Shown: piece by piece, positions 1-64,000 of the stretch | How positions within the stretch are numbered: the stretch's first letter is position 1 | Layout of the letters: every line of letters starts with the position of its first letter | IMG/VR virus record: IMGVR_UViG_3300009181_000033 | Location: 186,001 to 250,000 of that record | DNA length: 64,000 bases | Direction: 5' to 3' (one strand) | Translations under genes and position numbers: made by a program | The notes under the pieces: generated by a model | What the model was told of the DNA's origin: nothing | Seen by the model: only the letters and a program-made list of their open reading frames with translations | Databases searched by the model: none

Positions 1-2580
1 TCTGGTCGTTTAGGTCGATGTTCTTCGGATCCATGTGCTTATCAAACCAAGCACGAACCTGTGCGAAAGTCGGATTCTCGATACCTTCACGGCGCTGGAG
101 GATGAGCGAAATGCATCGCTCAATAATCCTCAAGGTTTCAAGGCCAAGGAGGTCGAACTTAATCCAACCGAGCTCCTCAAGGTGCTTGGCAGCCATGCCT
201 TCGGCCCATGGAGTCTGAGGCTCGCCCCTCGCAAGAATCAGAGGCATCCTTTCTGCGATGTTTTCAGAAACAATGACTCCTCCAGCATGGCGACCCAAGG
301 ACCTGTTCTGTCGAAAGAGAATCTTGATGGGATCGGCAACCTCGGGATGAGCCGCAATGAAGTTCTGGAGGGACTTCGAATATTGAATGGCGTCCTCGTA
401 AGAGAGGACGAAGCTGTTCTTGTCATGTCCTGGCTTGAAGATGACCTTTTTGACATCATCCTCGATCGGTGCCATGGCAGCGTTGACCTCCTCGAATGGA
501 ATTCCATAGAACTTAGAAATGTCCTTGATGAGGCTCTTCAGCTTGAAGGTGTTGTAATTGGAGATCGGAATGACATTCTCGTTGCCAAAGTTCTTTCGGA
601 GCAACTCAATCAACCTGTCTCGGTCGGAGATATCACTATCGATATCAGGGAATCCTGAATTGTGTGTCAGCGTCCAATTTGTTCCTGATGTAGAAACCCA
701 AAAAGTGTGATCTTCATCAACTTCAATGTCAATCAAATTGACATCATTCTCATGATCAATGATCTCGATCTTGTTGATCTTTGTAGGCTCTTGTTGAACA
801 AAGAAATTATCCATTGGCAGTATGTGCTGTGCTTGAACTTCAATTTGTTTGCCTTCCCTTAGGACTAACCAAATATGATTTGGTGAACATTCGAAAATAT
901 TAGAGCTCACATGAAGTCTGTATGTTTTCTTAGAGTTAGAATTAAATTTCTTTTTGATTTTTCGAGGAACTAAAGAACCCCCAACAACAACATCACCTTC
1001 AACTAGCTCTTCGATTTTTTTATGCCCGCTCGGTGTTTTCACCAAAGTCCCAGGCAAAAGACATCGATGGGGATTCATGAATCTCTCGAAAGGAAGATCA
1101 TATTCGATAGGATCGAGGTTGGTAATGCCAAGGACGTATGCAACGAGAGCACCAGCAGCAGAGCCACGACCAGGACCAATCAACATGTTTTCCCTGGCGA
1201 TGTCGAGAATCTTTTTCATGGTCAAGAAGTAATTGGAGAACTTCTTGTCCTTGATGATCTTCAGCTCGTACTTGAGTCGATCGATGTATTCCTGCTTGTC
1301 CTCCAAACCTCGCCAAACAAGACCCTTCTTGCAAGCCTCGACTAGAGCCTTGTCTTCAGTTAGTCCCTCAGGAATGGCATAGGAAGGCAGCTTCATGGAT
1401 CGATCAGGGTGTGCCTCCTGCAGCTCATTATGAACGATGTCGTGTGTCCTCTCGATTGCATCACAAACAATCGTATCATCATAGAAGGACATTCCTTCTG
1501 TTGTCTTACGATAGGTGTCCCAAAGCTGTGTGGCATTCTTGGGATAAAGCTCACACTTTAGATCTTCTACGGTTTGAGGAAGATCCTTGGGATTGAAACT
1601 CTGATAGTTCAACCACCCAAGCTTCTTATAGATCTCCCTCTCCCGCCAGTGCTCAGGTCGAGAATAGTGAGAGTCACAAGTGACAACAAGGCGGTCAGTC
1701 AAGGAATTTCGCTTGGCAAATTCGATGATCGCGCGGTTGGCAAGGTGCTGCGCTGACAGCTTGTTAAACTGAATCTCGAGACAGACGTTTTCCTTACCAA
1801 CCGCATCAGAGAGTCGATCGTAGGTGTTGCCCATGGAATTGAGCACCTTTTCCATGAGAGACTGATCGTTGAGCAAGTCATGCTTCAGATCATCGAATGG
1901 AATCTTCTGGAGCTGCTCAAAGATATCGTAACAAAGTGGGCCACCAAGGCATGCTGTGCTCACCATAAGGTGGCCACCCTTGGCAGCTTCCTTCAACATG
2001 GAATAGTCGACCCTGGGGAAACGATAGAAGCCCTCCAGATACCCTCTAGAAACGAGGTGAAATAGTCTCTGCAATCCCACAGATGTTTTTGGAAGAACGA
2101 CCAGATGATGACGTCGCTTCACCGGATCGTTATATTTGCCGGACTTGGTCTCGTCCTCGTTCTCGATTGTGAGAGTGGAATCCTCGGTGCCAACGTCGAC
2201 AGTTTCGTCGTTGCCATCGACAACGGCAACGATAGGAGTGACAATGGATTCATCCTTGACGGGCTTCGTCTTAGACTTTTCCAAGTCTCTCTGCCATTGT
2301 GAGAGATCAGGGTGAACATACATCTCACAGCCATTGATGACCTTAAAGTTCTTACCTGCTTTCTTCAGTTTTTCTGAATAGAGATAGGCGTAACCATAAC
2401 CGTTCATTTGTCCATGGTCGGTCAAGGACCAGGCATCCATGCCGTTCTCCATGACGAAATCCATGTGATCTTGAGGGAAATCCATTCCATCAAAGGTCGT
2501 TACGAGAATCCGCTGTGCCCATGCATTCCAGCGAATCTGGTTGGCATGGACACGGGATTCTTTTTTCCTCCTGTGTTCAT
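1..2580 (-). CDS. dnaE: DNA polymerase III alpha subunit (family C), 3' end outside window; frame broken by 5 extra nt at 2498-2502; contains a mini-intein
   Basis: Manual translation (absent from the ORF track because no stop lies in the window). RBS AAGGAAAAGGAAAT, ATG at 2580, MNTGGKKNPVSMPTRFAGMHGHSGFS-stop. A second frame, open 2497 to 1, reads TFDG..SLTDHG..GCEMY..TCDSHY..GPGRGSAAGALVAYVLGIT..FERFMNPHR[intein]SGFPDIDSD..GRHAGGV..KFDLLGL. Confidence 0.95.
659..1063 (-). mobile_element. Contiguous mini-intein (135 aa, no endonuclease) in DnaE
   Basis: Starts CLLPGTLVKTPSG, block B-like CSPNH, ends DIEVDEDHTFW..LTHN then Ser; removal restores FERFMNPHR-SGFPDID. Confidence 0.93.
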
Positions 2581-2592
2581 ATTTCCTTTTCC

Positions 2593-3519
2593 TTATTTAC
2601 CTTCCCAGAGTGGGATGAGGTTTTTATACCTTACCTTAAGGTCTTCGTATTTTGCACCATCGATTAGTTCTATTTTGACATCTGGGTGATCCTGATTCAG
2701 GAGTGAAAGTTTTTCTTCACAAATTTTTGTCATTCGGCCCTTTAGTTCATAATAGACCCCTTCGCACAAAAAGTCTGGGGTGTATATTTTGCCATTCGAA
2801 AGCAAAAAAGAAGTTGGCTCGTATTCCCATGATTTGCCGCAATAATTCAAAATTCTGGCAAAATTTGCCTCCCAACAGCTTCTAAAATAAGCGTCATTCA
2901 AATCGTGTCGTGTTCCTCCCCTTGCCGACGTGTAATGAGTTTCTCTTTTGGTTCGAACTCTTTTTGAAGCAGAAATGCTCATTTTTAGCCGAGCATCATC
3001 AGACGGTTTCCTGCCTTTGTGTAAAGATGAAGCAAATTCCCGACCACGGCGTGTTTTTGACCAGTGTTCTTCACCGTGGTTTTTTATGCTAGTTTGTTTG
3101 ATCTTTTCAGGAATGGTTCCATTCGCCCACAGCTTCTTCACAGATTCGGAAATTTTTTGACGAACTTCATCAGTGAATGGATTCCATCCCGACTCGTATT
3201 TTTTCAATAACGCATTTGACAATTTTTCGTTTTGCAAAGATGTTCTGGAATAAGAACCGTTATTTTTACGTGTTTCAACCATGGAAGAAAGAACACAGTC
3301 CAAGCATTTCATGACTTCTTTCTTCTTTGAAGTGTCAAAAAAAGAGCTGCCGCACTTAAGGCAAGTTTTCTCCACTGATTCGTGCTCAGTGTATCTGGTT
3401 CTTGCTCTCAATGCATAAGAGCACTTTGTGGAACACGTTCTTTTATCCGGTACCGACAATTTCTTTTTTTCATACTGAAACTCAGTGTTACAAACTTCGC
3501 ATTTTTTTATCAAAAGCAT
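2593..3519 (-). CDS. Putative free-standing homing endonuclease (Zn fingers, NUMOD3-like repeats, PD-(D/E)xK domain)
   Basis: CxxC pairs, HKGRKPSDDARLKMS, RSCWEANFARIL..WEYEP..YTPDF..YELKG; start moved to ATG 3519 behind GGAGG. Confidence 0.75.
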   Translation of the reverse strand: MLLIKKCEVCNTEFQYEKKKLSVPDKRTCSTKCSYALRARTRYTEHESVEKTCLKCGSSFFDTSKKKEVMKCLDCVLSSMVETRKNNGSYSRTSLQNEKLSNALLKKYESGWNPFTDEVRQKISESVKKLWANGTIPEKIKQTSIKNHGEEHWSKTRRGREFASSLHKGRKPSDDARLKMSISASKRVRTKRETHYTSARGGTRHDLNDAYFRSCWEANFARILNYCGKSWEYEPTSFLLSNGKIYTPDFLCEGVYYELKGRMTKICEEKLSLLNQDHPDVKIELIDGAKYEDLKVRYKNLIPLWEGK

Positions 3520-3600
3520 TGCATCAACCTCCAAACATAAATATGCCTTGGGCCAACACAAACACACTGGGTATTCAATATTTAGATTAATTCGCCGAAG

Positions 3601-3972
3601 TCAGTAACCGTTTTCAATTCTTTCGATGTTGACTTTGCCCTTCTTTATGTAAGCCTCGTAGAGCTCATCCACAGAAATCCCACTTGAAATTACAATCTCG
3701 AAGAAATAGTGGAGAGTATCGACCAGCTCCTCGACATAATGTTCCTTATCAAACTCGGATAACTCAGTGGCACGATGATCCTTTGAATTCCTCAGCAATA
3801 GATTTGCTTCAAATAATTCGTGCATGCATTCATGTGTGATTCCTTTTAGGAACTTCTGCCCGGCCTTGGAGGTTGGATCCACGGGAAAATCAGGAAAATT
3901 TCGCTTCTTCTGAAGAAGTCGCATAAAATCTTTCTGCTGAACATACATGCTTTCTAGTTTGTCTTTGCTCAT
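3601..3972 (-). CDS. MazG-like / all-alpha NTP pyrophosphatase
   Basis: ECMHELFEA..EELVDTLHY..Y..K..N..R pattern. Confidence 0.75.
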   Translation of the reverse strand: MSKDKLESMYVQQKDFMRLLQKKRNFPDFPVDPTSKAGQKFLKGITHECMHELFEANLLLRNSKDHRATELSEFDKEHYVEELVDTLHYFFEIVISSGISVDELYEAYIKKGKVNIERIENGY

Positions 3973-4002
3973 GCTGATATTCTAAAAACCAACTCATCAA
4001 AT

Positions 4003-4962
4003 TTACATTGTTACAATTTCAGATAAATAATCGATTGTTTTTTGCAAGCCTTCGTCCAGTTGAACCTTTGGCTCCCATCCTAGCAAATTTTTGGCCAATG
4101 TTATATCAGGTTTTCTTTGCAGGGGGTCATCGGCTGGCAGCGCTTTATGCTCTATTTCACAACCAAATTTTTGTTGAATTTTCAAGGCAAGTTCTTTGAT
4201 GGTAAATTCATTTGGATTTCCAATGTTAATTGGTCCGCCAGGGTTTTTTGGCAATGCAGCCAACTTTAAAATTCCATCTATAAGATCATCAACATAGCAG
4301 AAAGACCTCGTCTGTTGCCCCTCTCCATATATCGTCAATGGTTGCTTTTTTAGTGCTTGGCTTATGAAGTTAGTAATTACTCTTCCGTCGTCAGGATCCA
4401 TGTGGGGACCATATGTGTTGAATATCCTAACGAGCCTAGCATCAATTCCATGCTTGTTAAAGTAATCATAACAAAGGGCCTCTGCAGCGCGCTTGCCTTC
4501 ATCATAACAAGATCTGGGGCCATATGAATTCACATGTCCCCTGTAGGTCTCTGGCTGTGGAGAAACAGAAGGATCTCCATAGACTTCTGAGGTCGATGAA
4601 TGAACTACAACCGTGCTTGAATCTGCACACTTTAGAACATTATTCGTGCCAACAACACATGTGAGGGTCGTTTCGATAGGAATGCTTTGATATCTCGGAG
4701 GAGAAGCAGGACAAGCAAAGTTATAGATGACATCAAGTCGTATGTTTGAAAAATATGAAGGAAACTTTGGGGAGCATATGTCATCAGAGATGAAATAATA
4801 GTGTCCGTTGTTGTTATTTAATAAATCCCTATGATGTCTTGAAAGAGGATTAGAAGAAGAAAAGTTGTCAACACCATAGACCCTATCACCTTGGTTGACA
4901 TGATGTCTTACTAGGTGACTGCCCAAAAACCCTGCTGCTCCGGTGACCAAAACGTGTTTCAT
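4003..4962 (-). CDS. UDP-glucuronate decarboxylase-like NAD-dependent epimerase/dehydratase
   Basis: VLVTGAAGFLGSHL, ACPASP, STSEVYGDP, RSCYDEGKR, RIFNTYGP, DDP..RKPDI. Confidence 0.9.
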   Translation of the reverse strand: MKHVLVTGAAGFLGSHLVRHHVNQGDRVYGVDNFSSSNPLSRHHRDLLNNNNGHYYFISDDICSPKFPSYFSNIRLDVIYNFACPASPPRYQSIPIETTLTCVVGTNNVLKCADSSTVVVHSSTSEVYGDPSVSPQPETYRGHVNSYGPRSCYDEGKRAAEALCYDYFNKHGIDARLVRIFNTYGPHMDPDDGRVITNFISQALKKQPLTIYGEGQQTRSFCYVDDLIDGILKLAALPKNPGGPINIGNPNEFTIKELALKIQQKFGCEIEHKALPADDPLQRKPDITLAKNLLGWEPKVQLDEGLQKTIDYLSEIVTM

Positions 4963-4976
4963 CGCTCTCCAATATG

Positions 4977-5726
4977 CTATGCTTGTTCTGGCCAGTTAAT
5001 ATAAGACACATATTCACAATGGTCAACTGTCCCGCCTCTTCTTAGGTTGGGAACTTTTCTCCTGGCCACAAATTCCCACTTGTAAGGGAATATGTTGGAC
5101 GCACCATCACCATATGTCATAATAATTGGATTGCTTGTGCTTCTTATTAAATCCAAGGTGTCGGTGGCAACGTATGTTTTTTCATGATTCTTCTTGTGTT
5201 TTTCAACATATCCGCCGACCGTGTTGATGTAAGGTGGATCAACAAATAACATGTCACCATCTTGGTGCTTGTAGTCGTTGGCACTTCCATGTATGACTTC
5301 AATGTCCTTCAAGCGTGACAAACAAGCTATGGTCTGTTCTATTGGCAGATTAAATTGAGGATATATCTTCCAGGAGTTCAGCTGCCCTACGACAACGCCT
5401 GTCACATTGATTCTGACGTATGTCTGTGGGCCAATCTCTAATTTCATCAGCCTAACATCAGGCTTTATTATTTCGGAATTTTCTCGCTTAAATGCTCTAA
5501 ATTGATCGTCAAATTCCTTCAGCTCAACAGCTGAGCTTTTTTGCAACCACTTCCACATTTCTACTATGTCACCATTTGCCTCATAACCTAAGCCTGGCAA
5601 ATCTGTTGAGAGGAGATAGGCACCTGATCCAAGATATGGCTCAACAACTCTTTTCGTCCCAGCTAGAGGCTTCCTATAATGTTTAACGTAACGTTGTTTG
5701 TTACCGCTGTAACGAAAAAGTCTCAT
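4977..5726 (-). CDS. DNA adenine methyltransferase (Dam/D12-like)
   Basis: YSGNK, EPYLGSGA (motif I), DPPY (motif IV). Confidence 0.8.
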   Translation of the reverse strand: MRLFRYSGNKQRYVKHYRKPLAGTKRVVEPYLGSGAYLLSTDLPGLGYEANGDIVEMWKWLQKSSAVELKEFDDQFRAFKRENSEIIKPDVRLMKLEIGPQTYVRINVTGVVVGQLNSWKIYPQFNLPIEQTIACLSRLKDIEVIHGSANDYKHQDGDMLFVDPPYINTVGGYVEKHKKNHEKTYVATDTLDLIRSTSNPIIMTYGDGASNIFPYKWEFVARRKVPNLRRGGTVDHCEYVSYINWPEQA

Positions 5727-5796
5727 ATTTTGCTCCTAAGCAATAAAACAAATGATACAATAAAACTATATATAGTACAGCACTTAGGGACTAAAA

Positions 5797-6336
5797 ATGA
5801 ATAGAATAGCTAAAAAACTATATGAAACCTTCGGAGAACCGATTGGCAGCTATGCAGGAGAAGCGCCGGTGGGTGTTCGAAATGAAGGCGGACCTTGCCC
5901 GGACTGTGGAATGATGCCAATTGCTGGAAGGTGCGGTTGTGAAGCTGATTCGAGCGGTGTCTGTTCGAAGTGTGGAATGATGCCGCTAGATGGAATATGT
6001 GAGTGTTATAGTAGTGGTCGACACGTCAACGAATCATCTTGTGTTTGCGGTGGCAATGGAATGAAACAAGGTGCATCTTGCGAATGCGGAATGAGAGAAA
6101 TGGAAACATGCAGCCAGTGCGGTGGCATGGTTGAAGACGGAATGTGTGAGTGTGGTGGAGGAATGTACGAAACCAAAAAAAAAGGGCCGTCCAAGAAGAC
6201 AGCCCAAAAAATTCTCCGTGGAACGAAGACATTCAAAGATAAAATAAAAAAAGTTTCCAGCTGGGCGGATGATCCTGAAGCTGCCGCAGCCTGGATGATG
6301 AAGAAGGCCACCGGAAAGTGGCCTTCAGAAAAATAA
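5797..6336 (+). CDS. Cys-rich repeat protein with basic C-terminus
   Basis: 16 Cys in four Cx(1-2)CG..CxC units; AGGGA RBS; only plus-strand gene in this region. Confidence 0.7.
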   Translation: MNRIAKKLYETFGEPIGSYAGEAPVGVRNEGGPCPDCGMMPIAGRCGCEADSSGVCSKCGMMPLDGICECYSSGRHVNESSCVCGGNGMKQGASCECGMREMETCSQCGGMVEDGMCECGGGMYETKKKGPSKKTAQKILRGTKTFKDKIKKVSSWADDPEAAAAWMMKKATGKWPSEK

Positions 6337-6338
6337 TC

Positions 6339-7265
6339 TTAGAGTATAGCGAAGGCCGCATCCAGCTCTTGTGGTTGGTATAAGCCGGCCAAGTTGTCTT
6401 CGATATATTGGCGAGATTCTTCAGACGCCAGATCAACACCCATTTCTTGGGCTGCTCCAATGAAATCAAAACACTTGGAAATGAAGTTTGCAATCACTTC
6501 AGGTCCAGAGCCACTAGGAGGCGGCACAGCCATTCTGCCACCTAGCGTAGCAAATCTCCTTATTGGTGTTTCTGAGACAAATCCCCAATCACCACTCATC
6601 CAAGCGTTCATTTCTTCAGAAGTGATCCTAGCATGTGCCTCGTTCATCAATCCGCCACGACTTCCCCTAGATTCCTGTGTTGCCATAATTTCAGGTTGCA
6701 CAACGCCAACACCAGCATGTGAATGTCCAGAAGACCTCATTGCCTCATCTCCAGCAAGATAATCCTTGACATGCTCGAGGTCGGTATGAGCCGAAGCCAC
6801 AAGATCTTGAACCCAACCAGGAAGCTGATCTCCGGCATCTAGAAGTTCACAAATGGTCTTGGCCATTTCCTTGATGTCGTACATGCGAGATTTAATCATG
6901 TATCCTTCATCATCCATTGGGTGCCCTGATTCATAACCATGAAGGAAGCGCTGGGGATCTTTTTCTCCCTTGGCAAGGGAAACTTCTTCCTTGATAATAC
7001 GACGGAGTTGAAGCGGAGAGAGTTTTGCTATTTTTCCTTCTGGCACAACTGGGGATTTTTGTGACTTTACCCAGCAATTAGTGCAAACATCAGGCATGTC
7101 GTCTGAAGCTCCTTGACACCAGCAAGCCTCTTGACCGCAAGACGTACACATAAAAGTTTCATCTTTGCCGTAGACACAGTCTTCTGTGTGTTGTTCGGGA
7201 ATATTCGAAACAAGTGCCATTTCTTCTTTAATAATCTTGTGGAGTTGTGATACTGTTAGCTTCAT
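6339..7265 (-). CDS. Hypothetical protein, probable head-internal protein
   Basis: N-terminal MKLTVSQLHKIIKEE and internal KLSPLQLRRIIKEE; Cys cluster. Confidence 0.65.
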   Translation of the reverse strand: MKLTVSQLHKIIKEEMALVSNIPEQHTEDCVYGKDETFMCTSCGQEACWCQGASDDMPDVCTNCWVKSQKSPVVPEGKIAKLSPLQLRRIIKEEVSLAKGEKDPQRFLHGYESGHPMDDEGYMIKSRMYDIKEMAKTICELLDAGDQLPGWVQDLVASAHTDLEHVKDYLAGDEAMRSSGHSHAGVGVVQPEIMATQESRGSRGGLMNEAHARITSEEMNAWMSGDWGFVSETPIRRFATLGGRMAVPPPSGSGPEVIANFISKCFDFIGAAQEMGVDLASEESRQYIEDNLAGLYQPQELDAAFAIL

Positions 7266-7813
7266 TGCTGTAAAACCCTTTGCTTTAGCAAGTAAACATG
7301 TCCTTCATGACGATCTTCAATGCCTTGAAGCATATTGTCCAGACCACGGGTGAGAGTTCCACACTCCTTGAGGCAGTCTGCCAAGTGAGCCATTACCTTC
7401 AAGAAGTTCATTTCAGCAAGATAGGATCGCTTTGCAAGCTCGGCAGGTGAAGGCATGGTAGTTGTCATGCCATAGTTCTTGACCAATTTCATGACCTGTG
7501 ATGTAGTCAACATAAGATCAACATTGGCGGTTGAACCAAGGCCAATTGCCTTTTCTGCCACCGTGTCTATGTCTTCGATTGTTTCCTCATATAATTTAGA
7601 GAACAATAAGTGATCCCCATAGAACGGATCACCCTTTGTTACCCAGTGGTGATTTTGATGAACAAGGGCCAAGAACTTAAGATAAACGAGAGCAACAGAT
7701 AACTGGGGGTATGGCGTCGAACCCCACTCTGAAATAAAATTGTCGGTAACAATATTAAGATTTGGCTCAACAACAATGGCCATCTCGAATGTTTCTGAAA
7801 GTCTTCTCTTCAT
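7262..7813 (-). CDS. dps: Dps/ferritin-like protein
   Basis: HHWVTKGDPFYGDHLLFSKLYEE..DTVAEK ferroxidase pattern. Confidence 0.75.
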   Translation of the reverse strand: MKRRLSETFEMAIVVEPNLNIVTDNFISEWGSTPYPQLSVALVYLKFLALVHQNHHWVTKGDPFYGDHLLFSKLYEETIEDIDTVAEKAIGLGSTANVDLMLTTSQVMKLVKNYGMTTTMPSPAELAKRSYLAEMNFLKVMAHLADCLKECGTLTRGLDNMLQGIEDRHEGHVYLLKQRVLQQ

Positions 7814-8964
7814 CACTTTAGCTCCATATTAAACCCAATGAGATTGATTGCTCCGGGATGGGGTGACCAGGAAAGCTTATATGGTTCGCCCGCCATCCTC
7901 TGCTGTGTGTTCCAAGAATCAACGTATTTATCCAATACAGTTTCAACCCTGGAATTAAAGGTAACGCCCTGGGGCAGCCTTCCAAGAACAGGAATCTGTG
8001 TCTCTTTATTGTTGCCTTCGCCAATCAAGTATTTCTTAATTCCTGCAGGCACTGTGGACTTCTTAATCCCAAACACATTTTCGGCTTTCTTGACGTAGTC
8101 CCTACTTGACAATCTGTTCTCGACCAAGGAAGAAATGGGATCATTAACATCTTCTTCGATGATGGGCATTACAGCCTCTTCAAGATATGAACCTCTACGT
8201 AACCTATTCGCCAAAGAGAACAATGAGCCTTCTCCAAGAATTGCTTCTTCACGCTCTTCGATGCAATCGTAAATTGCATCCAATAGTTTTTGACGATCAA
8301 TCTTTGCATTGGAGACAGCGGCATAGCCAGCAGAAAACCTGGTTGCCAAGGCCTCTTCCCACTGACCTTCTAAATTAGCTCCATAATCAGAGCAAAGCTT
8401 GTGAGCAATTCTCTTGTACCATTCAACCGTGTGCTCCTCTTCTTTGGGACCCTTGGCCGCATCACCCATGAGTTCACCATTCATGTCAAACGGATCTGTT
8501 ACGGGCTTTGGATCGGGAAGGCCTGCCTCTTGAAGTCTCTTGTTTTTTGCAATTAAACGAAGTGCATCATCTCCTGGATAGCGCCTGACTGACTCCTGTA
8601 CAAGGGAGTGTGGGAGACGCTTTGCAGCTGCACATCTCACCACAGAATCATTGTCGCCCAAAAATTTAACGACATGTTTCTCCGGCAAAAGCCTAGCAAC
8701 AAGCTTTCTCACATCAGGGTGTACGCTGTTGGCAACCTCCAAAAGGGTTGATAATTTAAAAGAACCTTGACGCGGAAATCTGCCGGTTCCCTCGAGGAGA
8801 TCCAAGTGTTCGTTGAAACACTTTACCAAATAACGATGACTGCCAGTCAGGGTGACAGCAGGGCCTAGAACTCTAAACATCTCATCACGAAGATTGTTTA
8901 AAGACTTTTCTTCTTTTATAGTCGTCTTAGCGACGGTCTGTAGCTCTCTAAGCTTCAGTTGCAT
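7813..8964 (-). CDS. Hypothetical protein with HEAT-like repeats
   Basis: 383-aa ORF, GGAGG RBS; HPDVRKLVARLL / DSVVRCAAAKRL. Confidence 0.6.
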   Translation of the reverse strand: MQLKLRELQTVAKTTIKEEKSLNNLRDEMFRVLGPAVTLTGSHRYLVKCFNEHLDLLEGTGRFPRQGSFKLSTLLEVANSVHPDVRKLVARLLPEKHVVKFLGDNDSVVRCAAAKRLPHSLVQESVRRYPGDDALRLIAKNKRLQEAGLPDPKPVTDPFDMNGELMGDAAKGPKEEEHTVEWYKRIAHKLCSDYGANLEGQWEEALATRFSAGYAAVSNAKIDRQKLLDAIYDCIEEREEAILGEGSLFSLANRLRRGSYLEEAVMPIIEEDVNDPISSLVENRLSSRDYVKKAENVFGIKKSTVPAGIKKYLIGEGNNKETQIPVLGRLPQGVTFNSRVETVLDKYVDSWNTQQRMAGEPYKLSWSPHPGAINLIGFNMELK

Positions 8965-9024
8965 AATTGGCTGAACTCCTCCGAATAAGTATTATGATAT
9001 TACACAATTTAGAAAAAACAGCAA

Positions 9025-9213
9025 TTATTCGCTTGTTAATTTCATGTCTTTTGCCCATTTACGTATTTTTTTCTTCACGTCATCCGGAACATAGACACTC
9101 TTTTGGATAAAAGCAGGATCATTCAATAGTTCAATTTCATAATCTTCTTCAGGGTGTGAGCCGCCCAGACTTTCCCGTATCATCTTTCGAAGCTGTCCAA
9201 TTGTTATTTGCAT
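9025..9213 (-). CDS. Small hypothetical protein with shared N-terminal motif
   Basis: MQITIGQLRKMIRESL; ATATTTA 4 nt upstream. Confidence 0.6.
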   Translation of the reverse strand: MQITIGQLRKMIRESLGGSHPEEDYEIELLNDPAFIQKSVYVPDDVKKKIRKWAKDMKLTSE

Positions 9214-9223
9214 CAAATAAATA

Positions 9224-9748
9224 TCATGGATTTAAAAAGAAATTGTCCCAATCGTTGTGCCAATTCAAAGTTTTTGAATTTTCCCAAAAATGCGCGACCT
9301 TGGGTTCAGTTGGATTCTTTTTTAGTGACATTCCTGTTTCAGAAAGAGACCTGTGTCCTTTTTGTGAATTGCATCTCTTACAAGAAGCCACACAGTTTTT
9401 CCAAGATGTTGTTCCACCTTTGCACCGTGGAACGACATGATCGACAGTTATTGAAACCCAATCCAATTTGGCAAAGCAATATTGGCACTGCCAATTATCT
9501 CGATTAAAAAGAACTCTCTTTCTAAATCGAGGTGCGGAATATCTTCTATTTACTCTTTCAAGAAGTCTAACAGTAACTGGAACGGCATAGCTTTTTGTCG
9601 AAGTTGTTAATTGATCATCCCAAAAACTTGGATTTTCTCCTGTCGAAATAACCTCGGCACGGCCCTTGAATAATAAATTAAGGGCTCTTATTCCACTTAC
9701 AAAGTTTAGTGGCATCCAGTCTGAATTGAGAAGAAGAACCTTTTTCAT
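9224..9748 (-). CDS. HNH endonuclease (McrA-like)
   Basis: RDNWQCQYC..TVDHVVPRCKGGTTSWKNCVASCKRCNSQKG. Confidence 0.9.
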   Translation of the reverse strand: MKKVLLLNSDWMPLNFVSGIRALNLLFKGRAEVISTGENPSFWDDQLTTSTKSYAVPVTVRLLERVNRRYSAPRFRKRVLFNRDNWQCQYCFAKLDWVSITVDHVVPRCKGGTTSWKNCVASCKRCNSQKGHRSLSETGMSLKKNPTEPKVAHFWENSKTLNWHNDWDNFFLNP

Positions 9749-9802
9749 GGCAACACTTATAAATTAAGTATTGAAATCAAGTATACTCAATGCTATTTTG
9801 AT

Positions 9803-10201
9803 TCAATCCAAACAAATTGGACACAAAGTACGTATCCAACCATCATTCGTTTTCTTTCCTGGTGACCCACAATTCTCACACGTTTTATTGGAGAGAGATT
9901 CTGCCAATCTAGTCATGGCGTAAATTTCTTCATCCCCGCCGTAATAATAGAAACTAAGACCACCAAATTTTTCCTTGACCTGAACAGCTGTTACCTGAAG
10001 CTCTTCCTTTTCCTCAGGGAGTAGGTCTTTCTTTCTATCAATGTGACTTTGAATGCAACCACACAAGGAATCAATAATGTTGAACCAGCCATCTCCGCAT
10101 TCAAATCCCCACCATCTACCTGGATTTCCTGGAGGAGTTCTTTTCAAATTAAAAATGAGTGGATACTTGTTGCAAAGTTGCTCTTCTTTTTCGGGACTCA
10201 T
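9803..10201 (-). CDS. Conserved phage hypothetical protein with C-terminal Zn ribbon
   Basis: ECGDGW..QVKEKFGGLSFY..CENCG..LCPIC; start at ATG 10201, 6 nt after TATCAT. Confidence 0.7.
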   Translation of the reverse strand: MSPEKEEQLCNKYPLIFNLKRTPPGNPGRWWGFECGDGWFNIIDSLCGCIQSHIDRKKDLLPEEKEELQVTAVQVKEKFGGLSFYYYGGDEEIYAMTRLAESLSNKTCENCGSPGKKTNDGWIRTLCPICLD

Positions 10202-10256
10202 GGCTACATGATACAACTAAAATCAACAAGTATCCACTAATTTTTGAAGTATGTTT

Positions 10257-11189
10257 TTACTTGATCTGAATGGATTCGAGCTCGTCAAGAGTTATGAGGA
10301 CATTCATGAGCGACTCGGCCTCCTCATCTTTGATACCCAGGGACTTTTGTAGATCTTCAAGAAAATCCCCAAATTTCTTCTTAGCTTTTTCAACCCTGGG
10401 GTCGGCCTTCTCGCTTTCTTCCCTGAGCAATCCTGCTAGCTTTTGCCAACGTTCGACAAGAACAACGGGACGTTCACTCTGTGTTCTCTTGCTGCGAAGA
10501 GAACTTTGCACAGCTCTGAGAATATCAGCAGCGGTCGGTCGACCTCCTCCTTCAGCTTGCATATGCTTGTTTTGAAGAAGCCAATCAATGACCTTTGTCG
10601 CTAATCCAGGATCAGCTTTTGCCTGTTTTGCAACGGCCGCAGCAAGGACCTTCGAAGCCTTGGGAACATCAACTTTCTTTTCAGATGCTTGCTCTTTAGC
10701 TTTTTCTGCATCTTGCCCAGAAGCTTCCGCTGCTGCGGCCGCAATTGTTGGAACGGCTTCTTCTTGTTTGCTTGGATCAATAGGAGTACCTGGCTTGATG
10801 CCTGATCCCCCTGCTTTTCCTTCGTCAGTGCCAGCATCATTGTTGGGCTTTGCGTTAGCGATCTCCGCGGCAGCTGGGGCTCCAGCACCGTCAAGAACAC
10901 CCTTCAAAAACAGGGCAACATCCCCATCAGAAATGCCGGCCTTTTGAGCAACGCCCTTTAATTCCTCCACTCCCTTAGTTATGTCATTCTTTGCAGAGTC
11001 AAATTGTCTCTGGTGAGCCTTGTCAGCAATCGCTTTGCCCAGGCTTTTGCCTACATCAACTCCACCACCAAGCCAGCTCTTGACTTTGTCCAAAAATCCA
11101 ACTTCAACGAGCTGTTGACGTTGGAGAGATGTTATGTTTCCCTCTAGCATAAATTGATAAAGTTTGTAATCTAAAGCTGCCTTGTTCAT
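10257..11189 (-). CDS. Ala/Lys-rich hypothetical protein, possible head-internal protein
   Basis: 310-aa ORF, AGAGG RBS; contains VERWQKLAG motif. Confidence 0.65.
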   Translation of the reverse strand: MNKAALDYKLYQFMLEGNITSLQRQQLVEVGFLDKVKSWLGGGVDVGKSLGKAIADKAHQRQFDSAKNDITKGVEELKGVAQKAGISDGDVALFLKGVLDGAGAPAAAEIANAKPNNDAGTDEGKAGGSGIKPGTPIDPSKQEEAVPTIAAAAAEASGQDAEKAKEQASEKKVDVPKASKVLAAAVAKQAKADPGLATKVIDWLLQNKHMQAEGGGRPTAADILRAVQSSLRSKRTQSERPVVLVERWQKLAGLLREESEKADPRVEKAKKKFGDFLEDLQKSLGIKDEEAESLMNVLITLDELESIQIK

Positions 11190-11232
11190 TATTTCCTCTT
11201 AAGCAATGTGCATAATAAATATGTGTCAAAAG

Positions 11233-11263
11233 CAAAACGGCAACCACATTGGTTGCCGTTTTG
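11233..11263. terminator. Intrinsic terminator after hsp20 gene
   Basis: 13-bp perfect inverted repeat CAAAACGGCAACC/GGTTGCCGTTTTG. Confidence 0.75.
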
Positions 11264-11267
11264 TATT

Positions 11268-11660
11268 TCATTTAATTTTTACTTCTACAACTTTAGAGGG
11301 AGGCTGTTTTAATTTATGAAACTTAAGGGTTAACACACCGTCTTCCAAAGATGCATCAACCGTATCGGGATCAAAATCCTTTGACAACTGATAAGAATAT
11401 TTAAAATTTTCTCCACGAATTTTACCGCTAATCTTAATGTCCCTCCCAAAGGTTTGAACCGAAAGATCCTTGGCCTTAAGACCTGGAACGTCTATAGACA
11501 AATCCAATTCATTTTCTGTGGTATTAACCCTGTACGCTGTCGAGCTAGCGTACGCTTTCATGGAATTGGATCCGTAAAGATCATTATCAAAAATCTTAAA
11601 AAGATCGATGAAGTTTCTAGAATTCGTCAGCATTGTATCGTAATCATACTTGGTTAACAT
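11268..11660 (-). CDS. Small heat-shock protein (Hsp20)
   Basis: IDVPGLKAKDLSV..VDASLEDGVLTLKF..VEVK. Confidence 0.9.
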   Translation of the reverse strand: MLTKYDYDTMLTNSRNFIDLFKIFDNDLYGSNSMKAYASSTAYRVNTTENELDLSIDVPGLKAKDLSVQTFGRDIKISGKIRGENFKYSYQLSKDFDPDTVDASLEDGVLTLKFHKLKQPPSKVVEVKIK

Positions 11661-11831
11661 TGTTAATTCTCCTAATATTGTTTTTGAGGTTCCATTGCCT
11701 CATGTTGACATGATAATCACAGTTGCCTTAATGGAAACCCCTGCTGTGCGTTTTTTATTCATCTTTCATAAAAACAAATCTGACAACGAACATTAGACAA
11801 GCAAAAGTAAAAATAACAAATTTCAACATTG

Positions 11832-12086
11832 TCAAAAGACTATTTCGTTCGAAAACAAAGATTGCTTCTCTTTCTGCTTGTCCTCAGCTTCCTTAAGGTA
11901 TTTTTCATGCATCTTTTCGACAGAAGCAACATATTCTGGGTCGAGCGACATCGAACCTGTGTTCTCGGGGTCTTGAACTAACCTAACTTGCCTCAATAGA
12001 TCTGCGCCATCAACACCAAAAATAACCGCCTCCTGAAAAATCTGTATCATTCTCATCGCAACATCATCTGATATTTTATAGTTCAT
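11832..12086 (-). CDS. Hypothetical protein
   Basis: 84-aa ORF with AAGGA RBS. Confidence 0.6.
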   Translation of the reverse strand: MNYKISDDVAMRMIQIFQEAVIFGVDGADLLRQVRLVQDPENTGSMSLDPEYVASVEKMHEKYLKEAEDKQKEKQSLFSNEIVF

Positions 12087-12098
12087 TTTTATTTCCTT

Positions 12099-12692
12099 TC
12101 AAATTGGTGTAATCCTACAAGTTCTCAATATTCTGCGTATCTCATTAAATAAAATTTCTTTATCCATGCCAGTTCCATCAACAACATGAGAATCCTTGGG
12201 GTTATCATTTGACCACTCGGCATAAAGTTTACGAACTTTATCTTGAAGAATAGCGTCAGACTCATAAACGTCTTCAGATTCATGTTTGTAAGGTTGACCA
12301 AGCAACATGATGGTGAAATCAGGTTTTCTCAATAGCCTGTATAGGTTCGAACAATACTTTTCCTCGAGGCCTTCTGCAGTCCCATAAATAACCGAAGAAA
12401 GGCTCCACCGATCAAAGATAATAAAATCGTAATCATGTTCAATTTGGGTCAATTTCATGGTTTGAAAAATCCACTTATTGAAAAAATTAAACATTTGAAA
12501 TAGCCTAGGAAAAGTTTTTGCCAGTCCACTTTTCAACATCCAATAAATTGATCTATAAAAAGGACCGTTATTTATTGGAGCTTCAATGACAATCGCTTTT
12601 TTTCCTATGCTTTCTATGTACTCTTTTAGTAATTGTGACTGTGTTGCTTTACCGCATCTATCAGCACCTTCAAAAGCGATTATTTTTGACAT
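12099..12692 (-). CDS. tmk: Thymidylate kinase
   Basis: IAFEGADRCGKATQ P-loop, FDRW, KPD; GGAGG RBS. Confidence 0.88.
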   Translation of the reverse strand: MSKIIAFEGADRCGKATQSQLLKEYIESIGKKAIVIEAPINNGPFYRSIYWMLKSGLAKTFPRLFQMFNFFNKWIFQTMKLTQIEHDYDFIIFDRWSLSSVIYGTAEGLEEKYCSNLYRLLRKPDFTIMLLGQPYKHESEDVYESDAILQDKVRKLYAEWSNDNPKDSHVVDGTGMDKEILFNEIRRILRTCRITPI

Positions 12693-12704
12693 AATGTCCT
12701 CCAA

Positions 12705-13724
12705 TTAAAGACAAACGGTCTCCAAAATGAGCCTTGTCACAACATATGGATCTGCATTTGCACAAGGTCTTCTGTCTTCAAGATATCCTCTTCCTGACTG
12801 AACAACGTGCAGGGGGATTCTAATTGATGCTCCTCTATCAGAGATTCCATAACGAAATTCCCTATAAGAACACGTCTCATGATGGCCTGTTAGCCTGGAT
12901 TCAATCCCATGGCCATAATTTTCAATATGGAGATCATGTGTTTCTTTGAGCTTATTACAGGCTTCATAAATGTAATCAAGGCCGCCGCTCATTCTCATTT
13001 TGTTTGTTGAAAAATTTGTGTGAGCTCCGGCTCCGTTTAACTCAGCAACCGGCTTAGGATCCAGCTTGACAGTAATGCCATGCTTTTCACCTAATCGATA
13101 GAGAATCCACCTAGAAAGAATGAGGCCGTCCGAAACCTCAAGAGGATCTACAGCTCCAACTTGATACTCCCATTGACCCGGCATGACTTCAGAATTAATT
13201 CCGCAAATAGGTAGTCCCACATCAATACATGCTTGCATGTGTTCCTCGACTAATTCTCGACCAAAGACTTCATCAGAGCCCACTCCGCAATAAAAAGGAC
13301 CTTGATTAGGCGGATAACCACCTGTGGGCCAACCAAAGGGTCGACCATCCTTAAACATCGTATACTCTTGCTCAATGCCAAAAAGAGGTTCAAGTTGCTT
13401 AGTCTTTTCAACCACATCACGTAAAGCTGCCCTTGTGTTTGTAACATGAGGTTTGTTATTTGAATCATAAACCTCACAAAGAACGAGATAACAATAAGCT
13501 CCGCTCACAAACCTGGTGGGATCTTCCACAAACTTGACTGGCCTTAGAATACAATCACTCTTGTCACCGGTTGCCTGGCCAGTAGATGAACCATCAAATG
13601 TCCACTCCGGAAAATGAGAGAGTGCTACTTGCTCCCCTTCAAATGAAAAAATCTTTGTCTTGCTACGTAGCTTCTGGGTAGGTGTGGTTCCATCATTCCA
13701 AATATATTCGGCAACAATCTTCAT
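12705..13724 (-). CDS. glnII: Glutamine synthetase type II
   Basis: AEYIW.DG..LRSKT, FDGSSTGQA, GIEQEY, GPFYCGVG, EVMPGQWEYQVG, NGAGAHTNFST, RLTGHHET, GYLEDRRP; 339 aa. Confidence 0.95.
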   Translation of the reverse strand: MKIVAEYIWNDGTTPTQKLRSKTKIFSFEGEQVALSHFPEWTFDGSSTGQATGDKSDCILRPVKFVEDPTRFVSGAYCYLVLCEVYDSNNKPHVTNTRAALRDVVEKTKQLEPLFGIEQEYTMFKDGRPFGWPTGGYPPNQGPFYCGVGSDEVFGRELVEEHMQACIDVGLPICGINSEVMPGQWEYQVGAVDPLEVSDGLILSRWILYRLGEKHGITVKLDPKPVAELNGAGAHTNFSTNKMRMSGGLDYIYEACNKLKETHDLHIENYGHGIESRLTGHHETCSYREFRYGISDRGASIRIPLHVVQSGRGYLEDRRPCANADPYVVTRLILETVCL

Positions 13725-13786
13725 ACTTTCTCCTATAGTTTCTCTACATACTACTGCATCACATCAATGATGTTTCTATTTTATTC

Positions 13787-14443
13787 TCACTCAAATGGAG
13801 GACGAAGCACTCCGTCTTTCGTGAAACCAAATGCCTCGAGGGTGTTCTTGAATACGCCCAAGTCTATCACTTGCTGCAGCATTCTCTCTGCCAAATCCCT
13901 AATTTCTACTTGGGCATGAGTGGAATACCTGAGCTTGACGAAGTGCGCAAATGACCTGAAGTTAAACATCACGTCTGCCGTAATCTGATTTCCATAAGGA
14001 AGATAAAATCTGGCAGATTCCTTTGCTCTCTTCCTAGGAATGCCCTTCTCGACCAACCTGCTGAGCGTCTCGTGGTATCTCTGGAGACATCCCTCCATAT
14101 GCTCGATGTACCTCTCCTGTTCCTCACCATCCCAATCAGTCGGCACATAGTACTTGTCATCCTTCAATTCTTTGTACCTAGCTGACTCGGCGTTGATGGA
14201 AGTGCCAATCCTGTGTTTAAGAAGATGAATGTGGCTGGCCAATTCTGTTGTTACTAAAAAATGCAAAGAAGATTTTTCAAAAACAGTGTGATGTTCATTC
14301 TCAGCTAACATTTTCAACAATGAAGGAATTCTGTTGCTTTTTTCTTCTGTTAAGTCTCTTGAAGTAGAAGTCCATGCAGAAAGTGCATGAGTTTCGTCGG
14401 AGCCATAGTGACCAATTAATTCTACTTTATTATCGTAAGACAT
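13787..14443 (-). CDS. thyX: FAD-dependent thymidylate synthase
   Basis: HHTVFE, KHRIGTSINAESARY, KESARFYLP, HAQVEIR. Confidence 0.93.
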   Translation of the reverse strand: MSYDNKVELIGHYGSDETHALSAWTSTSRDLTEEKSNRIPSLLKMLAENEHHTVFEKSSLHFLVTTELASHIHLLKHRIGTSINAESARYKELKDDKYYVPTDWDGEEQERYIEHMEGCLQRYHETLSRLVEKGIPRKRAKESARFYLPYGNQITADVMFNFRSFAHFVKLRYSTHAQVEIRDLAERMLQQVIDLGVFKNTLEAFGFTKDGVLRPPFE

Positions 14444-14487
14444 GTCTCAATACTACACCAAGACATTAAAAATAGACAAAAGAAAAA

Positions 14488-14511
14488 GCACGGATGAAAA
14501 ACCATCCGTGC
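14488..14511 (-). terminator. Intrinsic terminator
   Basis: GCACGGATG/CATCCGTGC stem followed by TTTTTCTTTT on minus strand. Confidence 0.7.
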
Positions 14512-14536
14512 CCAAAAAAATGCCAATTCTTTTTAT

Positions 14537-14833
14537 TCAGGTTCCTCTTAAATAGTCTTGAAGCTTTTGCTCCATCAATTCCTTCATTTCAATTTCCATC
14601 TCTTCCAAGACCAAATTCATGTGCCCCAACAATTCTCTTTGACTTGTGGGGTTGGGAGAAATGAGTTGAGCATGAATTTTTAAATGTTTCTTTAGATCAG
14701 AACATGCATCACTAGCGATATTAGAAAGAACAAAATCAGGAATGCCACGGGCATAATCCTCCTTGAGGAGACTAAAAATCTCTGAAGAGATAAATTCCTT
14801 GAGGGAGACTTTTTGTCCGTGGCTCTTTTTCAT
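14537..14833 (-). CDS. Hypothetical protein
   Basis: 98-aa ORF, ATACTTA 5 nt upstream. Confidence 0.6.
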   Translation of the reverse strand: MKKSHGQKVSLKEFISSEIFSLLKEDYARGIPDFVLSNIASDACSDLKKHLKIHAQLISPNPTSQRELLGHMNLVLEEMEIEMKELMEQKLQDYLRGT

Positions 14834-14861
14834 GATATTAAGTATTGCACAGACTGATTAA

Positions 14862-16607
14862 TCAACCACATTTTGAAGTGCCACATGAAGAACACGTAAC
14901 GCACCCCTCCTTATAGACCAATCCTTCGACCCCACAAGAAGCACACTTCTTATCTGAAGTTGAAATTGTTCCATCAGGAATGTGACATTTCAAAACCCTG
15001 GCAATGACCTTGGAGAAGCTTCCCATATCGCTGTGCTTATCCTTTTGTAGCTGCTCCACAAGATATTGAATAGGGACTCCATGCCTGAGAGATAGAGAAA
15101 GTGTCCTTGTGAAAGCACCATGCAAGGGATTTGCGAATAGCTCAACTACATCCTTGAAGATGAGATTGTCGTCTTCACCCACAGGAATAGAAAGATTATA
15201 AGTTGAAACGCCGTCTCGCTTACCATTCTTAATGAGTGTTCCATTTTTCACCTTCTTAGGAACTTCAACGTGGGAGGAAAGGCCGCAGAACAACTCATAA
15301 GGCTTATCATCCAGCTTGCCAACCAAAACCAGATATGTCTCGGGACCATTAGAGCCCTTAAGATTAATCCTGTGAATATCACATGGAAGTTCCTTTGGTC
15401 TCTTTGGTGCATGATGCTCAGCCATCTTCTGGGGCTGACCATCTATGGTAGTTTCCTTGGGGGTGTCCTGGACTAGAACGCCTGTCCTGCAGCCATCGCG
15501 ATAGACTGTAAATCCTTTGCAGCCTGATTCCCAGGCTTTCATGTAAACATCTGCAACGACCTCACGAGAAACATCATTTGGCAGGTTACAAGTTTTTGAG
15601 ATCGCATGACAAACCCATCGCTGGGCGACTGATTGGAGCTTGACAGACATTGGCCAATCAACATCATTCGATGTTGCCTTCCAATAAGGTGAATTCTCCA
15701 CCTTGTCTTCCCCTCCAGTAACATCCATCCACTTCTTGAAACCATGGTGATAAACTTTATACTCTTGCCACTTATCGCCCAAATGATCAACAAAGTCGAC
15801 CCTTGAATCCACATCAGCAGAAGTTATCTTCTTGCGGCGCTTATAGGAAAGAAGATAAGCAGGCTCGATGCCGCTGGTAGTTTGAGTAAGACAAGAAACA
15901 GAGCCTGCAGGCGCTGTTGTTGTCAAAGCAATATTTCTTCGACCATATTTCTTCCAATTATCCACAATGGAAGCATCAGCCTCCATTATCCTCTGAAGGA
16001 AAGAGCTCTTGGTCTCAGCCTCCCACTCGTAAGCTGGGAATGAACCTCGATCCTTCGCCATGTCCACAGAAGAACGATAGGCTGAAAGAGTAAGGGTCTT
16101 ATAAATCTTCTCTGTTAGATCAACGGAGTCCTGAGAGCCATACCTGACATTCAGTGAAGCGATTGCATCACCAAGACCTGTGATTCCAAGCCCAGTCCTT
16201 CGAGCACCAGATGCCGCATCCTTAATCTTAGTCCAAAGATTAATTTCTGCTCTCTTCACATCAGCGCTCTCAGGATCTTCACTGATCTTATTCAGGATGG
16301 CATCAACAGCTTCAATCTCAAGATCAACGAGATCGTCCATTAGCTTTTGAGCCTTCTTAGAAACATCCGTGAACCTCTCGTAATCAAAGACAGGGTTGCT
16401 GCTAAAGGGTTCCTTAACAAACTTCGTAAGATTGACAAGCAAAAGTCGACATGAATCGTAGGGACTGAGGATCAACTCAGCGCAATTATGAACCAAAAGA
16501 CCATTCGCAAAAAAATTATGAACATCATCTACAGTGAGATCATAAACATCTTCGTTGTCAACGTTTTCAATAGTATCAATTTCATCCCAAAACGCTTGTT
16601 CAATCAT
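14862..16607 (-). CDS. nrdJ: Ribonucleotide reductase (class II-like) piece 3: 41-aa IntC plus C-terminal extein
   Basis: VYDLTVDDVHNFFANGLLVHN|CAELIL; RRTGLG, TTAPAGS, TTSGIEP, AISKTCNLP, KGFTVYRDG; C-terminal Zn ribbon. Confidence 0.93.
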   Translation of the reverse strand: MIEQAFWDEIDTIENVDNEDVYDLTVDDVHNFFANGLLVHNCAELILSPYDSCRLLLVNLTKFVKEPFSSNPVFDYERFTDVSKKAQKLMDDLVDLEIEAVDAILNKISEDPESADVKRAEINLWTKIKDAASGARRTGLGITGLGDAIASLNVRYGSQDSVDLTEKIYKTLTLSAYRSSVDMAKDRGSFPAYEWEAETKSSFLQRIMEADASIVDNWKKYGRRNIALTTTAPAGSVSCLTQTTSGIEPAYLLSYKRRKKITSADVDSRVDFVDHLGDKWQEYKVYHHGFKKWMDVTGGEDKVENSPYWKATSNDVDWPMSVKLQSVAQRWVCHAISKTCNLPNDVSREVVADVYMKAWESGCKGFTVYRDGCRTGVLVQDTPKETTIDGQPQKMAEHHAPKRPKELPCDIHRINLKGSNGPETYLVLVGKLDDKPYELFCGLSSHVEVPKKVKNGTLIKNGKRDGVSTYNLSIPVGEDDNLIFKDVVELFANPLHGAFTRTLSLSLRHGVPIQYLVEQLQKDKHSDMGSFSKVIARVLKCHIPDGTISTSDKKCASCGVEGLVYKEGCVTCSSCGTSKCG

Positions 16608-17406
16608 GATTTTTAATCTCCAAGTTTCTATTCGCTTTCCATTCTTTCAACGCGGCACTCATGTTTATTCCCAAACCTTCGAGTTCGACCAACGTTAATA
16701 ACACTGAGTTAATTTCAGAATATTCTTTTTTGAACTGTTCAAACTTATCGATTCTTTCCAAAGAACCGTTCGACCATTTCGATTTAATCTCTATTATCCT
16801 TTTCAAGGAATTATTTTCATATACAAAAAAGTCCGGTCTATAATATCGACCATCAGACAAGAGATAACTTCTGCACTCGACATCCCAAATTATATTCTTT
16901 TCATCTAGCCATTTTGCATATGCATATTCCCACGAACTTCTTAACCAAACATATTTAGAATGAGATTTATTGAAATGCCAGCCACAAAGATGATGTGTGT
17001 TGTTTTTGTCTCTATCAATTAATTTGCCAGTCCAATCCCTCCAGGGATTGGTTGGACCGCTGGCATTTTTTGATCTAATTTTTTTTAAATTTTCTGTCAC
17101 ACATGATCTTCCAGTCCTCTGGCTAATGTTAAGTGATTTAAAGATGGTACGTAATCGAGTGTAAGAAACGTTTCCTATCTCTTTTGACAACAACTTAAAT
17201 CCCATTCCACATTCACCATAAAGATAATTTAGATTTGAAATCAACTTGGGACAATCTGGATTGTCCTTGTCAATATAAAAGCTAGCTGTCATGTTTCCAT
17301 TTCTCGATTTAAATTTTCTTTTTTGTTTATCGCAAGCAATGATATGAATCAGCTGTCTTGTTTCTTCAATGAGTTCTTTATTTTCAATTACAATTTGATA
17401 CATCAC
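16600..17406 (-). CDS. Homing-endonuclease-like gene (PD-(D/E)xK) between halves of RNR split intein 2
   Basis: LRSSWEYAYAKWLD..YRPDFF..IEIKS; overlaps IntC gene by 8 nt. Confidence 0.8.
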   Translation of the reverse strand: MMYQIVIENKELIEETRQLIHIIACDKQKRKFKSRNGNMTASFYIDKDNPDCPKLISNLNYLYGECGMGFKLLSKEIGNVSYTRLRTIFKSLNISQRTGRSCVTENLKKIRSKNASGPTNPWRDWTGKLIDRDKNNTHHLCGWHFNKSHSKYVWLRSSWEYAYAKWLDEKNIIWDVECRSYLLSDGRYYRPDFFVYENNSLKRIIEIKSKWSNGSLERIDKFEQFKKEYSEINSVLLTLVELEGLGINMSAALKEWKANRNLEIKNHD

Positions 17407-17448
17407 TAACCCCTACCAATCATAAGTATGGAGCAGGGGTTAGTGATG
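17401..17448 (-). promoter_or_regulatory. RBS/start-occluding hairpin with ATACTTA motif in loop
   Basis: 14-bp perfect IR CATCACTAACCCCT/AGGGGTTAGTGATG; motif at 17423-17429. Confidence 0.8.
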
Positions 17449-17458
17449 ATCATTTATT

Positions 17459-18205
17459 TCATAACGAAAGAATTTTATCTTCCTTCGTGAGATTACCAGC
17501 TTCAACCCACCCGCGCTGAGTATAGACTCTATGATCTGGCGTTAGTTTAATTTTCTTTCCTGACTTTGTTGTTATCTGCAGAATCTTGGCATTGTCTTTG
17601 GTTTTGAAAGCAATTGCAGGTTTAATTACAATTTCATTGGTTTCAATGTCAAAGGCTTGAACATAGAAATTCGCCTTGTTGTCTGACAATTCTTTTACTG
17701 TTTTTGGTCCTGCATTTGTTCGAACAATTGTGTCACCTGTAACACATGGGTTTGTTGAAACATTTCCATAACCTTTATGCTCATAAACCTGGGTTGGAGT
17801 CATCTTCTTAACGGTATCCCAGAAGAGCAACCCCGGCTCGGCAGATGTCCATGCTGAATCAATAATTTGATTCCAGAGCTCACGAGCCTTGACAACCTTG
17901 GTGATCTTGGCTTCTGTAACAGGAACATCGACTGGCCATTGAAGAGTGAAGTCAGAATCATTCTTAACACAATTCATGAAATCATCGGAGAGGCGCACAG
18001 AAATGTTCGCTCCTGTGACTTTGGTAAGATCACGCTTAATATTGACGAATGTCTCCACTTCAGGATGACTACAATTGGAAGTGTAAAACCCATTTGCAAG
18101 AATTCGATGTGTGTCCTTGACCGTAAAGTCATATGTGGTTGATTTTCCGGCCGGAGAAATCCTCTTGATCTTTGATGTTGTCTTTTGAACGTTAGTGACT
18201 TCCAT
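17459..18205 (-). CDS. nrdJ: RNR piece 2: 44-aa IntC, 109-aa extein, 95-aa IntN
   Basis: YDFTVKDTHRILANGFYTSN|CSHPEV..GANISV..AEPGLLFWD..STNP|CVTGDTIV..LTPDH..KILSL. Confidence 0.93.
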   Translation of the reverse strand: MEVTNVQKTTSKIKRISPAGKSTTYDFTVKDTHRILANGFYTSNCSHPEVETFVNIKRDLTKVTGANISVRLSDDFMNCVKNDSDFTLQWPVDVPVTEAKITKVVKARELWNQIIDSAWTSAEPGLLFWDTVKKMTPTQVYEHKGYGNVSTNPCVTGDTIVRTNAGPKTVKELSDNKANFYVQAFDIETNEIVIKPAIAFKTKDNAKILQITTKSGKKIKLTPDHRVYTQRGWVEAGNLTKEDKILSL

Positions 18206-19151
18206 TTGTAATCTCCCTAATCTTTTCTACGCAAAATTCCCAGTTATTGTTTATGTCATGTTCCCAAAAGAAAAAATACTTATAACCATTTTCTTTTGCC
18301 AGTCTTTCCTTGATTTTGTCATCAAGTTGTTTCATGACTTGATGTTCCCTGAGCGGTTTCTTACCGTCTCCCCAGAAAGCTGGATTTCCATGCCAAAAAT
18401 CCCCATGGGCCTCTATCACTGTCTTTGAATCCCTCAAAAGAAAGTCATATTGTCTTTGTGCCAATATGAAGCTGTATTTGTAATTTACATTGATTTCTTT
18501 TAGAAAATTTTCTATTTTTTGTTCAATTGAAGTTTTTCGAAAGAGTTCTTTGTGAAATTGATTTCTGGTTGCATTTCGAATCTTTTCTATCGTTTCCAAG
18601 CTGTATATTCCAGTTTTATCCTTATTCCATGGGATATACTTTCTATCAAAAATATTATCGTTGTGTTTTTTTGTTAAGATTCTCTTATCTCTGATTTGTT
18701 CGTAATTTTCTGATTTACACCAGTGAGTCTTTTTGACTGAATCATTTCTTTGAGATAACTTAATTGCGTAACAAGTGTCGGAACAAGTTCCAATTTTTTG
18801 TTTTGATCTTTTGCATTTTGCATTGCAAATCGAACAAAGTCTCCAAGACTTTTCTTCTTTCTTTAAAAGCTTGGATGCTCTTTTGACTTGATGAAGCTCT
18901 TCTGGCGTATACTTCTCTACCGTTATCTTCCTTCTTGATATCTTGGCCGTCTCCCATACTGCCTTAAATTCATACTTGTTTTCAAAAAGTTCGTGAAGTC
19001 TTTGGTTGTTTATATTAAGGGCACGAACAAGCCCTGCCGGAGAACTCATCTTAAATTCATTAACAGTTTTTCCACGATAAAAGACTGTCTCCGGCAACTC
19101 AAAATAAAGAGTCGTGGTTGTTTCATTCAACAATCTCAGGATGATTGACAT
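18192..19151 (-). CDS. Homing-endonuclease-like gene (Vsr/DUF559-like, NUMOD3) between halves of RNR split intein 1
   Basis: PWNKDK..ETIEKIR, TSIE, YDFLL..IEAHGDFWH..WEHDI. Confidence 0.8.
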   Translation of the reverse strand: MSIILRLLNETTTTLYFELPETVFYRGKTVNEFKMSSPAGLVRALNINNQRLHELFENKYEFKAVWETAKISRRKITVEKYTPEELHQVKRASKLLKKEEKSWRLCSICNAKCKRSKQKIGTCSDTCYAIKLSQRNDSVKKTHWCKSENYEQIRDKRILTKKHNDNIFDRKYIPWNKDKTGIYSLETIEKIRNATRNQFHKELFRKTSIEQKIENFLKEINVNYKYSFILAQRQYDFLLRDSKTVIEAHGDFWHGNPAFWGDGKKPLREHQVMKQLDDKIKERLAKENGYKYFFFWEHDINNNWEFCVEKIREITNGSH

Positions 19152-19163
19152 GAAACATAAGTA

Positions 19164-20030
19164 TCACCGCTCTTTAAAACTGACATCATAAAAAACAAGT
19201 TCTTCTTTATCAACATCAATATCCTTGATTTGTTTAAGGTACTCTTCGCCTGTCTCGATGTTTTTTACAACAAATTTGTGTGTTGCCGTGACCTTGATGA
19301 TTTTGCCATTTTCAGCTTCAACCTCATAAATTTCACTGTCTTCAAATTTTTGATACGCTTCAATTTCCTTCCAGCCTTCATGGGTCCAAATTTTCCCATT
19401 AAATTTGTTGTCAACAACATCGTCAATTCTTTTCCAACCTTGGTCTGTTAGTACCAAGGTAGAACCTTCAAAGCATTCAATGGTGAGCATGAGTGCTCCT
19501 CGACGACCACCTTGGGCAACCTCACGGCAAGTATTTGAAAATCTTTCCATGAAGACACCAATGCCATCTGTTGTGCCGGCAGCATTTGCAGTGTGCATGC
19601 CCTTGGGACGAATTGTGGAAATGTCAAAACCGACACCTCCACGACGCTTCATGATCTGAGCCTGCTCCTGGTCTGTGAACAGGATTCCACCATAGGAATC
19701 TTGAGGAGAAGCAATTACGAAACAATTGGATAGAGATTGAAGCTTGTACTCGTTTCCAATTGCCGACATGGGGGAACCCTGAGGAACAACTTCCCATGAA
19801 GACAACATGTCATAAATCTCACCTTCAGTCAATGGATTAGGATACTTGGACTCGATTCTGGCGAACTCCTTTGCAAGACGACGGTGCATATCGCTTGGAG
19901 TCTTCTCAAGCAAGGAACCCTCGGCATTTCTGAGAGCGTACTTCGAAATGAAGACGGAAGCTGCCAATTCATCTCCATTGAAATACTTGAGTGATGCTTC
20001 GTATGCCTCTTCTTTTGTGTATGTGTTCAT
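19164..20030 (-). CDS. nrdJ: RNR piece 1: 185-aa extein plus 103-aa IntN
   Basis: PQGSPM, SLSNCFV, RRGGVG, VAQGGRRGALMLTIE|CFEGSTLV..VTATH. Confidence 0.93.
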   Translation of the reverse strand: MNTYTKEEAYEASLKYFNGDELAASVFISKYALRNAEGSLLEKTPSDMHRRLAKEFARIESKYPNPLTEGEIYDMLSSWEVVPQGSPMSAIGNEYKLQSLSNCFVIASPQDSYGGILFTDQEQAQIMKRRGGVGFDISTIRPKGMHTANAAGTTDGIGVFMERFSNTCREVAQGGRRGALMLTIECFEGSTLVLTDQGWKRIDDVVDNKFNGKIWTHEGWKEIEAYQKFEDSEIYEVEAENGKIIKVTATHKFVVKNIETGEEYLKQIKDIDVDKEELVFYDVSFKER

Positions 20031-20068
20031 ATCGATTCTTTCCTAAACGATGGGTCAAGGGTCAATAA

Positions 20069-21514
20069 CTATACGATGCTCGAGTGAGATTCACTCATTC
20101 CATTTAAAGAATTTTTCTTTGAAGAGAACTCCCCTTTGAGCTCCTTCCATTTTGCTCTCAGGGCCTGCTTTTGTGTTTCCTCATCAGAAGCCGTGACTGT
20201 CTCTGGGGCATCGGCTGTTCCAACAATTTCAAACATACTCTTGGCGGTATTCATCTTGATTGGATAAACCAAGCCGTCCCTTCCTGCTCGATTCTTTGCA
20301 ACATAAAGTCTCCCCCACCCAGAAGCCTTCTCATGAGGGCGTCTAGATACAGAGACAATAACATCACAAATCATAGCTTTGCCATAAGCTTCTGACATAT
20401 TTGTCATGTCGATTACTTCGCTATTGGCGCCTTCTTTGTTCGACTGTGATGCTGTCCAAATCGGTATTCCAATCTCCATCGCTAGCCCACGCAACTCTTC
20501 ATAAACAAGTTTAAGCTCATGTCTTAGAGAATCGAACTGCCGTGATGACCTCATGATGTCTGCATAATCAATAATAACAAGATCAGGTTTGAATCCTTTT
20601 AAGTCAAGTCTTTCTATGTGTGACTTGATGGTGTAAATGGAAGCTGTGTTTGTGGGATATTCCTTGATGTAAAGTCGACCAAGGTTCATGTCCTTATATT
20701 TGGCAACAACTTCATCTTTGCGATCCATAACCTCGTTCGAATCTATGTCGCAAAGATTGGAATCGTATCGAATACCGACGGCTGTTTCGGAAAGCTCAAA
20801 GGTGTAGTGAAGAACATTCTTACCTTCACGAAGAGCATTAGCACCAATCATAGTCAGCCAGTGAGACTTGCCGCTGCCGCTGGCACCAACGACACAGAGA
20901 AGTTCGCCCTTACCACTGCCTCCATTTAAGATTTCCTTCTTGTCCAGCTCGGCAAGTCTTGTGGGAATAGTGTCACGCTTTAGCTTGGTGAAGCGTGCAT
21001 CCATTTCATTGAAAAAGTCATGGCCGACGGATGGAGCTGTGCCGACTTGAACAGCCTTCTTGATTGTCTCTACGATAGATTCATACTTGTTTTCCTGCAT
21101 CTGGTCGACGGCAGACTCAAGAGCCTTCTTCAGAGCTTGCTTCCTGCAAAACTCTAGAGACTTGTCCTTGACGTACTGGAGATCGCCGGGATCGGGATTT
21201 GTCCTCATTCTCTGAAGGTAATCAACGATTTGATCACGCAAAATGAGATCGGTGCCGGCCTTGAGATCGTCTTTGATGATGGTAACAAGGAGCTGTAGAG
21301 TTGGGAATACCTTGTACTTCTTTGAATAGGAAAAATATCTGTCGGCCAAGAACTTGAGATAGTTGAGCTCAAAATATGAGACGTCAACAACTTCCATCAT
21401 CTGCTCGGCCCATTTATGATCGGTCAATAAAGCCTGTCCAAGCTTTTCTTGGAACGACTTACCAAATTGGCCGAATGAAACACCATTTGAATTTACGCGA
21501 TCATTTTCTGACAT
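20069..21514 (-). CDS. Replicative SF4 helicase (DnaB/gp41-like)
   Basis: GASGSGKS, IIDYAD, WTASQ, KNRAG. Confidence 0.9.
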   Translation of the reverse strand: MSENDRVNSNGVSFGQFGKSFQEKLGQALLTDHKWAEQMMEVVDVSYFELNYLKFLADRYFSYSKKYKVFPTLQLLVTIIKDDLKAGTDLILRDQIVDYLQRMRTNPDPGDLQYVKDKSLEFCRKQALKKALESAVDQMQENKYESIVETIKKAVQVGTAPSVGHDFFNEMDARFTKLKRDTIPTRLAELDKKEILNGGSGKGELLCVVGASGSGKSHWLTMIGANALREGKNVLHYTFELSETAVGIRYDSNLCDIDSNEVMDRKDEVVAKYKDMNLGRLYIKEYPTNTASIYTIKSHIERLDLKGFKPDLVIIDYADIMRSSRQFDSLRHELKLVYEELRGLAMEIGIPIWTASQSNKEGANSEVIDMTNMSEAYGKAMICDVIVSVSRRPHEKASGWGRLYVAKNRAGRDGLVYPIKMNTAKSMFEIVGTADAPETVTASDEETQKQALRAKWKELKGEFSSKKNSLNGMSESHSSIV

Positions 21515-22485
21515 TAGTTTTTCTCCGAAAGGAACTTAACACCCTCAACACACGACAAATCATAAAAGAAACCTTCAGTGTCGAAGTCATTAATTCCTTC
21601 CTTGACAAGATGCTTAATTAAACCCATTTTATCAACCTTTGGCACAAATGTACTAACTACATTTTCTACCTTCATTACTTGATCAGCCGAAAGCATGCTG
21701 CCATCCAAGTGCACCAGCTTCCAATTCCTCCTGATTTCATCCGCAGACTCAACAACCTTCTTGTAGGAGGAATTCTCCGAAGAATGACTGGCAGCATAAT
21801 CTATCAACTCTTGTAAAAGTATTTCCCTATCTCCTCCCAAAAATGGGAACTTAGTCGCAGTTGTCTTGAAGCCAAATCCTTTTATTCCTGGAATGTTGTC
21901 CGACACATCGCCACAGAGGCACTTTGCCAAAGCGAAATTGTGAGGTTTGACCCTAAATTCTTCGAATATGTCGTCGGGGACGATTAACTTCCTCTTATGC
22001 AGTGAATAAATCTTCGTGCTGTCATTCAACAACTGATACATGTCCTTATCAGAGGAAACGATGATCTTTTGCTGGTCGCCCAATGGTCCTCTGCAAAGAT
22101 ATGACACAACATCATCTCCTTCACAATCAGACACATAAATCTGACAGACAGGAATGGTTTTTAGCGCAGCCAGCAAACTGAAGAGCTGATATTGCTTATT
22201 CTCGTCCGTGTCAGGTATGTCGTCCTGATAGAAGCGATTGAGCTTCTCTGGCTTTTTATTCATCTTGTACTCAGGATATATTTTTCTGCGCCTTTGGGAA
22301 CCTCCACCTTCCCAGGCAACATACACCTTGGACGGCTGAAATTCCCGACACAGCCTCTGTAACGTCTTCATGAAGCCTACGCAACCTCCCATTTGATGAC
22401 CGTGGGACGACATTTGTGGATAGGCAGAGTATGACCTCACGAAAAGGTTGTAACCATCGATAATAAAAACGGGACGGTCGCTCAT
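21514..22485 (-). CDS. 5'-3' exonuclease / flap endonuclease
   Basis: IIDGYNLF, YPEYK, EGDDV, SSDKDMYQL, GDVSDNIPGIKGFG. Confidence 0.92.
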   Translation of the reverse strand: MSDRPVFIIDGYNLFVRSYSAYPQMSSHGHQMGGCVGFMKTLQRLCREFQPSKVYVAWEGGGSQRRRKIYPEYKMNKKPEKLNRFYQDDIPDTDENKQYQLFSLLAALKTIPVCQIYVSDCEGDDVVSYLCRGPLGDQQKIIVSSDKDMYQLLNDSTKIYSLHKRKLIVPDDIFEEFRVKPHNFALAKCLCGDVSDNIPGIKGFGFKTTATKFPFLGGDREILLQELIDYAASHSSENSSYKKVVESADEIRRNWKLVHLDGSMLSADQVMKVENVVSTFVPKVDKMGLIKHLVKEGINDFDTEGFFYDLSCVEGVKFLSEKN

Positions 22486-22520
22486 GGGTTCAAATTATTC
22501 CATGAGCGACCGTCAGTACA
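22473..22520 (-). promoter_or_regulatory. Start-occluding hairpin overlapping a sigma70-like promoter
   Basis: 15-bp perfect IR GACGGTCGCTCATGG/CCATGAGCGACCGTC (22473-22487/22500-22514); TGTACT-17-TAATTT-6-ATG. Confidence 0.75.
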
Positions 22521-22531
22521 ACAATCAATTT

Positions 22532-23533
22532 TTAAAGAATTTGAGATGCGATTAAGCAACCTCTGGCGACCGCATGGAGTGGATCCGACGCTTGACGCAC
22601 TATTTTCACAGGTAATGGAAAACCATTTTCTTTTAATTTCTTTTCAAAGTGAGTCACAAAACCTTTCGCCTTGGTCGTACCACCGGCAATAACAACCGGC
22701 AGGGGATCCTTAAATTTGGGTAGAGACTTATGGTCTTGCATTGCAGCAACCAATTGTTTAGCGGTATAGTCAATCAATCTATCATAATAGGTTGCGACAG
22801 CCGAAAGAACCTGGTTTTCATTCTGTTTTCCAACGGCAAAATCACCATTTTCTTTCTCAGCCTGAACAACCGAGTCGGTCTCGCCTGTGGCCACGGCAGA
22901 CATTCTATCAACCCAATCCCCGCTCTTTGTTGTTGAAAATTTTGTAATAGGTTCTCCGGCAAGCATCACACAAACATTAACCATACCGGCACCCCAAGAC
23001 AGAGCAACACCCGTGTATTCGTCATCAGAGAGCTCCGAGTAACAGAGGGCCTCGGCCTCATTAATTGATCTAGAATCGTAACCATTCTCTTCAAGGATCT
23101 TTTTTACAACATCCTCGTGATAACCGACATCAAAATCATCGTCTTCCTGATCAACAGGTTGTGCAGGAACACAAAACACAAGTTTTTCGCCTTTTTTCGC
23201 TGCCTTACCGGCAACTTCTTTCAAAATATATGAGAGGATTCTCCTAGCGTCTTTTTCCTTGGAAGAAACTACACCGCGATACATTGGCCTCTTTGCCGAA
23301 TCATTCCTTTCAACGGCTTTTTCAATTGCATCCTTTCCTAAGATGATGAAAGAACCGTCTGAATCCTTCACGTAATTTTTGCCTGCAAGACCTTTTTCTA
23401 TCATTTTTGTAGCGATAGGAGTAGATGGTTTGATGATGTAAAAAGCATCCCTGAAATCTTTATATTCAACGCCACCATCTGTCTCCGACGCTAAAACTAT
23501 AAAAGAAGTTCCAACATCCAATCCTTTAGACAT
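22532..23533 (-). CDS. Actin-fold ATPase (MreB/MamK/FtsA-like)
   Basis: GLDVGTS, INEAEA, SWGAGM, VIAGGTT, DPLHAVARG. Confidence 0.85.
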   Translation of the reverse strand: MSKGLDVGTSFIVLASETDGGVEYKDFRDAFYIIKPSTPIATKMIEKGLAGKNYVKDSDGSFIILGKDAIEKAVERNDSAKRPMYRGVVSSKEKDARRILSYILKEVAGKAAKKGEKLVFCVPAQPVDQEDDDFDVGYHEDVVKKILEENGYDSRSINEAEALCYSELSDDEYTGVALSWGAGMVNVCVMLAGEPITKFSTTKSGDWVDRMSAVATGETDSVVQAEKENGDFAVGKQNENQVLSAVATYYDRLIDYTAKQLVAAMQDHKSLPKFKDPLPVVIAGGTTKAKGFVTHFEKKLKENGFPLPVKIVRQASDPLHAVARGCLIASQIL

Positions 23534-23540
23534 AAAAAAA

Positions 23541-23852
23541 TTAACCCTTTCGATTTTTTAATCTTGATAACTTATCAGCAGCACTAAGTATGTCATCACT
23601 AGATTTCGTCACAGTTCCCAGCTTTTCACTCGGGGCATCGAAAGAATCAGTGGACACATTCGTTACAAATTTTCTATCGTCTATTTCTATTTTTGGTTTT
23701 TCTAATTTTTCTCTTCCCTTGGGTGGCGAAAATGAAATTAGGGGATTGTCGACTTGGGTATTTTCTTTTCGCAAATAAGATATGACTATATCAAATCTGC
23801 CCACAGCATAACCAAGCACAAAACCAGTAAAGAAACAAAACATTAATTCCAA
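23541..23852 (-). CDS. Small protein with N-terminal membrane anchor
   Basis: Hydrophobic N-terminus then charged tail; GAGGTG RBS before TTG. Confidence 0.6.
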   Translation of the reverse strand: MELMFCFFTGFVLGYAVGRFDIVISYLRKENTQVDNPLISFSPPKGREKLEKPKIEIDDRKFVTNVSTDSFDAPSEKLGTVTKSSDDILSAADKLSRLKNRKG

Positions 23853-23856
23853 AACT

Positions 23857-24312
23857 TCACCTCACTCCCGTGCTGCCAAACCCACCAATGCCCCTATCAG
23901 TGTCAGACAGCTTTTCACTTTTCAAGAAAGCCACCCTAATGACTTCGCTAAAAACAAGTTGAGCAATCCTGTCGCCTTTTTTTATAAAGAAGTCTTGGGC
24001 GCTTGTGTTGTAAAGAATGACCTTGATCTCACCAGTATAGTCGCTATCAATTGTTCCCGGGCTATTGAGAACAGTGATACCGTGCTTTGCCGCTAATCCA
24101 CTTCGAGGTCTTACCTGGCCCTCAAGCCCTTCCGGAATCTCAAGTCTGAGACCTGTTCCAATGAGACAACTGGCACCGGCAGGAACATTCGAATCTTCAC
24201 TGGCTCTCAGATCACATCCGGATGCCCCTTTTGTTGCGTAATGTGGAAGCAATGTATCGTCTTCAATAATATAACCAACAAATGCTAGCCTGGTGTCACT
24301 CATCTGTGTCAT
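23857..24312 (-). CDS. dut: Trimeric dUTPase
   Basis: ASGCDL, RPRSGLA, GTIDSDYTGE, GDRIAQL, RGIGGFGSTG. Confidence 0.95.
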   Translation of the reverse strand: MTQMSDTRLAFVGYIIEDDTLLPHYATKGASGCDLRASEDSNVPAGASCLIGTGLRLEIPEGLEGQVRPRSGLAAKHGITVLNSPGTIDSDYTGEIKVILYNTSAQDFFIKKGDRIAQLVFSEVIRVAFLKSEKLSDTDRGIGGFGSTGVR

Positions 24313-25249
24313 ATTCCTCCTCCTCGTTATTCTCAGTAGCACTGGCACCTGTGTTTATGATGAGAGCTTCATCGACGGCCATCATCACATACTTGTGGTA
24401 CTTTTCGTCCTTCATTACGCTAGCGAACTCAGCCTTATAGAATTTCTTCTCTGCAACGACCTCGCCAGTTTTTTCGTCCGTAACGGTGAGCTCCTTCCAA
24501 GCACCTTCACCCGAAATATTCACCCTAACACCGTTACGAACAACGCCTTTGTTTTCCTTACAATACGACTTTACCTCGTCGAAGAGGTACTCGCCTTCGA
24601 CAATTCCCTTGCCAAATATAATGTCGAATTCACACTTGCGGAACGGTGCTGCAACCTTATTCTTCTTGATAGTAACCGTGGTATGAATTCCAATTACGTT
24701 GCCGGCCTTGTCCTTCACTGGATTACCACTACCAAGAGATATCCTCACTGAAGAATGGAAAGGAATTGCCTTTCCACCGGGTGTTACAGTGGGGTCACCG
24801 TACATGGTATTGTGGGAAAGAATTCCATTTGAGAAATAAGAATGTGAATTCTCGACTTCAATATCAAGAATGTCTGTTTGCTGATTTAAATGAACAATTT
24901 TAGCATATGTCCACCCAAGATCCTGATGAAAGAATTGAACATTTTCACAATCAACTAAAGCTATCGCTTCAACCCAGTGGGGCTTTGAACCACCAACACA
25001 AACCCAAAATCTATGAAGAGGAGAAACATTAAGATTGAACTCTTCAATTCTATAAATGTCAGTACAAGACTTTCTGACTATGTTTTTGATCAATTCCCAG
25101 CCCTTGTTGCCATAAGAATCCTGGGTAAAAACTTCGTAACCATGGTTCTCAACATTAACCGGTTCATCAAAGGGCATTTCTTCATAAGAAGAGCCCATAC
25201 TTTCAAATAGCTTAGAAATCGAAATTTGTTCTTGATTCGTGTAGCTCAT
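24296..25249 (-). CDS. recA: RecA C-terminal piece preceded by 147-aa IntC
   Basis: VSPLHRF, DIEVENSHSYFSNGILSHN|TMYGDPTVTPGGKAIPFHSSVRI..KNKVAAPFR. Confidence 0.92.
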   Translation of the reverse strand: MSYTNQEQISISKLFESMGSSYEEMPFDEPVNVENHGYEVFTQDSYGNKGWELIKNIVRKSCTDIYRIEEFNLNVSPLHRFWVCVGGSKPHWVEAIALVDCENVQFFHQDLGWTYAKIVHLNQQTDILDIEVENSHSYFSNGILSHNTMYGDPTVTPGGKAIPFHSSVRISLGSGNPVKDKAGNVIGIHTTVTIKKNKVAAPFRKCEFDIIFGKGIVEGEYLFDEVKSYCKENKGVVRNGVRVNISGEGAWKELTVTDEKTGEVVAEKKFYKAEFASVMKDEKYHKYVMMAVDEALIINTGASATENNEEEEYDTDE

Positions 25250-25433
25250 ATTCTCTTATCTTTCCCAAAATCCAATCTTTGGAATTGGAGTCTTTCTTTC
25301 TGATATCGTTTTCCCACACAGTGATCAATTTGTATCCTTTAATTTTAGCGCAAGATTTTTTTGCAAAATCCCTTCGCATTAGCTTCTTTTGCATGTAAAG
25401 CATTTCTTTTCCATGCAAATAAGCATCAATCAA
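25212..25433 (-). pseudogene. C-terminal remnant of a Vsr/DUF559-like endonuclease between RecA halves
   Basis: AKIKGYKLITVWENDI aligns with AKENGYKYFFFWEHDI of 18192-19151; catalytic core absent. Confidence 0.7.
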
Positions 25434-25439
25434 GTTTGA

Positions 25440-26171
25440 TTATGCCACCCTTTTTCTCACAGTTAGTTGAGTGCTTGGGCCAACACAACCAATTTTTTCT
25501 CGAATTTGATTAAGGCAGAGAAGAGTGACGTTGTTCTGACCAATGACTCCGGTGATCTTGCGCATGCCTTTTGAGATAACTCGGGCCTGCAGACCGATCG
25601 TATTGTCTTCATATTCACCGTCAAGCTCGGCCTTGGGTGAAGTGGCTGCGACCGAATCCCAAATAACAAGAATAGGAATGTTCTTGTCCAGGACTTGTTT
25701 GGCTTTGAGAATAGTCGACTCAATAATTGAGAAGACTTCCTCGGTCATATGAGAATCACAATAAACGAATCTCTTCTTCACGTCGATGCCCATGTCGGCA
25801 AGCTTCTGGACAGGCGTGGCATTCTCCGTGTCGATGTATACAACCAGCCCACCCATTGCTTGGGTGACTGCTGCAGCGTGATAAGCCAAGTGCGACTTAC
25901 CGCAAGAAGGAGGGCCTGAAATTTCAATAATCCTCCCTTCTGGATATCCTCCAGATGTCGTGTTCCTGATTGCATAATTTAGCTGAATGGAGCCCGTATC
26001 AATCCAGCGCTTCACAACAGTTGGTGCATCCATTTCGGAGAGATTGAAGGCAATCCTTGAGCCAAATTCCTTGTTGATGGACGATATGAGGTCCTTCATC
26101 ATGTCGTCAACATCGCCTTTTTTAGTAAGCTGAAATCCCTCAGGGTCTACTGTTTTTTCTTTTTTTGCCAT
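25440..26171 (-). CDS. recA: RecA N-terminal piece ending in 15-aa IntN
   Basis: GRIIEISGPPSCGKS, YIDTE, WDSVAA, GLQARVISKGMRK, LNQIREKIG|CVGPSTQLTVRKRVA-stop. Confidence 0.92.
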   Translation of the reverse strand: MAKKEKTVDPEGFQLTKKGDVDDMMKDLISSINKEFGSRIAFNLSEMDAPTVVKRWIDTGSIQLNYAIRNTTSGGYPEGRIIEISGPPSCGKSHLAYHAAAVTQAMGGLVVYIDTENATPVQKLADMGIDVKKRFVYCDSHMTEEVFSIIESTILKAKQVLDKNIPILVIWDSVAATSPKAELDGEYEDNTIGLQARVISKGMRKITGVIGQNNVTLLCLNQIREKIGCVGPSTQLTVRKRVA

Positions 26172-26203
26172 TTTTCCTCAAAAATATTTTATTCAAAACG
26201 AAC

Positions 26204-26226
26204 GGGGCGGGTTCTTCGCCCGCCCC
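26204..26226 (-). terminator. Hairpin/terminator after SSB gene
   Basis: GGGGCGGG/CCCGCCCC stem followed by TTCGTTTT on minus strand. Confidence 0.65.
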
Positions 26227-26233
26227 TTCACTC

Positions 26234-27085
26234 TCACTCGTCGTCCATTAGCTCTGCGAAAGCGTCGTCAAGCGATTGTTTCTTTGTGCTTGGCTTTGCC
26301 GCAACTGGCTCTGACTTCTTTGGTGCTGGCACCTTTTTCTCGGTCGGCTTCAGCTCAGCAGCAAGATTATCGAGCTCATCAGAAGAAGTTGGTCCACGTG
26401 ATGTTCCGGCATTCGTGTCCTCAGAAGCTGTGTCACCACTTAGCCAGCTATTGAGAACTGCCTCGATCTCAGAAGGAGACTTGATGGGATACATATCGTC
26501 AATATTTGGAATCGACTCAAGCCACTTAGAGCTCACTGAATGATCATCATGTAGCTTCGTCGGCCTCCGGGCCGGATCGACCATCGTATCCATGAACTGC
26601 TTTCCTGGTGCCTGAGACAGCGTCACCTTTAGATCAAAGCCTTCAGCAGGTGAGAGAATGTCTCCAACCTCTTCGTCAAGGAAGAAGCTCAACATCCTCT
26701 GGTAAACAATCTTACCGAAGGACCAAACAAGAACACCTTGATCCTCCTGACCACGGACAATGACTGGGGCATAACATCGCATCTTGGGAGCGAGCTTCTT
26801 AGCAAGAACCCTGTCATCAGGCTTGCCACTGCTGTAAAGTTTGCGAATCAGATCATGGATAGGATCTGGCTTTCCAAACTGATTGGGTGCAAGGATGCCC
26901 TTATTCTCACCAAGGTAATAGAACCACCTCTCGAGGAAAGGCTGTCCGTCACCTGAATTCTTCCAAGGGAGACACCGAATCTTGTGCTCTCCAACCTTCG
27001 GCTTCCACATCTGGACCGAAGACGTCCTCTTGACACCGCTTAGCTCCGCAACACGACGCTTAATTGCCTCTAGATCAATAGCCAT
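26234..27085 (-). CDS. ssDNA-binding protein (gp32-like)
   Basis: WKP..KIRCLP, EGFDLKV, acidic tail LDDAFAELMDDE; next to recA. Confidence 0.8.
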   Translation of the reverse strand: MAIDLEAIKRRVAELSGVKRTSSVQMWKPKVGEHKIRCLPWKNSGDGQPFLERWFYYLGENKGILAPNQFGKPDPIHDLIRKLYSSGKPDDRVLAKKLAPKMRCYAPVIVRGQEDQGVLVWSFGKIVYQRMLSFFLDEEVGDILSPAEGFDLKVTLSQAPGKQFMDTMVDPARRPTKLHDDHSVSSKWLESIPNIDDMYPIKSPSEIEAVLNSWLSGDTASEDTNAGTSRGPTSSDELDNLAAELKPTEKKVPAPKKSEPVAAKPSTKKQSLDDAFAELMDDE

Positions 27086-27236
27086 ATTCCTATTCCTTAT
27101 CCTTATCCGCTGCAAAAATAAAGACTACACATCACCGCACCATGCGATATCGCATGCAGTCATTATTTACTTCCTCATCCTACTGTGCCGCTTTGCAGTT
27201 TGTCTAAACTGCCCTGCTTGTTTTTTCACAAGTGAA

Positions 27237-27521
27237 TTACTTCCATGTGACGAAGTTCTTCTTTTTCTTCTTCAGCTTGCCACCAGGAGAAACAGGATCT
27301 TTGCCCATGTCCTCAGCACCAGCACCAAGCGGACCTGTGAAACCAGCAACGCCGCCGGCAACGCTCATTTCATCCACTTCCTCTTCCTTGTCCTTGGTTT
27401 TTTCTTCCGAGTCCTTTGATTTCCGATTTGACTTTGATGGAATTAGCTGGTTTGGCGCACGGGGATTGTTGATCTCCGTGGCCAAAATCTCAGCTATGTA
27501 TTTCCTAAGCACTTCGTTCAT
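27237..27521 (-). CDS. Small hypothetical protein
   Basis: MNEVLRKYIAE; ATATTTA 5 nt upstream. Confidence 0.6.
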   Translation of the reverse strand: MNEVLRKYIAEILATEINNPRAPNQLIPSKSNRKSKDSEEKTKDKEEEVDEMSVAGGVAGFTGPLGAGAEDMGKDPVSPGGKLKKKKKNFVTWK

Positions 27522-27537
27522 GGAAATAAATATTCGC

Positions 27538-28131
27538 TCAAGCCAAAAGTCCCTTTTCTTGTTTCGTAGAAATAAGATCCGCGATGTGAACGATGTCTGC
27601 CAACATGGGCTCCTTCATCTTATAAGGAGCATTCTCATCTGCATACTGTCCATCATTGAGCTTAATCGACAACCACTCATCCTGAGACAGCTTGAGGCCA
27701 AAATGTTGACACAACCAAACTCCACGATCAGGTACAGTCATGTACATGATCTCCTTGTTGTGCTTATACATCTCACCAAGTTTGTCACGGTGCCAATCGG
27801 AATCCTGAGGAACGTAGTAATCATTCTCATGATCGCCCACCTTTCCAAGGTCGTGAAGAAGACAACCAATGATCAAAGACTCCTTTGAAACTTGCCAAGA
27901 AAATGACTTAACCAGCCTCATTGCATTCATGAGAACGCGGAGCGAATGGTCAACCAGGCCGCCAGGCTCAGCCAGGTGAAAATCTTTGCGTGAACTGGCG
28001 GGACACAAAGCAAGGCGCTCGCCGAGGTGGTCAACCAGAGCGAGCGCAGCTTCAGATCGATCTCCCAACTTCTCCATGAAAGAACGATACTTGTCAAAAT
28101 TAGATGCAATGTCTTCAGGTGATAGGCTCAT
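27538..28131 (-). CDS. HD-domain phosphohydrolase
   Basis: GGLVDHSLRV, LLHDLGKVG, HIADL. Confidence 0.85.
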   Translation of the reverse strand: MSLSPEDIASNFDKYRSFMEKLGDRSEAALALVDHLGERLALCPASSRKDFHLAEPGGLVDHSLRVLMNAMRLVKSFSWQVSKESLIIGCLLHDLGKVGDHENDYYVPQDSDWHRDKLGEMYKHNKEIMYMTVPDRGVWLCQHFGLKLSQDEWLSIKLNDGQYADENAPYKMKEPMLADIVHIADLISTKQEKGLLA

Positions 28132-28164
28132 GCAACATATGATATTATGTCACTTAAAGAATGT

Positions 28165-28416
28165 TCAATAGCTTCCATATGAAGAGCCAGAATAGCTGTC
28201 GGAATATTGATCAGCTGGCGCACTGTCGCCACTTTTCTTTAAGGAACTCTCGTACTTTGAACCACTTACAGGCCCATAATATTCCTCGTTGCCCATATCG
28301 TCTGTCAAATACAGATCGTCTCCCCTGCGAACGATCCTTGATCCGGAATATTCCAGCAGGGTCTTGGAAACTTCTTCTCTGATGATTCTTCTTAGTTGAT
28401 TGATCGAAATTCGCAT
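28165..28416 (-). CDS. Small hypothetical protein with shared N-terminal motif
   Basis: MRISINQLRRIIREEV..LLE. Confidence 0.65.
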   Translation of the reverse strand: MRISINQLRRIIREEVSKTLLEYSGSRIVRRGDDLYLTDDMGNEEYYGPVSGSKYESSLKKSGDSAPADQYSDSYSGSSYGSY

Positions 28417-28426
28417 GGCATATGTA

Positions 28427-29629
28427 TTATACCAACTCGAACTTTAAAGGAAAACGACATTCATATCCAGGGACTTCAATACTGCTTAATTCCTTGACTG
28501 ATTTCACCTTGTCGCCCCTAACATCAAGAATGATAGCATCGTGCAAAACGAATAATGGCCTGACACCATCTGTCCCAAGTGTCTGAACGACAGAATCAAA
28601 GCCCAGCATCGCCACATCGACACCCGTAGACTGGGCAAAAGTATTGATCAACAGATTATCGTTTCCTTCCTCGAGAAACAATGGTCGACCAAATCGATTC
28701 GTCAACTTCCCTTTAGATCGAAGTTCTTCCTTGAGTCTTGAACGCAAATCAGAGAGTCGGAAGTGTTCACCAATCAAATTAATGAATCGATCAACTTTTT
28801 CCTCCTGGACTTGGAGTCTGGCAATGAGGGCATTTCTCGAGATGCCATAAAGCTCGGCGATCACTGCAGTCTTCACCACATCACGAGAAACAGTGCCGCC
28901 AAACAATGCCTTGGAAATTTCTTCATAGAGATCCTCAGCAGGGGAAGACTTGCCGGCCTCTGCCAAGACCACCCTGACCTCGAGGGCACGAAAGTCAAGA
29001 GAACAAATAACACCATCTTCGAAGGCCGACTTCAACATGTTGCGACACTCTTTCTTTAGCGTCAACATATTGGGCCCATCCTCGACTGTCAAGCGACCGG
29101 TCCTCGTGCCGAATCGGTTATAAACGACCGGGCGTGCATAACCTGTCCGACCAGGCTTGAAGCTCTCTATCACCTGCGAATTCTGTTGAGACTCTGTGGA
29201 CAATTGCGTCCACCGCGAAACGTCTATCTTTGTAGGCTTCAAACTCCCAAGGAGTCGACTTCCTGCTGTCCAGGCAGCGTCATAGTAGTCGAAGGGTAGC
29301 TCCGAAAATACAGATGAGGTTTCATGCACAAGATTTTTAAAGTATTTTTGGTAGACATCGTGCGGCACCGCATGCTGCCACATGACAGGAAGATGGGAGC
29401 CAGATGTGACTATCGACATAGATTTGATATACTTTTCTGGTAGACCGGGCAGCTCAATGTTCAACAGCCTAAGGAGCGTGTCCATGCACCTTGAAGTGGA
29501 TGTCGACTTATATTCGCCCGAAAGGTGCCAAGACCCACGGGGGACAGAGTCAGACCACTGAAAACCACTTTCGATCACTAAATGCCTGGACGAACCAAGG
29601 ACCTTTGAATCGATGCAAAACTGGGACAT
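28427..29629 (-). CDS. Short family-A DNA polymerase-like protein
   Basis: TRTGRL, SLDFRALEVRV (motif A), RDVVK..LYG (B), QSTGVD, LHDAII (C); 400 aa. Confidence 0.8.
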   Translation of the reverse strand: MSQFCIDSKVLGSSRHLVIESGFQWSDSVPRGSWHLSGEYKSTSTSRCMDTLLRLLNIELPGLPEKYIKSMSIVTSGSHLPVMWQHAVPHDVYQKYFKNLVHETSSVFSELPFDYYDAAWTAGSRLLGSLKPTKIDVSRWTQLSTESQQNSQVIESFKPGRTGYARPVVYNRFGTRTGRLTVEDGPNMLTLKKECRNMLKSAFEDGVICSLDFRALEVRVVLAEAGKSSPAEDLYEEISKALFGGTVSRDVVKTAVIAELYGISRNALIARLQVQEEKVDRFINLIGEHFRLSDLRSRLKEELRSKGKLTNRFGRPLFLEEGNDNLLINTFAQSTGVDVAMLGFDSVVQTLGTDGVRPLFVLHDAIILDVRGDKVKSVKELSSIEVPGYECRFPLKFELV

Positions 29630-29713
29630 TTTTAAGATGATAATCCGCCTAGAAGCAAATTGACACCCTTAACCCAAAAATGATTTGACCACAATAAACC
29701 ACAATGAAATTTA

Positions 29714-32700
29714 TCAGCCACCCCCGCCAGCAGGAGCAGCAGCTTGCGGTTTCGGCCCCTGAGACTTTTTACTTGCTGCTGCTATTTCGGCAAGGCGCTG
29801 GGCGACTTCACCCTTCACAACGGCGGTGATTTCGGGAGCTGATTGGAATTTGCCGTAGCCATCGGTGTATGCTAGCGTCCAGGATGTCTCAAATCGTCCG
29901 GGGGCTATTGTATGCGAAATTTGAGTTGTCGTATAAAGGTTGTCGAGCGTTGTTCCGGTCCCAAGGTCAACAAAATACTGTTGGTACATTTGAGCAATTG
30001 GACATCCAAGCGTCGTCATGGAGAGCTGTGCAGGAACAACCCTCAAGGGTAAACCATTCGGGTCTTCAAGTCCCGCACCTTCTCCACCCCCCCCTGCTGT
30101 GGCACCCTTTTGTGCATTGATTATGTTCGCGGCAGCTATCAATCCGTCAGTTTTTGATGACAACGTTATGTTCTTTACGAGAGTGCCATTTGTTCCGACG
30201 ACAATATTGGGAGCCTGTGACTTGACAAATTTCCTGATTTCCGCGGCAGAGGAAGGTCCCTTAGATATCACGTACTTTCTTCCATAAGGATTCTCCACCA
30301 CCTTGAGCGCTCCCTCGACCTCTTTGTTTACTTCGGTCACCATCTGACTTGCTGCATCGACGGCGGCGGTCTTGCCTTTCTTGTTGGGAGTTGATGGATA
30401 TTTTTCCTTTAAAAATTTCTCAATTGGTTCGGAGTTTATCTCACCAATCTCCCAGCCGGTGTCGGTTTTCATCAATTTGGTCAAGAGGTTATAGGGGGAA
30501 TGTTGTTTATCATATATGTGCACCCTCTTTATCAGCCCCTCAGTTTTACTTTCTTCTTCGGCGATGGTCTTGCGCGATTTTTTAATCTTATCGTAAACAT
30601 TGCCACTGCTGGAATTTTTTGAGCTTGATTCAACAACCATTTCTATGATGGGCCTCTTGAGAGAACCGTACTTTGCGCACCAATCTGTCATGACTGATTC
30701 GTATTGTTTCGTTTCCTTCTTTTTCATCTCACCTTTGTCGGATATTTTATACGGCTCATAGGCATTATACATGCCATAGCCCGGGCTCCTGTTGTCAGCA
30801 AATTGGTTTTCTATCACCAGTCCCATGAATGCCTCAATGGTGAGGGGACCATTTGAATTTTTCACCAAATTCAAATATCCATTCATGAGCCTGTGGGTGT
30901 CGATGGGAAACTCAGCTATGGAATGTCCGCTGACGGGGCCACACTCTTCATTGAGGCCATAAAAGATGACCTGCAGCTCATCGCAATGTTGTAACATTGC
31001 AGGCGCAACAAATTTCATAAATAACTTTCCAAATGAAATTATCCTTGGGACGTTAAAGTCTGTTTTACCCACGATGAGGCCTCTGGCTGCAGCGTCATTT
31101 ATTGCACTTTGATAAATGTTTGCGGACAAGACGGAGCCGCCGACCTTGGCGTCAGTGAATTTATCTATCGCACTGGTGAGATCTTCATTAAAATATCCCT
31201 TCGCGCTCCGAACGCTGTCCGCAAGGAAGGGGTCTTCTAAAACTCCGGTGCCCTCCTGGAGCTTTGACATGAAATCGCTTTGTATTTGTTTGGTGAAAGC
31301 TTTCGTTTTTTCCTTTATATCCTTGATGTTGTTCTCCAGGGCTGTGGCATCTTCGGTGGAGATCTTGCCTCCCTTTTTAAGAGAGTCGACTGTTTTCGTA
31401 ATGAGATTGTCATATCCCGAAAAGTCGCTGGCCGGGAGGTCTAGCATCACTCCGCGACGAGAGGCATCGATGAGCTGAGTCGTTTTTAAGTCGGCCTGGA
31501 GCTCGACACTCCCTTCCGGCAAGTTGGCAGTGAGTCCCTGCACAGCAACAGCAAGTTGCTGCAGGGCTTTCCTTTGGGTTTCAGCCTGACCACCATCAAT
31601 GGTTGCTTGGTGAGCTTCCCGGATGCCTTTGCTCACCATCTCGAGAGTGAGAGAGGCCTGGTCGCCCCCGCCAAAGCTAAATTGAGTGTTGGATATCATC
31701 CAACAGTCCGTCTTAATCATGTTCTGATTTATAAACTTTGAATAATGGTCTTCGCTCTCATCCGTCGTCCTGGGTGCCAACCAGCCTGACGTCGTCCACA
31801 CCGTGACATCGCTAAACCCGTTGGCTCCCTTAATAAAAGGAGCCAATTCAGAGAGCCTGGACTTGTCGTGAATCTTTAGTTTTAGAGTACCTTTTTTGTG
31901 AATTAAGGCTCCGGCGCCGGCATTCATGTACTGTATCAGCATGTCCTCTATGGAAGCGAATGGCAAAAATGGCTTCGGTTTTACGAGCCTTTTGTACACA
32001 CCGCCACCGCCCAGATAGTCCATGTTCGTCAGCGTCTGAGGCATGAAAAACATCTCTGGTCCCATGTAAAGCGTATCCCTTTGGTTATCACCTTGTCCGG
32101 GCGACATTTGCAGCATCGCCTTGTCCGCCTCCGTGATTGGGATGTTTTTTTGTGTGGTGTCGGCGCCGCCGTCGCTCGAGCCTAACAAAAATCTGATCAT
32201 ATTGGGCGTGTTTATGGACTTCGAGTTGGCCTGGAGGAGCCCGGCAGGATGGTGCATTTCAAATTCAACTTTAAGATAAGGGATCATCCTGGAAGGCATG
32301 ATGCTCGGCATGTAATTCAGGAAAAGCTGCACGGCATCGGTCCCAGACACCGCAGGGGTAATGCGTGGGCAGGACGTCACAAAAGCGGAAAGCTTCTTGT
32401 TTTTAAGGGGGCCATCCAAGGTGATGATCCCATTGAGATCATCGACAGTTTTTGTTGTCGTCTTTTTTCCCTTTTCAGGCTTCTCGAGCTTCCAGTAGTC
32501 TTCGTCCCCGAAGGAAATCTTGTCTTCATTGAGCGATATCACGTGAAATGATTTTTTCAACTCTCCTTGTTTCTTGGGGTCTCTGACCCCCTCATAATGT
32601 TGTTCTATCCCTTTTTTCACTTTCGAATATGCGGCAACTTCCCCTTGGGGGTTGCAGAGCAGTCCCAGGATTAATTCTTCGATGTCCTGTGCGTTCGACG

Positions 32701-32785
32701 CATCCACCACACCACCTGAGTTCATAACCAAGGCCTTGGGGGTCATCATCGCATATATGTCAAGAAGGCTGTTATTGATTGTCAT
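29714..32785 (-). CDS. Large virion protein, probable baseplate hub-like
   Basis: 1023 aa in tail block; C-terminal YTTTQISHTIAPGRFET hub-like pattern. Confidence 0.5.
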   Translation of the reverse strand: MTINNSLLDIYAMMTPKALVMNSGGVVDASNAQDIEELILGLLCNPQGEVAAYSKVKKGIEQHYEGVRDPKKQGELKKSFHVISLNEDKISFGDEDYWKLEKPEKGKKTTTKTVDDLNGIITLDGPLKNKKLSAFVTSCPRITPAVSGTDAVQLFLNYMPSIMPSRMIPYLKVEFEMHHPAGLLQANSKSINTPNMIRFLLGSSDGGADTTQKNIPITEADKAMLQMSPGQGDNQRDTLYMGPEMFFMPQTLTNMDYLGGGGVYKRLVKPKPFLPFASIEDMLIQYMNAGAGALIHKKGTLKLKIHDKSRLSELAPFIKGANGFSDVTVWTTSGWLAPRTTDESEDHYSKFINQNMIKTDCWMISNTQFSFGGGDQASLTLEMVSKGIREAHQATIDGGQAETQRKALQQLAVAVQGLTANLPEGSVELQADLKTTQLIDASRRGVMLDLPASDFSGYDNLITKTVDSLKKGGKISTEDATALENNIKDIKEKTKAFTKQIQSDFMSKLQEGTGVLEDPFLADSVRSAKGYFNEDLTSAIDKFTDAKVGGSVLSANIYQSAINDAAARGLIVGKTDFNVPRIISFGKLFMKFVAPAMLQHCDELQVIFYGLNEECGPVSGHSIAEFPIDTHRLMNGYLNLVKNSNGPLTIEAFMGLVIENQFADNRSPGYGMYNAYEPYKISDKGEMKKKETKQYESVMTDWCAKYGSLKRPIIEMVVESSSKNSSSGNVYDKIKKSRKTIAEEESKTEGLIKRVHIYDKQHSPYNLLTKLMKTDTGWEIGEINSEPIEKFLKEKYPSTPNKKGKTAAVDAASQMVTEVNKEVEGALKVVENPYGRKYVISKGPSSAAEIRKFVKSQAPNIVVGTNGTLVKNITLSSKTDGLIAAANIINAQKGATAGGGGEGAGLEDPNGLPLRVVPAQLSMTTLGCPIAQMYQQYFVDLGTGTTLDNLYTTTQISHTIAPGRFETSWTLAYTDGYGKFQSAPEITAVVKGEVAQRLAEIAAASKKSQGPKPQAAAPAGGGG

Positions 32786-33081
32786 TAGCCTACCAGCGCC
32801 TCGATGTCAGATAAATTCAGGACGTTTATTACGGTCCCGGGAGGTACTTGGAGACCCCACCCTATTTCGCTGGCGGCTGCCAAAACCCACCAATAAGAAC
32901 CGTCGCCGTAAAATTTTCCGGCCAGCGTGTCCAACCTGTCGTTGCCTGTCAAAATGACTTGATTTACGGGAATCAATCTCCCGTTTTTCAAAGCTGACCT
33001 CAGCGTTGACAAACACAAAGCAGCTCGCAATTGCTCGCCACCGGCTATCTTGTTTTCTCTCCTGTACCTGCTGAATGCCAT
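32785..33081 (-). CDS. LysM / tail-X-like baseplate protein
   Basis: DRLDTLAGKFYGDGSYWWVLA..VPPGTVI. Confidence 0.75.
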   Translation of the reverse strand: MAFSRYRRENKIAGGEQLRAALCLSTLRSALKNGRLIPVNQVILTGNDRLDTLAGKFYGDGSYWWVLAAASEIGWGLQVPPGTVINVLNLSDIEALVG

Positions 33082-33083
33082 GT

Positions 33084-36000
33084 TTACCTACCTCTCGGGG
33101 CAAAAGGACCGACTGGATATATTGGTGCACGATTGGTACCCTTGTGATCCAATCCAGGCGTAATGTCGTGTATTGGAGCAAATGATATCGTTATCTTACA
33201 CATTTTTGGAGCCTTTTTTCCTATTTCGTCGGTTTCCCACGTCACCTTGTCCATCCAGTCAAAATTCATGCTTTCTATGAAACCGGCCAAACCCTTGCCG
33301 CCCACAGTCCTAAACGACTTGGCGATCAAATTTCCCTTTCCAGGAGCACTTGGGTCATCGCTCATGAATTCCATGACGCTAGCTCCGTAATCGTCTGGGT
33401 CCGCCTGCGTTTTCATGAACTTTGTAAGCGACGGCTGGGTCAGCGTTATTTGTTTTTTGTTGACAGTTATCGTCTTGCCAATAATTTGTTCCGTAGGAAT
33501 CCCCTTATTACCATATTTTTTGCCCAAGCTGTCCGCGTCTTTGAGGCCAAAGTGGGCCAGCTCGTCGCCATCGGGGAGCTCTATTACACATGTGACAGTG
33601 CTGTCATTATTATTGACAGCTTCAATTTTCAAGACAAGGCCTACGGGAAAAGTCATTGGGGCGACCGTGACGCCAGGCAAGTTCGGAGGAATTGATATGC
33701 TGGTGGCATTAACTCCGTTCATTTTTAGCTCCCCGGTGGGGATGAACTTATAACCGCCGGCAGTGTCAGCAGTATTCTTTAGTTCCTCTATTTTATTTTT
33801 TAGTGCCTCTATATTTAATTTAGATGTGTTGAATTCTTCGCCACCCTTGCCGGCAAATTTGGTGTCGCTGTTTCCGTATCCGAATATTTTTGCCAAATTG
33901 TACCTTGAGTAATTGCTTCTAATCAGGTCTCCTATCCTCACTCTCGTCAGCGGTGATGCGGAAAACTGTTGGCTAAACGGGGCGGTGTACTTATATTCGT
34001 CGGCGCCGGTGCCTTGGGAGATTTGATAACCTTCTGTGAATTGCGGATATATCATCGTTGTTAATTTGTTTATTTTTATCCACATGCTGTCGAAGTCGTT
34101 CTTGGAGAGGGCAGCAACATAAAAAGAAAAAGATATTTTTCTCGATGTGCTCTTGTATATCTTTATGGATTCAACCCTGCCAATCGCGTCGACGTTGTCG
34201 TAGTTCGCGGTAAAATCGTCCGACAGGGAGGCCAAAAACGCGTGGAAGCTGACAATTTCGTTGGTCCTTACATCGTGAAAATAAAATGGAACATACTCGG
34301 AATCCAAATAGTTCTCAAACAACTCCCTTTCTTCACCGCTTATCCTGCCTGTGTCTTCAACCTTGTAGGGCGAGATCTTTTTACCGCCAAGATCCCTAAG
34401 GTTGCTTTGCTCCGAGTTGAGGAGCTTGGGCGCGCCCATGCCGCCAATCAAAATAGAATTTAGGGTTGAATTTGGCAATATAATTCTGTCAATCGCCCTA
34501 TAAGAGGACCAAGCCAAGGCCTGATTTCCGGCTTGGTCCTTGCCCCTGAGGCGACTCTTGGTGACCGCATGGGGACCTGGGCCGGCGTACTCCAGAGAGT
34601 CAATCTTTGAAATTTTTTCGTCGCCTTTTTCGTCCTTGTGTTTGACTCTTTGGGAGGAATTTTCTGACAAGAGTGCGTCTCCGAGCGTGACGAACACGTT
34701 CATCGACCTCATGATCCTGGATTCTCTGAGGACAGATATTATTTCCAGCACCTGCTTGATGACTCCAACGGCGTCGGTAGCTTGGGCCGAGGCGGCGAAG
34801 GAGTCCGCAATAATGAATATTGATCTCATTATAGATCTTAAAACGACCAAATTGTAACCTGGGTTTTGAGAACCATAAATCGCTATTTCACCAACCGCAG
34901 GGATCAATTTTTGAAGCCCAGAAAGGTAGCTAGTTGAAAAACTCTCAAGATCGGGATTGGCACCCAAAAATGTCAATAGACCCAGTACCAAGCAATCACT
35001 GAATGGATAAGCTGGATTATAAAGACCCAGAAGATCCGTCCAGCTGAAAGTTCCTCCCATGATCGCCTTCACAATTCCTCCGGCGGTTAGAACAGAAGCC
35101 GGACCCATGCCCTCTCTCCATCTTCCCATGTCCATGATTCCGGTGGACGGGCTTATAGGCGTAGGTGTAGAGGTAAAGCCTATGGTGAAGAGGGTAAAGA
35201 CCAAGCCCACCGCTAGCGACATTGCGACCACGAGGAGCTGCATTCCTAGGTTCGAAACCCCGCCGAATCTGTCAAAATTGTTGTTGAGGGATCCCCAGGA
35301 GACTGCTGACGGGTTGACCAAAAAGCCTGGGTCAAGGTTGTTGGTCGTTAAATCGGATATGACATTTTTCACCTCGAGCTCGCTGACATTGACTCGAGTT
35401 ACGCCCATCTGTGTCCGGCCTGGCAATATTGCAGTCGCATCGCCAGGAACATTGTTCGCAGCAAACGAACCCAATTCGTAAGATGAGCGGGCCATCAAGA
35501 TGCCGCCAATTTGGGATAGACGTCCGAAAGAAAATTGATAACTTTCGTCCAAGGCCTGGTCAGGTGCTTCTCCCATTTTTAACGTGCGAGGATCGTAAAA
35601 CACATTTTCTTTGAGGTTCCCTTCAGAATTGGTTATTCTGCTCTCAAAAGAGCCTTTTGAAAATCTATTGTTGATTACGGCGCTGCTGTATTTGCCAACA
35701 ACAGGACTGAGTTTAGCATTTATTTCACCCGTGCCTTCAACCAACTGAACGGTCGACAGCACAGAATTGCCATCCTGTGCTGTTTTATCGGCTAAAATTC
35801 CCTTGCCTTTTATGAAAATTTTGGACAGCCCGGCCTTCGCATAGTAGTCGGAGACACTCTTTAGCGTCGTAAATTTCGAACCGTCGACGTTAAAATATTT
35901 CTGTTTGTCAGTGTCAGAGATTTGTGGGCGAACAGGCGATCCATTTTCATCAGTGAGTTTTAATTCTTCTTGATTCGGTACCGCTGGTGTAACCGGATAA

Positions 36001-36230
36001 TAATTCTTTTTTGTTGTGGAGCTTAGGTATGAAGACAACGTTCTTTTCGTCTTCACAGACAAGTCGCCGCCGACATTTGTGTTGATCGAACCTCGATTCC
36101 ACTTGGTTTTACTCACACCGTCATCTTCGACTCCGATGTCGTAATGGTGCAAATTTAATTCGCTATCAGGAAATCCGCCTGTTCCGGTATCAAGTGTTTG
36201 TTGGGGTTGGTTTTCGTCTTTGGACGGCAT
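33084..36230 (-). CDS. Large virion protein, probable baseplate/tube-initiator-like
   Basis: 1048 aa between tape measure and LysM gene; AIGRVESIKIYKSTSRKISFSF, RVRIGDL. Confidence 0.5.
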   Translation of the reverse strand: MPSKDENQPQQTLDTGTGGFPDSELNLHHYDIGVEDDGVSKTKWNRGSINTNVGGDLSVKTKRTLSSYLSSTTKKNYYPVTPAVPNQEELKLTDENGSPVRPQISDTDKQKYFNVDGSKFTTLKSVSDYYAKAGLSKIFIKGKGILADKTAQDGNSVLSTVQLVEGTGEINAKLSPVVGKYSSAVINNRFSKGSFESRITNSEGNLKENVFYDPRTLKMGEAPDQALDESYQFSFGRLSQIGGILMARSSYELGSFAANNVPGDATAILPGRTQMGVTRVNVSELEVKNVISDLTTNNLDPGFLVNPSAVSWGSLNNNFDRFGGVSNLGMQLLVVAMSLAVGLVFTLFTIGFTSTPTPISPSTGIMDMGRWREGMGPASVLTAGGIVKAIMGGTFSWTDLLGLYNPAYPFSDCLVLGLLTFLGANPDLESFSTSYLSGLQKLIPAVGEIAIYGSQNPGYNLVVLRSIMRSIFIIADSFAASAQATDAVGVIKQVLEIISVLRESRIMRSMNVFVTLGDALLSENSSQRVKHKDEKGDEKISKIDSLEYAGPGPHAVTKSRLRGKDQAGNQALAWSSYRAIDRIILPNSTLNSILIGGMGAPKLLNSEQSNLRDLGGKKISPYKVEDTGRISGEERELFENYLDSEYVPFYFHDVRTNEIVSFHAFLASLSDDFTANYDNVDAIGRVESIKIYKSTSRKISFSFYVAALSKNDFDSMWIKINKLTTMIYPQFTEGYQISQGTGADEYKYTAPFSQQFSASPLTRVRIGDLIRSNYSRYNLAKIFGYGNSDTKFAGKGGEEFNTSKLNIEALKNKIEELKNTADTAGGYKFIPTGELKMNGVNATSISIPPNLPGVTVAPMTFPVGLVLKIEAVNNNDSTVTCVIELPDGDELAHFGLKDADSLGKKYGNKGIPTEQIIGKTITVNKKQITLTQPSLTKFMKTQADPDDYGASVMEFMSDDPSAPGKGNLIAKSFRTVGGKGLAGFIESMNFDWMDKVTWETDEIGKKAPKMCKITISFAPIHDITPGLDHKGTNRAPIYPVGPFAPRGR

Positions 36231-36244
36231 AAAAAATTATTTCA

Positions 36245-36505
36245 TCACTTCTTGTTTGAATCTTTAGTAATTAAAGACTCGTCTATTTCTCTCAGCTTTT
36301 TTTCATCATTCAAAATTTCCTTATTTTCTCTAATTTTTTGAAAATTAGACAGCATGGCACCGGTCATTGTTGAAACCATTTGACTCACGGTGTCGATGAT
36401 CATCTGTTTTTCTTTTTCATCTTTTGACATTCCCACAACGAGCTTGAACCTCTCGTCCTGCAAAATGGCGTTTACATAGTCTTCTTTGGTTTTTAAGTCG
36501 GACAT
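36245..36505 (-). CDS. Hypothetical protein
   Basis: 86-aa ORF with AGGA RBS. Confidence 0.6.
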   Translation of the reverse strand: MSDLKTKEDYVNAILQDERFKLVVGMSKDEKEKQMIIDTVSQMVSTMTGAMLSNFQKIRENKEILNDEKKLREIDESLITKDSNKK

Positions 36506-36517
36506 ATTGTTATCCTA

Positions 36518-39500
36518 TCACCCTGAATAGCCTGAGAACCTAGAATTGTTTGAAGAATTTGCATGAATAAACATTGTTTGATTATCCTTTATGGGCATTT
36601 CCTTCTGTTCCAGAAGGAAATTGATTCTATCTCTTATGATCGACCGGTTGTCTTTTATGATCGCACTCTCCACCTTGCCAGTATCCATTGTAACATTAAG
36701 GTTGACAGTCAAGAGAACTTCTTTGCTGCGAACTGTGTAAATGCCACTGCTGCCCAATCCCATTTTACCGGCAAATTCCTCAAGCTTGGTCTTTATGTCA
36801 ACTGAAGTCCCCTTTGCGAGGGCTTCGTCAACCTTTTGGATAGCAGTGACAACTTCCTCGACAGTCTTTATCATGGCAACGGCTTGACCGGGGACTGATG
36901 TCTTAAATTGATCAAAGATCCTCTGCGCGCCGGACACCATGTTCTTAACACTGTCAAGAGTTCGTGGCATGTTATCAATTGCTTTTATGTTATCGAATAG
37001 ACTTACGGCTGGATCGATCCCCTTTTCAACGTCCTTCAGTAGATTTACCACGTCAGGAATAAATGTGCTCTTGACTTGGCTGGATTGGTAACCACCTATC
37101 ACTCCGGAAACATCCTTAAACTTCGTCATCAAAGTATTTATGCTTCTGTTGCCACTGGGTTCCGCCAAGGCCGTAAAGATGAAATTGAGATTTTCCATCG
37201 TTTGAGACAAGAACGCATTTCCTATGCCCATAGGACCATCCTCAAGGTCCTTGGTTGAATTGCTCATTGAGGAAAGAACAGGACCCATTTCTTTAAACAA
37301 ATCGCCCAATTTCTTTATGCCATCAATTGCAGACGTGTCTTTCCCGATGTACTCACCAATTTTCTTGACATAATCCACCAAGAATTTTAAGCTATATTTT
37401 TCTCCCCAAGACGCCCCGGCGAGAGCCGAGAATATTCCCATCACATGTCCGAATGTGTCTTCAAGGAAGGCGTTACTTTTGCCCTTTGAGCCCTTGTCTT
37501 CTATTGAATTTAGGCCACTAGTGATTCCAGAAAATGAAGATCCAATTCCGCTAAGCATCTCACCCAATTTTTTGCTCGTATCAACAAGGGCGGTTCCTTT
37601 CCCCATGTAATCACCGATCTTTTGGAGATAACCAGCCACGTATTTTATGCTATAATATCCATTCCAGGTGTCACCAGCCAGCGCAGACAATATTCCCATC
37701 ACATGTCCGAGTGTGTCTTCAAGGAAGGAGTTACTTTTGCCTTTGTTGCCTGGGTCAGGAATGTCACCAATTATTTTTGAGAGTTCACTTATTTTTCCAA
37801 ATGTTGAAAAAATACTGCTGACAGTTTCAAGTTTGTTCTTAAATTCTTGGCCAGAAGGTATTGTCTTTGTCACAGCCATCATCGAGCTGACCAGCTGAGG
37901 TATGGAATCTTTAACCTTGTCAAAAATATCAGAAATGCTTGGAAAGCTACTGACGACACTTACGATAGCGCCTTGGGCAGCATCAACTTTAATATTTCCT
38001 GCATCCTTAGTTGAAGAAGAAAGCGTGCCGGCTAAGCCAGTTATGGCCTTGATAATTTCTGCAAGAGGTGCCAGGCCTGAAATTTGCTCTGGTTTTAATC
38101 CAGACAAGGAGCTTGTGACAGAACCGATCAACTTTTTCGCAAATGGTAACAGCTTTTCCGTGACGGCACCGAGAACCTTTTCCATGTAAGTTGCAGCCGC
38201 AGTTATTCCAGCCGAATCCACCTCAGCTTGTTTGACACCACCACTCCAAAAGCCAGCACCTGAGACTTTTGTTTTTTGGAATTTTGAAACGTCAGGAGCC
38301 ATGCCCTGTATCAAACCAGTGAGGGCTTGAAAAATGGTCGATATGGCTTGAGCAGACTTTTCTATATTTTCAGCTCTACCAATCTTTGCCATTGCTTCTG
38401 CTATGGCGCGAATGAGAGGAATGACACCCTTCATCATGCTTTCTATATACACGGCTGCTCCGGAGAAACCAGCTCTTAAATTTTCTGATCTCTTGCCAGA
38501 GAGGCTATCAATCCAGCTGGTTGATTCGCCAGCCAATTTTCCAGTAACATCACCTATTTTGCCCATCAGGTCGCCAATTGACTTGATCACTTCAGCAAAA
38601 GCCTTGAGCGGTTCTATTTTATCTGGCGTGATAATTTTCACAGCCACTATGAGCTGTTTTATAACCTGATTTATTCCGCCATTTCCATTTTGGCCATCGA
38701 GAAGCGTCTTGATCATTTCTGTGACCGAGTCTATTTGTTTGGCCTTGTCGGCAGCACTGCCAAAGGCACTAAAGTCCATCGCTTTTATTATGTTAGCAAT
38801 TTTTTGCATTAAATCACCAACAGCATTGACAATCAAAACGAAAGTCTCGGCCTTTATTTTGAGGGCAGCCGGATCTTCCTTAATTTTGCTAAGCGATTCC
38901 ATGATGACCACAGCAGTTGCTGACAACGCCAACACACCAGCAGCCATGGCTGCCATTCCGGCGGCGGCGGCTCCAGCGGCAACACCCATTGAAGAGATTA
39001 TGGCAGCGCCGATCGCAGCGGCTTCCACCAGAATAACACCTACTTTCATGTAAACATTTGAAATAGCCTCCATCATGATTGCGGCTGCCTCGATCGATGC
39101 AGGATTAAAACCTTCAAATGACTTCAGGATGAGCCACGCAGTTCCAACAAGAATAGCAACAGTGGCGGCCATGGTGCCCATTCCAACCGCTACTTCTTTA
39201 AAAGCTTGTTTTATCAATTTTGAAATACCCAGAGCCATTAAGACAATGGTGGCGGCGGCACCATACATGGGGACCATAGCCAAGAACAAAAGTGTTGCCT
39301 TGCCAATGTCTTCTATGGAAACATCTTTGACGACTTTTAATGCAAGAGCAAATGCTCCGATGCCCTCGAGAAGAAGGAACGCCATTCCAGCAAAGACAGT
39401 TAGCAAAGATTGCCACGTGACACCCTGAAGGCCGCTCGCAGCTTTCAAAAAGACGCCCATTGGGATAAACATTCCTGCAACCGCGCCGAAGACAATGGCA

Positions 39501-41974
39501 GCTTTGCCAATGTCTTCTATGGAGACATCCTTCACAACAAGGAGTGCTATTTTAAATGCCCCCAAACCTATCGCGAACACTCCTGCCATTCCGACCAAAA
39601 ATGCGGTTAATTTGCCCCAATCGACTGTGTTTGAAGTCGCATCCTGCATCTTTTTTAGTGTTTCAGGGTCAGGAAGGGAGCTGCTCATCATGGCAGACGG
39701 ACTAGAAGAAACAGGCGCCGCAGCTTTTGCAATTTGTTCGACAGACTTTCCGCCATCAGCTGCGGCTGCATTCTTAGCACCTCCCATCAGGCCGCCAAAC
39801 AAAGCTTTGCCGGCCTTATTAAATAAACCGCCTGACACTGCCCCTATCACGCCACGTAATAAAGCTGGTCCTAGAATTATTGCGGCAGCGCCAGCTATGA
39901 TTGCATGTCCTGTCTTTGTGTGTAAGAGCGCATCTTTCAATTTTTCCCACAGGACTTCTGCAAGCCTGCCCAAGGCAGGCAAGAGTTTGTCTGTGAGACT
40001 GATTATTGCCTTTTCCATGGGAGTCTTTATCGCATTTCCCATGCCAGATGCATTGACGTTTGGAATTTGAGGTTTTTTAATCCAAGCCACCAGCTTATCG
40101 ACCAACCCGGCCAATTCCGTGAACATCCAGTCGGCAATGCCGCCTATTATATTTAAGGCCGCGATACCGAATTCCTTGAATCCCTCAAGGACCTTTTTAC
40201 CTGGGCCGGCACTTTTATCAAAAAAACTAAAAAAGATAGACTTTATTTTTTCAATGACATCGGTAAAGCTCTTTATGTTGCCTTTTTTAAAGTCATCGAC
40301 GACACCGAGTATTTGACCAAACATATCTTTGAATTTTTTTGGATCAAAGAGATCTTTTATGCCACCAAAAATCTGTTTGACACCCGGAAAGAGATCAACA
40401 AAGGCCTTGCCCATCTTTATGCCGAATTCATAAGAGGACCTAAGGGTCTGTCTTATATTACTCATCATCCCCAAAAAGGCCGGTGATGATTTAATACCAA
40501 GCTGTAATCCTTCTATGATGTGAGAGAATATTCCACCGGACGCCCCTGTGCCACCAGACTGAGCTATTCTCTCTATTTGATCAGACAATTTTGACATTGC
40601 GGTGGCCTGATCCATGACGCTGCCTTCCACCTTGTCACCTTCTTTGGTGATTTTCTTCATCATGTCGCCCTGGTCTTTGTTTGCCAACATCGCATCCATT
40701 GTGGCTGCATCCAGGCCGGTAGTTTGCTGAATGAGTTTTCTTTCCTGGTAGGAAAGCTTCGTCATGTCCTTGCCGGTCGCAGCAAATTGCTTGCGAAGTA
40801 TCTCCATCTTCGAAGATGGATCTTGGGCAGACATTATTTCCTGTGCATTAATGTTCGTACCAAATGCTTCGTTCAATTTGGATGTTGATTCGGCGGCAGA
40901 ATCAAAGGTGTCAAATGAATCCATCAACCCAGTCAGCTTATCGATGGAGACACCCAGCTTGTTTGCATAAACGACAGCCGAAGCCAATTCTTTTGTGGAC
41001 AGATGACCGAAGTTCTTGACGTCGGCCATAGCCTTACCCATATCCTTCGATATAACCTTTGCATCCAAGCCGAAAGCCTTGGCCATGCCTAGAGATTGTT
41101 TGGTGATGTCTCCTAAAACATCACCCATTTTGACTCCCATCATATCCGCCTTGCCGGCGATGGTGTTCATCTGTTCTGCGGTGATGCCCAGGCCTTTTTG
41201 GTATGCCAACAGAGCACCGCCATTTTCTTCAAATTCGTTTGCGTGTTTCGCAAACTGTGGGCCCATGCCCTTCGCAACCTCGGTTACGTACTCCATTTTC
41301 TGCGCCAAATTCCCAAATACCCTAAAGGAATTCAAGCCAGTGTCGTTAAAGCCCTTCAGCTCCTTCGAGGTGGAAATAATTGCTTTGGAAGAAACAGAGG
41401 AAAGCGCCCCGAACTCTGTCCTAACCTTTTCGTAAGCAGCGGCCAGCTCATTACCGCCTCCACCAGAAGAAGCCATGTCCATGAGGCCGCCTAAAATTTT
41501 AAACGGTATGGAAAGGATACCCTTTGCAATAGAAAAAAGACCATCTACTACGCCGCCAACTACTCCACCCACGCCTTTCAGTAGTGCAAATAAATTTCTA
41601 AATCCTTGTCCCAGTCCATCAAGAGCTGAAACAGCAACAGTGGCAGCTTGGGTCAATTTGGACTTCATGACCTTGGCCAAGTTTTGCATCACACTTTCGG
41701 TTTTTGTGGTCTGCTTCTCTAGTTTTTGTGCTTCCTTGGTTACACTTTGCCACTTTTCAGGTGAAAAACACTTGTCTGAGGAATCACAAATCTTTGCCAT
41801 GTTTCCGGCCATGGCTTGCATTGAAGCTTGCAACTGAGCAAAGATTTGTATTTGATCGCCCAGGGCCTTGGAAGCCTCCGTGGCAGATTGCTTGACGGCC
41901 TGCATTGACTTAGCAACGCTTTCGGCCGTCTTCGGATCCATATTGTTACCACTTCCGCCTTCATTTCCAGCCAT
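36518..41974 (-). CDS. Tail tape measure protein
   Basis: 1818 aa, Ala/Gly-rich helical, central hydrophobic segments, internal repeats, follows chaperones. Confidence 0.85.
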   Translation of the reverse strand: MAGNEGGSGNNMDPKTAESVAKSMQAVKQSATEASKALGDQIQIFAQLQASMQAMAGNMAKICDSSDKCFSPEKWQSVTKEAQKLEKQTTKTESVMQNLAKVMKSKLTQAATVAVSALDGLGQGFRNLFALLKGVGGVVGGVVDGLFSIAKGILSIPFKILGGLMDMASSGGGGNELAAAYEKVRTEFGALSSVSSKAIISTSKELKGFNDTGLNSFRVFGNLAQKMEYVTEVAKGMGPQFAKHANEFEENGGALLAYQKGLGITAEQMNTIAGKADMMGVKMGDVLGDITKQSLGMAKAFGLDAKVISKDMGKAMADVKNFGHLSTKELASAVVYANKLGVSIDKLTGLMDSFDTFDSAAESTSKLNEAFGTNINAQEIMSAQDPSSKMEILRKQFAATGKDMTKLSYQERKLIQQTTGLDAATMDAMLANKDQGDMMKKITKEGDKVEGSVMDQATAMSKLSDQIERIAQSGGTGASGGIFSHIIEGLQLGIKSSPAFLGMMSNIRQTLRSSYEFGIKMGKAFVDLFPGVKQIFGGIKDLFDPKKFKDMFGQILGVVDDFKKGNIKSFTDVIEKIKSIFFSFFDKSAGPGKKVLEGFKEFGIAALNIIGGIADWMFTELAGLVDKLVAWIKKPQIPNVNASGMGNAIKTPMEKAIISLTDKLLPALGRLAEVLWEKLKDALLHTKTGHAIIAGAAAIILGPALLRGVIGAVSGGLFNKAGKALFGGLMGGAKNAAAADGGKSVEQIAKAAAPVSSSPSAMMSSSLPDPETLKKMQDATSNTVDWGKLTAFLVGMAGVFAIGLGAFKIALLVVKDVSIEDIGKAAIVFGAVAGMFIPMGVFLKAASGLQGVTWQSLLTVFAGMAFLLLEGIGAFALALKVVKDVSIEDIGKATLLFLAMVPMYGAAATIVLMALGISKLIKQAFKEVAVGMGTMAATVAILVGTAWLILKSFEGFNPASIEAAAIMMEAISNVYMKVGVILVEAAAIGAAIISSMGVAAGAAAAGMAAMAAGVLALSATAVVIMESLSKIKEDPAALKIKAETFVLIVNAVGDLMQKIANIIKAMDFSAFGSAADKAKQIDSVTEMIKTLLDGQNGNGGINQVIKQLIVAVKIITPDKIEPLKAFAEVIKSIGDLMGKIGDVTGKLAGESTSWIDSLSGKRSENLRAGFSGAAVYIESMMKGVIPLIRAIAEAMAKIGRAENIEKSAQAISTIFQALTGLIQGMAPDVSKFQKTKVSGAGFWSGGVKQAEVDSAGITAAATYMEKVLGAVTEKLLPFAKKLIGSVTSSLSGLKPEQISGLAPLAEIIKAITGLAGTLSSSTKDAGNIKVDAAQGAIVSVVSSFPSISDIFDKVKDSIPQLVSSMMAVTKTIPSGQEFKNKLETVSSIFSTFGKISELSKIIGDIPDPGNKGKSNSFLEDTLGHVMGILSALAGDTWNGYYSIKYVAGYLQKIGDYMGKGTALVDTSKKLGEMLSGIGSSFSGITSGLNSIEDKGSKGKSNAFLEDTFGHVMGIFSALAGASWGEKYSLKFLVDYVKKIGEYIGKDTSAIDGIKKLGDLFKEMGPVLSSMSNSTKDLEDGPMGIGNAFLSQTMENLNFIFTALAEPSGNRSINTLMTKFKDVSGVIGGYQSSQVKSTFIPDVVNLLKDVEKGIDPAVSLFDNIKAIDNMPRTLDSVKNMVSGAQRIFDQFKTSVPGQAVAMIKTVEEVVTAIQKVDEALAKGTSVDIKTKLEEFAGKMGLGSSGIYTVRSKEVLLTVNLNVTMDTGKVESAIIKDNRSIIRDRINFLLEQKEMPIKDNQTMFIHANSSNNSRFSGYSG

Positions 41975-42006
41975 GGCCTACATCCCTCCAATGCAAAAAC
42001 TTCAGA

Positions 42007-42309
42007 TCAAAGTGGCCAACGGACCCCAAGGGTCCTTTCAAATTCAGAAGCAGACATTTGCTTGATCCTCAATTTGTCTATGACCGACTGAACAGATGCA
42101 CCTGGTTTCTGTAGTTCATCTTGGAATCTTCTTGACGCCGAAAGCGCATTGGCAACGGCATTAATTTCACTCTCACTGCCTCTCAGCTTGGTATTAACCA
42201 ATTTTCCGGCCAGCCAAGCGCCCAATGACGCCAAGAAAATCTTTCCAGTCAAACTAAGGGAAAACATCCCTTCATTTAATGTGTCATTTTTGTCAGTCTC
42301 GGCGGCCAT
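42007..42309 (-). CDS. Hypothetical tail-region protein
   Basis: 100-aa ORF with AGGAG RBS. Confidence 0.6.
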   Translation of the reverse strand: MAAETDKNDTLNEGMFSLSLTGKIFLASLGAWLAGKLVNTKLRGSESEINAVANALSASRRFQDELQKPGASVQSVIDKLRIKQMSASEFERTLGVRWPL

Positions 42310-42372
42310 AAAATCTCCTAAAGTGCTAAAGCTCTACAGTAAATAATAGCATTAAGTCAAATTTGACATAAT

Positions 42373-42654
42373 TTATGTAAAACGACGAAGCCTTGAAGGC
42401 GTCTGTTCCCTTGCCATCCCCTGTAGCGCTCGAGTATCAGGAGAATTTTGATGCACGGCGCGAGACTGCGTGTTGCCGCTGTCGTGAGTTCTCTTTAATT
42501 CACGACTAATTCTGTCGATGAACCAGCGCTTGTACGCAACTGGCAGATTTTGAACCTCGCTATAGAGAAATCCACCATAGTAAGTGAGCAAAAACGCCGG
42601 TTCAAGGATCAGCTGTTCTCTATCTTCCGGCCGAAGGCCAAAGAAAGGTGACAC
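42373..42654 (-). CDS. Tail assembly chaperone extension, likely made by frameshift from upstream gene
   Basis: Overlaps upstream ORF by 35 nt in +1 frame; YYGGFLYSEVQNLPVAYKRWFI. Confidence 0.65.
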   Translation of the reverse strand: MSPFFGLRPEDREQLILEPAFLLTYYGGFLYSEVQNLPVAYKRWFIDRISRELKRTHDSGNTQSRAVHQNSPDTRALQGMAREQTPSRLRRFT

Positions 42655-43498
42655 CGAGGGGCATGCTCACCTCCTCACCGTGACCGCATGAATCACAAAC
42701 AGTGTGCTGCTTCATCTCAATTCCAGGCTCATTTTCTTTCACATAATTGCGAAGGGCCAATGAGTCACGGGCAGGCATCGCCTTAACGAATGCAGCAATC
42801 TTTGAGCGATCTTCAATGCCATCGATTGAAATAATTGAATAAAGCAAATTGGTTGTAACATTGGACTCGGCGCCCAACGCCAACTTCTTCTGCTTCTCAT
42901 TCAACATCATGATCTCTTCCTCGTCACGGCCGGTCATGAACTTAAACCTAACAACCTTCTTGCTGTAAGGGAGCAAGAACTCAAATAAATTAACACCAGG
43001 CTGAACAGGCTCAATCTCAAGTCGCTTTATGGGAAGAGAACCAAGATCGAATGAATGCGGTGACTTAATGTTGCACTCAGGGCACTCCATCTCAACCTGA
43101 TACTCAGGTCCATAACCCGTAATTCGAATGGCAGTCATCAAAGCATTTCTATCGCCGCTGAGGAGGTCAAGAGGATTAATTGACCTATCTATCAAACAAG
43201 ACTTAATCAGCTCAGTAACAACTGTCCCTTTCTTCAATAAGGCTCTGGAGGTTAAAATATCTTCCTCCTTGGCAGTCATCGCCTTAATCTCAACGACATC
43301 CATCTCGTAGAGAGACGACCCTTGAGGGTACACCCTCCCAGAAGAAGGAAGCGGCACAACCTCATGAGGTATATCTAATCCAAAATCAGCCTTTACCTTA
43401 TCTGATGCCGACTGTCTCGGCATTCTTGGATCAACGCCCTGTGACATTTGCTGCTGCTGAGAAAAAACTGCATTCTTCTGTTCACGATCTTCTGACAT
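42620..43498 (-). CDS. Tail/baseplate assembly chaperone (gp26-like)
   Basis: LPSSGRVY, MTAKEEDIL, GDRNAL..IR..GYG, CPEC, CDSCG..TFLWP. Confidence 0.7.
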   Translation of the reverse strand: MSEDREQKNAVFSQQQQMSQGVDPRMPRQSASDKVKADFGLDIPHEVVPLPSSGRVYPQGSSLYEMDVVEIKAMTAKEEDILTSRALLKKGTVVTELIKSCLIDRSINPLDLLSGDRNALMTAIRITGYGPEYQVEMECPECNIKSPHSFDLGSLPIKRLEIEPVQPGVNLFEFLLPYSKKVVRFKFMTGRDEEEIMMLNEKQKKLALGAESNVTTNLLYSIISIDGIEDRSKIAAFVKAMPARDSLALRNYVKENEPGIEMKQHTVCDSCGHGEEVSMPLGVTFLWPSAGR

Positions 43499-43614
43499 GT
43501 GCTAAGTCTCCTGATAACTTATCATATGGCCGCAGCGCAGAAAGTAAACAAATTCAACAAAAAAACATCTTATAATAGTTCACTTACATAATTAAAAAAG
43601 AAATAGGTGCTTAA

Positions 43615-44007
43615 ATGGCTATCAACTACCCTCTACAAGGCGAATTCAACACTTCAGCATATACAATCTCAGCTACTCCCTTTGTGACATCATCAACCAT
43701 CACACTGGGTGAAATAAAAGAAATCAATTTCGGCTACGTATCTAGATTTTTCTCCGTAAAAAACACCTCCCCAGGTACAGTCATATCGGTGGGATTCTCC
43801 ACCAACGGACTCAAACCAAAAAACTCAAACTTCTTCTTCCTCAGCGGCTCACAAGACTCAGGAGCGCTCGAACTCAGGGCAGACAAAATATTCATCTCAG
43901 GCTCAAGCGGAAACTCCATTTTTACCATAACCGCAGGACTAACAACAATAGCATCCAAGTTCGCCACACCCCTCACATCATCAATGGGCTTCACCGGAAT
44001 AGGTTAA
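43615..44007 (+). CDS. Ser/Thr-rich hypothetical protein
   Basis: 130-aa ORF, AGGTG RBS, ATAATTA at 43588-43594. Confidence 0.6.
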   Translation: MAINYPLQGEFNTSAYTISATPFVTSSTITLGEIKEINFGYVSRFFSVKNTSPGTVISVGFSTNGLKPKNSNFFFLSGSQDSGALELRADKIFISGSSGNSIFTITAGLTTIASKFATPLTSSMGFTGIG

Positions 44008-45668
44008 TCACAATTAATTTTCATGAGATAATTTCCACAACCCCAAATCTCAACAACTCCCGACTCTTTGGCAACTTCTTCTTGTGATAGATTACGAATC
44101 TTATCTGCTTTGTATTTAAATCTATTGTAGCGATGACCATAGTCAGTCCACCAAAATCTAGCACCCTTCGGTGACGACTCTAATCGCCAACCGGCAGTCA
44201 AATAGCTTTTGCCGTCGCCAACACGAGCGTCGACATAAGAAATGATGGACTGGAAACCCAAAGATTTTGCTTTCTTAAGCGAAACGGAAGTCAATCTTCC
44301 AATCCATCCACGAATTGTAATTCCTGGAAGACAAGCAGATCTTGCAACCTCTAGGGATAAAATTGCCTTCGAAGCATGAAATGGTTTTCGAAGTGACATG
44401 GCAGCGACAACCCTTCCAGATTCGTCAACGAGCCCAAAACAAGAAAAACACCTGACGTGCCCTTCAAGATGCGACATTTCAAAAAATGCTGCCGCCGTCA
44501 TATTGTCCAATTCCTTGATTTGTAATTTTCTTGCGTCAAGAACCTCGCCAGGCACACCAAGCCTGTGACGTAACATGCCCTCCACAATTTGTCGACGATT
44601 CTTCCATTCGTCTTCGAAAATCATAAAAAATTTGTGTCCGGCAGCCTCAACCGATTTTCGCTTTATTTCATGGTAGTTCCTGTCAGGGATGTTTGAAACC
44701 GAATGCCAATAGAGGCCATTGTATTCGATTGCAAGTTTTTTAGACGGCACGAGGATGTCCACCTCGCGAGGCGCAATTAGGCTTCTGTCAGAGAGAATTG
44801 CATCTGGTGTGATAGATGCAACGAAATTATAAACCTCGATCTGTCCCTTTGATTCTTTGGGCGCGCAAGAAAAACAGATAGGAGATTCCTCCAGCATGGC
44901 AAGACTCTTAAGTTGCTCGGCTCCACATTGCTTGCAAACGAACTTCAAACGATCTATGCGACGTCTCTTGTAATCTTCAATCGATGACAAAAGATGAAAT
45001 CCATCTGCGTGAAAAGCCAGCCTTGCTTCGAGATCTGCGGGCTTTATTCTTCGACCTGCACCTGATTTGTCATAACGTGCCTTTATTTTTTCGGCCGCAG
45101 ACGCAAGTGAAAGGTTTGTTTCTTTCGTGAGCCCTTTGTTCCATGGCACAAGTTCACCAGTTGCAAACATGCTCTTCTTAGTCATAGAAATCTTTTCGGC
45201 AGCTAGCTTCGCCTTTTCCGAATCAGATAAACGCCAATCGACAAAGGAACCTGAGAAATATCCCTTCCTCATCGTATCACCTGTCTTTAAAGACATGTCT
45301 GTGATTTTTTTTGATGTTTCTTTGGTAAGACCTTTGTTCCACACGGCATACGCACCCGACGCGTATGTTTCTGCGCGTTTTGCTGCCATTTCTTGTTGTT
45401 TATCTGGTTTCAGATAAACAGAATCGACTCTCGCATTGTGTCCTCTTGCGTATTTTGAAACGAAACCCCTTTTCCATCCTAACCATGGAATGTCGACATC
45501 ACATGTTGGAGAACACGCACATTTTGGCTGCTTGTCTTCGTTGAAGAGATGAACATAAAAGGACAACACATCCTCCACGTTATGACAATTCTTCAAGTGC
45601 TCAAGAAATCTAATTTCTTGCCCAAAGTCTTTCTCGCATTTCGGACACTTAATACGTTCGTAGGCCAT
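44004..45668 (-). CDS. Hef-like homing endonuclease paralog 1
   Basis: C2H2 finger, WNKGLTKET x2, AIEYNGLYWHS, IFEDEW, SYVDAR, RFWWTD, IWGCG; start moved to ATG 45668. Confidence 0.75.
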   Translation of the reverse strand: MAYERIKCPKCEKDFGQEIRFLEHLKNCHNVEDVLSFYVHLFNEDKQPKCACSPTCDVDIPWLGWKRGFVSKYARGHNARVDSVYLKPDKQQEMAAKRAETYASGAYAVWNKGLTKETSKKITDMSLKTGDTMRKGYFSGSFVDWRLSDSEKAKLAAEKISMTKKSMFATGELVPWNKGLTKETNLSLASAAEKIKARYDKSGAGRRIKPADLEARLAFHADGFHLLSSIEDYKRRRIDRLKFVCKQCGAEQLKSLAMLEESPICFSCAPKESKGQIEVYNFVASITPDAILSDRSLIAPREVDILVPSKKLAIEYNGLYWHSVSNIPDRNYHEIKRKSVEAAGHKFFMIFEDEWKNRRQIVEGMLRHRLGVPGEVLDARKLQIKELDNMTAAAFFEMSHLEGHVRCFSCFGLVDESGRVVAAMSLRKPFHASKAILSLEVARSACLPGITIRGWIGRLTSVSLKKAKSLGFQSIISYVDARVGDGKSYLTAGWRLESSPKGARFWWTDYGHRYNRFKYKADKIRNLSQEEVAKESGVVEIWGCGNYLMKINCD

Positions 45669-45694
45669 GGCACAAATATACCACAGCCTACGAA
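45657..45694 (-). promoter_or_regulatory. Start-occluding hairpin containing extended -10
   Basis: TTCGTAGGCTGTGGTA-TATTTG-TGCCATGGCCTACGAA: 16 pairs incl. 3 G-U; TGGTATATT 6 nt before ATG. Confidence 0.75.
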
Positions 45695-45717
45695 GTTGTA
45701 TAATCCAGTTGGCAGTG

Positions 45718-46515
45718 TCATTGTGTTGAAAAATGATGGGCATCGTGACATGCAACACACAATACGACACCAGAAACGTCTTGCTTCAAGTGGTAATCTG
45801 ACACCCACTCCGCTATCATCGACTTCCTCTCAAACGAATCACCAGGCTCACCCAGCTCGGCAATCGCGCGGTGCAAGATAGATGCGAATCTCTCCTCGTT
45901 GTGGTGCACCTCCAGGTCCCTCGTTCCTCCACACTTAGAACAACGAAATCCACTCGCTTTCAACTTCGGATACACCCAACTATTGTAAATATGTGATCTA
46001 ACGAGTGGTTGCAAAGCTGAAGTGCCATCCCTCCATTGAGAATGTGCCGAGCCAGTTAACGGCGTGATAATTCCAGTTTGCCATTGATCTCTCATTTTTT
46101 GAGATTTCCTAATCTTTTCGGACGTCGAATTGTAAGCGGCTTCTGAAATTTTTGCAAATACAGGATCATTCTCTTTTGATTTACCACGATTCCAAGGATT
46201 TCTGCTCCACAATCCTTCATCACGACGCTTCTTAAGGCTTTTTTCCTGTGCGCTCTTATTGTGCCCCCAATTATTGTGAACACGTGCTGCATGACCAAGA
46301 ACGTATTCCGAATATCCTTTCTGAAGAGTTACGAATTTCGTTGTCTCACCACAACCACAAGCACAAGTAGGTTCTTTTCCGTCTGGAAAGAATAGCATAC
46401 AATACAGGTCTTTGGTTGGTAGATTGTGTCGCTTTTGACAATGGATCCTCATCGAATCCAATTTAGAAGTTTCATACTCACCGCAAACCGGGCACTTAAA
46501 AGTCGAAGGGTCCAT
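45718..46515 (-). CDS. HNH homing endonuclease with Zn-finger N-terminus
   Basis: CPVC..HCQKRH, CACGCG, PWNRGK, CSKCG..LEVHH..LCVACH. Confidence 0.8.
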   Translation of the reverse strand: MDPSTFKCPVCGEYETSKLDSMRIHCQKRHNLPTKDLYCMLFFPDGKEPTCACGCGETTKFVTLQKGYSEYVLGHAARVHNNWGHNKSAQEKSLKKRRDEGLWSRNPWNRGKSKENDPVFAKISEAAYNSTSEKIRKSQKMRDQWQTGIITPLTGSAHSQWRDGTSALQPLVRSHIYNSWVYPKLKASGFRCSKCGGTRDLEVHHNEERFASILHRAIAELGEPGDSFERKSMIAEWVSDYHLKQDVSGVVLCVACHDAHHFSTQ

Positions 46516-46543
46516 GGTAGAAATATACCACGAACCCTTGACT
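46501..46543 (-). promoter_or_regulatory. Start-occluding hairpin containing extended -10
   Basis: AGTCAAGGGTTCGTGGTA-TATTTC-TACCATGGACCCTTCGACT; same geometry as 45657-45694. Confidence 0.75.
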
Positions 46544-46584
46544 TGTATATTTGACTTTCGCTTTTCGATCGTCGAATCGCAGCG

Positions 46585-47073
46585 TCAAAACTGCAAAACA
46601 CAGTTATCAAAGCGGAGAGTCATTGAGATTTCCATGGGACCACCATCCTCATAGGTGACCTCACCGAAATTCGCTTCTGTAATGAAAGCTCCCTTTATAT
46701 CCCATAGCTCAACAACTGTGCCGACTGGGTCTAGGAGTTTGAGTTGGATGTCACGCTTATAGAAGTCGGCGTAGCCGGAGCGGCCGGATACTGATTCGAA
46801 GTGTGTGCGTACCCATTCCATGACCTGTTGTGCTCCGGAGGGAGCGATTGGGTCGTGGAGTGTGACGGCCATTGTGCCGAATGAAGTTTTGCCGGCGAGG
46901 TAGCGGCGGCTGTTGATGAAGGGAACTTCAACTTCTTCGGTGGTGATTGTGGGGCGTGCGGTTGTCTTGATGATATAGGCGTCGATGCCCTCGATCATGA
47001 GAACCCAGCGGTTCTTTCGCTTGGGTTCGAATTTAGCGGGTACCATCGATGCAACGTCTAATGTCTCGGCCAT
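46585..47073 (-). CDS. Tail tube protein (gp19-like)
   Basis: FEPKRKNRW..YLAGK..GAQQVMEW..GYADFYKRDI..W.IKGAF..LRFD. Confidence 0.85.
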   Translation of the reverse strand: MAETLDVASMVPAKFEPKRKNRWVLMIEGIDAYIIKTTARPTITTEEVEVPFINSRRYLAGKTSFGTMAVTLHDPIAPSGAQQVMEWVRTHFESVSGRSGYADFYKRDIQLKLLDPVGTVVELWDIKGAFITEANFGEVTYEDGGPMEISMTLRFDNCVLQF

Positions 47074-47170
47074 TTTTGTCTCCTTGTTGCCTTTTTTCTC
47101 GGCATTCACTCTTAAATATCAACAAATTATTTTTTTATCATCTTTATTTTTATAGAATAACTATATTCTA

Positions 47171-48844
47171 GTGGAAAGGCAAGATAAGATGGGTTCCGTT
47201 AAAGGGAGGGAGTTGAGGGTTGCGATATGTCCAATTTGTCGCAATTTTGAGTCAAAAAGGATAACTTTGTTAGAGAAGCACATTGTGGTAGAGCATGGCC
47301 GCGATTTAAAGAGTGTATGGGATGAATTTAATGGTGGGCCTGCTGTGTGTGCATGTGGCTGCGGAGAAGTGACAAAGTGGAGTGGGTGGTGGGGTGGGTA
47401 TTCAAAAGTGTTATCAGGGCACAACGGGTCCATATATTCCATGTACGGCGAGGATGAGGCAAAAAGAATATCAGAAAAAAGAAAAGAATCGCTCCGAGGC
47501 AAGGTATCATGGTCAAAAGGATTAACGGCGGAAAGTGATGAGAGGGTAAAGAAAAGGGCAAAAGCAACCGCTGAAGGTAGAAAGTCTGCATTTGATTCCG
47601 GGAAATTAGAAATATGGAACAAAGGCAAAACCGTAGAAAACGATGAAAGGGTGGCGGCGGGGGCGATCGAGTTAAAAGGGCTGTATGCAAAAGGGACAGT
47701 GGTGCCGTGGGCAAAGGGCCTAAGTAAAAAAACAGACAAAAGAATTGCTGGAATGGCAATTAAGGTCTCAATGGTTCTGAGACAGGAAAAAATAAGAAGG
47801 CACCTCGATGGAATGAAGAGGTTGTCGGTGGAAGAGATTAAGAGGCGTGTGGAGTCTTCTGGTAGGCTTAGGGTGGTGAATGGTCTTGAAAATTACACAA
47901 ACGACGCACAAAAAGCCATCCAGGTGAAATGTTCGAGCTGTGAAGAAGTGTTCTATGGATCTCTTAGATCCTTGCAGTATGGCAAGTGTTTTAAATGTTC
48001 CCCTGGGGGATCGATTGCTCAAGAAAACATTGCGACCTGGTTGGAAGGAGTGGGTTGTGTCGTGAAGAGGAATGATAGGTCGATGCTAGGTGGTTTGGAA
48101 CTGGACATACACGTCCCTGGTGGGAATTTGGCCATTGAATACAATGGTCTTTATTGGCACTCCCACACGCATCGATCATCTAATTATCACGAAAATAAGA
48201 CAAAATTGGCGCGCGAGGCTGGCATAAATTTGATTCACATCTTCGAGGATGAGTGGAGGGATAAGGGTGAGATTATTAAATCAATGATCTGCTCCCGCTT
48301 GGGAATCGACATCAAGTCGATAGGTGCAAGAAGGTGCGTTGTGAAACAAATTGATTCAAGGGCTAGAAAGATTTTCTTTGAAGAAAACCACGTAGATGGT
48401 GATGTGACATCAACTGTTGCGTGGGGATTGTATTTTGGTGAAGACCTAGTTTATGCGATGTCAATCAGGAGACCATTTCATAAAAAAGAAGGAGTGATGG
48501 AGGTTGCAAGATGCGCCGCCAAAAAATTCCACAATGTTCAAGGCGGATTGAGCAGATTGGTCAAGTTGGCCATTCAATGGTGCAAAGAACACGATTACAA
48601 AAACCTAATGACGTATGTTGACACAAGACATGGAGGAATGGGCGAAGGTTATTTGAAGGCAGGTTTTTCAAAAGCTGGACGTACCCCTCCAAGATTTTGG
48701 TGGACAGACTTCGAAAATAGATACAATAGATTTAAATACAAAGCAGATTCCCAAAAAGGCCTCACAGAAGTGGCGGTTGCAGAAGCAGCCGGTGTCGTAA
48801 AAATATGGGGATGTGAAAATATAATTTTCAAAATTGACATTTAG
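47171..48844 (+). CDS. Hef-like homing endonuclease paralog 2, antisense between sheath and tube genes
   Basis: CACGCG..GHN, W.KG repeats, AIEYNGLYWHS, IFEDEW, TYVDTR, RFWWTD, IWGC. Confidence 0.75.
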   Translation: MERQDKMGSVKGRELRVAICPICRNFESKRITLLEKHIVVEHGRDLKSVWDEFNGGPAVCACGCGEVTKWSGWWGGYSKVLSGHNGSIYSMYGEDEAKRISEKRKESLRGKVSWSKGLTAESDERVKKRAKATAEGRKSAFDSGKLEIWNKGKTVENDERVAAGAIELKGLYAKGTVVPWAKGLSKKTDKRIAGMAIKVSMVLRQEKIRRHLDGMKRLSVEEIKRRVESSGRLRVVNGLENYTNDAQKAIQVKCSSCEEVFYGSLRSLQYGKCFKCSPGGSIAQENIATWLEGVGCVVKRNDRSMLGGLELDIHVPGGNLAIEYNGLYWHSHTHRSSNYHENKTKLAREAGINLIHIFEDEWRDKGEIIKSMICSRLGIDIKSIGARRCVVKQIDSRARKIFFEENHVDGDVTSTVAWGLYFGEDLVYAMSIRRPFHKKEGVMEVARCAAKKFHNVQGGLSRLVKLAIQWCKEHDYKNLMTYVDTRHGGMGEGYLKAGFSKAGRTPPRFWWTDFENRYNRFKYKADSQKGLTEVAVAEAAGVVKIWGCENIIFKIDI

Positions 48845-48863
48845 GTGTCATCCAATAGGCAAT

Positions 48864-48919
48864 AAAAAGCCTCCGATAAATGGACTCATATTGATCCATC
48901 TATTTATCGGAGGCTTTTT
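48864..48919. terminator. Bidirectional terminator between convergent genes
   Basis: 18-bp perfect IR AAAAAGCCTCCGATAAAT/ATTTATCGGAGGCTTTTT. Confidence 0.8.
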
Positions 48920-48938
48920 TAGTTATCGTTCTAGGTTC

Positions 48939-51900
48939 TTATTGGACCTGTGCGAGGTTGTTGGCCACGACGAAGTCAAGGCTGACGAACTCGATGCTCT
49001 TCGTGGGTTGCACGAAGATCTTGCCGCGAATGGTGTTGTTCTCGATGTCGTCCTGGGTCGTCGTCGAGGAATCGATGATGACCTTGAATCTCTCGAGACC
49101 GCTGAGGGCTTGGATTCTCTGGAGGCGTGGTGTCACAGAGGCAGAGAAGCGGGCGAGTGTTGCAGCTCTGTTAGGTTCGAACAAGATGGTGTTCGCAATG
49201 TCTCTGACTTGGCGCCTAATCTCGATGAGAAGACGACGGACATTAACGCGATCTAGAGCGGAAGCGGCAACCTGCAGTGTCTTCTGGCCCCAGACGACGA
49301 TGCCGCCGCGAGGATTGGTACCGCTCTGAGCAGAACCTGGGAAGGCGACGATAGGATTGATTGAATTGTCATACAAGGAATCCATGTCCTTTTGCTTGAG
49401 TCTAACTCTTGGCTCGAGGGCTTCTTGTGGAAGTGCACCTCTGGTGAAGCCGGCGGGGGCAAACCAAGGATGACCAACAGCGTCATTCAAGGCCAGGGCT
49501 CCGAGAACGAGAACTGAAGGAGGGGCTTGCACGTTGATTCCCTTTGGATCTCTGTATAAGACATCCGGGAAATACGCTGCGGCGAAGGAGGAGTCGACTG
49601 TGCGATTCTTGAAGTTGTTGATTGTGTTAACAACAGAAGGAATCTGGTCTTCATCCTCAACCTGTTCGTAATTCTCGTCGAGTTGTTCAATGTCCATGAC
49701 GTACATGGCATCGAATCTCTCTTCAACCGCCAAAATGGCCGCATCGGTGACGATCGGCTCTCTTATGCTTGGGATGGCTAGAAGCTGTATGTCCATGTTG
49801 ACAACATTCTTCATGATCTCAATGGCTTTCATGTAGGCCTTGACGTTCGGTCCATTTTCAGCTCCACGGTTGGTTGTGGCGCCCATATCGGCATGAACAG
49901 CTGTATTGTTGATCTCTTCTGAGTCCTTGTCAAAAATATTGACACCGTTGAATCCGCCTTGCATGAAGGTCGTATATTTCACAAATGATTTATTTGTCAA
50001 GAAGTCATCGACCCTTAGGGCTCTTGTTTTATTTGTGTTGTTGGATATGATATTTCCATCCCTCACATAAACTGCGCTCTTCCATTGATTGGAATCTGCG
50101 TCACCTGTGGTGCCAGTGACAACCTGCAGGTGTTCCAAGGAGAACATGTTGTTGCAGAACCTATCGGAATCGACGATGCCGAGCTGTGCTGTGTCCGGTT
50201 GTCCTGAATTGCTCCCGGTTAAGAATCCAGCAAAGTCTGGATAGTATTTGCCGAATGATTTGATTCCATCATTTGGAAGAATGGAGCCATTTTGCCTCAG
50301 GACAGTTTGTGGATGCTCAAATTGAACGCCCCAATAGAATTTGGGTTCAACGTTTTCCTTTGCCGAATCAACATCATTTATTGTTATCTTCTTTCTAAAT
50401 GGTAGCGGAGGTGTGACCACGTGATTGAACACAGAATCGACTGTTAGCACTGCATTCTCTACTGCCTTCAATGAAGAAGAAAGTGGTGACGATCCAGAAG
50501 TGACCAAGTGATCAATTCCCCTGAATCCGATAGGCAACGCGACTGGGTCAACGAATCCATTTTCAACATCGGGGTGAACTTCAACCCTGACGTAATTTGA
50601 TCTGTTCTCGTAGTTTCCTTGTATGACCATCTTTTGAGCAGATTCTTCTCTGTCAAAATCGTAATATGCGTGAATGTCTCCAATCACCTTTGCAATATAA
50701 CGATCAGAAGATGGATCCAGATTTACACCTGAAAATGTCTCATTCGCTATCGTCTTCTTGTCCAAATCCCTGTCATTGAACTCCCTTAGAACAACCGTAA
50801 AGTTGCCGTATTTGTTCATGGGATCATTGGAGGGTGTTAAATTTTCAATTGATATCTTGTATTGATAGGCTGGACCAACACCGTCATCGAGAGCATGGAA
50901 CCTAAAGAGATTAATGGGCTTACCACCAAATTTCTGAGAGATGAACCAAGGCGACTTGGCATGACCAAACCTGTCCTGGAAATTCTCATAATTGGGAACA
51001 ATCCTATTGGGATCAAAGTAGTTCCTGGCAGTTGATCCGGTAACCAAGAACGCCGCCTGTTCTTTGCCGGTGCCAGTTGCACCTGCACCCGCGGTGCTTT
51101 CAACAACAGCCGTCCCTGTCACAGCTGCTAAAACGGGATGGATATCCCAATTCGCATAAAGATAGTGACCAGCTTCTTGTATTTTATTGGGGTCAGTGTT
51201 GAGCACATTAGCAAAATAATTGTTTGAAGTGACGTCAAAAGAAGCTGTTATGATATTAGGATAAGAAGCCGTCAAACCCTGATGTCCGTTTAGGAACATT
51301 GAGAATTCCTGTTTGGGACTGGCGTTGTTGCCAAGGACGACGTCGCCTAATTGCGATCCTTTTATGTTTGCTTGCAAAGCAACCAAAGCAGATCCGGGTT
51401 GTGCTGAAGAAATACCGGCCACCGAGGAAGAGAGCGTTAGGATGACTCCGCTTGGGGCCATTAAAACGCCCCTAACAATAGGAACGGCGGCGGCGTGAGA
51501 CCCTGCAGCTGCGGCAACTGCTGACTTGTAACCTTGTATGCCGGCTTCGCTAAAGACAGTTGAGCCAGCAGATTCTGACATGAAACAACCAAGGAAGTAG
51601 GTTCTTCCCGCAACTCCCAAGTTGTTTGCAAATGGATTTCTCTCTTTCGTTCCAGGGACGCCCGAGAGCGGATTTGGAACATTGTCTCCAACAACGAAAC
51701 CGGCATTGGTGACAGTCCCGTCGTCAGTTCTTTCCCTGCCGTCACCAGTCCCAAGAACCCTGAGATAGGTTACAGCCTGGGCATTCCTTAACCATTCAAA
51801 CACTGCAAGAGGTCCGAATTTTTTGCCGTCTGTTTCACCAAACTTATTGTACCAATCTCCTATCGTGCCGACAGTGACCGGCACGAAGGCGGGCCCATTA

Positions 51901-52013
51901 AGGGCAGTGCCAACAATGCCTGCTGGCGTTCCGACGGGTGCTCGGGCCACTGGACCCGAGATGTCTATCTCTCTTGTTGTTACTCCTGCACTACCGAATT
52001 TCAACTGTGCCAT
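48939..52013 (-). CDS. Tail sheath protein (gp18-like), copy A
   Basis: GVTTREID, GPAFVP, PWFAPAGFTRG, WGQKTLQ..SALDRVNVRRLL. Confidence 0.93.
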   Translation of the reverse strand: MAQLKFGSAGVTTREIDISGPVARAPVGTPAGIVGTALNGPAFVPVTVGTIGDWYNKFGETDGKKFGPLAVFEWLRNAQAVTYLRVLGTGDGRERTDDGTVTNAGFVVGDNVPNPLSGVPGTKERNPFANNLGVAGRTYFLGCFMSESAGSTVFSEAGIQGYKSAVAAAAGSHAAAVPIVRGVLMAPSGVILTLSSSVAGISSAQPGSALVALQANIKGSQLGDVVLGNNASPKQEFSMFLNGHQGLTASYPNIITASFDVTSNNYFANVLNTDPNKIQEAGHYLYANWDIHPVLAAVTGTAVVESTAGAGATGTGKEQAAFLVTGSTARNYFDPNRIVPNYENFQDRFGHAKSPWFISQKFGGKPINLFRFHALDDGVGPAYQYKISIENLTPSNDPMNKYGNFTVVLREFNDRDLDKKTIANETFSGVNLDPSSDRYIAKVIGDIHAYYDFDREESAQKMVIQGNYENRSNYVRVEVHPDVENGFVDPVALPIGFRGIDHLVTSGSSPLSSSLKAVENAVLTVDSVFNHVVTPPLPFRKKITINDVDSAKENVEPKFYWGVQFEHPQTVLRQNGSILPNDGIKSFGKYYPDFAGFLTGSNSGQPDTAQLGIVDSDRFCNNMFSLEHLQVVTGTTGDADSNQWKSAVYVRDGNIISNNTNKTRALRVDDFLTNKSFVKYTTFMQGGFNGVNIFDKDSEEINNTAVHADMGATTNRGAENGPNVKAYMKAIEIMKNVVNMDIQLLAIPSIREPIVTDAAILAVEERFDAMYVMDIEQLDENYEQVEDEDQIPSVVNTINNFKNRTVDSSFAAAYFPDVLYRDPKGINVQAPPSVLVLGALALNDAVGHPWFAPAGFTRGALPQEALEPRVRLKQKDMDSLYDNSINPIVAFPGSAQSGTNPRGGIVVWGQKTLQVAASALDRVNVRRLLIEIRRQVRDIANTILFEPNRAATLARFSASVTPRLQRIQALSGLERFKVIIDSSTTTQDDIENNTIRGKIFVQPTKSIEFVSLDFVVANNLAQVQ

Positions 52014-52057
52014 TTATTTGCTCCATTGATAGCTAACTATTGTCTACCTAAAAAATT

Positions 52058-55000
52058 TCACACGAACTCAACGCCACTATTTGTAACAATGAAATCAATT
52101 GCGATGAACTCGACAACCCTTGTGGGAACAACGACTATTCTTCCATTCAGGCGATTGAGATCGACATCTTCTTGGGTGTTATTGCTCTCATTCATAACAA
52201 CCTGGAAGGCTTCTACGCCGGCCTGAATTTGAATGAGACCCAACTGGAAAGAAGCATCGGCAACAAACTTATTACGAACGGCTGGCGTGTTTTGCTCGAA
52301 CACTATGTTCTTTGCAATACCGGAAATGATTCTCTTTATCTCCAGCATCAACCTTCTCACGTTGACCCTATCAAGAGCCGAACGATTAATTTGTAGCGTC
52401 TTTTGACCAAAGATAACGAAACCCATCTTGGGGAAAGTGGCTATCGGATTGATGCGTGATTCGTAGAGGCGGTCCCTGTCAGAAACATTTAGTCTCACGC
52501 CGACATTTGTTACGAAGTCCAACGCTGCCCTGTTGAAACCAGCAGGGGCAAACCAAGGATAAGAAACTCTGTCGTTAAAGCCCAAAGCACCCAAGGCAGC
52601 AACTGAGGCCGGAACCCTTACTTTTCTCTTGTTGACGGTGTCATCGACAAAGACATCAGGATAGTATGTCGCAACGTAATTATTGTCAATGGTCCTTGCA
52701 TCAAGTTGATTTGCTGTGCGCACTATGTTTGGTTTGACACTTGAATCATCATAAATGACTGCGTCATCATCGCTATATGAAGGAATGTCCATCACGTGCA
52801 TGGCCATTCCATAATCCCTAACCTTCTGCATGGTTCTGTCATTTATGTATACATCCCTGATACCTGGTATACAGATGATGTTCGTGTTCGCCTCGAGCGG
52901 GTTGGTCATTATGTCAACGGCGGACAAGTAAGAATTAACACCGTTGTTGTCTTCGTTAAAGCCAGACGGATTGACAGTGCCAAAACCTTCTGGATAGAAA
53001 GTTGGTGATGCACCTGAATCGAAAGAAACTGACTTATCATTCAATCGACGAGCGTTTCTATCCAAGAAATTGGTTCCATCAAATCCACCATACATGAAAT
53101 TGGTGAACTTGGCATAAGCGGAGAACCTATTGAATTCAGAGGCGGTCCCTTGGGACAGCAACGTTGCGAAAGTAATTCTGTCTATCTGAGAAGTCCCATC
53201 ATTGTTTAACACGTACGTGCTAGAGTCAAGTTTGGCATTTCTCACGTAGGCTGCCTGCCTCATGTGACTGTTCACCGAACTTGTGAGATCTGTGATTGAA
53301 GAGTTGTAGAACGCGACATTTGCCAATGAGAACTTATTATTGTTCATGTCGTCGGCAAAAGATCCCGTCAACAACGAGTCTAGTTTCGATATTCCAACAA
53401 ACTTGGTAAATGACTCGAGCAGAGAATTTTTCTCTGTGACAAGGTTGGCGTTTAACAACATGTTGTTTTTGACATCATTGGTGACGTCAGAACCAGTGCT
53501 GCTTCTCTCAAACTTAACGCCCCAATAGTAGGCTGGATTTGCTTGCTCTGCAGCACCAGGCTCACCGGTAAACGTTGGGGTTTGTTTCACTTCACCTCTT
53601 GTAACCTTGAACCTAAGGGGGAGAGGTGGGAGGAAAGAACCAGACAGTGATGTTCCGGCAGAAGAAGAACAATGCAGTCTTGAAGCAGAAGGATCGAGAG
53701 CACCATCGTTGGTCAAGGGGCTGGTTTTCAACAACTCTGGACCCCTGAATCCGAACGGAAGAGCGGTGGTTGGAATTTGCTCTTTTTCGTGCTCTTCGCT
53801 CATCTCAATTCTGACGTATCTTGAATTATTTGCATACTTGCCAAGGGCAACGATTCTCTTCTCGTTAGGATCAAGAGAATCAAAGTTATAGAAAACTTTT
53901 CTATCTCCGATCATCTTGGCTATGTAATTTGGAGCCTTTGGATCCAAGGTGACATTTGAAAATTGTTCGAGAACCATAGGGCTCACGTCGGTATCGTTCC
54001 AGTCCCTTATTTGAACATTGAACGTTCCATACTTGTTTGCTTCATTTGCAGACGCCTTGACGTTTGTGATAGAAATCTTGTAAAGGCTGTTTGCATATTG
54101 ACCATCGTCCAACGACTCGAACCTAAAAAGATCGTATTCTTTTGTTCCATACGGTTGTGATATAAAGAATGTGCTCTTGGGCGTGGTGTATCTCGTGTTG
54201 TAAGAACCAAACACCTTGCTAAATGGATTTCCGTGAAGACCGTCAGCGGAAGAACCGCTGAGTATCGCCACAGAGTTTCCTGCATCAACGTATGCAATTG
54301 TGTGATCAACAGCAAAATCTGCGTGTAGATAATGTTGTTCTTGATAGAACTTGTCAGGATCCCTGTTTAGAACCTTGGCAAAATAATCCTTGTCTGTTGG
54401 GTTGAATGAAGCGGTTAAAACCTTCACGCCGGAAAGTCCATCCATTTTTGAGAATGAATCACCTATGGAAGAAGAGATGATGAGTTTAAATTTCCCATCG
54501 GAGTGCATTGGGTGATCGTCGTTATTAACAACCTTCACTGCCACCAAGCTAGAATTGGATCCCGTAACCATGATTCTTGCTGTAGAGGGCGTCATGATGA
54601 GGCCTCTTATCAAGTCGGCAGATGTAGAATTTGTTATGGTGTCATTGTTGGTAAAATCAGCAACTGCAACGTCTTCATTGGGTCCAAACGTATGTTTGGC
54701 AGCCAAAAACTGAACCCTTCCAGTAGTTGAATCGTCCAAAACAAAGCCGGCATTATTGACAACACCTTTTGTCAAAGTATCACTCAGGTGTTGAGCTGTA
54801 GTGTTGGCTCCTGCACCCAGCACCCTGAGATATGTCAAGGATGATCTGTTCTTTAAAAATTCGCAAACCGCGTATGGTCCAAAATGCTTTGGATCAAGAT
54901 TGCCAAAGTTTTGCACAAATTCATTAAAATTTGCTACAGTAAATGGCACAAAGGCGGGGCCTTTGTTTGATGTTCCTATGATTCCTGCAGGGACGCCTAC

Positions 55001-55078
55001 TGGTCCAGATGTCCTGGGTGATGATAAATCTATTTCGCGTTCATAAAAATTTGGCGACTTAAAGGTCTGCTCTGACAT
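52058..55078 (-). CDS. Tail sheath protein (gp18-like), copy B
   Basis: SPNFYEREID, GPAFVP, PWFAPAGFNRA, FGQKTLQ..SALDRVNVRRLM. Confidence 0.93.
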   Translation of the reverse strand: MSEQTFKSPNFYEREIDLSSPRTSGPVGVPAGIIGTSNKGPAFVPFTVANFNEFVQNFGNLDPKHFGPYAVCEFLKNRSSLTYLRVLGAGANTTAQHLSDTLTKGVVNNAGFVLDDSTTGRVQFLAAKHTFGPNEDVAVADFTNNDTITNSTSADLIRGLIMTPSTARIMVTGSNSSLVAVKVVNNDDHPMHSDGKFKLIISSSIGDSFSKMDGLSGVKVLTASFNPTDKDYFAKVLNRDPDKFYQEQHYLHADFAVDHTIAYVDAGNSVAILSGSSADGLHGNPFSKVFGSYNTRYTTPKSTFFISQPYGTKEYDLFRFESLDDGQYANSLYKISITNVKASANEANKYGTFNVQIRDWNDTDVSPMVLEQFSNVTLDPKAPNYIAKMIGDRKVFYNFDSLDPNEKRIVALGKYANNSRYVRIEMSEEHEKEQIPTTALPFGFRGPELLKTSPLTNDGALDPSASRLHCSSSAGTSLSGSFLPPLPLRFKVTRGEVKQTPTFTGEPGAAEQANPAYYWGVKFERSSTGSDVTNDVKNNMLLNANLVTEKNSLLESFTKFVGISKLDSLLTGSFADDMNNNKFSLANVAFYNSSITDLTSSVNSHMRQAAYVRNAKLDSSTYVLNNDGTSQIDRITFATLLSQGTASEFNRFSAYAKFTNFMYGGFDGTNFLDRNARRLNDKSVSFDSGASPTFYPEGFGTVNPSGFNEDNNGVNSYLSAVDIMTNPLEANTNIICIPGIRDVYINDRTMQKVRDYGMAMHVMDIPSYSDDDAVIYDDSSVKPNIVRTANQLDARTIDNNYVATYYPDVFVDDTVNKRKVRVPASVAALGALGFNDRVSYPWFAPAGFNRAALDFVTNVGVRLNVSDRDRLYESRINPIATFPKMGFVIFGQKTLQINRSALDRVNVRRLMLEIKRIISGIAKNIVFEQNTPAVRNKFVADASFQLGLIQIQAGVEAFQVVMNESNNTQEDVDLNRLNGRIVVVPTRVVEFIAIDFIVTNSGVEFV

Positions 55079-55116
55079 TACCTATCTCCTTAAATGTGGG
55101 CTTTCGCTTCAGAAGA

Positions 55117-55123
55117 TAAGTAT
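55117..55123 (-). promoter_or_regulatory. Representative putative late promoter ATANTTA (upstream of sheath B)
   Basis: Same heptamer sits shortly upstream of at least 17 gene starts; see findings. Confidence 0.7.
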
Positions 55124-55193
55124 TATCGAAAAGTATAAAAAATAAATTATAACTTGGGACAAACGTTTGCAAACACAACATTTCAAAGAAAAA

Positions 55194-56402
55194 TCATTCT
55201 TTGGAATCACCGGGAAAAACATTTGTGAGTTCTATTTCTAAATCCCCCAGCGAATAATTGTTTTTAGAATAAACTGTTTCTCCATTTGATGATGCGCTTC
55301 TCACCCTATAATTTGAACCAAATATGGAGAGATTGTCGCGAGGAAAAAGCTTCGGTCTTTTTGGATGTATTTCCATGGGGAGCGTAGGATCGTCTGTCCC
55401 CAATTCGTACTGGTCGTCGATAGAATTAGGGTCTTGATCAGCAACCACAGACGGTGAGGCCGTCAATGACTCGAACTTTATAATAGGCGATGAAATATAT
55501 CTTTTTATTGGAATTGGTGAACCGGGAGTCTGGGAAACAAAGAAATAAGCAGGAACGTTGACGTTAAAGGAGTATTTGATGAATCTTTCCTGTTGGGACA
55601 TATCATCAAAATTATTCTCTAATGCGTAAGAACCACCATCGACTGACGCTACAAACCAGTATCCCTTGGGTGTTTCAAGCTTCCAGCCTTGGACTTGGGG
55701 CAAAAATGAAGTTATCACTTTTTCCATTATTTGGTTGGCGTGCTGCATATATTGCGTCCATATTGTTATTTGATATTTTGCAGTGTAGAATTGAGGAGTG
55801 GGCACAACTATTGTTTCTACAATATTATTGTTCAAATAAGGCTGGAGCAATTTGCCATTCATTGCATCTTTTGTGTCCGACAACTCACCTAATCTTCTAT
55901 CCGTTGTCAATTGGGAAGAAGAAACGTGGGTTGAAACTGCTAAATTTTCTTGGTCTTTCAAAAAAAATTTATTTATCAAATTTTGATAATCCCTGTCAGA
56001 CTTGTGTAGTCTCCTGTTGACGGTTATCTCTCCAACACTTTGATTAATTCCACGGGCCGTCATCTCTTCACTGGGTGATTGGGCTAGTTCGGTTCTCATT
56101 ATTGTCAACAAGGGGAGCAAGAGAGTATTGTTCCTGTCCCTAAGAGGTCGACCATTTTTTAACAAAGACCATTTTTCTCCAGCAGCGAAAATAACTGGGA
56201 TTTTTTTCAAGGGTGATGAATCATTGCCTCCGCAGAACGGAGATATTTCTTTTTCAAAAAGATTAAACAGTGCTACGTCGACGTCTTCGACCCCACAAGG
56301 AGGCAAATATAGATCAACACTCCCTTGAGTGGTCTCATACCCTGTGGGCAAAGGGAGCTGACCATTATTTGATTTGCTGCCTGGATTAAACCGAGTTGCC
56401 AT
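55194..56402 (-). CDS. Tail terminator / sheath stabiliser (gp15-like)
   Basis: IPVIFAAGEKW, LPLLTIMRT, YQITIWT; between neck and sheath genes. Confidence 0.6.
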   Translation of the reverse strand: MATRFNPGSKSNNGQLPLPTGYETTQGSVDLYLPPCGVEDVDVALFNLFEKEISPFCGGNDSSPLKKIPVIFAAGEKWSLLKNGRPLRDRNNTLLLPLLTIMRTELAQSPSEEMTARGINQSVGEITVNRRLHKSDRDYQNLINKFFLKDQENLAVSTHVSSSQLTTDRRLGELSDTKDAMNGKLLQPYLNNNIVETIVVPTPQFYTAKYQITIWTQYMQHANQIMEKVITSFLPQVQGWKLETPKGYWFVASVDGGSYALENNFDDMSQQERFIKYSFNVNVPAYFFVSQTPGSPIPIKRYISSPIIKFESLTASPSVVADQDPNSIDDQYELGTDDPTLPMEIHPKRPKLFPRDNLSIFGSNYRVRSASSNGETVYSKNNYSLGDLEIELTNVFPGDSKE

Positions 56403-56409
56403 TTTTCAC

Positions 56410-57078
56410 CTACTCATCATAAAAGGAAGAACCGGCGCCTGTTTGATCTCCCTTATCGGACACTTCTTTGGGACCGGTAATAGGTTTATCAAGCACACCA
56501 TTTTCGATAAGGTCTCTCTTGTCACCAGTGGCTTCTCCGTTTTTATCGATAGACTCGCCTCTTTGTTGAACAAATTCTTTTTGTACAGCATCTGCATCTG
56601 TGTATTTGATGTCTGTTGGCCCAATTGTTGGAGCCTTAAACAGACCTTCACGAGCTTTGATTCCTATTAGTTTGACTCCATCCTTGTGCTCAGGCATACC
56701 GAATATATTGCGCATAAAAACTCGCTCGGTTATCTCATAAAAAACATCCGAAAAAGAAAAGAAGTCACCTATGTTGACATTTATTCCTTTGTCTAAGAGG
56801 TCCCTGTATTGTATGAACGCCTCAATTTTGAATTGGGCATCGATACCGAATTTATCTATTTTTGTATCTGATTGAAAGTTGCTGTCTATTAAACAATCTA
56901 TGGCTATGGGATTGTCGTAGATCTTTTGAAGTGCTTCATTATAGACGCCATGGGATTTTGTTTTCGTCTCAGAAATTGGGTAATAATAAATCTTTTGACC
57001 GACCACATCCTTTATTATTTCCTTAGTTATGTCGGAAATAAAATTCAATTCCCTGGGTGTGATAAATAATCTGGCCAT
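56410..57078 (-). CDS. Neck / head closure protein (gp14-like)
   Basis: GQKIYYY, KFGID, GDFF; synteny. Confidence 0.6.
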   Translation of the reverse strand: MARLFITPRELNFISDITKEIIKDVVGQKIYYYPISETKTKSHGVYNEALQKIYDNPIAIDCLIDSNFQSDTKIDKFGIDAQFKIEAFIQYRDLLDKGINVNIGDFFSFSDVFYEITERVFMRNIFGMPEHKDGVKLIGIKAREGLFKAPTIGPTDIKYTDADAVQKEFVQQRGESIDKNGEATGDKRDLIENGVLDKPITGPKEVSDKGDQTGAGSSFYDE

Positions 57079-57081
57079 GTT

Positions 57082-58263
57082 TTATCCTATTACGATCCCC
57101 TTGCCCAAAGGCATTGGGATGTACCTTAATTGTTTATTGAGATTTTCGGCGGCGGCCGCATCGGCCTCGAGCAACTTTTGGTGAGTAAGATTTGCCAAAA
57201 ATTCCTTCATTTGAGTTTGAAGCTTGTCCTTTTCTTCTTTTCCTTGAGACAAGAGAGATTCACCGTTTAGCTGCAAATCCGCATTTGGAATCGGGATGGA
57301 TTGAAATTTAGATCGAATTAAACCCAAAAGCTCTTTGCAAAGCGCCAAAGTATACTGCCTTATCCACTGCTTTCCAGGTTGATTAATTGTATTGAAAGGT
57401 ATGTTGTTGAGCGGAAAATTCTGTGGGCCCGAAATTCCAAATATGGAATCGTCAGTTGTGAACGCTGACGGATTATAGGGATTGCCTGGTGGCATAACCT
57501 TGCAATAAAGTCGACCAACCTGCAGGTCCGTCACAGGTATGGGATATATCCTTATATTGCCACCCAGAACCTCATATGAATAATGAGATCTTCTGACCCT
57601 AAAGGCAGATTCTAACATTCCTCTTCTTAAAATGTCTTCAAAGATTGGAAGAACGTAAAAGATAGTTGAATTGACGTAAGACTCATAATTGAAATTTGTT
57701 GCCAAGAAATTAGTGACGTTTGAAGCATTCAACAAAAAATGTTGGGCTGCCAAAGGCTCAACATGAAACAATTCTACTATCTTTAATTTTCCTTTGGAAC
57801 CAGAAGGCAGTGTGTCATATACCACATTTCCTGAGGTCACATCCTTTAGTTCTGTATAGAGATTATAGTCTTGTCTTCCACTTTGAATATCAAAGTAACC
57901 CAAAGTTGCGTTACTCGAGCCACCAACAAAAGCTTCAGTCGCATATGGCTCGGCTTTCCTTAAAAGATATTCAAGAGAGCCTCTGGCATATTTGTTGGTG
58001 AAATCGACTGAGCCGGTCGCTAATCCCAAAACGTTAGTCAACTCTGAAGTTATCTTTGTCTCTAGAACAAGGCGGCTATATTCACAACATGCTTCTTCAA
58101 AGCAAGCCCATATTTCCTTCTTTGTCAATTCGACTGACAGGACGTCATCGCCTAATTTTCTTTTAACAAAGACAACCATTCTGTCTGCTTCACCTTGAAA
58201 GGCGGCGTCTGAATCAAAAAACCCAAATGGCGTCGGAGAAATTGTAGAATTAAAATTAGACAT
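57082..58263 (-). CDS. Neck / adaptor protein (gp13-like)
   Basis: KLG..VEL, WIRQYTLALCKELLGLIRSKF, LNGESL. Confidence 0.75.
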   Translation of the reverse strand: MSNFNSTISPTPFGFFDSDAAFQGEADRMVVFVKRKLGDDVLSVELTKKEIWACFEEACCEYSRLVLETKITSELTNVLGLATGSVDFTNKYARGSLEYLLRKAEPYATEAFVGGSSNATLGYFDIQSGRQDYNLYTELKDVTSGNVVYDTLPSGSKGKLKIVELFHVEPLAAQHFLLNASNVTNFLATNFNYESYVNSTIFYVLPIFEDILRRGMLESAFRVRRSHYSYEVLGGNIRIYPIPVTDLQVGRLYCKVMPPGNPYNPSAFTTDDSIFGISGPQNFPLNNIPFNTINQPGKQWIRQYTLALCKELLGLIRSKFQSIPIPNADLQLNGESLLSQGKEEKDKLQTQMKEFLANLTHQKLLEADAAAAENLNKQLRYIPMPLGKGIVIG

Positions 58264-58311
58264 TCTTCACACCTGTCATGTTGATAAGTATGAGAAAGAT
58301 TTTAAATTCTA

Positions 58312-58506
58312 TTAAATATCATCAATGATTTCTTTGACAAAGAGACGAAGCAAATTTTCCTTCACGATGTCATCGTCATCGTCGTTTTCTTTGCCGCTTT
58401 TTACTAAAGTAAGACGAGCAGTTGGCGGCAAATAAGCCATTCCACCACCTCGCGAATCACCAAGTTTTCTTTTGATTATATCTCTTCGACTCTTCTTTTT
58501 TGGCAT
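58312..58506 (-). CDS. Small hypothetical protein
   Basis: 64 aa; ATATTTA upstream; C-terminal LLRLFVKEII. Confidence 0.55.
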   Translation of the reverse strand: MPKKKSRRDIIKRKLGDSRGGGMAYLPPTARLTLVKSGKENDDDDDIVKENLLRLFVKEIIDDI

Positions 58507-58520
58507 GGCGCCAATAAATA

Positions 58521-58742
58521 TTACATTCCTGCGATTAATGCCTGAACAGCAGTTGAGACTCGTTCCTGCAACTCCCTCGGCAAAGCAGAAAGAAGAACAT
58601 AATTCTCTGCCTTTGTTGTGTCTTGAGGCATTCCACCAGCCATATAATCAGAATTTGTTTTTACAATGGCCCTAATTACCAAAGGCGGTAATCCCACCCT
58701 AGTTGAATAAATCGGTTGATATAAATCTACTTTATTTTCCAT
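58521..58742 (-). CDS. Hypothetical protein
   Basis: 73-aa ORF with GAGGA RBS. Confidence 0.55.
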   Translation of the reverse strand: MENKVDLYQPIYSTRVGLPPLVIRAIVKTNSDYMAGGMPQDTTKAENYVLLSALPRELQERVSTAVQALIAGM

Positions 58743-58743
58743 T

Positions 58744-58923
58744 TCATCCTCTGAGGAGATTCTTGTTCTCCATTAATGCCCCATTGATATTATTTAATTG
58801 CCTCTTTAGCTGAACCAATTCTTGTAAAATCAATTGGGTTGGCTCACCTCTATTCTCCAATAGTATCAGATTCTCTTCCAATAACTTTATTTTCTCACAC
58901 AGAATTTCTCTTGTAGCTGACAC
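58744..58923 (-). CDS. 59-aa coiled-coil-like protein (below ORF-track cutoff)
   Basis: GTG start after AAGGCGGTGA; MSATREILCEKIKLLEENL..NLLRG; abuts next gene. Confidence 0.55.
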   Translation of the reverse strand: MSATREILCEKIKLLEENLILLENRGEPTQLILQELVQLKRQLNNINGALMENKNLLRG

Positions 58924-58956
58924 TTTATCACCGCCTTTAATCGAGAATGTTTAAAT

Positions 58957-59029
58957 TGGTTGTATAGACAGGAATTGAACCTGCGATCTTCTGGTGTGAA
59001 GCAGACGTAATACCACTTCCCACCCTGCG
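58957..59029 (-). pseudogene. Degenerate initiator-tRNA-like gene
   Basis: Intact T-arm GCAGG-TTCAATT-CCTGT and ACCA end, C1:A72 mismatch; acceptor stem and anticodon arm damaged. Confidence 0.6.
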
Positions 59030-59074
59030 TCGATAATTTATATCTTATGAAGATATGTGTTTTTGTATATTTTT

Positions 59075-59147
59075 TAGTGCAGCGGATGAGAATCGATCCC
59101 ACAAGCAAACCGCACAAGATCGAAAGTTTCCATTAGTTTGTGGCCAC
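59075..59147 (-). pseudogene. Highly degenerate tRNA remnant
   Basis: T-arm-like GTGGG-ATCGATT-CTCAT then CCGCTGCACTA; no D or anticodon arm. Confidence 0.35.
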
Positions 59148-59148
59148 A

Positions 59149-59222
59149 TGGTTGGGGTGTAGTGAATCGAACACTAATTCACGGATTCAAAGTCCGTCGT
59201 CTTGCCATTAGACGACACCCCA
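59149..59222 (-). tRNA. tRNA-Gln(UUG)
   Basis: TGGGGTG/CACCCCA acceptor, ACGGA-CTTTGAA-TCCGT, TAGTG-TTCGATT-CACTA, encoded CCA. Confidence 0.95.
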
Positions 59223-59294
59223 GTCTACTTGCCCAATCTTTACGATTGGACCAGAACCAGAAACACATCTATCAAATTTTATTTTTAATAAGGG

Positions 59295-59555
59295 TTACCT
59301 TTGAGGACTTGATTGAAGATTTTGACTCAAGTTCAACCAGTTATTTTGTTCTTTTTGAACCAAATCATTTATCTTTTTTGACTCCTGTTGTGCCCAGGAT
59401 CTATATACTTCCTGCTCCAATTCTTCCTGTTCTTTTTTTAGAGCTGAAAGGATGGGTTTCCTAAATTTATCCAATAAATGCTGTTTGGTATTTGCGTCTC
59501 TAATTAATGTTTCATAAATCTCAAGCATTTCAGATGCCGTGAAGGCCACATTCAT
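59295..59555 (-). CDS. Hypothetical protein
   Basis: 86-aa ORF coupled to upstream stop (ATGA). Confidence 0.55.
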   Translation of the reverse strand: MNVAFTASEMLEIYETLIRDANTKQHLLDKFRKPILSALKKEQEELEQEVYRSWAQQESKKINDLVQKEQNNWLNLSQNLQSSPQR

Positions 59556-60166
59556 TGAGTGTCACCAATTCCATAGGCATAGTCAAGTTTAAATATATTT
59601 GCCCAAGCCTTACATAGTCTCTTATAAGTAAAGACTTCCCAATCTTCACCATCATGAAATTCTATAGTCTTATCAGTTACCTTGATGGTGGTGATCTCTG
59701 GAAGAAGAATTGAGCCTTCATTGATCAAAACATCGACTGCGTTCCTAAAATCTACATCCTCAAACTGAACTGTGACCTTCTCACCAATGGAATTTTTAAC
59801 ATCCTGGGCTGGTAAATCCTGCAAGTCAGAAGCCGGCACTAAAAAGTGATGCTCGATTTTTTCATTATCGGGCTCTTCGACTGCTTCCCTTCCCGTCTCC
59901 TCATCTTCATCTTCATCTTCATCTTCATCTTGATCTTCATCTTCATCTTGATCTTCATCTTCATCTTCATCTTCATCTTGATCTTGATCTTGATCTTGAT
60001 CTTGAGTCTGGCTTGGTCGACAAGCGCTCTCTTCACCGGTTAAAAAAATCTCTATGTTTGACATCATGTTTGATATCTGTTCCTTTGTGGCAGGATCCCA
60101 ATCGCTACCTGAAATCTGAAAGAGAAGAGAGTATAGAAATAGTGACTCGGTTTTGGAAAGATTCAT
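59552..60166 (-). CDS. Acidic protein with (Q/E)D tract
   Basis: AGGAG RBS before ATG 60166; QDQDQDQDQDEDEDEDED. Confidence 0.65.
   Translation of the reverse strand: MNLSKTESLFLYSLLFQISGSDWDPATKEQISNMMSNIEIFLTGEESACRPSQTQDQDQDQDQDEDEDEDEDQDEDEDQDEDEDEDEDEETGREAVEEPDNEKIEHHFLVPASDLQDLPAQDVKNSIGEKVTVQFEDVDFRNAVDVLINEGSILLPEITTIKVTDKTIEFHDGEDWEVFTYKRLCKAWANIFKLDYAYGIGDTQ
59901..60005. repeat. Hexanucleotide repeat TCATCT/TGATCT, about 17 units
   Basis: Directly visible; in frame with the QD/ED tract. Confidence 0.95.
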
Positions 60167-60184
60167 TAGATGTTCTCCTATAAA

Positions 60185-60212
60185 AAGGACGGGAACTTTC
60201 GTTCCCGTCCTT
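60185..60212 (-). terminator. Intrinsic terminator
   Basis: 12-bp stem AAGGACGGGAAC/GTTCCCGTCCTT, GAAA loop, T-run on minus strand. Confidence 0.8.
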
Positions 60213-60241
60213 GCCACATGTCAAAGCAAAATTAATATATT

Positions 60242-60514
60242 TCAGTGTGACTTCTGTGTAAACTGATAATGCTTCTGTAGTGCCCTATAGATTGTCCTAG
60301 CAGTCCTTCCATCAAATCGATAAGTAATGCCTTCTGGGGTATCAACATACATTGTTGTCGAATCAACCTTTGGATTCGTGCTGACAGCAATGTTAACGCT
60401 ATTATCACTTCGCCTAAAAGTCTCGGTCCTGAAATTGCCTCTTCGATCCTCACGAGTACGAATGGAAGCACTACGATTTTGGCTGACAACGTCGTTGTTC
60501 TTGGTCTTGGACAT
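60242..60514 (-). CDS. Basic hypothetical protein
   Basis: AGGAG RBS before MSKTKNN; own promoter-like element and terminator. Confidence 0.6.
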   Translation of the reverse strand: MSKTKNNDVVSQNRSASIRTREDRRGNFRTETFRRSDNSVNIAVSTNPKVDSTTMYVDTPEGITYRFDGRTARTIYRALQKHYQFTQKSH

Positions 60515-60583
60515 TTCTATTTCTCCTGGACTTAATCGTCCTTGATGGTTGAACTTTAGTGCACGCACTGTCATATGTTCAAA

Positions 60584-60623
60584 AAAATAAATCGAGCGGC
60601 ATTTCTACCGCTCGATTTATTTT
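60584..60623. terminator. Intrinsic terminator
   Basis: 16-bp IR AAAATAAATCGAGCGG/CCGCTCGATTTATTTT. Confidence 0.8.
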
Positions 60624-60635
60624 CACATCTTCAAA

Positions 60636-61619
60636 TCACTTGATAATTCCAGCCAGCTTCTGCCAACGCTCAACAACAACAGAGCCATCTCTCTGATAGC
60701 CCGAAGTCTGTTGTTTCTTTTTATCTCCCTTTTCACCAGTCAAAGCATTGACTTCGGGTGAATATGGGGGATTGATGTCCATTTTTCCTGATTCAATGTC
60801 TTTCTTCACTGCAGCCAACTCACTTGGCTCGATTGCCGGCATGTCAACCTTGGGCGGCATCCATCCTTCAACAGCCCTAGTGTCTGCTGTGGAGGCCCAA
60901 TTTTCTTTGACATGTTCAGCTGCGGCCTCGAGCGTATCAAACCCATTAGCCTGGAATGCTTTAAGGATTTCTTCAGGCACAGGAAGGAACTTTCCTCCCT
61001 TGGAGGCCATCTCCACAAACTTATCTGCGACAGCTTCTGGTGTGAGTGAATCAAGATCAGTGTCAGAAGGCTTGCCTTTTCCACCGTGAGCAGCTGTCCA
61101 AACATTAAGAACACCAACCAATTGCTTGCCAGGAAGATCAATCTGCAAACCACCGACTGAAGCGCTGGGGTCAACCATCAGGGTGGCTGCCCAGCGATGA
61201 TGGCCGTCCATGATGTGATTGTCATTAGAAATAATGGCCCCCAAATCACCACCAGCTCCGCCGCTGAAGCTTCCCATCTTACCCATCATTTGAATGGCCA
61301 TTCCAACAAATTTGCCAAAGTCCATGGTTGTTTGGGTTGCTCTCAAGCTGTCAGCAGGTGAATTTGTCTGGCCGCCGGAAGCAACATCGTCCTCGGCATC
61401 TTCGTCTTCTAGTCCTTTTGAAGCCAAGGCCTTTGCGATAGAAGGATCAACTTGACTCAGGTTCGTAGGGAAAAGACTAGGGTCAATTTTAGCAGGTGAA
61501 GCATCCTCAAACAACGACAAAAGAGAGCGAGAATGCCCCTTGGGGGAACGTATTTCCTTCAAAGCTTTTCTTGCTTCAGATGCTATCAAATTTCTCAGTT
61601 GTAATTCTGTCAATCTCAT
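60636..61619 (-). CDS. ParB/Srx-like domain protein with shared N- and C-terminal motifs
   Basis: IISNDNHIMDGHHRWAA; MRLTELQLRNLIASE; VERWQKLAGIIK. Confidence 0.7.
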   Translation of the reverse strand: MRLTELQLRNLIASEARKALKEIRSPKGHSRSLLSLFEDASPAKIDPSLFPTNLSQVDPSIAKALASKGLEDEDAEDDVASGGQTNSPADSLRATQTTMDFGKFVGMAIQMMGKMGSFSGGAGGDLGAIISNDNHIMDGHHRWAATLMVDPSASVGGLQIDLPGKQLVGVLNVWTAAHGGKGKPSDTDLDSLTPEAVADKFVEMASKGGKFLPVPEEILKAFQANGFDTLEAAAEHVKENWASTADTRAVEGWMPPKVDMPAIEPSELAAVKKDIESGKMDINPPYSPEVNALTGEKGDKKKQQTSGYQRDGSVVVERWQKLAGIIK

Positions 61620-61960
61620 TTCTTCTTTTCCTCTCCGTCCTCAGACGAAACCTTCTTCAAAACGTTCATGGCCTTAACAGTGTCCTCCGGAGAAGCCTGC
61701 ATCAGCTTGGCAAAAATATCACCAAACACGGAATTGTCGAGGCTGTTTCTCTTTCCAGCCCGTAGATTGGAAACAGCGGTCTTCAACTTGCCAACATCTG
61801 CTCCCAAAGCGTCTGCCATTTTTTTAATATCAACATTGCCTTCAACATCAGCGGTCTCGCCACCCACCTTTGTTGGGCCGGCCTCAAAAATATTGTGGAG
61901 AGTCATCTTTTGCTTTTCTGATTCAACTAATTTTCTCAAAAGTCTGGCCGTTAATTTCAT
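61616..61960 (-). CDS. Hypothetical protein with shared N-terminal motif
   Basis: MKLTARLLRKLVESE; ATATTTA 5 nt upstream. Confidence 0.6.
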   Translation of the reverse strand: MKLTARLLRKLVESEKQKMTLHNIFEAGPTKVGGETADVEGNVDIKKMADALGADVGKLKTAVSNLRAGKRNSLDNSVFGDIFAKLMQASPEDTVKAMNVLKKVSSEDGEEKKK

Positions 61961-61981
61961 AAAAATAAATATTCAACAAAA

Positions 61982-62329
61982 TTAATTTTTTGGCCCGTGT
62001 GACCCTTTTTTTCGCAGCACCAACGGATTTTCTTTAACCAACCAAAACTCCTTGTCAATGGGCGGATCTTCCCCTTCACGAAACCACATCAACTTTCTAC
62101 CGCCAGTAGATGCATAAACACCTATTATCGTTATGTGCCCCGCGTGGATCAGGTCGTGACAAGAGTGACAGACAATCGCAAGGTTTTCGTTATTGTTGGT
62201 ACAGCGCGGATCACACCTGGGAATTATATGGTGGACATTGAGCGCATCAGGATTTGAAAAGTCACAGATCTCGCAACTATCCTTCAACAGACCTTCCTGT
62301 CCACTCCTCCTACGACTCTTTCGCTTCAT
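61982..62329 (-). CDS. Small HNH endonuclease
   Basis: CEIC..NVHHIIP..NNENLAIVCHSCHDLIH. Confidence 0.85.
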   Translation of the reverse strand: MKRKSRRRSGQEGLLKDSCEICDFSNPDALNVHHIIPRCDPRCTNNNENLAIVCHSCHDLIHAGHITIIGVYASTGGRKLMWFREGEDPPIDKEFWLVKENPLVLRKKGSHGPKN

Positions 62330-62336
62330 GGGAAAA

Positions 62337-62801
62337 TCACCTGCCAGACATTGCAGCCTTAAAAACAAGACTGCCGATCGCATGGTGCCTGCCGTCCACC
62401 TGATAAAAGAGGTTCACGCCCTTCTCCAATGCCCACAGGATTAACCAATTTAATGTCTTAACATCAAGCTTGCTCCTTGCCTCGGCAACCTCGTAATGTG
62501 TCAAATCGGCGCGGGATGGAAGGACTATCTTGGATATAATGACACCCGACAAATCAGGCCTCATCCACTCCGGGAACACATCCGCCTCGACCCTCCAGGA
62601 ACAGTTGTACGACTTGCATGTGTTGGGTCGACCCTCGTAGTCGGTGCACTTTCCACCAGCAAGAAAGAAACAAGGTCGACCAGGATACATCTGGTGCCCC
62701 TTTATATCGGCAGACAACCAGCCCTCACAACAACCCGTGCAAGGACCACAAGCACGAGAAGAATCTTGCAAAACAGGCAATGACGTCACTTTATCTGTCA
62801 T
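62337..62801 (-). CDS. CxxCxxCC (YkgJ-like) metal-cluster protein
   Basis: CGPCTGCC..PCFFL..CTDYEGRPNTCKSYNCSW. Confidence 0.75.
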   Translation of the reverse strand: MTDKVTSLPVLQDSSRACGPCTGCCEGWLSADIKGHQMYPGRPCFFLAGGKCTDYEGRPNTCKSYNCSWRVEADVFPEWMRPDLSGVIISKIVLPSRADLTHYEVAEARSKLDVKTLNWLILWALEKGVNLFYQVDGRHHAIGSLVFKAAMSGR

Positions 62802-62886
62802 GCCACAATCATATGCGGTATTTCGAACTTGTCGATGGCCTCTCGAATATATTCTTCAAGTAACACTATTGACATGACATTAAATA

Positions 62887-63999
62887 CTACATGCATGTGC
62901 TAATTCTGAATATATGTGATCCACAACCATATATCCTTGAAACTTTCGCTGCAAGGGCAACTTGTCTCTCTGTTAAACCTAGTTGTGCACGATATCTAAA
63001 TCGATCGTAACGTAACTCATTATCTGTGTACCAATAATCAGGTGCTGTGCAACCGACTCTTTCAAAACCAGCAGAAACGTATCCATTGCCAGTTCCAACT
63101 CTTCGATCAACATACGTCATGATCTGCGAATATCCATTCTTGGAAGACCAATCACGAGCCACCTTTAGCAACTTTGATAATCCGCCAGGAACAGACATTC
63201 CCTTCTGTGTACTAAATCTAGCAATCTCAATGGAATTTTCATATTTTCCGCCATGACGAGGCACGCGTAAAGACAAAGCTGCAACGATATTGCCATTTCT
63301 GTCACGCAGACCCCAGCAAACTTTGCTGGGTGTGTAACCAGCAAGATGTGTCGCATTAAAGAACGCTTTCTGTTCTTTCGTAGATAGCTCAATAACTGTG
63401 GTTGACCAAGTCTTACATTTTGAAGGGTGAAATCCTAGCCTATGTTGAATCATTGATTTTATGATGTCTTGCTTGTCACGCCACTCATCTTCAAATATTT
63501 GCAACAAGCTTATACCGACTGATTCAGCCATTTCAGCTTTCACAGAATGGGACTTCTTATCAAATTCTTCAGTGGGCTTGCCTGCTTCACTGTGCCAAAA
63601 CAAACCATGACACTCAATTCCAAATTTTTTAGATGGAACATAAATGTCAATCTCTTTCGGTGATAATGTTTTTCTGTCACCGCTTATTGCGTCCGCAGAT
63701 AAAGAACGAACATACTCAAATACAGATAACTCCCAATTTGATTTGCCGACTGGACAACATCGATAACAACGGCTACCTCTTTCAAACGCCTGCAATGTTT
63801 TTTGTTGTCTCTCTCCGCATTTAAGACACTCGAATGTGAGATATTGCTGCTGCCTTGAATGATATTCATTCAAAGAAGTAATCAGCTTAAACTCAAGTGA
63901 TCTCTCACTAATTCTTTCATTTAATGCCGATGAAAACAGTGTTTTATTTTCCGATATTCTTTTTATAGTCTCTTGTGCGTGACGTTTGCCATAAAAATG
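62887..63999 (-). CDS. Hef-like homing endonuclease paralog 3 (5' end outside window)
   Basis: Frame open to window edge (HFYGKRHAQETIKRIS, NUMOD3-like); GIECHGLFWHS, IFEDEW, TYVDRR, YWYTD, IYGCG. Confidence 0.75.
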   Translation of the reverse strand, partial: HFYGKRHAQETIKRISENKTLFSSALNERISERSLEFKLITSLNEYHSRQQQYLTFECLKCGERQQKTLQAFERGSRCYRCCPVGKSNWELSVFEYVRSLSADAISGDRKTLSPKEIDIYVPSKKFGIECHGLFWHSEAGKPTEEFDKKSHSVKAEMAESVGISLLQIFEDEWRDKQDIIKSMIQHRLGFHPSKCKTWSTTVIELSTKEQKAFFNATHLAGYTPSKVCWGLRDRNGNIVAALSLRVPRHGGKYENSIEIARFSTQKGMSVPGGLSKLLKVARDWSSKNGYSQIMTYVDRRVGTGNGYVSAGFERVGCTAPDYWYTDNELRYDRFRYRAQLGLTERQVALAAKVSRIYGCGSHIFRISTCM

Positions 64000-64000
64000 G

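What the first reader, a model, noticed from the sequence alone, without database searches (positions are those of the whole stretch)
17401..46543. Promoter-in-a-hairpin switch on four nuclease genes
Seen: unrelated long stems bury the start codon, with a promoter motif in or at the loop: 17401-17448 (HEG, ATACTTA), 22473-22514 (5'-3' exonuclease, TAATTT), 45657-45694 and 46501-46543 (two HEGs). The last two share TATACAA-N12-TGGTATATTT-N5-ATG with different arms, and their G-U pairs work only on the mRNA strand. Known: T4 I-TevI is controlled by an RBS-occluding hairpin bypassed by a late promoter. Inference: read-through mRNA is silenced or terminated while the loop promoter gives mRNA lacking the 5' arm, leaderless in three cases. 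Use on a core replication nuclease is unusual.
Basis: partly seen in the sequence, partly recalled or inferred. Interest (0 to 1): 0.7.

Follow-up and report, generated by a model that had tools for sequence, protein, structure and literature searches.

The report
Start-hiding hairpins with built-in promoters
In an uncultivated 298-kb lake phage, three homing-endonuclease genes and a 5'-3' exonuclease gene have their start codons locked in strong RNA hairpins that also hold a promoter-like site, so probably only transcripts begun inside the hairpin are translated: a known T4-type trick, seen here in a new leaderless form.

Summary
All four hairpins are real: -27 to -33 kcal/mol, z -6.4 to -8.4. 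Each has the ATG in its 3' arm. Freeing the start region costs 20-32 kcal/mol, against a median of 5 for 224 other genes of this phage.

The promoter part also holds, with corrections.
- Site 1 has an exact ATACTTA in the loop. It belongs to ATAnTTA, the most enriched upstream motif in the genome, which also precedes the tail genes.
- Sites 2-4 are not of that class. They share T(A/G)TAC-N17/18-TAnnnT-N6-ATG. The 5' arm is the promoter spacer, the -10 sits in the loop, and the predicted +1 is the A of ATG, giving a leaderless mRNA.

Orthologues of both HNH endonuclease genes keep the hairpin and promoter, with some compensatory changes. Exonuclease relatives keep the promoter but not the strong hairpin.

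No transcription-start data exist, so the mechanism is inferred. The principle is known from T4 e, soc, 49 and I-TevI, from Aeh1 mobE, and from endonucleases in fractured genes. Site 1 sits in such a fractured reductase gene. The leaderless, spacer-encoded geometry and the non-T4 promoters make this a new variant of a known kind.

The parts
17396..17452 (-). Site 1 hairpin. The 5' arm starts 6 nt after the stop of the upstream reductase/intein-N gene. The 3' arm holds the AGGGG Shine-Dalgarno (17410-17414) and the ATG (17401-17403).
   Evidence: -33.4 kcal/mol, z -8.4; opening cost 32.3 kcal/mol
17423..17429 (-). ATACTTA in the loop of site 1. It is an exact member of the ATAnTTA promoter-like class. 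The predicted start lies about 6 nt downstream, at the first bases of the 3' arm.
   Evidence: ATACTTA is 17-fold enriched upstream of genes, and 14 of its 26 copies are intergenic
16600..17403 (-). Free-standing probable PD-(D/E)xK homing endonuclease (267 aa) between the intein-N and intein-C halves of a fractured ribonucleotide reductase.
   Evidence: RPD...EIK motif; context
22473..22514 (-). Site 2 hairpin: a perfect 15-bp stem with a 12-nt loop. The 3' arm covers CC plus codons 1-4 and the first base of codon 5 of the exonuclease. The 5' arm is the promoter spacer.
   Evidence: -29.4 kcal/mol, z -7.8; 19.9 kcal/mol
22516..22521 (-). -35-like TTGTAC, just outside the 5' arm of site 2.
   Evidence: TGTACT is kept at this distance upstream of the exonuclease gene in 6 distinct relatives, with TTGTAT in a seventh
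22492..22497 (-). -10-like TAATTT in the loop of site 2, 6 nt before the ATG at 22485. No Shine-Dalgarno is present.
21514..22485 (-). 5'-3' exonuclease / flap endonuclease gene (323 aa), followed by DnaB-like helicase and reductase genes.
   Evidence: PF02739 5e-27, PF01367
45657..45694 (-). Site 3 hairpin: 17 pairs, 4 of them G-U, with the ATG (45666-45668) in the 3' arm.
45675..45702 (-). Promoter-like TATACA-N16-TGG-TATATT (extended -10) of site 3, with N6 to the ATG.
   Evidence: orthologues L098 and L099 keep TAAACA-N16-TGG-TATAGT
44004..45668 (-). Homing endonuclease gene (554 aa).
   Evidence: phrog_3339 1e-57, phrog_559 2e-50
46500..46544 (-). Site 4 hairpin: 19 pairs with one bulge, 2 of them G-U, with the ATG (46513-46515) in the 3' arm.
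46522..46549 (-). Promoter-like TATACA-N16-TGG-TATATT of site 4, with N6 to the ATG.
   Evidence: conserved in 8 orthologous loci
45718..46515 (-). HNH endonuclease gene (265 aa). Its N-terminal zinc-finger domain is paralogous to that of the 554-aa endonuclease.
46585..47109 (-). Tail tube gene upstream of site 4, a likely source of read-through transcripts. It is preceded by ATAGTTA and ATATTTA.
17459..18205 (-). Middle reductase fragment (intein-C + extein + intein-N) upstream of site 1, a likely source of read-through transcripts.

Best explanation
Each of the four genes carries a self-contained expression cassette. The sequence that pairs with the translation start (the 5' arm) lies upstream of the gene's own transcription start.

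RNA that reads through from the upstream, co-directional gene contains both arms. It folds into a 15-21-bp hairpin that buries the AUG, and at site 1 also the Shine-Dalgarno, so the gene is not translated.

RNA started at the internal promoter lacks the 5' arm and is translated.

At site 1 the promoter is an ATAnTTA element in the loop. This class has no -35 element and may be read by the phage's own sigma factor. Its transcript has a 14-nt leader with a free Shine-Dalgarno.

At sites 2-4 the promoter is T(A/G)TAC-N17/18-TAnnnT-N6. The 5' arm is the promoter spacer, the -10 is in the loop, and +1 is the A of AUG. The productive mRNA is therefore leaderless, and its 5' end is the 3' arm.

Shown: the hairpins, the occlusion, the motif classes and their enrichment, and conservation in orthologues.

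Inferred: the positions of the transcription starts, that read-through occurs, the translational effect, and which polymerase form reads which motif.
For: 1. Hairpin strength and start occlusion are far beyond the genome background.

2. ATAnTTA behaves as a promoter-like signal.
- It is the most enriched upstream 7-mer family, and 42% of copies are intergenic against 15% of the genome.
- It is followed by an ATG-ORF at N4-7 in 13.9% of copies, against 1.2% background, with a peak at N5.
- It has no -35 element.
- It precedes both tail sheath genes and the tail tube gene.
- ATAnTTA-N5-ATG is enriched in 4 related jumbo phages: 35 matches against 7 for the reversed pattern.
- The phage encodes a sigma factor with regions 2 and 3.

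3. An exact ATACTTA lies in the loop of site 1. A fifth start-occluding hairpin outside the window, at G000:C1:161378, has ATATTTA inside it.

4. The class T[AG]TAC-N16-18-TAnnnT-N5-7-ATG has 7 members, against 0.39 on average for permuted 5-mers. They are sites 2, 3 and 4 plus GroEL, a glycosyltransferase and two others.

5. The exonuclease promoter (TGTACT-N17-TAnnnT-N6-ATG) is conserved in several relatives, with a peak of TAnnnT at N6.

6. Site 4 orthologues (8 loci, 60-78% amino-acid identity) keep 94% of the pairs. Two pairs changed on both sides and 6 changed on one side to a still-compatible pair. The non-coding arm is conserved better than the protein.

7. Site 3 orthologues show one C-G to U-A double change that includes a non-synonymous codon change.

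8. Across 39 loci of the wider endonuclease family the median opening cost is 15.1 kcal/mol against 5.2 for controls (Mann-Whitney p 3e-13). The stems are unrelated in sequence. In about 11 lineages a U run follows the stem directly before the ATG, so the ORF could only be transcribed from inside the hairpin.

9. The G-U pairs favour the mRNA strand at sites 3 and 4.

10. The same logic is experimentally established for T4 e, soc, 49 and I-TevI and for Aeh1 mobE (PMC3014915), and was reported for endonucleases in fractured genes (PMC2677866).
Against: - There are no transcription-start or expression data. No RNA run holds this phage, and metatranscriptomes of relatives cover only the tail tube gene.
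- The loop motifs at sites 2-4 differ in the last base from ATAnTTA, and such variants are not enriched. Their promoter status rests on the smaller T(A/G)TAC class and on conservation.
- Covariation within close orthologues is modest: 22 of 500 shuffles reach the observed score.
- The strong hairpin at the exonuclease gene is absent from relatives. It could be recent and without function.
- Two other endonuclease genes in the window, starting at 19151 and 47207, have no such hairpin.
- The host is unknown, so it is also unknown whether it translates leaderless mRNA well.
Confidence: 0.6

Rival explanations
1. The hairpins are constitutive translational attenuators. All transcripts start upstream of the 5' arm, the promoter-like motifs are coincidental, and the hairpin simply keeps nuclease levels low.
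For: - Occlusion is certain.
- Homing endonucleases are usually kept at low levels (PMC3014915).
- The motifs at sites 2-4 are imperfect members of the main class.
Against: - An exact ATACTTA in the loop of site 1 has a chance of about 6e-4 given 26 copies in the genome.
- The -35/-10 geometry is conserved in orthologues and in exonuclease relatives.
- In distant homologues the hairpin is followed by a U run directly before the ATG. That would terminate any transcript containing both arms.
Confidence: 0.15
2. The hairpins are mainly terminators or 3'-end stabilisers of the upstream genes (reductase fragment, actin-like gene, endonuclease, tail tube). Their overlap with the next start codon is incidental.
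For: - Each hairpin lies 6-41 nt after a co-directional stop codon.
- Site 2 is followed by CCGUUUUUAUUAU.
- Distant homologues have true stem-plus-U-run terminators at this position.
Against: - The terminator scan finds none at the four sites, while it does find the canonical ones at 14486-14513 and 26204-26226.
- Sites 1, 3 and 4 lack a U tract.
- The 3' arms are coding sequence and the 5' arms are tailored to them, including a compensatory change tied to an amino-acid change.
Confidence: 0.1
3. The features are DNA-level palindromes. They could be operator sites for a dimeric regulator, or an endonuclease autorepressor site as for I-TevI, or cruciform or recombination signals.
For: - Sites 1 and 2 are perfect Watson-Crick repeats that fold equally on both strands.
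- They overlap promoter-like elements.
Against: - Sites 3 and 4 need G-U pairs and are 7-11 kcal/mol weaker on the other strand.
- 15-bp arms separated by 12-20 bp are atypical for operators.
- Arm sequences are unrelated between sites and between homologues, while the position relative to the ATG is constant.
Confidence: 0.05
4. The hairpins are RNA-processing sites or translational-coupling devices. RNase III cleavage in the stem, or a ribosome terminating upstream, opens the start site.
For: - The site 1 stem begins 6 nt after the upstream stop, so a terminating ribosome would melt its base, where the AUG pairs.
- A separate 19-bp hairpin at G000:C1:173069 lies inside the upstream ORF with an ATGA overlap and no promoter motif. 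It looks like a coupling device.
Against: - At sites 2-4 the upstream stop is 17-41 nt from the stem.
- The Shine-Dalgarno of site 1 pairs deep in the stem, out of reach of a terminating ribosome.
- The site 2 stem (15 bp) is short for RNase III.
Confidence: 0.05

Closest known systems
T4 genes e, soc, 49 and I-TevI (also I-TevII and I-TevIII): an inhibitory helix at the translation start, bypassed by a late promoter
   Same: - The Shine-Dalgarno and/or AUG are sequestered in a helix on long transcripts.
[quoted passage not shown]
- Site 1 matches this in detail.
- Gene 49 is a precedent for a nuclease that is not a homing endonuclease.
   Different: - The promoter here is not TATAAATA. It is ATAnTTA at site 1 and a -35/-10 type at sites 2-4.
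- At sites 2-4 there is no leader or Shine-Dalgarno at all: the 5' arm is the promoter spacer and the 3' arm is the first codons.
- The phage is not T4-like in its transcription signals. It carries a sigma-70-family factor with regions 2 and 3.
- The temporal logic may be reversed at sites 3 and 4, where the upstream gene is a late tail gene.
Aeromonas phage Aeh1 mobE, a free-standing HNH endonuclease gene splitting nrdA
   Same: A free-standing endonuclease splits a ribonucleotide reductase gene. A hairpin sequesters its ribosome binding site and a phage-specific late promoter drives it (cited in PMC3014915 and PMC2677866).
   Different: - The reductase here is cut into three ORFs joined by two split inteins.
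- The endonuclease type is different (PD-(D/E)xK-like), and so is the promoter motif.
Fractured genes with split inteins and free-standing endonucleases (Dassa et al. 2009, PMC2677866)
   Same: - The gene order is host gene + intein-N, then a free-standing endonuclease (including Vsr-like), then intein-C + host gene.
- RNA hairpins were reported upstream of 15 of 16 endonuclease ORFs, and 10 of them held a late promoter.
   Different: - Their promoter was TATAAATA; here it is ATACTTA.
- Only one of the two endonucleases in this reductase has the hairpin.
- Sites 2-4 are not in fractured genes.
Leaderless mRNAs with a -10 element 5-7 nt before the ATG
   Same: TAnnnT-N6-ATG with no Shine-Dalgarno. 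This geometry is common across this genome, in the GTGCAAAG class and the ATAnTTA-N5-ATG class.
   Different: To my knowledge, occlusion of the same AUG on read-through RNA by an arm encoded in the promoter spacer has not been described. I did not search the literature exhaustively.

Membership tests
T4-type promoter-in-hairpin translational control | Shine-Dalgarno and/or AUG paired in a stable helix on long transcripts | tested here: met
   opening cost 20-32 kcal/mol against a control median of 5.2
T4-type promoter-in-hairpin translational control | A promoter placed so that its transcript lacks the 5' strand of the helix | tested here: inconclusive
   Promoter-like motifs with the right geometry are present and conserved. 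No transcription-start data exist.
T4-type promoter-in-hairpin translational control | T4-type late promoter TATAAATA | tested here: not met
   The motifs are ATACTTA (site 1) and T(A/G)TAC-N17/18-TAnnnT (sites 2-4)
T4-type promoter-in-hairpin translational control | Read-through RNA is untranslated and promoter-proximal RNA is translated | not testable with these tools
   Needs reporters or toeprinting
Fractured gene with split intein and free-standing endonuclease | Host enzyme split into ORFs that end in intein-N and begin with intein-C | tested here: met
   - Pfam reductase barrel and Intein_splicing pieces
- CFEGSTLV and CVTGDTIV intein starts...TSN|C and ...VHN|C intein ends
Fractured gene with split intein and free-standing endonuclease | A free-standing endonuclease ORF between the halves, with a hairpin before its start | tested here: met
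   - 18192-19151 is Vsr-like and has no hairpin.
- 16600-17403 is PD-(D/E)xK-like and has the hairpin.
Intrinsic (Rho-independent) terminator | G+C-rich stem followed at once by a U tract | tested here: not met
   searches list none at the four sites. Site 2 has a U5 run 3 nt after the stem, which is marginal.
Leaderless-mRNA promoter | -10 element 5-7 nt upstream of the ATG and no Shine-Dalgarno | tested here: met
   Sites 2-4 have TAATTT or TATATT, then N6, then ATG. The 5' end itself is not mapped.
Known RNA families (Rfam) | Match to a curated covariance model | tested here: not met
   the only hit in the window is one tRNA

The most novel reading that the evidence does not exclude
The cassette at sites 2-4 is a distinct, portable design, an "insulated leaderless gene".

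- The freely variable promoter spacer is used to encode an anti-start arm. The same AUG is then translatable only as the 5' end of its own transcript and silent inside any longer RNA.
- Homing endonucleases carry this module with them when they invade operons.
- In this lineage the same design has arisen on a pre-existing conserved promoter of a core replication gene, the flap endonuclease.
- At sites 3 and 4 it would shield the endonucleases from abundant late tail-gene transcripts, the reverse of the T4 temporal logic.
Probability: 0.35. Interest if true: 0.65.

Novelty: new variant of a known kind. Interest (0 to 1): 0.5.

Why it matters
- It extends the T4 and Aeh1 paradigm to an unrelated, uncultivated freshwater jumbo phage with different promoters. 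Mobile endonucleases there also seem to be kept translationally silent on host-gene transcripts and expressed only from their own promoter.
- The spacer-encoded arm shows a minimal way to make a leaderless gene blind to read-through. This could be useful as a genetic insulator.
- The analysis gives three candidate promoter classes for a phage with no culture. It also suggests that the host translates leaderless mRNA well, which narrows host guesses.
- Such hairpins can serve as an annotation cue for free-standing endonuclease cassettes and their start codons.

Tried and rejected
- Near-identical phage records: none.
- RNA-seq of this phage: none. Four lake metatranscriptomes of relatives, laid at 80% likeness, covered only the tail tube gene and gave no 5' ends.
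- Rfam: no family at any site.
- Relatives of the site 1 endonuclease in IMG/VR: none.
- PDB sequence search for the site 1 endonuclease: nothing.
- The idea that sites 2-4 belong to the ATAnTTA class: rejected. Variants ending in T, G or C are at background, 1.4-2.1% against 1.2%.
- The idea that the exonuclease hairpin is conserved: rejected. Most relatives have an overlapping TGATG junction or a spacer with ordinary opening cost (median 5-6 kcal/mol). Only weaker versions appear in L023 and L010.
- A phage multisubunit RNA polymerase: not found.
- ATAnTTA in the loops of distant endonuclease homologues: 14 of 39 loci against 2% of control windows. This is suggestive, but those windows are A+T-rich. 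One such genome, G002, shows no enrichment of ATAnTTA-N5-ATG. I give this observation little weight.
- A first sliding-window fold of the whole genome timed out and was replaced by a seeded scan.


Full report
**Context**

The window is G000:C1:186001-250000 of a 297,894-bp IMG/VR virus record with direct terminal repeats. It has 43% G+C and comes from lake water. No near-identical phage record exists. Most genes lie on the minus strand.

The finding spans two regions:
- a replication module: actin-like gene, 5'-3' exonuclease, DnaB-like helicase and a ribonucleotide reductase;
- a tail module: two sheath genes, tube and baseplate.

Both were identified.

**The observation**

All four hairpins exist and are exceptional.
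- RNAfold gives -33.4, -29.4, -27.8 and -27.2 kcal/mol, with z-scores from -8.4 to -6.4. None of 200 shuffles folded as well.
- In each, the ATG of the downstream gene is in the 3' arm. At site 1 the AGGGG Shine-Dalgarno is there too.
- I computed the free-energy cost of unpairing -13..+5 around each start. The four sites cost 32.3, 19.9, 22.6 and 20.7 kcal/mol. The 224 other ATG-started genes of this genome have a median of 5.2 and a 99th percentile of 17.9.
- A genome-wide scan for stems of 10 bp or more at -15 kcal/mol or below, with an ORF-opening ATG in or next to the 3' arm, put these four among the six strongest at credible gene starts.
- Sites 3 and 4 need 4 and 2 G-U pairs and are 7-11 kcal/mol weaker on the opposite strand. 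Sites 1 and 2 are strand-neutral.
- TGGTATATTT occurs only at sites 3 and 4 in the whole genome.

**The genes**

- 21514-22485 is a flap endonuclease / 5'-3' exonuclease.
- 44004-45668 is a homing endonuclease (phrog_3339, 1e-57).
- 45718-46515 shares its first ~127 residues with that endonuclease at 26% identity. It ends in an HNH motif flanked by two CxxC pairs.
- 16600-17403 has weak PHROG hits to resolvase and endonuclease families and nuclease-type look-alikes in the Atlas. It also has an RPD...EIK motif. It lies between an ORF ending in an intein-N part and an ORF beginning with an intein-C part.

The reductase is cut into three ORFs by two split inteins, each with a free-standing endonuclease between the halves. 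This is the "fractured gene" arrangement of Dassa et al. 2009 (PMC2677866).

**Promoter-like signals of this phage**

Comparing 7-mers in the 60 nt upstream of genes with the whole genome singles out one family.
- ATACTTA is 17-fold enriched, followed by ATAGTTA, ATATTTA and ATAATTA. Together these are ATAnTTA.
- 42% of ATAnTTA copies are intergenic, against 15% of the genome.
- 13.9% of copies are followed within 4-7 nt by an ATG that opens an ORF of 80 codons or more, against 1.2% at random positions. The spacing peaks sharply at N5.
- Every one-mismatch variant is near background.
- There is no -35 element.
- The motif precedes both sheath genes and the tube gene. At 11216-11222 it follows a canonical terminator and precedes a gene with a Shine-Dalgarno.
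- ATAnTTA-N5-ATG is also enriched in four related jumbo phages, 35 matches against 7 for the reversed pattern. It is not enriched in an unrelated A+T-rich one.

The phage has a sigma-70-family gene with regions 2 and 3 and no multisubunit polymerase.

A second class, GTGCAAAG-N14/15-(G)GTAnnnT-N6-ATG, marks about 20 small genes between 60 and 110 kb of the genome.

A third class, T(A/G)TAC-N16-18-TAnnnT-N5-7-ATG, has 7 members against 0.39 on average for permuted 5-mers. They are sites 2, 3 and 4 plus GroEL, a glycosyltransferase and two small ORFs.

Much of this genome therefore has -10-like elements spaced for leaderless transcripts.

**How the hairpins sit on the promoters**

- Site 1: an exact ATACTTA lies in the loop, 21 nt before the ATG. 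Using the N5 rule, the start would fall on the first bases of the 3' arm. That gives a 14-nt leader with a free Shine-Dalgarno.
- The same design recurs outside the window at G000:C1:161378. It has ATATTTA inside a -31 kcal/mol hairpin, with GAGG and the ATG in the 3' arm.
- Sites 2-4: the -35-like element (TTGTAC or TATACA) lies just outside the stem. The 5' arm is the 17-18-nt spacer. The -10 (TAATTT or TGG-TATATT) is at the top of the stem or in the loop. The ATG lies 6 nt further on, inside the 3' arm, with no Shine-Dalgarno.

A transcript from such a promoter would begin with AUG and contain only the 3' arm.

**Comparative evidence**

Site 4:
- Eight orthologous loci (60-78% protein identity) have the endonuclease at the same place after the tail tube gene.
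- They keep TATACA, the TGG-TAnnnT and the helix. 94% of cells are paired, two pairs changed on both sides and six changed on one side through G-U.
- 22 of 500 column shuffles reach the observed score, so support from covariation alone is modest.
- One double change (A-U to G-C) accompanies a Leu/Pro difference at codon 3.

Site 3:
- Two orthologues keep the structure. One C-G to U-A change includes an Ala/Thr change at codon 2.

The wider endonuclease family:
- In 39 loci the median opening cost is 15.1 kcal/mol against 5.2 for controls (p 3e-13, not corrected for relatedness). The stems are unrelated in sequence.
- In about 11 lineages a U run sits directly between the 3' arm and the ATG, and the Shine-Dalgarno lies in the 3' arm.
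- Such a terminator would stop any RNA carrying both arms, so the ORF must be transcribed from within the hairpin.

The exonuclease:
- 80 related loci (59-73% identity) show no conserved strong hairpin. Many have a TGATG overlap with the upstream gene.
- Among 19 distinct loci with a spacer, TAnnnT peaks at N6 (5 loci, plus one at N5).
- TGTACT lies about 17 nt upstream of the -10-like element in 6 of them, and TTGTAT in a seventh.

So the promoter is ancestral. The 15-bp arm complementary to codons 1-4 (MSDR, conserved) was added in this lineage within the spacer.

**Interpretation**

Read-through RNA is translationally silent, and at site 2 possibly also partly terminated. RNA from the embedded promoter is translated.

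This is the mechanism established for T4 e, soc, 49 and I-TevI and for Aeh1 mobE (PMC3014915). It was also noted for 15 of 16 endonucleases in fractured genes, 10 of them with TATAAATA (PMC2677866).

Site 1 is a new member of that set with a different promoter word. Sites 2-4 are a variant I have not seen described: a leaderless gene whose promoter spacer encodes the anti-start arm.

A speculative point concerns timing. At site 1 the late-type motif sits behind a reductase gene, as in T4 and Aeh1. At sites 3 and 4 a non-late-type promoter sits behind a tail gene that carries late-type motifs, so the logic may be reversed.

**Limits**

- No transcription starts, expression data or host are known.
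- Promoter classes are inferred from enrichment and geometry.
- Two other endonuclease genes in the window lack hairpins.
- The exonuclease hairpin may be young.
- The rival readings are a constant attenuator, a terminator or stabiliser, a DNA palindrome, and processing or coupling. They are listed with their tests.

Noticed in passing
window 14862-20030 (-): A ribonucleotide reductase with a TSCPD domain at its C terminus is fractured into three ORFs (19164-20030, 17459-18205, 14862-16607) by two split inteins. Each split holds a different free-standing endonuclease: a Vsr-like one at 18192-19151 and a PD-(D/E)xK-like one at 16600-17403.
   Followed up: partly
G000:C1:161377-161431 (outside the window; L100:1855-1950 -): A fifth promoter-in-hairpin instance: -31 kcal/mol, z -8.4. 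ATATTTA lies inside it, and GAGG and the ATG of a 152-aa ORF of unknown function are in the 3' arm.
   Followed up: partly
G000:C1:173069 (outside the window; L101:1546-1640 -): A perfect 19-bp hairpin hides the ATG of a 133-aa ORF. Its 5' arm and loop lie inside the upstream pterin-4a-carbinolamine-dehydratase-like ORF, with an ATGA stop/start overlap and no promoter motif. It looks like an enforced translational-coupling device.
   Followed up: partly
genome 38-110 kb (outside the window): About 20 copies of GTGCAAAG(TCAAC)-N14/15-(G)GTAnnnT-N6-ATG precede small genes. This is a third, very regular, leaderless-type promoter class, possibly early.
   Followed up: partly
window 22532-23533 (-): A phage actin-like protein matches Pfam Volactin, an archaeal actin family, at 8e-65. 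It is conserved at ~83% identity upstream of the exonuclease gene in several related phages.
   Followed up: partly
window 48939-52013 and 52058-55078 (-): Two tandem, unusually long (1024 and 1006 aa) tail sheath paralogues.
   Followed up: no
window 47207-48844 (+): A third endonuclease of the phrog_3339 family lies on the opposite strand, between the tail tube and sheath genes. Its start has no occluding hairpin. A palindromic TAGAATA-TAG-TTATTCTA lies in the divergent region.
   Followed up: partly
G000:C1:145726-147357 (outside the window): A phage-encoded GroEL homologue (phrog_5725, 2e-151) is preceded by TTGTAC-N17-TAAAAT-N6-ATG.
   Followed up: no
window 59149-59222 (-): A single tRNA-Gln (UUG) lies in a 371-bp gap whose predicted fold (whole-gap MFE -102.9 kcal/mol) has several further stem-loops that neither ARAGORN nor Rfam calls as tRNA.
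   Followed up: no
L025 (IMGVR_UViG_3300031999_003971), about 45 nt before the exonuclease ATG: A three-segment arrangement: ATGTCTTA at the end of the actin-like gene, then TAAGACAT, then ATGTCTGA at the exonuclease start. The middle segment can pair with either neighbour, which resembles an attenuator.
   Followed up: no

Follow-up and report, generated by a model that had tools for sequence, protein, structure and literature searches.

Split inteins with a very short N-terminal part (IntN) allow a synthetic peptide to be ligated to a recombinant protein, and the characterized natural ones amount to a handful: VidaL (16 aa), PolB16 (15 aa), AceL-TerL (25 aa), and GOS-TerL (37 aa). In the S1 type of split, the break falls after beta-strand 2 and before helix alpha-1, as defined in PMC13014065, which credits VidaL (PDB 6VGV and 6VGW) to Neugebauer 2017 and Burton 2020. 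The 15-aa IntN of PolB16 OarG is described as the shortest characterized so far (PMC10189870). Another group of split inteins, including gp41-1, NrdJ-1, and IMPDH-1, is known from "fractured" genes, which are accompanied by free-standing homing endonuclease genes (HEGs) of the Vsr-like or GIY-YIG families (PMC2677866).

Here, we analyze a recA locus in a window of 64,000 nucleotides, the whole stretch of DNA under study. In kind the locus is essentially known, sharing the widespread fractured-gene layout. We are confident that it is a fractured recA of a 298-kb freshwater jumbo phage with an intein split at S1, in which trans-splicing and an origin through the HEG would complete the picture; splicing activity, co-transcription, and homing are what we infer from the data below.

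Anatomy of the recA locus

The two recA genes and their parts are as follows.

25440-26171, minus strand: RecA-N gene, 243 aa, with C-terminal ...NQIREKIG, then CVGPSTQLTVRKRVA and TAA
25488..26171, minus strand: RecA N-extein, 228 aa, ending in ...NQIREKIG (Pfam RecA, E 9e-43; PHROG UvsX-like recombinase, E 2e-55)
25443..25487, minus strand: IntN, 15 aa (CVGPSTQLTVRKRVA), net charge +3, with the TAA stop at 25440-25442
24296-25249, minus strand: IntC plus RecA-C gene, 317 aa, the next long gene after RecA-N
24809..25249, minus strand: IntC, 147 aa, net charge -12, with C-terminal ...SNGILSHN
24809..25249, minus strand: IntC motifs, namely block B SPLH (S76, H79), block F D129, and terminal H146-N147
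24296..24808, minus strand: RecA C-extein, 170 aa plus stop, beginning with T+1 and continuing MYGDPT... (Pfam RecA, E 4e-16)

A first-pass annotation had described this locus as RecA with an atypically split intein of a 15-aa IntN, a 147-aa IntC, and Thr+1, and all of its coordinates match the window; the net charge of +3 and the stop that ends the block A piece were reproduced by computation. The intein parts are encoded by separate open reading frames (ORFs): a stop follows IntN, IntC has its own start, and the same is true of all relatives. ATG 25249 is the sole possible start of IntC, its frame opening just 2 codons upstream. At the downstream junction the window sequence reads SHN and then TMYGDPT..., and intein position 1, right after ...KIG, is a Cys both here and in all relative loci for which the RecA-N tail was read.

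The N-extein is 90% identical to residues 1-227 of an intein-less RecA (P0029) and the C-extein 78% identical to its residues 229-397, V228 being replaced by T+1, and the two exteins tile this homologue exactly, without gap or overlap. The N-extein can be aligned to Escherichia coli RecA up to G200, which places the insertion at G200|V201 in loop L2, the DNA-binding loop of the established RecA structure. The insertion is in frame at a conserved host site, across which the intein-less homologue is contiguous. The earlier proposal that splicing restores loop L2 thus agrees with exteins that abut exactly on an intein-less RecA and a break at G200|V201. This RecA gene carries an atypically (S1-site) split intein of the class-1 type, with Cys1 and Thr+1.

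Intein identity, fold, and predicted splicing

The profile of the IntC family matches the solved intein gp41-1 (E 3e-5). A Foldseek search of the PDB with the AlphaFold2 model of IntC (pLDDT 92) returned inteins as its top 13 matches, the best being the Mycobacterium tuberculosis RecA intein (E 1e-5), and 38 matches at E<=1e-3 that are mostly inteins or HINT domains. By this model IntC has the HINT fold, and the intein identity of the locus is far beyond chance. The Pfam family Intein_splicing scores 19.3 bits on IntC, below the curated cut-off of 35.8, and matches only blocks F/G, because the N-terminal third of the intein is located on another protein. The features of an S1 split are a 15-aa IntN and an IntC model whose first structured element is a helix (residues 11-17).

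The predicted IntN-IntC complex reached a score of 0.78, compared to 0.21 for the best of 3 controls; this is a model score only, at a mark that 58 of 80 solved complexes attained, as did 2 of 110 mismatched pairs, and the similar solved complex of VidaL may have informed the predictor. Residues 227-243 of the RecA-N gene product contact IntC blocks B, F, and G in the predicted interface, so that IntN is predicted to dock onto the catalytic blocks of IntC.

In the mechanism that we propose, the RecA-N and IntC-RecA-C genes would be co-transcribed; no terminator-like site was found between the recA pieces. The intein would be cut after its first two beta-strands (S1) into a 15-aa IntN and a 147-aa IntC, and the basic IntN would dock into the acidic, largely pre-folded IntC to complete the HINT fold. 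Trans-splicing would then proceed in four steps, namely formation of the Cys1 thioester, attack by Thr+1, cyclization of Asn147, and an O-to-N shift, with a 398-aa RecA (...KIG-TMYGDP...) as the predicted product and release of the intein pieces. Inteins with Cys1 and Thr+1 can be slow. A recombinase needed by the phage would in this way be assembled post-translationally within its DNA-binding loop.

Conservation and distribution of the split

S76, H79, D129, H146, and N147 are invariant in 25 IntC homologues of 34-98% identity, and T+1 (T148) is conserved in at least 90% of them. The dN/dS of IntC ranges from 0.05 to 0.18, and the intein appears to be under purifying selection. The RecA-N tail was read in 10 relative loci, all of which have an IntN of 13-17 aa, and the motif CV[GSA]PxTx[LVI][TS][VF]R[RK] is conserved among the 9 distinct IntN sequences compared, the window's included. 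The IntC family comprises 668 representatives, and among the best 150 of them, 112 are IntC+RecA-C proteins that begin at the split site. The split thus recurs in at least 112 protein clusters (50% identity), and on this sequence record it is conserved rather than accidental.

Some relatives, such as P0128 and P0163, have a contiguous intein at the same RecA site. The clade at this site is mostly split (68 split versus 7 contiguous members), and the contiguous ones are scattered single tips beside split sisters in an unrooted tree. P0128 has a Met precisely at the fusion point, which fits a secondary re-fusion.

Could these inteins form a family of their own? Tentatively, and with some doubt on our part, the S1-split inteins of RecA loop L2 may be a large natural family undescribed so far (at least 112 clusters, IntN of 13-17 aa), in which the S1 site would be the landing site of the HEG and present-day alleles would represent the whole life cycle, from homing through truncation and loss to re-fusion as contiguous mini-inteins. 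A blastn search of the GenBank phage collection with the locus gave no match. Inteins named "VidaL UvsX" are said to be listed by Neugebauer et al. in 2017 and Burton et al. in 2020, both outside our search of the open literature, in which no paper describing a RecA/UvsX split intein was found.

The endonuclease gene and its deletion

Between the two recA genes, the window has the following features.

25212-25433, minus strand: 73-aa ORF with a TTG start, a mechanical call, overlapping the IntC gene by 38 nt
25212..25394, minus strand: 3' remnant of a Vsr-like (EDxHD) HEG, 60 codons plus stop, the codons running from 25394 down to 25215
25379..25414, minus strand: 5' stub of the HEG, with the original ATG (25414), 11 codons (MEKKCFTCKRS), and a stop, identified by DNA alignment to L018 and direct reading
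25387..25394, minus strand: deletion junction, an 8-bp repeat (ATGCAAAA) remaining after a 688-bp loss from the HEG

The search for relatives with an intact HEG that the first-pass annotation suggested was successful. An intact endonuclease gene of 274-320 aa lies between the halves in 11 relative loci (L002, L005, L006, L008, L009, L011, L012, L013, L016, L018, and L023). These endonucleases are free-standing, with their own start and stop and not as in-frame domains of the intein, they carry the catalytic block IEVNGDYWH, and the downstream IntC gene abuts or overlaps their ORF by 0-62 nt. Their profile matches I-Bth0305I (3R3P, E 7e-5) and Vsr (1CW0, E 5e-4). In the window, the 60-codon remnant is 98% identical to the C terminus of the 296-aa endonuclease of L018 (2648-3538 of that locus) and 44% identical to that of L002; it begins past the catalytic FD...IEVNGDYWH block, which is absent. 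By its sequence, the remnant is a dead relic of a Vsr-like/EDxHD family member.

The 73-aa ORF has no Pfam family and only weak matches in PHROGs, and its identity was established through the relatives. It had been taken as a whole for an endonuclease remnant; its last 60 codons are indeed derived from the HEG, but its first ~13 codons are the old 5' region of the HEG in another frame. The 5' stub itself is frameshifted because of the deletion, and at its position L018 and X2 contigs read MEKKCFTCKKTIRQ... Three other readings were given up. That the ORF keeps a D.Y.H catalytic motif (DAYLH versus GDYWH) was rejected, as alignment to L018 DNA identifies this stretch as the old 5' region in another frame. 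Read-through of the RecA-N stop into the in-frame 73-aa ORF was dropped because the resulting protein would have no IntC and it is the deletion that brought the two into one frame. L021 was dropped as an endonuclease-free allele, since its upstream ORF has no RecA-N match on the plus strand, runs off the contig end, and may be the endonuclease.

The 688 bp of HEG missing in the window lie between two 8-bp direct repeats, and the blastn blocks of the window and L018 overlap by precisely those 8 nt. Near-identical phages from two other samples keep the full-length HEG and diverge from the window right at the junction: agreement of their contigs (X2 and X4) with the window ends at 25394 or 25387, and beyond it they carry sequence that matches the HEG of L018 (29-30 of 30 bases). 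For the likely source run (X1), the independent assembly in Logan yielded a 97,272-bp contig identical to the window over 24200-26300, on which the deletion allele has a depth of about 15; read-level evidence here means assembled contigs, not raw reads. The 688-bp deletion appears to be very recent.

Proposed homing of the intein cassette

The intein cassette shares 98-100% nucleotide identity with L018 (IntN 100%, IntC 98.4%), and the RecA exteins share 76-77%. Because a cassette 98-100% identical lies between flanks only ~76% identical, this comparison indicates that it recently homed. Identity in the flanks is graded, 83-93% in the ~150 nt upstream and 90-100% in the ~60 nt downstream, as would be expected for co-conversion. 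We propose that a free-standing Vsr-like (EDxHD) HEG between the intein halves made the split and spreads it among phages, and that here it was inactivated by the 688-bp deletion between 8-bp repeats, which would have left the dead 5' stub and the 60-codon 3' remnant.

Alternative explanations

Which came first, the split or the decay of the HEG? The first-pass annotation started from a contiguous intein with an internal HEG, whose decay was followed by fixation of the split, the remnant ORF being kept for translational coupling. Contiguous relatives at the same RecA site and the 38-nt overlap of the remnant with the IntC start would fit this order of events, but we consider it improbable. The HEG is free-standing, not an in-frame domain, and because it coexists intact with the same split site in most relatives, the closest (L018) included, and in the near-identical phages, the split predates HEG decay; the contiguous forms are single tips of a mostly split, unrooted clade, and the Met of P0128 fits their secondary origin. 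Coupling through the remnant is unsupported: the HEG start at 25414 now opens 11 codons, whose stop falls ~130 nt before the IntC start, and relatives manage without such an ORF, as in L015 (no remnant ORF, but a spacer of 29 nt that has its own ribosome-binding site) and L007 (a dead remnant with a stop and intact intein halves). The remnant persists because the deletion is recent, and since the IntC N terminus is encoded by its last 38 nt, these are under constraint in any case. The stop ~130 nt upstream of IntC, together with an IntC gene that overlaps or abuts the HEG ORF in relatives and could depend on its translation, might also mean that the deletion disabled RecA-C expression, leaving a decaying pseudogene and a non-functional RecA. 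This is very unlikely in view of halves that show no disabling change relative to the HEG-intact L018, a purine-rich stretch (GGGAAAGATAAGAGAAT) upstream of ATG 25249, halves that stay intact in L015 and L007 without a functional HEG ORF, and a deletion allele that is found, in its sample, on a contig of 97 kb with a depth of about 15.

An assembly artefact, in which a contiguous intein or the full HEG was collapsed or mis-joined, comes to mind for a junction at a short repeat in a metagenome assembly when other samples hold a longer allele. It is barely credible, given that assemblers work with k-mers far longer than an 8-bp repeat, that in all relatives, across many independent assemblies, a stop follows IntN and IntC has a separate start, and that the independent Logan contig, identical over the locus, bears no sign of the mis-assembled contiguous intein that the first-pass annotation had named as a concern. 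Highly unlikely, too, is a role of the intein halves as a non-covalent holder of the RecA fragments, an interaction module that forms no peptide bond. The nrdA case (PMC3045599) is a precedent for fragmented phage enzymes assembled through interaction domains of mobile-element origin, and the predicted IntN-IntC complex speaks of binding, not chemistry. Against such a role, the residues that serve chemistry only (Cys1, block-B Ser/His, block-F Asp, the His-Asn end, and Thr+1) are invariant or nearly so down to 34% identity, and the DNA-binding loop L2, in which the break lies, would hardly accommodate an appendage as bulky as 162 aa. A RecA joined by trans-splicing of an S1-split intein is the reading that we retain.

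Comparison with known systems

With >100 diverged natural variants, IntN of 13-17 aa, and Cys1/Thr+1, the family found here is a candidate pool for semisynthesis, and its variants are possibly mutually orthogonal. It also offers a population-level view of the homing-endonuclease cycle in jumbo phages. Should the reading as a novel family be true, its IntN of 13-14 aa would be shorter than the characterized record of 15 aa.

The IntC model has its best structural match in the M. tuberculosis RecA intein (PDB 2IN0 and others), which also resides in RecA. That intein is contiguous, and its identity to the window's intein is just 17-18%. Its insertion site in RecA is presumably another one.

A parallel in layout is provided by the fractured genes of Dassa et al. 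2009 (PMC2677866), which show the same order of host-N plus IntN, free-standing HEG, and IntC plus host-C, and which likewise involve phage DNA-metabolism genes, the same Vsr-like endonuclease family, and some alleles without HEG. RecA is absent from the host enzymes listed there. Most relatives, and the near-identical phages of other samples, have an intact free-standing HEG between the halves, whereas the window retains only the 5' stub and the 60-codon 3' remnant. For the members of that set that have been tested (gp41-1, gp41-8, and NrdJ-1), the split is described as canonical, the IntN having ~100-120 aa and the IntC ~35-50 aa; in the window's family the HEG is located at S1 instead of the canonical site, which would document the origin of an atypical split site. 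The phage genome analyzed here also has, within the window, a ribonucleotide reductase gene of the Dassa-type fractured layout, fractured twice in the same manner.

Among solved endonucleases, the EDxHD/Vsr-like I-Bth0305I (PDB 3R3P, PMC3239194) is the best match to the HEG of the relatives and also targets a phage recA gene, but it is encoded by a group I intron and not between intein halves, and the window keeps only the C-terminal 60 codons of its own enzyme, without the catalytic motif.

Among atypically split inteins, AceL-TerL and GOS-TerL are likewise natural, with short IntN and an origin in phage genes of aquatic metagenomes, but their split site is S2, which follows helix alpha-1, their IntN have 25 and 37 aa, and they reside in the terminase large subunit rather than in RecA (PMC13014065). 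PolB16 OarG shares with the window the S1 atypical split, a 15-aa IntN, and a source in metagenomic phage-like DNA; it differs in being cysteine-less (Ser1/Ser+1), in its 168-aa IntC, and in its PolB polymerase host, and the block-B His that is dispensable in PolB16 OarG is invariant in the window's family (PMC10189870). Relatives of the window's intein have an IntN predicted from sequence to be as short as 13-14 aa (L016 and L002), below the 15 aa of PolB16.

VidaL is a counterpart in architecture. Like the window's intein, it has a natural S1 split right after beta-strand 2 and depends on Cys1, its large IntC starts with a helix, and its IntN is also ultra-short and basic (16 aa versus 15 aa; PMC13014065). 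The comparison, made with the PDB entries and not with the published sequence, gave an rmsd of 2.8 A over 110 columns between the VidaL structure and the IntC model but no significant sequence similarity between VidaL and the window's family (profile E 0.49 against 6VGV). The flanks differ as well, with ESG|C...HN|SGK in the published VidaL construct and KIG|C...HN|TMY in the window, and the +1 residue is Ser in the former and Thr in the latter; because the flanking extein residues differ, the host protein or the site differs too. By analogy, the intein of this phage recA would work like VidaL while not being its close relative.

Architecture of the split RecA

The window spans bases 186001 to 250000 of a viral record of 297,894 bp with direct terminal repeats, a jumbo phage; most runs containing window DNA are labeled as freshwater metagenomes. 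Along the minus strand, a gp32-like gene is followed by RecA-N, a short ORF, IntC-RecA-C, dUTPase, a small ORF, and a gene for an actin-like protein. The recA pieces have no terminator-like site between them, and a strong one is found upstream of RecA-N, from which we infer that the two pieces are co-transcribed.

25440-26171, minus strand: RecA-N, 243 aa; Pfam RecA (E 9e-43) and PHROG "UvsX-like recombinase" (E 2e-55)
24296-25249, minus strand: IntC-RecA-C, 317 aa; Pfam E 4e-16 for the RecA part

RecA-N ends in ...NQIREKIG, followed by CVGPSTQLTVRKRVA (IntN) and TAA; the first 147 residues of the IntC-RecA-C gene finish in ...SNGILSHN, after which RecA resumes as TMYGDPTVTPGGKAIPFH... Positions 24809-25487 have the codons of Cys1 and Asn147 as their exact ends. 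The first-pass annotation of a RecA split by an intein with a 15-aa IntN, a 147-aa IntC, and Thr+1 is confirmed. Net charge is +3 for IntN and -12 for IntC, with -8 of the latter within its first 45 residues. The exteins are contiguous on P0029, an intein-less RecA homologue of 397 aa: the N-extein matches residues 1-227 (90% identity), the C-extein aligns from its own second residue to residues 229-397 (78% identity), and Thr+1 occupies the position of Val228. Alignment with Escherichia coli RecA (...NQIRMKIG|V versus ...NQIREKIG|C) places the insertion between G200 and V201, a position that in the established RecA structure is inside the DNA-binding loop L2. The expected spliced RecA has 398 aa.

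Identity of the intein

The first-pass identification of the locus as a split intein is right. A profile of 25 IntC homologues matches the solved inteins gp41-1 (E 3e-5), Aes PolB1 (5e-4), and Spl DnaX (6e-3), and reaches VidaL only at E 0.49. The AlphaFold2 model of IntC (pLDDT 92) begins with a helix (residues 11-17) and continues as a beta-rich horseshoe. In a Foldseek search of the PDB, inteins take the top 13 ranks, led by the Mycobacterium tuberculosis RecA intein (E 1e-5, probability 1.0), and the first non-intein, at rank 14, is a BIL2 HINT domain; VidaL superimposes at an rmsd of 2.8 Å over 110 columns. Across the 25 homologues (34 to 98% identity to the window), S76 and H79 of block B, D129 of block F, H146, and N147 are invariant, T+1 is conserved in at least 90%, and Cys1 is found in all relative loci that had a readable RecA-N tail. 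The dN/dS of IntC is 0.05 (L002 versus L007) or 0.18 (L023 versus L002; window versus L018); synonymous sites are saturated in more distant pairs, with dN only 0.18 to 0.45.

Predicted as a complex, IntC and the C-terminal 29 residues of RecA-N score 0.78 (best of three controls, 0.21). Among solved complexes 58 of 80 attain this mark, as do 2 of 110 mismatched pairs, a calibration that is only rough here because the peptide is short and the alignment self-supplied. The predicted interface joins RecA-N 227-243 to IntC 1-12, 73-80, 125-130, 138-142, and 145-147, which takes in the N-terminal segment as well as blocks B, F, and G, and the model supports the predicted docking of IntN onto IntC. 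IntN, basic and 15 residues long, would dock with the acidic IntC after translation to complete the HINT fold, and trans-splicing would follow established class-1 chemistry, with Cys1 and Thr+1, to yield RecA with an intact L2 loop.

Conservation of the split within the family

The split is a conserved family trait. A word-indexed search gave ~40 clusters of IntC-RecA-C proteins (280 to 330 aa, 41 to 88% identity) among its first 120 matches, and an exhaustive profile search gave 668 representatives at E≤1e-3, 200 of them at ≤1e-10. The best 150 of the 668 include 112 IntC-RecA-C proteins starting at the split site, 16 IntC-only fragments, 18 contiguous RecA-N-intein(-RecA-C) proteins, and, per Blast, one endonuclease-IntC-RecA-C fusion; a second fusion, of HNH type (P0139), is evident from its sequence. 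IntN measures 13 to 17 aa in the 10 relative loci with a readable RecA-N tail, and the nine distinct IntN sequences, window included, share the motif CV[GSA]PxTx[LVI][TS][VF]R[RK]. Contiguous versions of the window-type intein exist at the same site (e.g., P0128 and P0163), contiguous inteins also occupy neighboring L2 sites (after GDP(x), NPE, and NPETT), and some RecAs carry two inteins in one protein.

Loop L2 is an intein hotspot (P0163, P0062, L015, P0124, P0140, P0142, and P0189). A second site follows GDP(x), downstream by a few residues; there, P0062 has a contiguous mini-intein and P0163 another IntN of ~15 aa split at S1, the atypical site after beta-strand 2 (...MFGDP|CVSPETKIQIRKRSV-stop). 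Contiguous relatives after NPE or NPETT are found in bacterial-type RecAs, and L015 has an uncharacterized insertion of ~1.1 kb early in RecA-C.

The endonuclease gene and its deletion

Relatives with an intact endonuclease gene, which the first-pass annotation had proposed to look for, are the majority: an ORF of 274 to 320 aa separates RecA-N from IntC in L002, L005, L006, L008, L009, L011, L012, L013, L016, L018, and L023, usually overlapping or abutting the IntC start (0 to 62 nt). Its profile matches I-Bth0305I (3R3P, E 7e-5) and Vsr (1CW0, E 5e-4), single members match Pfam MTES_1575, DUF559, and Vsr, and the catalytic block FD...IEVNGDYWH...RRD is conserved in the relatives. The endonuclease has decayed independently in L007, where residues 170-289 alone are left with an internal stop, and in L015, where the gene is gone and a spacer of 29 nt carries a ribosome-binding site, AAAGGAG.

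In P0134 and P0139, endonuclease and IntC-RecA-C form a single in-frame ORF; the endonuclease is Vsr-like in the former and HNH-type in the latter, so the endonuclease type varies at the RecA split site and endonuclease-intein fusions occur. In L009 (786-2625), an IS607-like pair, by eye a 208-aa serine-recombinase-like ORF and a 410-aa TnpB-like ORF, separates RecA-N from the endonuclease gene, stretching the gap to 2830 nt.

Aligned with L018, a relative with a near-identical cassette, the window DNA falls into two gap-free blocks with an 8-nt overlap and lacks 688 bp of the endonuclease gene.

25387-25394, minus strand: deletion junction, 8-mer ATGCAAAA
25394 down to 25215, minus strand: endonuclease 3' remnant, 60 codons, 98% identical to the L018 C-terminus

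The original ATG (25414) is still there, with its frame shifted to MEKKCFTCKRS and a stop at 25379-25381, and the 3' remnant is without the catalytic block. The mechanical 73-aa ORF consists of this remnant plus ~13 upstream codons of a non-homologous frame. It lies (25212-25442 region, minus strand) in the same frame as RecA-N, separated by TAA and two codons; this shared frame is a by-product of the deletion and suggests no function. The earlier idea that the remnant persists for translational coupling is unsupported.

Contigs of public runs (assembled contigs, not raw reads) were compared over 24200-26300. The likely source run, X1, has a 97,272-bp contig (depth ~15) identical to the window throughout. 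In X2 and X4, from two other studies, near-identical contigs, whose junction pieces each differ from the window at 0 to 3 positions, lose their match to it precisely at 25394 or 25387, and beyond these points match the L018 endonuclease gene flanking the missing segment at 29 to 30 of 30 bases. The assembled contigs therefore establish a real, recent deletion allele that is polymorphic among near-identical phages. X1 also has a contig of 2,029 bp (depth ~6) whose matches to the window are confined to 25392-25409 and 26246-26284; it probably comes from a diverged co-occurring relative of the phage.

Probable homing footprint and direction of evolution

Nucleotide identity between the window and L018, by segment (flanks in 30-nt bins)
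RecA-N extein: 76.9%
~150 nt upstream of insertion: 83-93%
IntN: 100%
Spacer and endonuclease 5' end: 97.9%
Endonuclease 3' remnant: 97.9%
IntC: 98.4%
~60 nt downstream of insertion: 90-100%
RecA-C extein: 76.1%

Endonuclease-driven transfer with co-conversion is expected to leave a cassette far closer than the host gene around it, flanked by graded identity, and these values suggest that such a transfer took place.

Did the endonuclease decay before the split became fixed, as first proposed? The window's clade (support 95) in a FastTree built from 173 IntC domains holds 68 split members, 7 contiguous ones at site A, and 2 with a fused endonuclease. The contiguous site-A members are scattered, needing six changes, at least three of them forced by well-supported branches, and each has a split sister alongside (P0128/P0089, 80% identity; P0140/P0158, 79%; support 99 for both). 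P0128 also has a Met exactly at the IntC start position of its split relatives. This pattern, in a midpoint-rooted tree of few columns with many forks unresolved, favors repeated re-fusion after endonuclease loss over decay followed by splitting. The order proposed at first pass is not supported.

Comparison with known systems

The same phage has a ribonucleotide reductase gene (RNR; window 14862-20030, minus strand) in three ORFs, with two canonically split inteins and a free-standing endonuclease-like gene between the halves of each.

19164-20030, minus strand: RNR-N and IntN
18192-19151, minus strand: first intervening gene, a Vsr-like endonuclease of 319 aa, intact and from the family found at RecA
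17459-18205, minus strand: IntC, RNR-mid, and IntN2
16600-17406, minus strand: second intervening ORF, 268 aa, nuclease-like
14862-16607, minus strand: IntC2 and RNR-C

Elsewhere in the phage genome, a Pfam Intein_splicing match above cut-off within a 1048-aa open frame (G000:C1:259535-260503, outside the window) is probably a contiguous intein. The window dUTPase (23857-24348) looks contiguous; in L002 (4950-5890), the dUTPase just downstream of recA appears intein-split too, as a 193-aa dUTPase ORF and then a 97-aa ORF with Intein_splicing and dUTPase matches.

With a free-standing endonuclease gene between the intein halves in most relatives, the RecA locus has the layout of the fractured genes of Dassa et al. 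2009 (PMC2677866), an already known kind. We found no description of a RecA/UvsX split intein in the open literature; Neugebauer 2017 or Burton 2020 reportedly may list "VidaL UvsX" inteins. The locus is moderately interesting, both as a natural reservoir of inteins with an ultra-short IntN and for the clean view it gives of the homing-endonuclease cycle. Few inteins are naturally split at atypical sites: VidaL (16 aa, S1), PolB16 OarG (15 aa, S1), AceL-TerL (25 aa, S2), and GOS-TerL (37 aa, S2) (PMC13014065, PMC10189870), the PolB16 OarG IntN being "the shortest characterised" (PMC10189870). The window intein is predicted to work like VidaL, yet it is no sequence relative and its extein context differs. 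gp41-1, gp41-8, and NrdJ-1, later tested from the loci reported in 2009 (PMC2677866), are described as canonically split, and the window family differs from those loci in the position of the endonuclease gene, which it has at S1.
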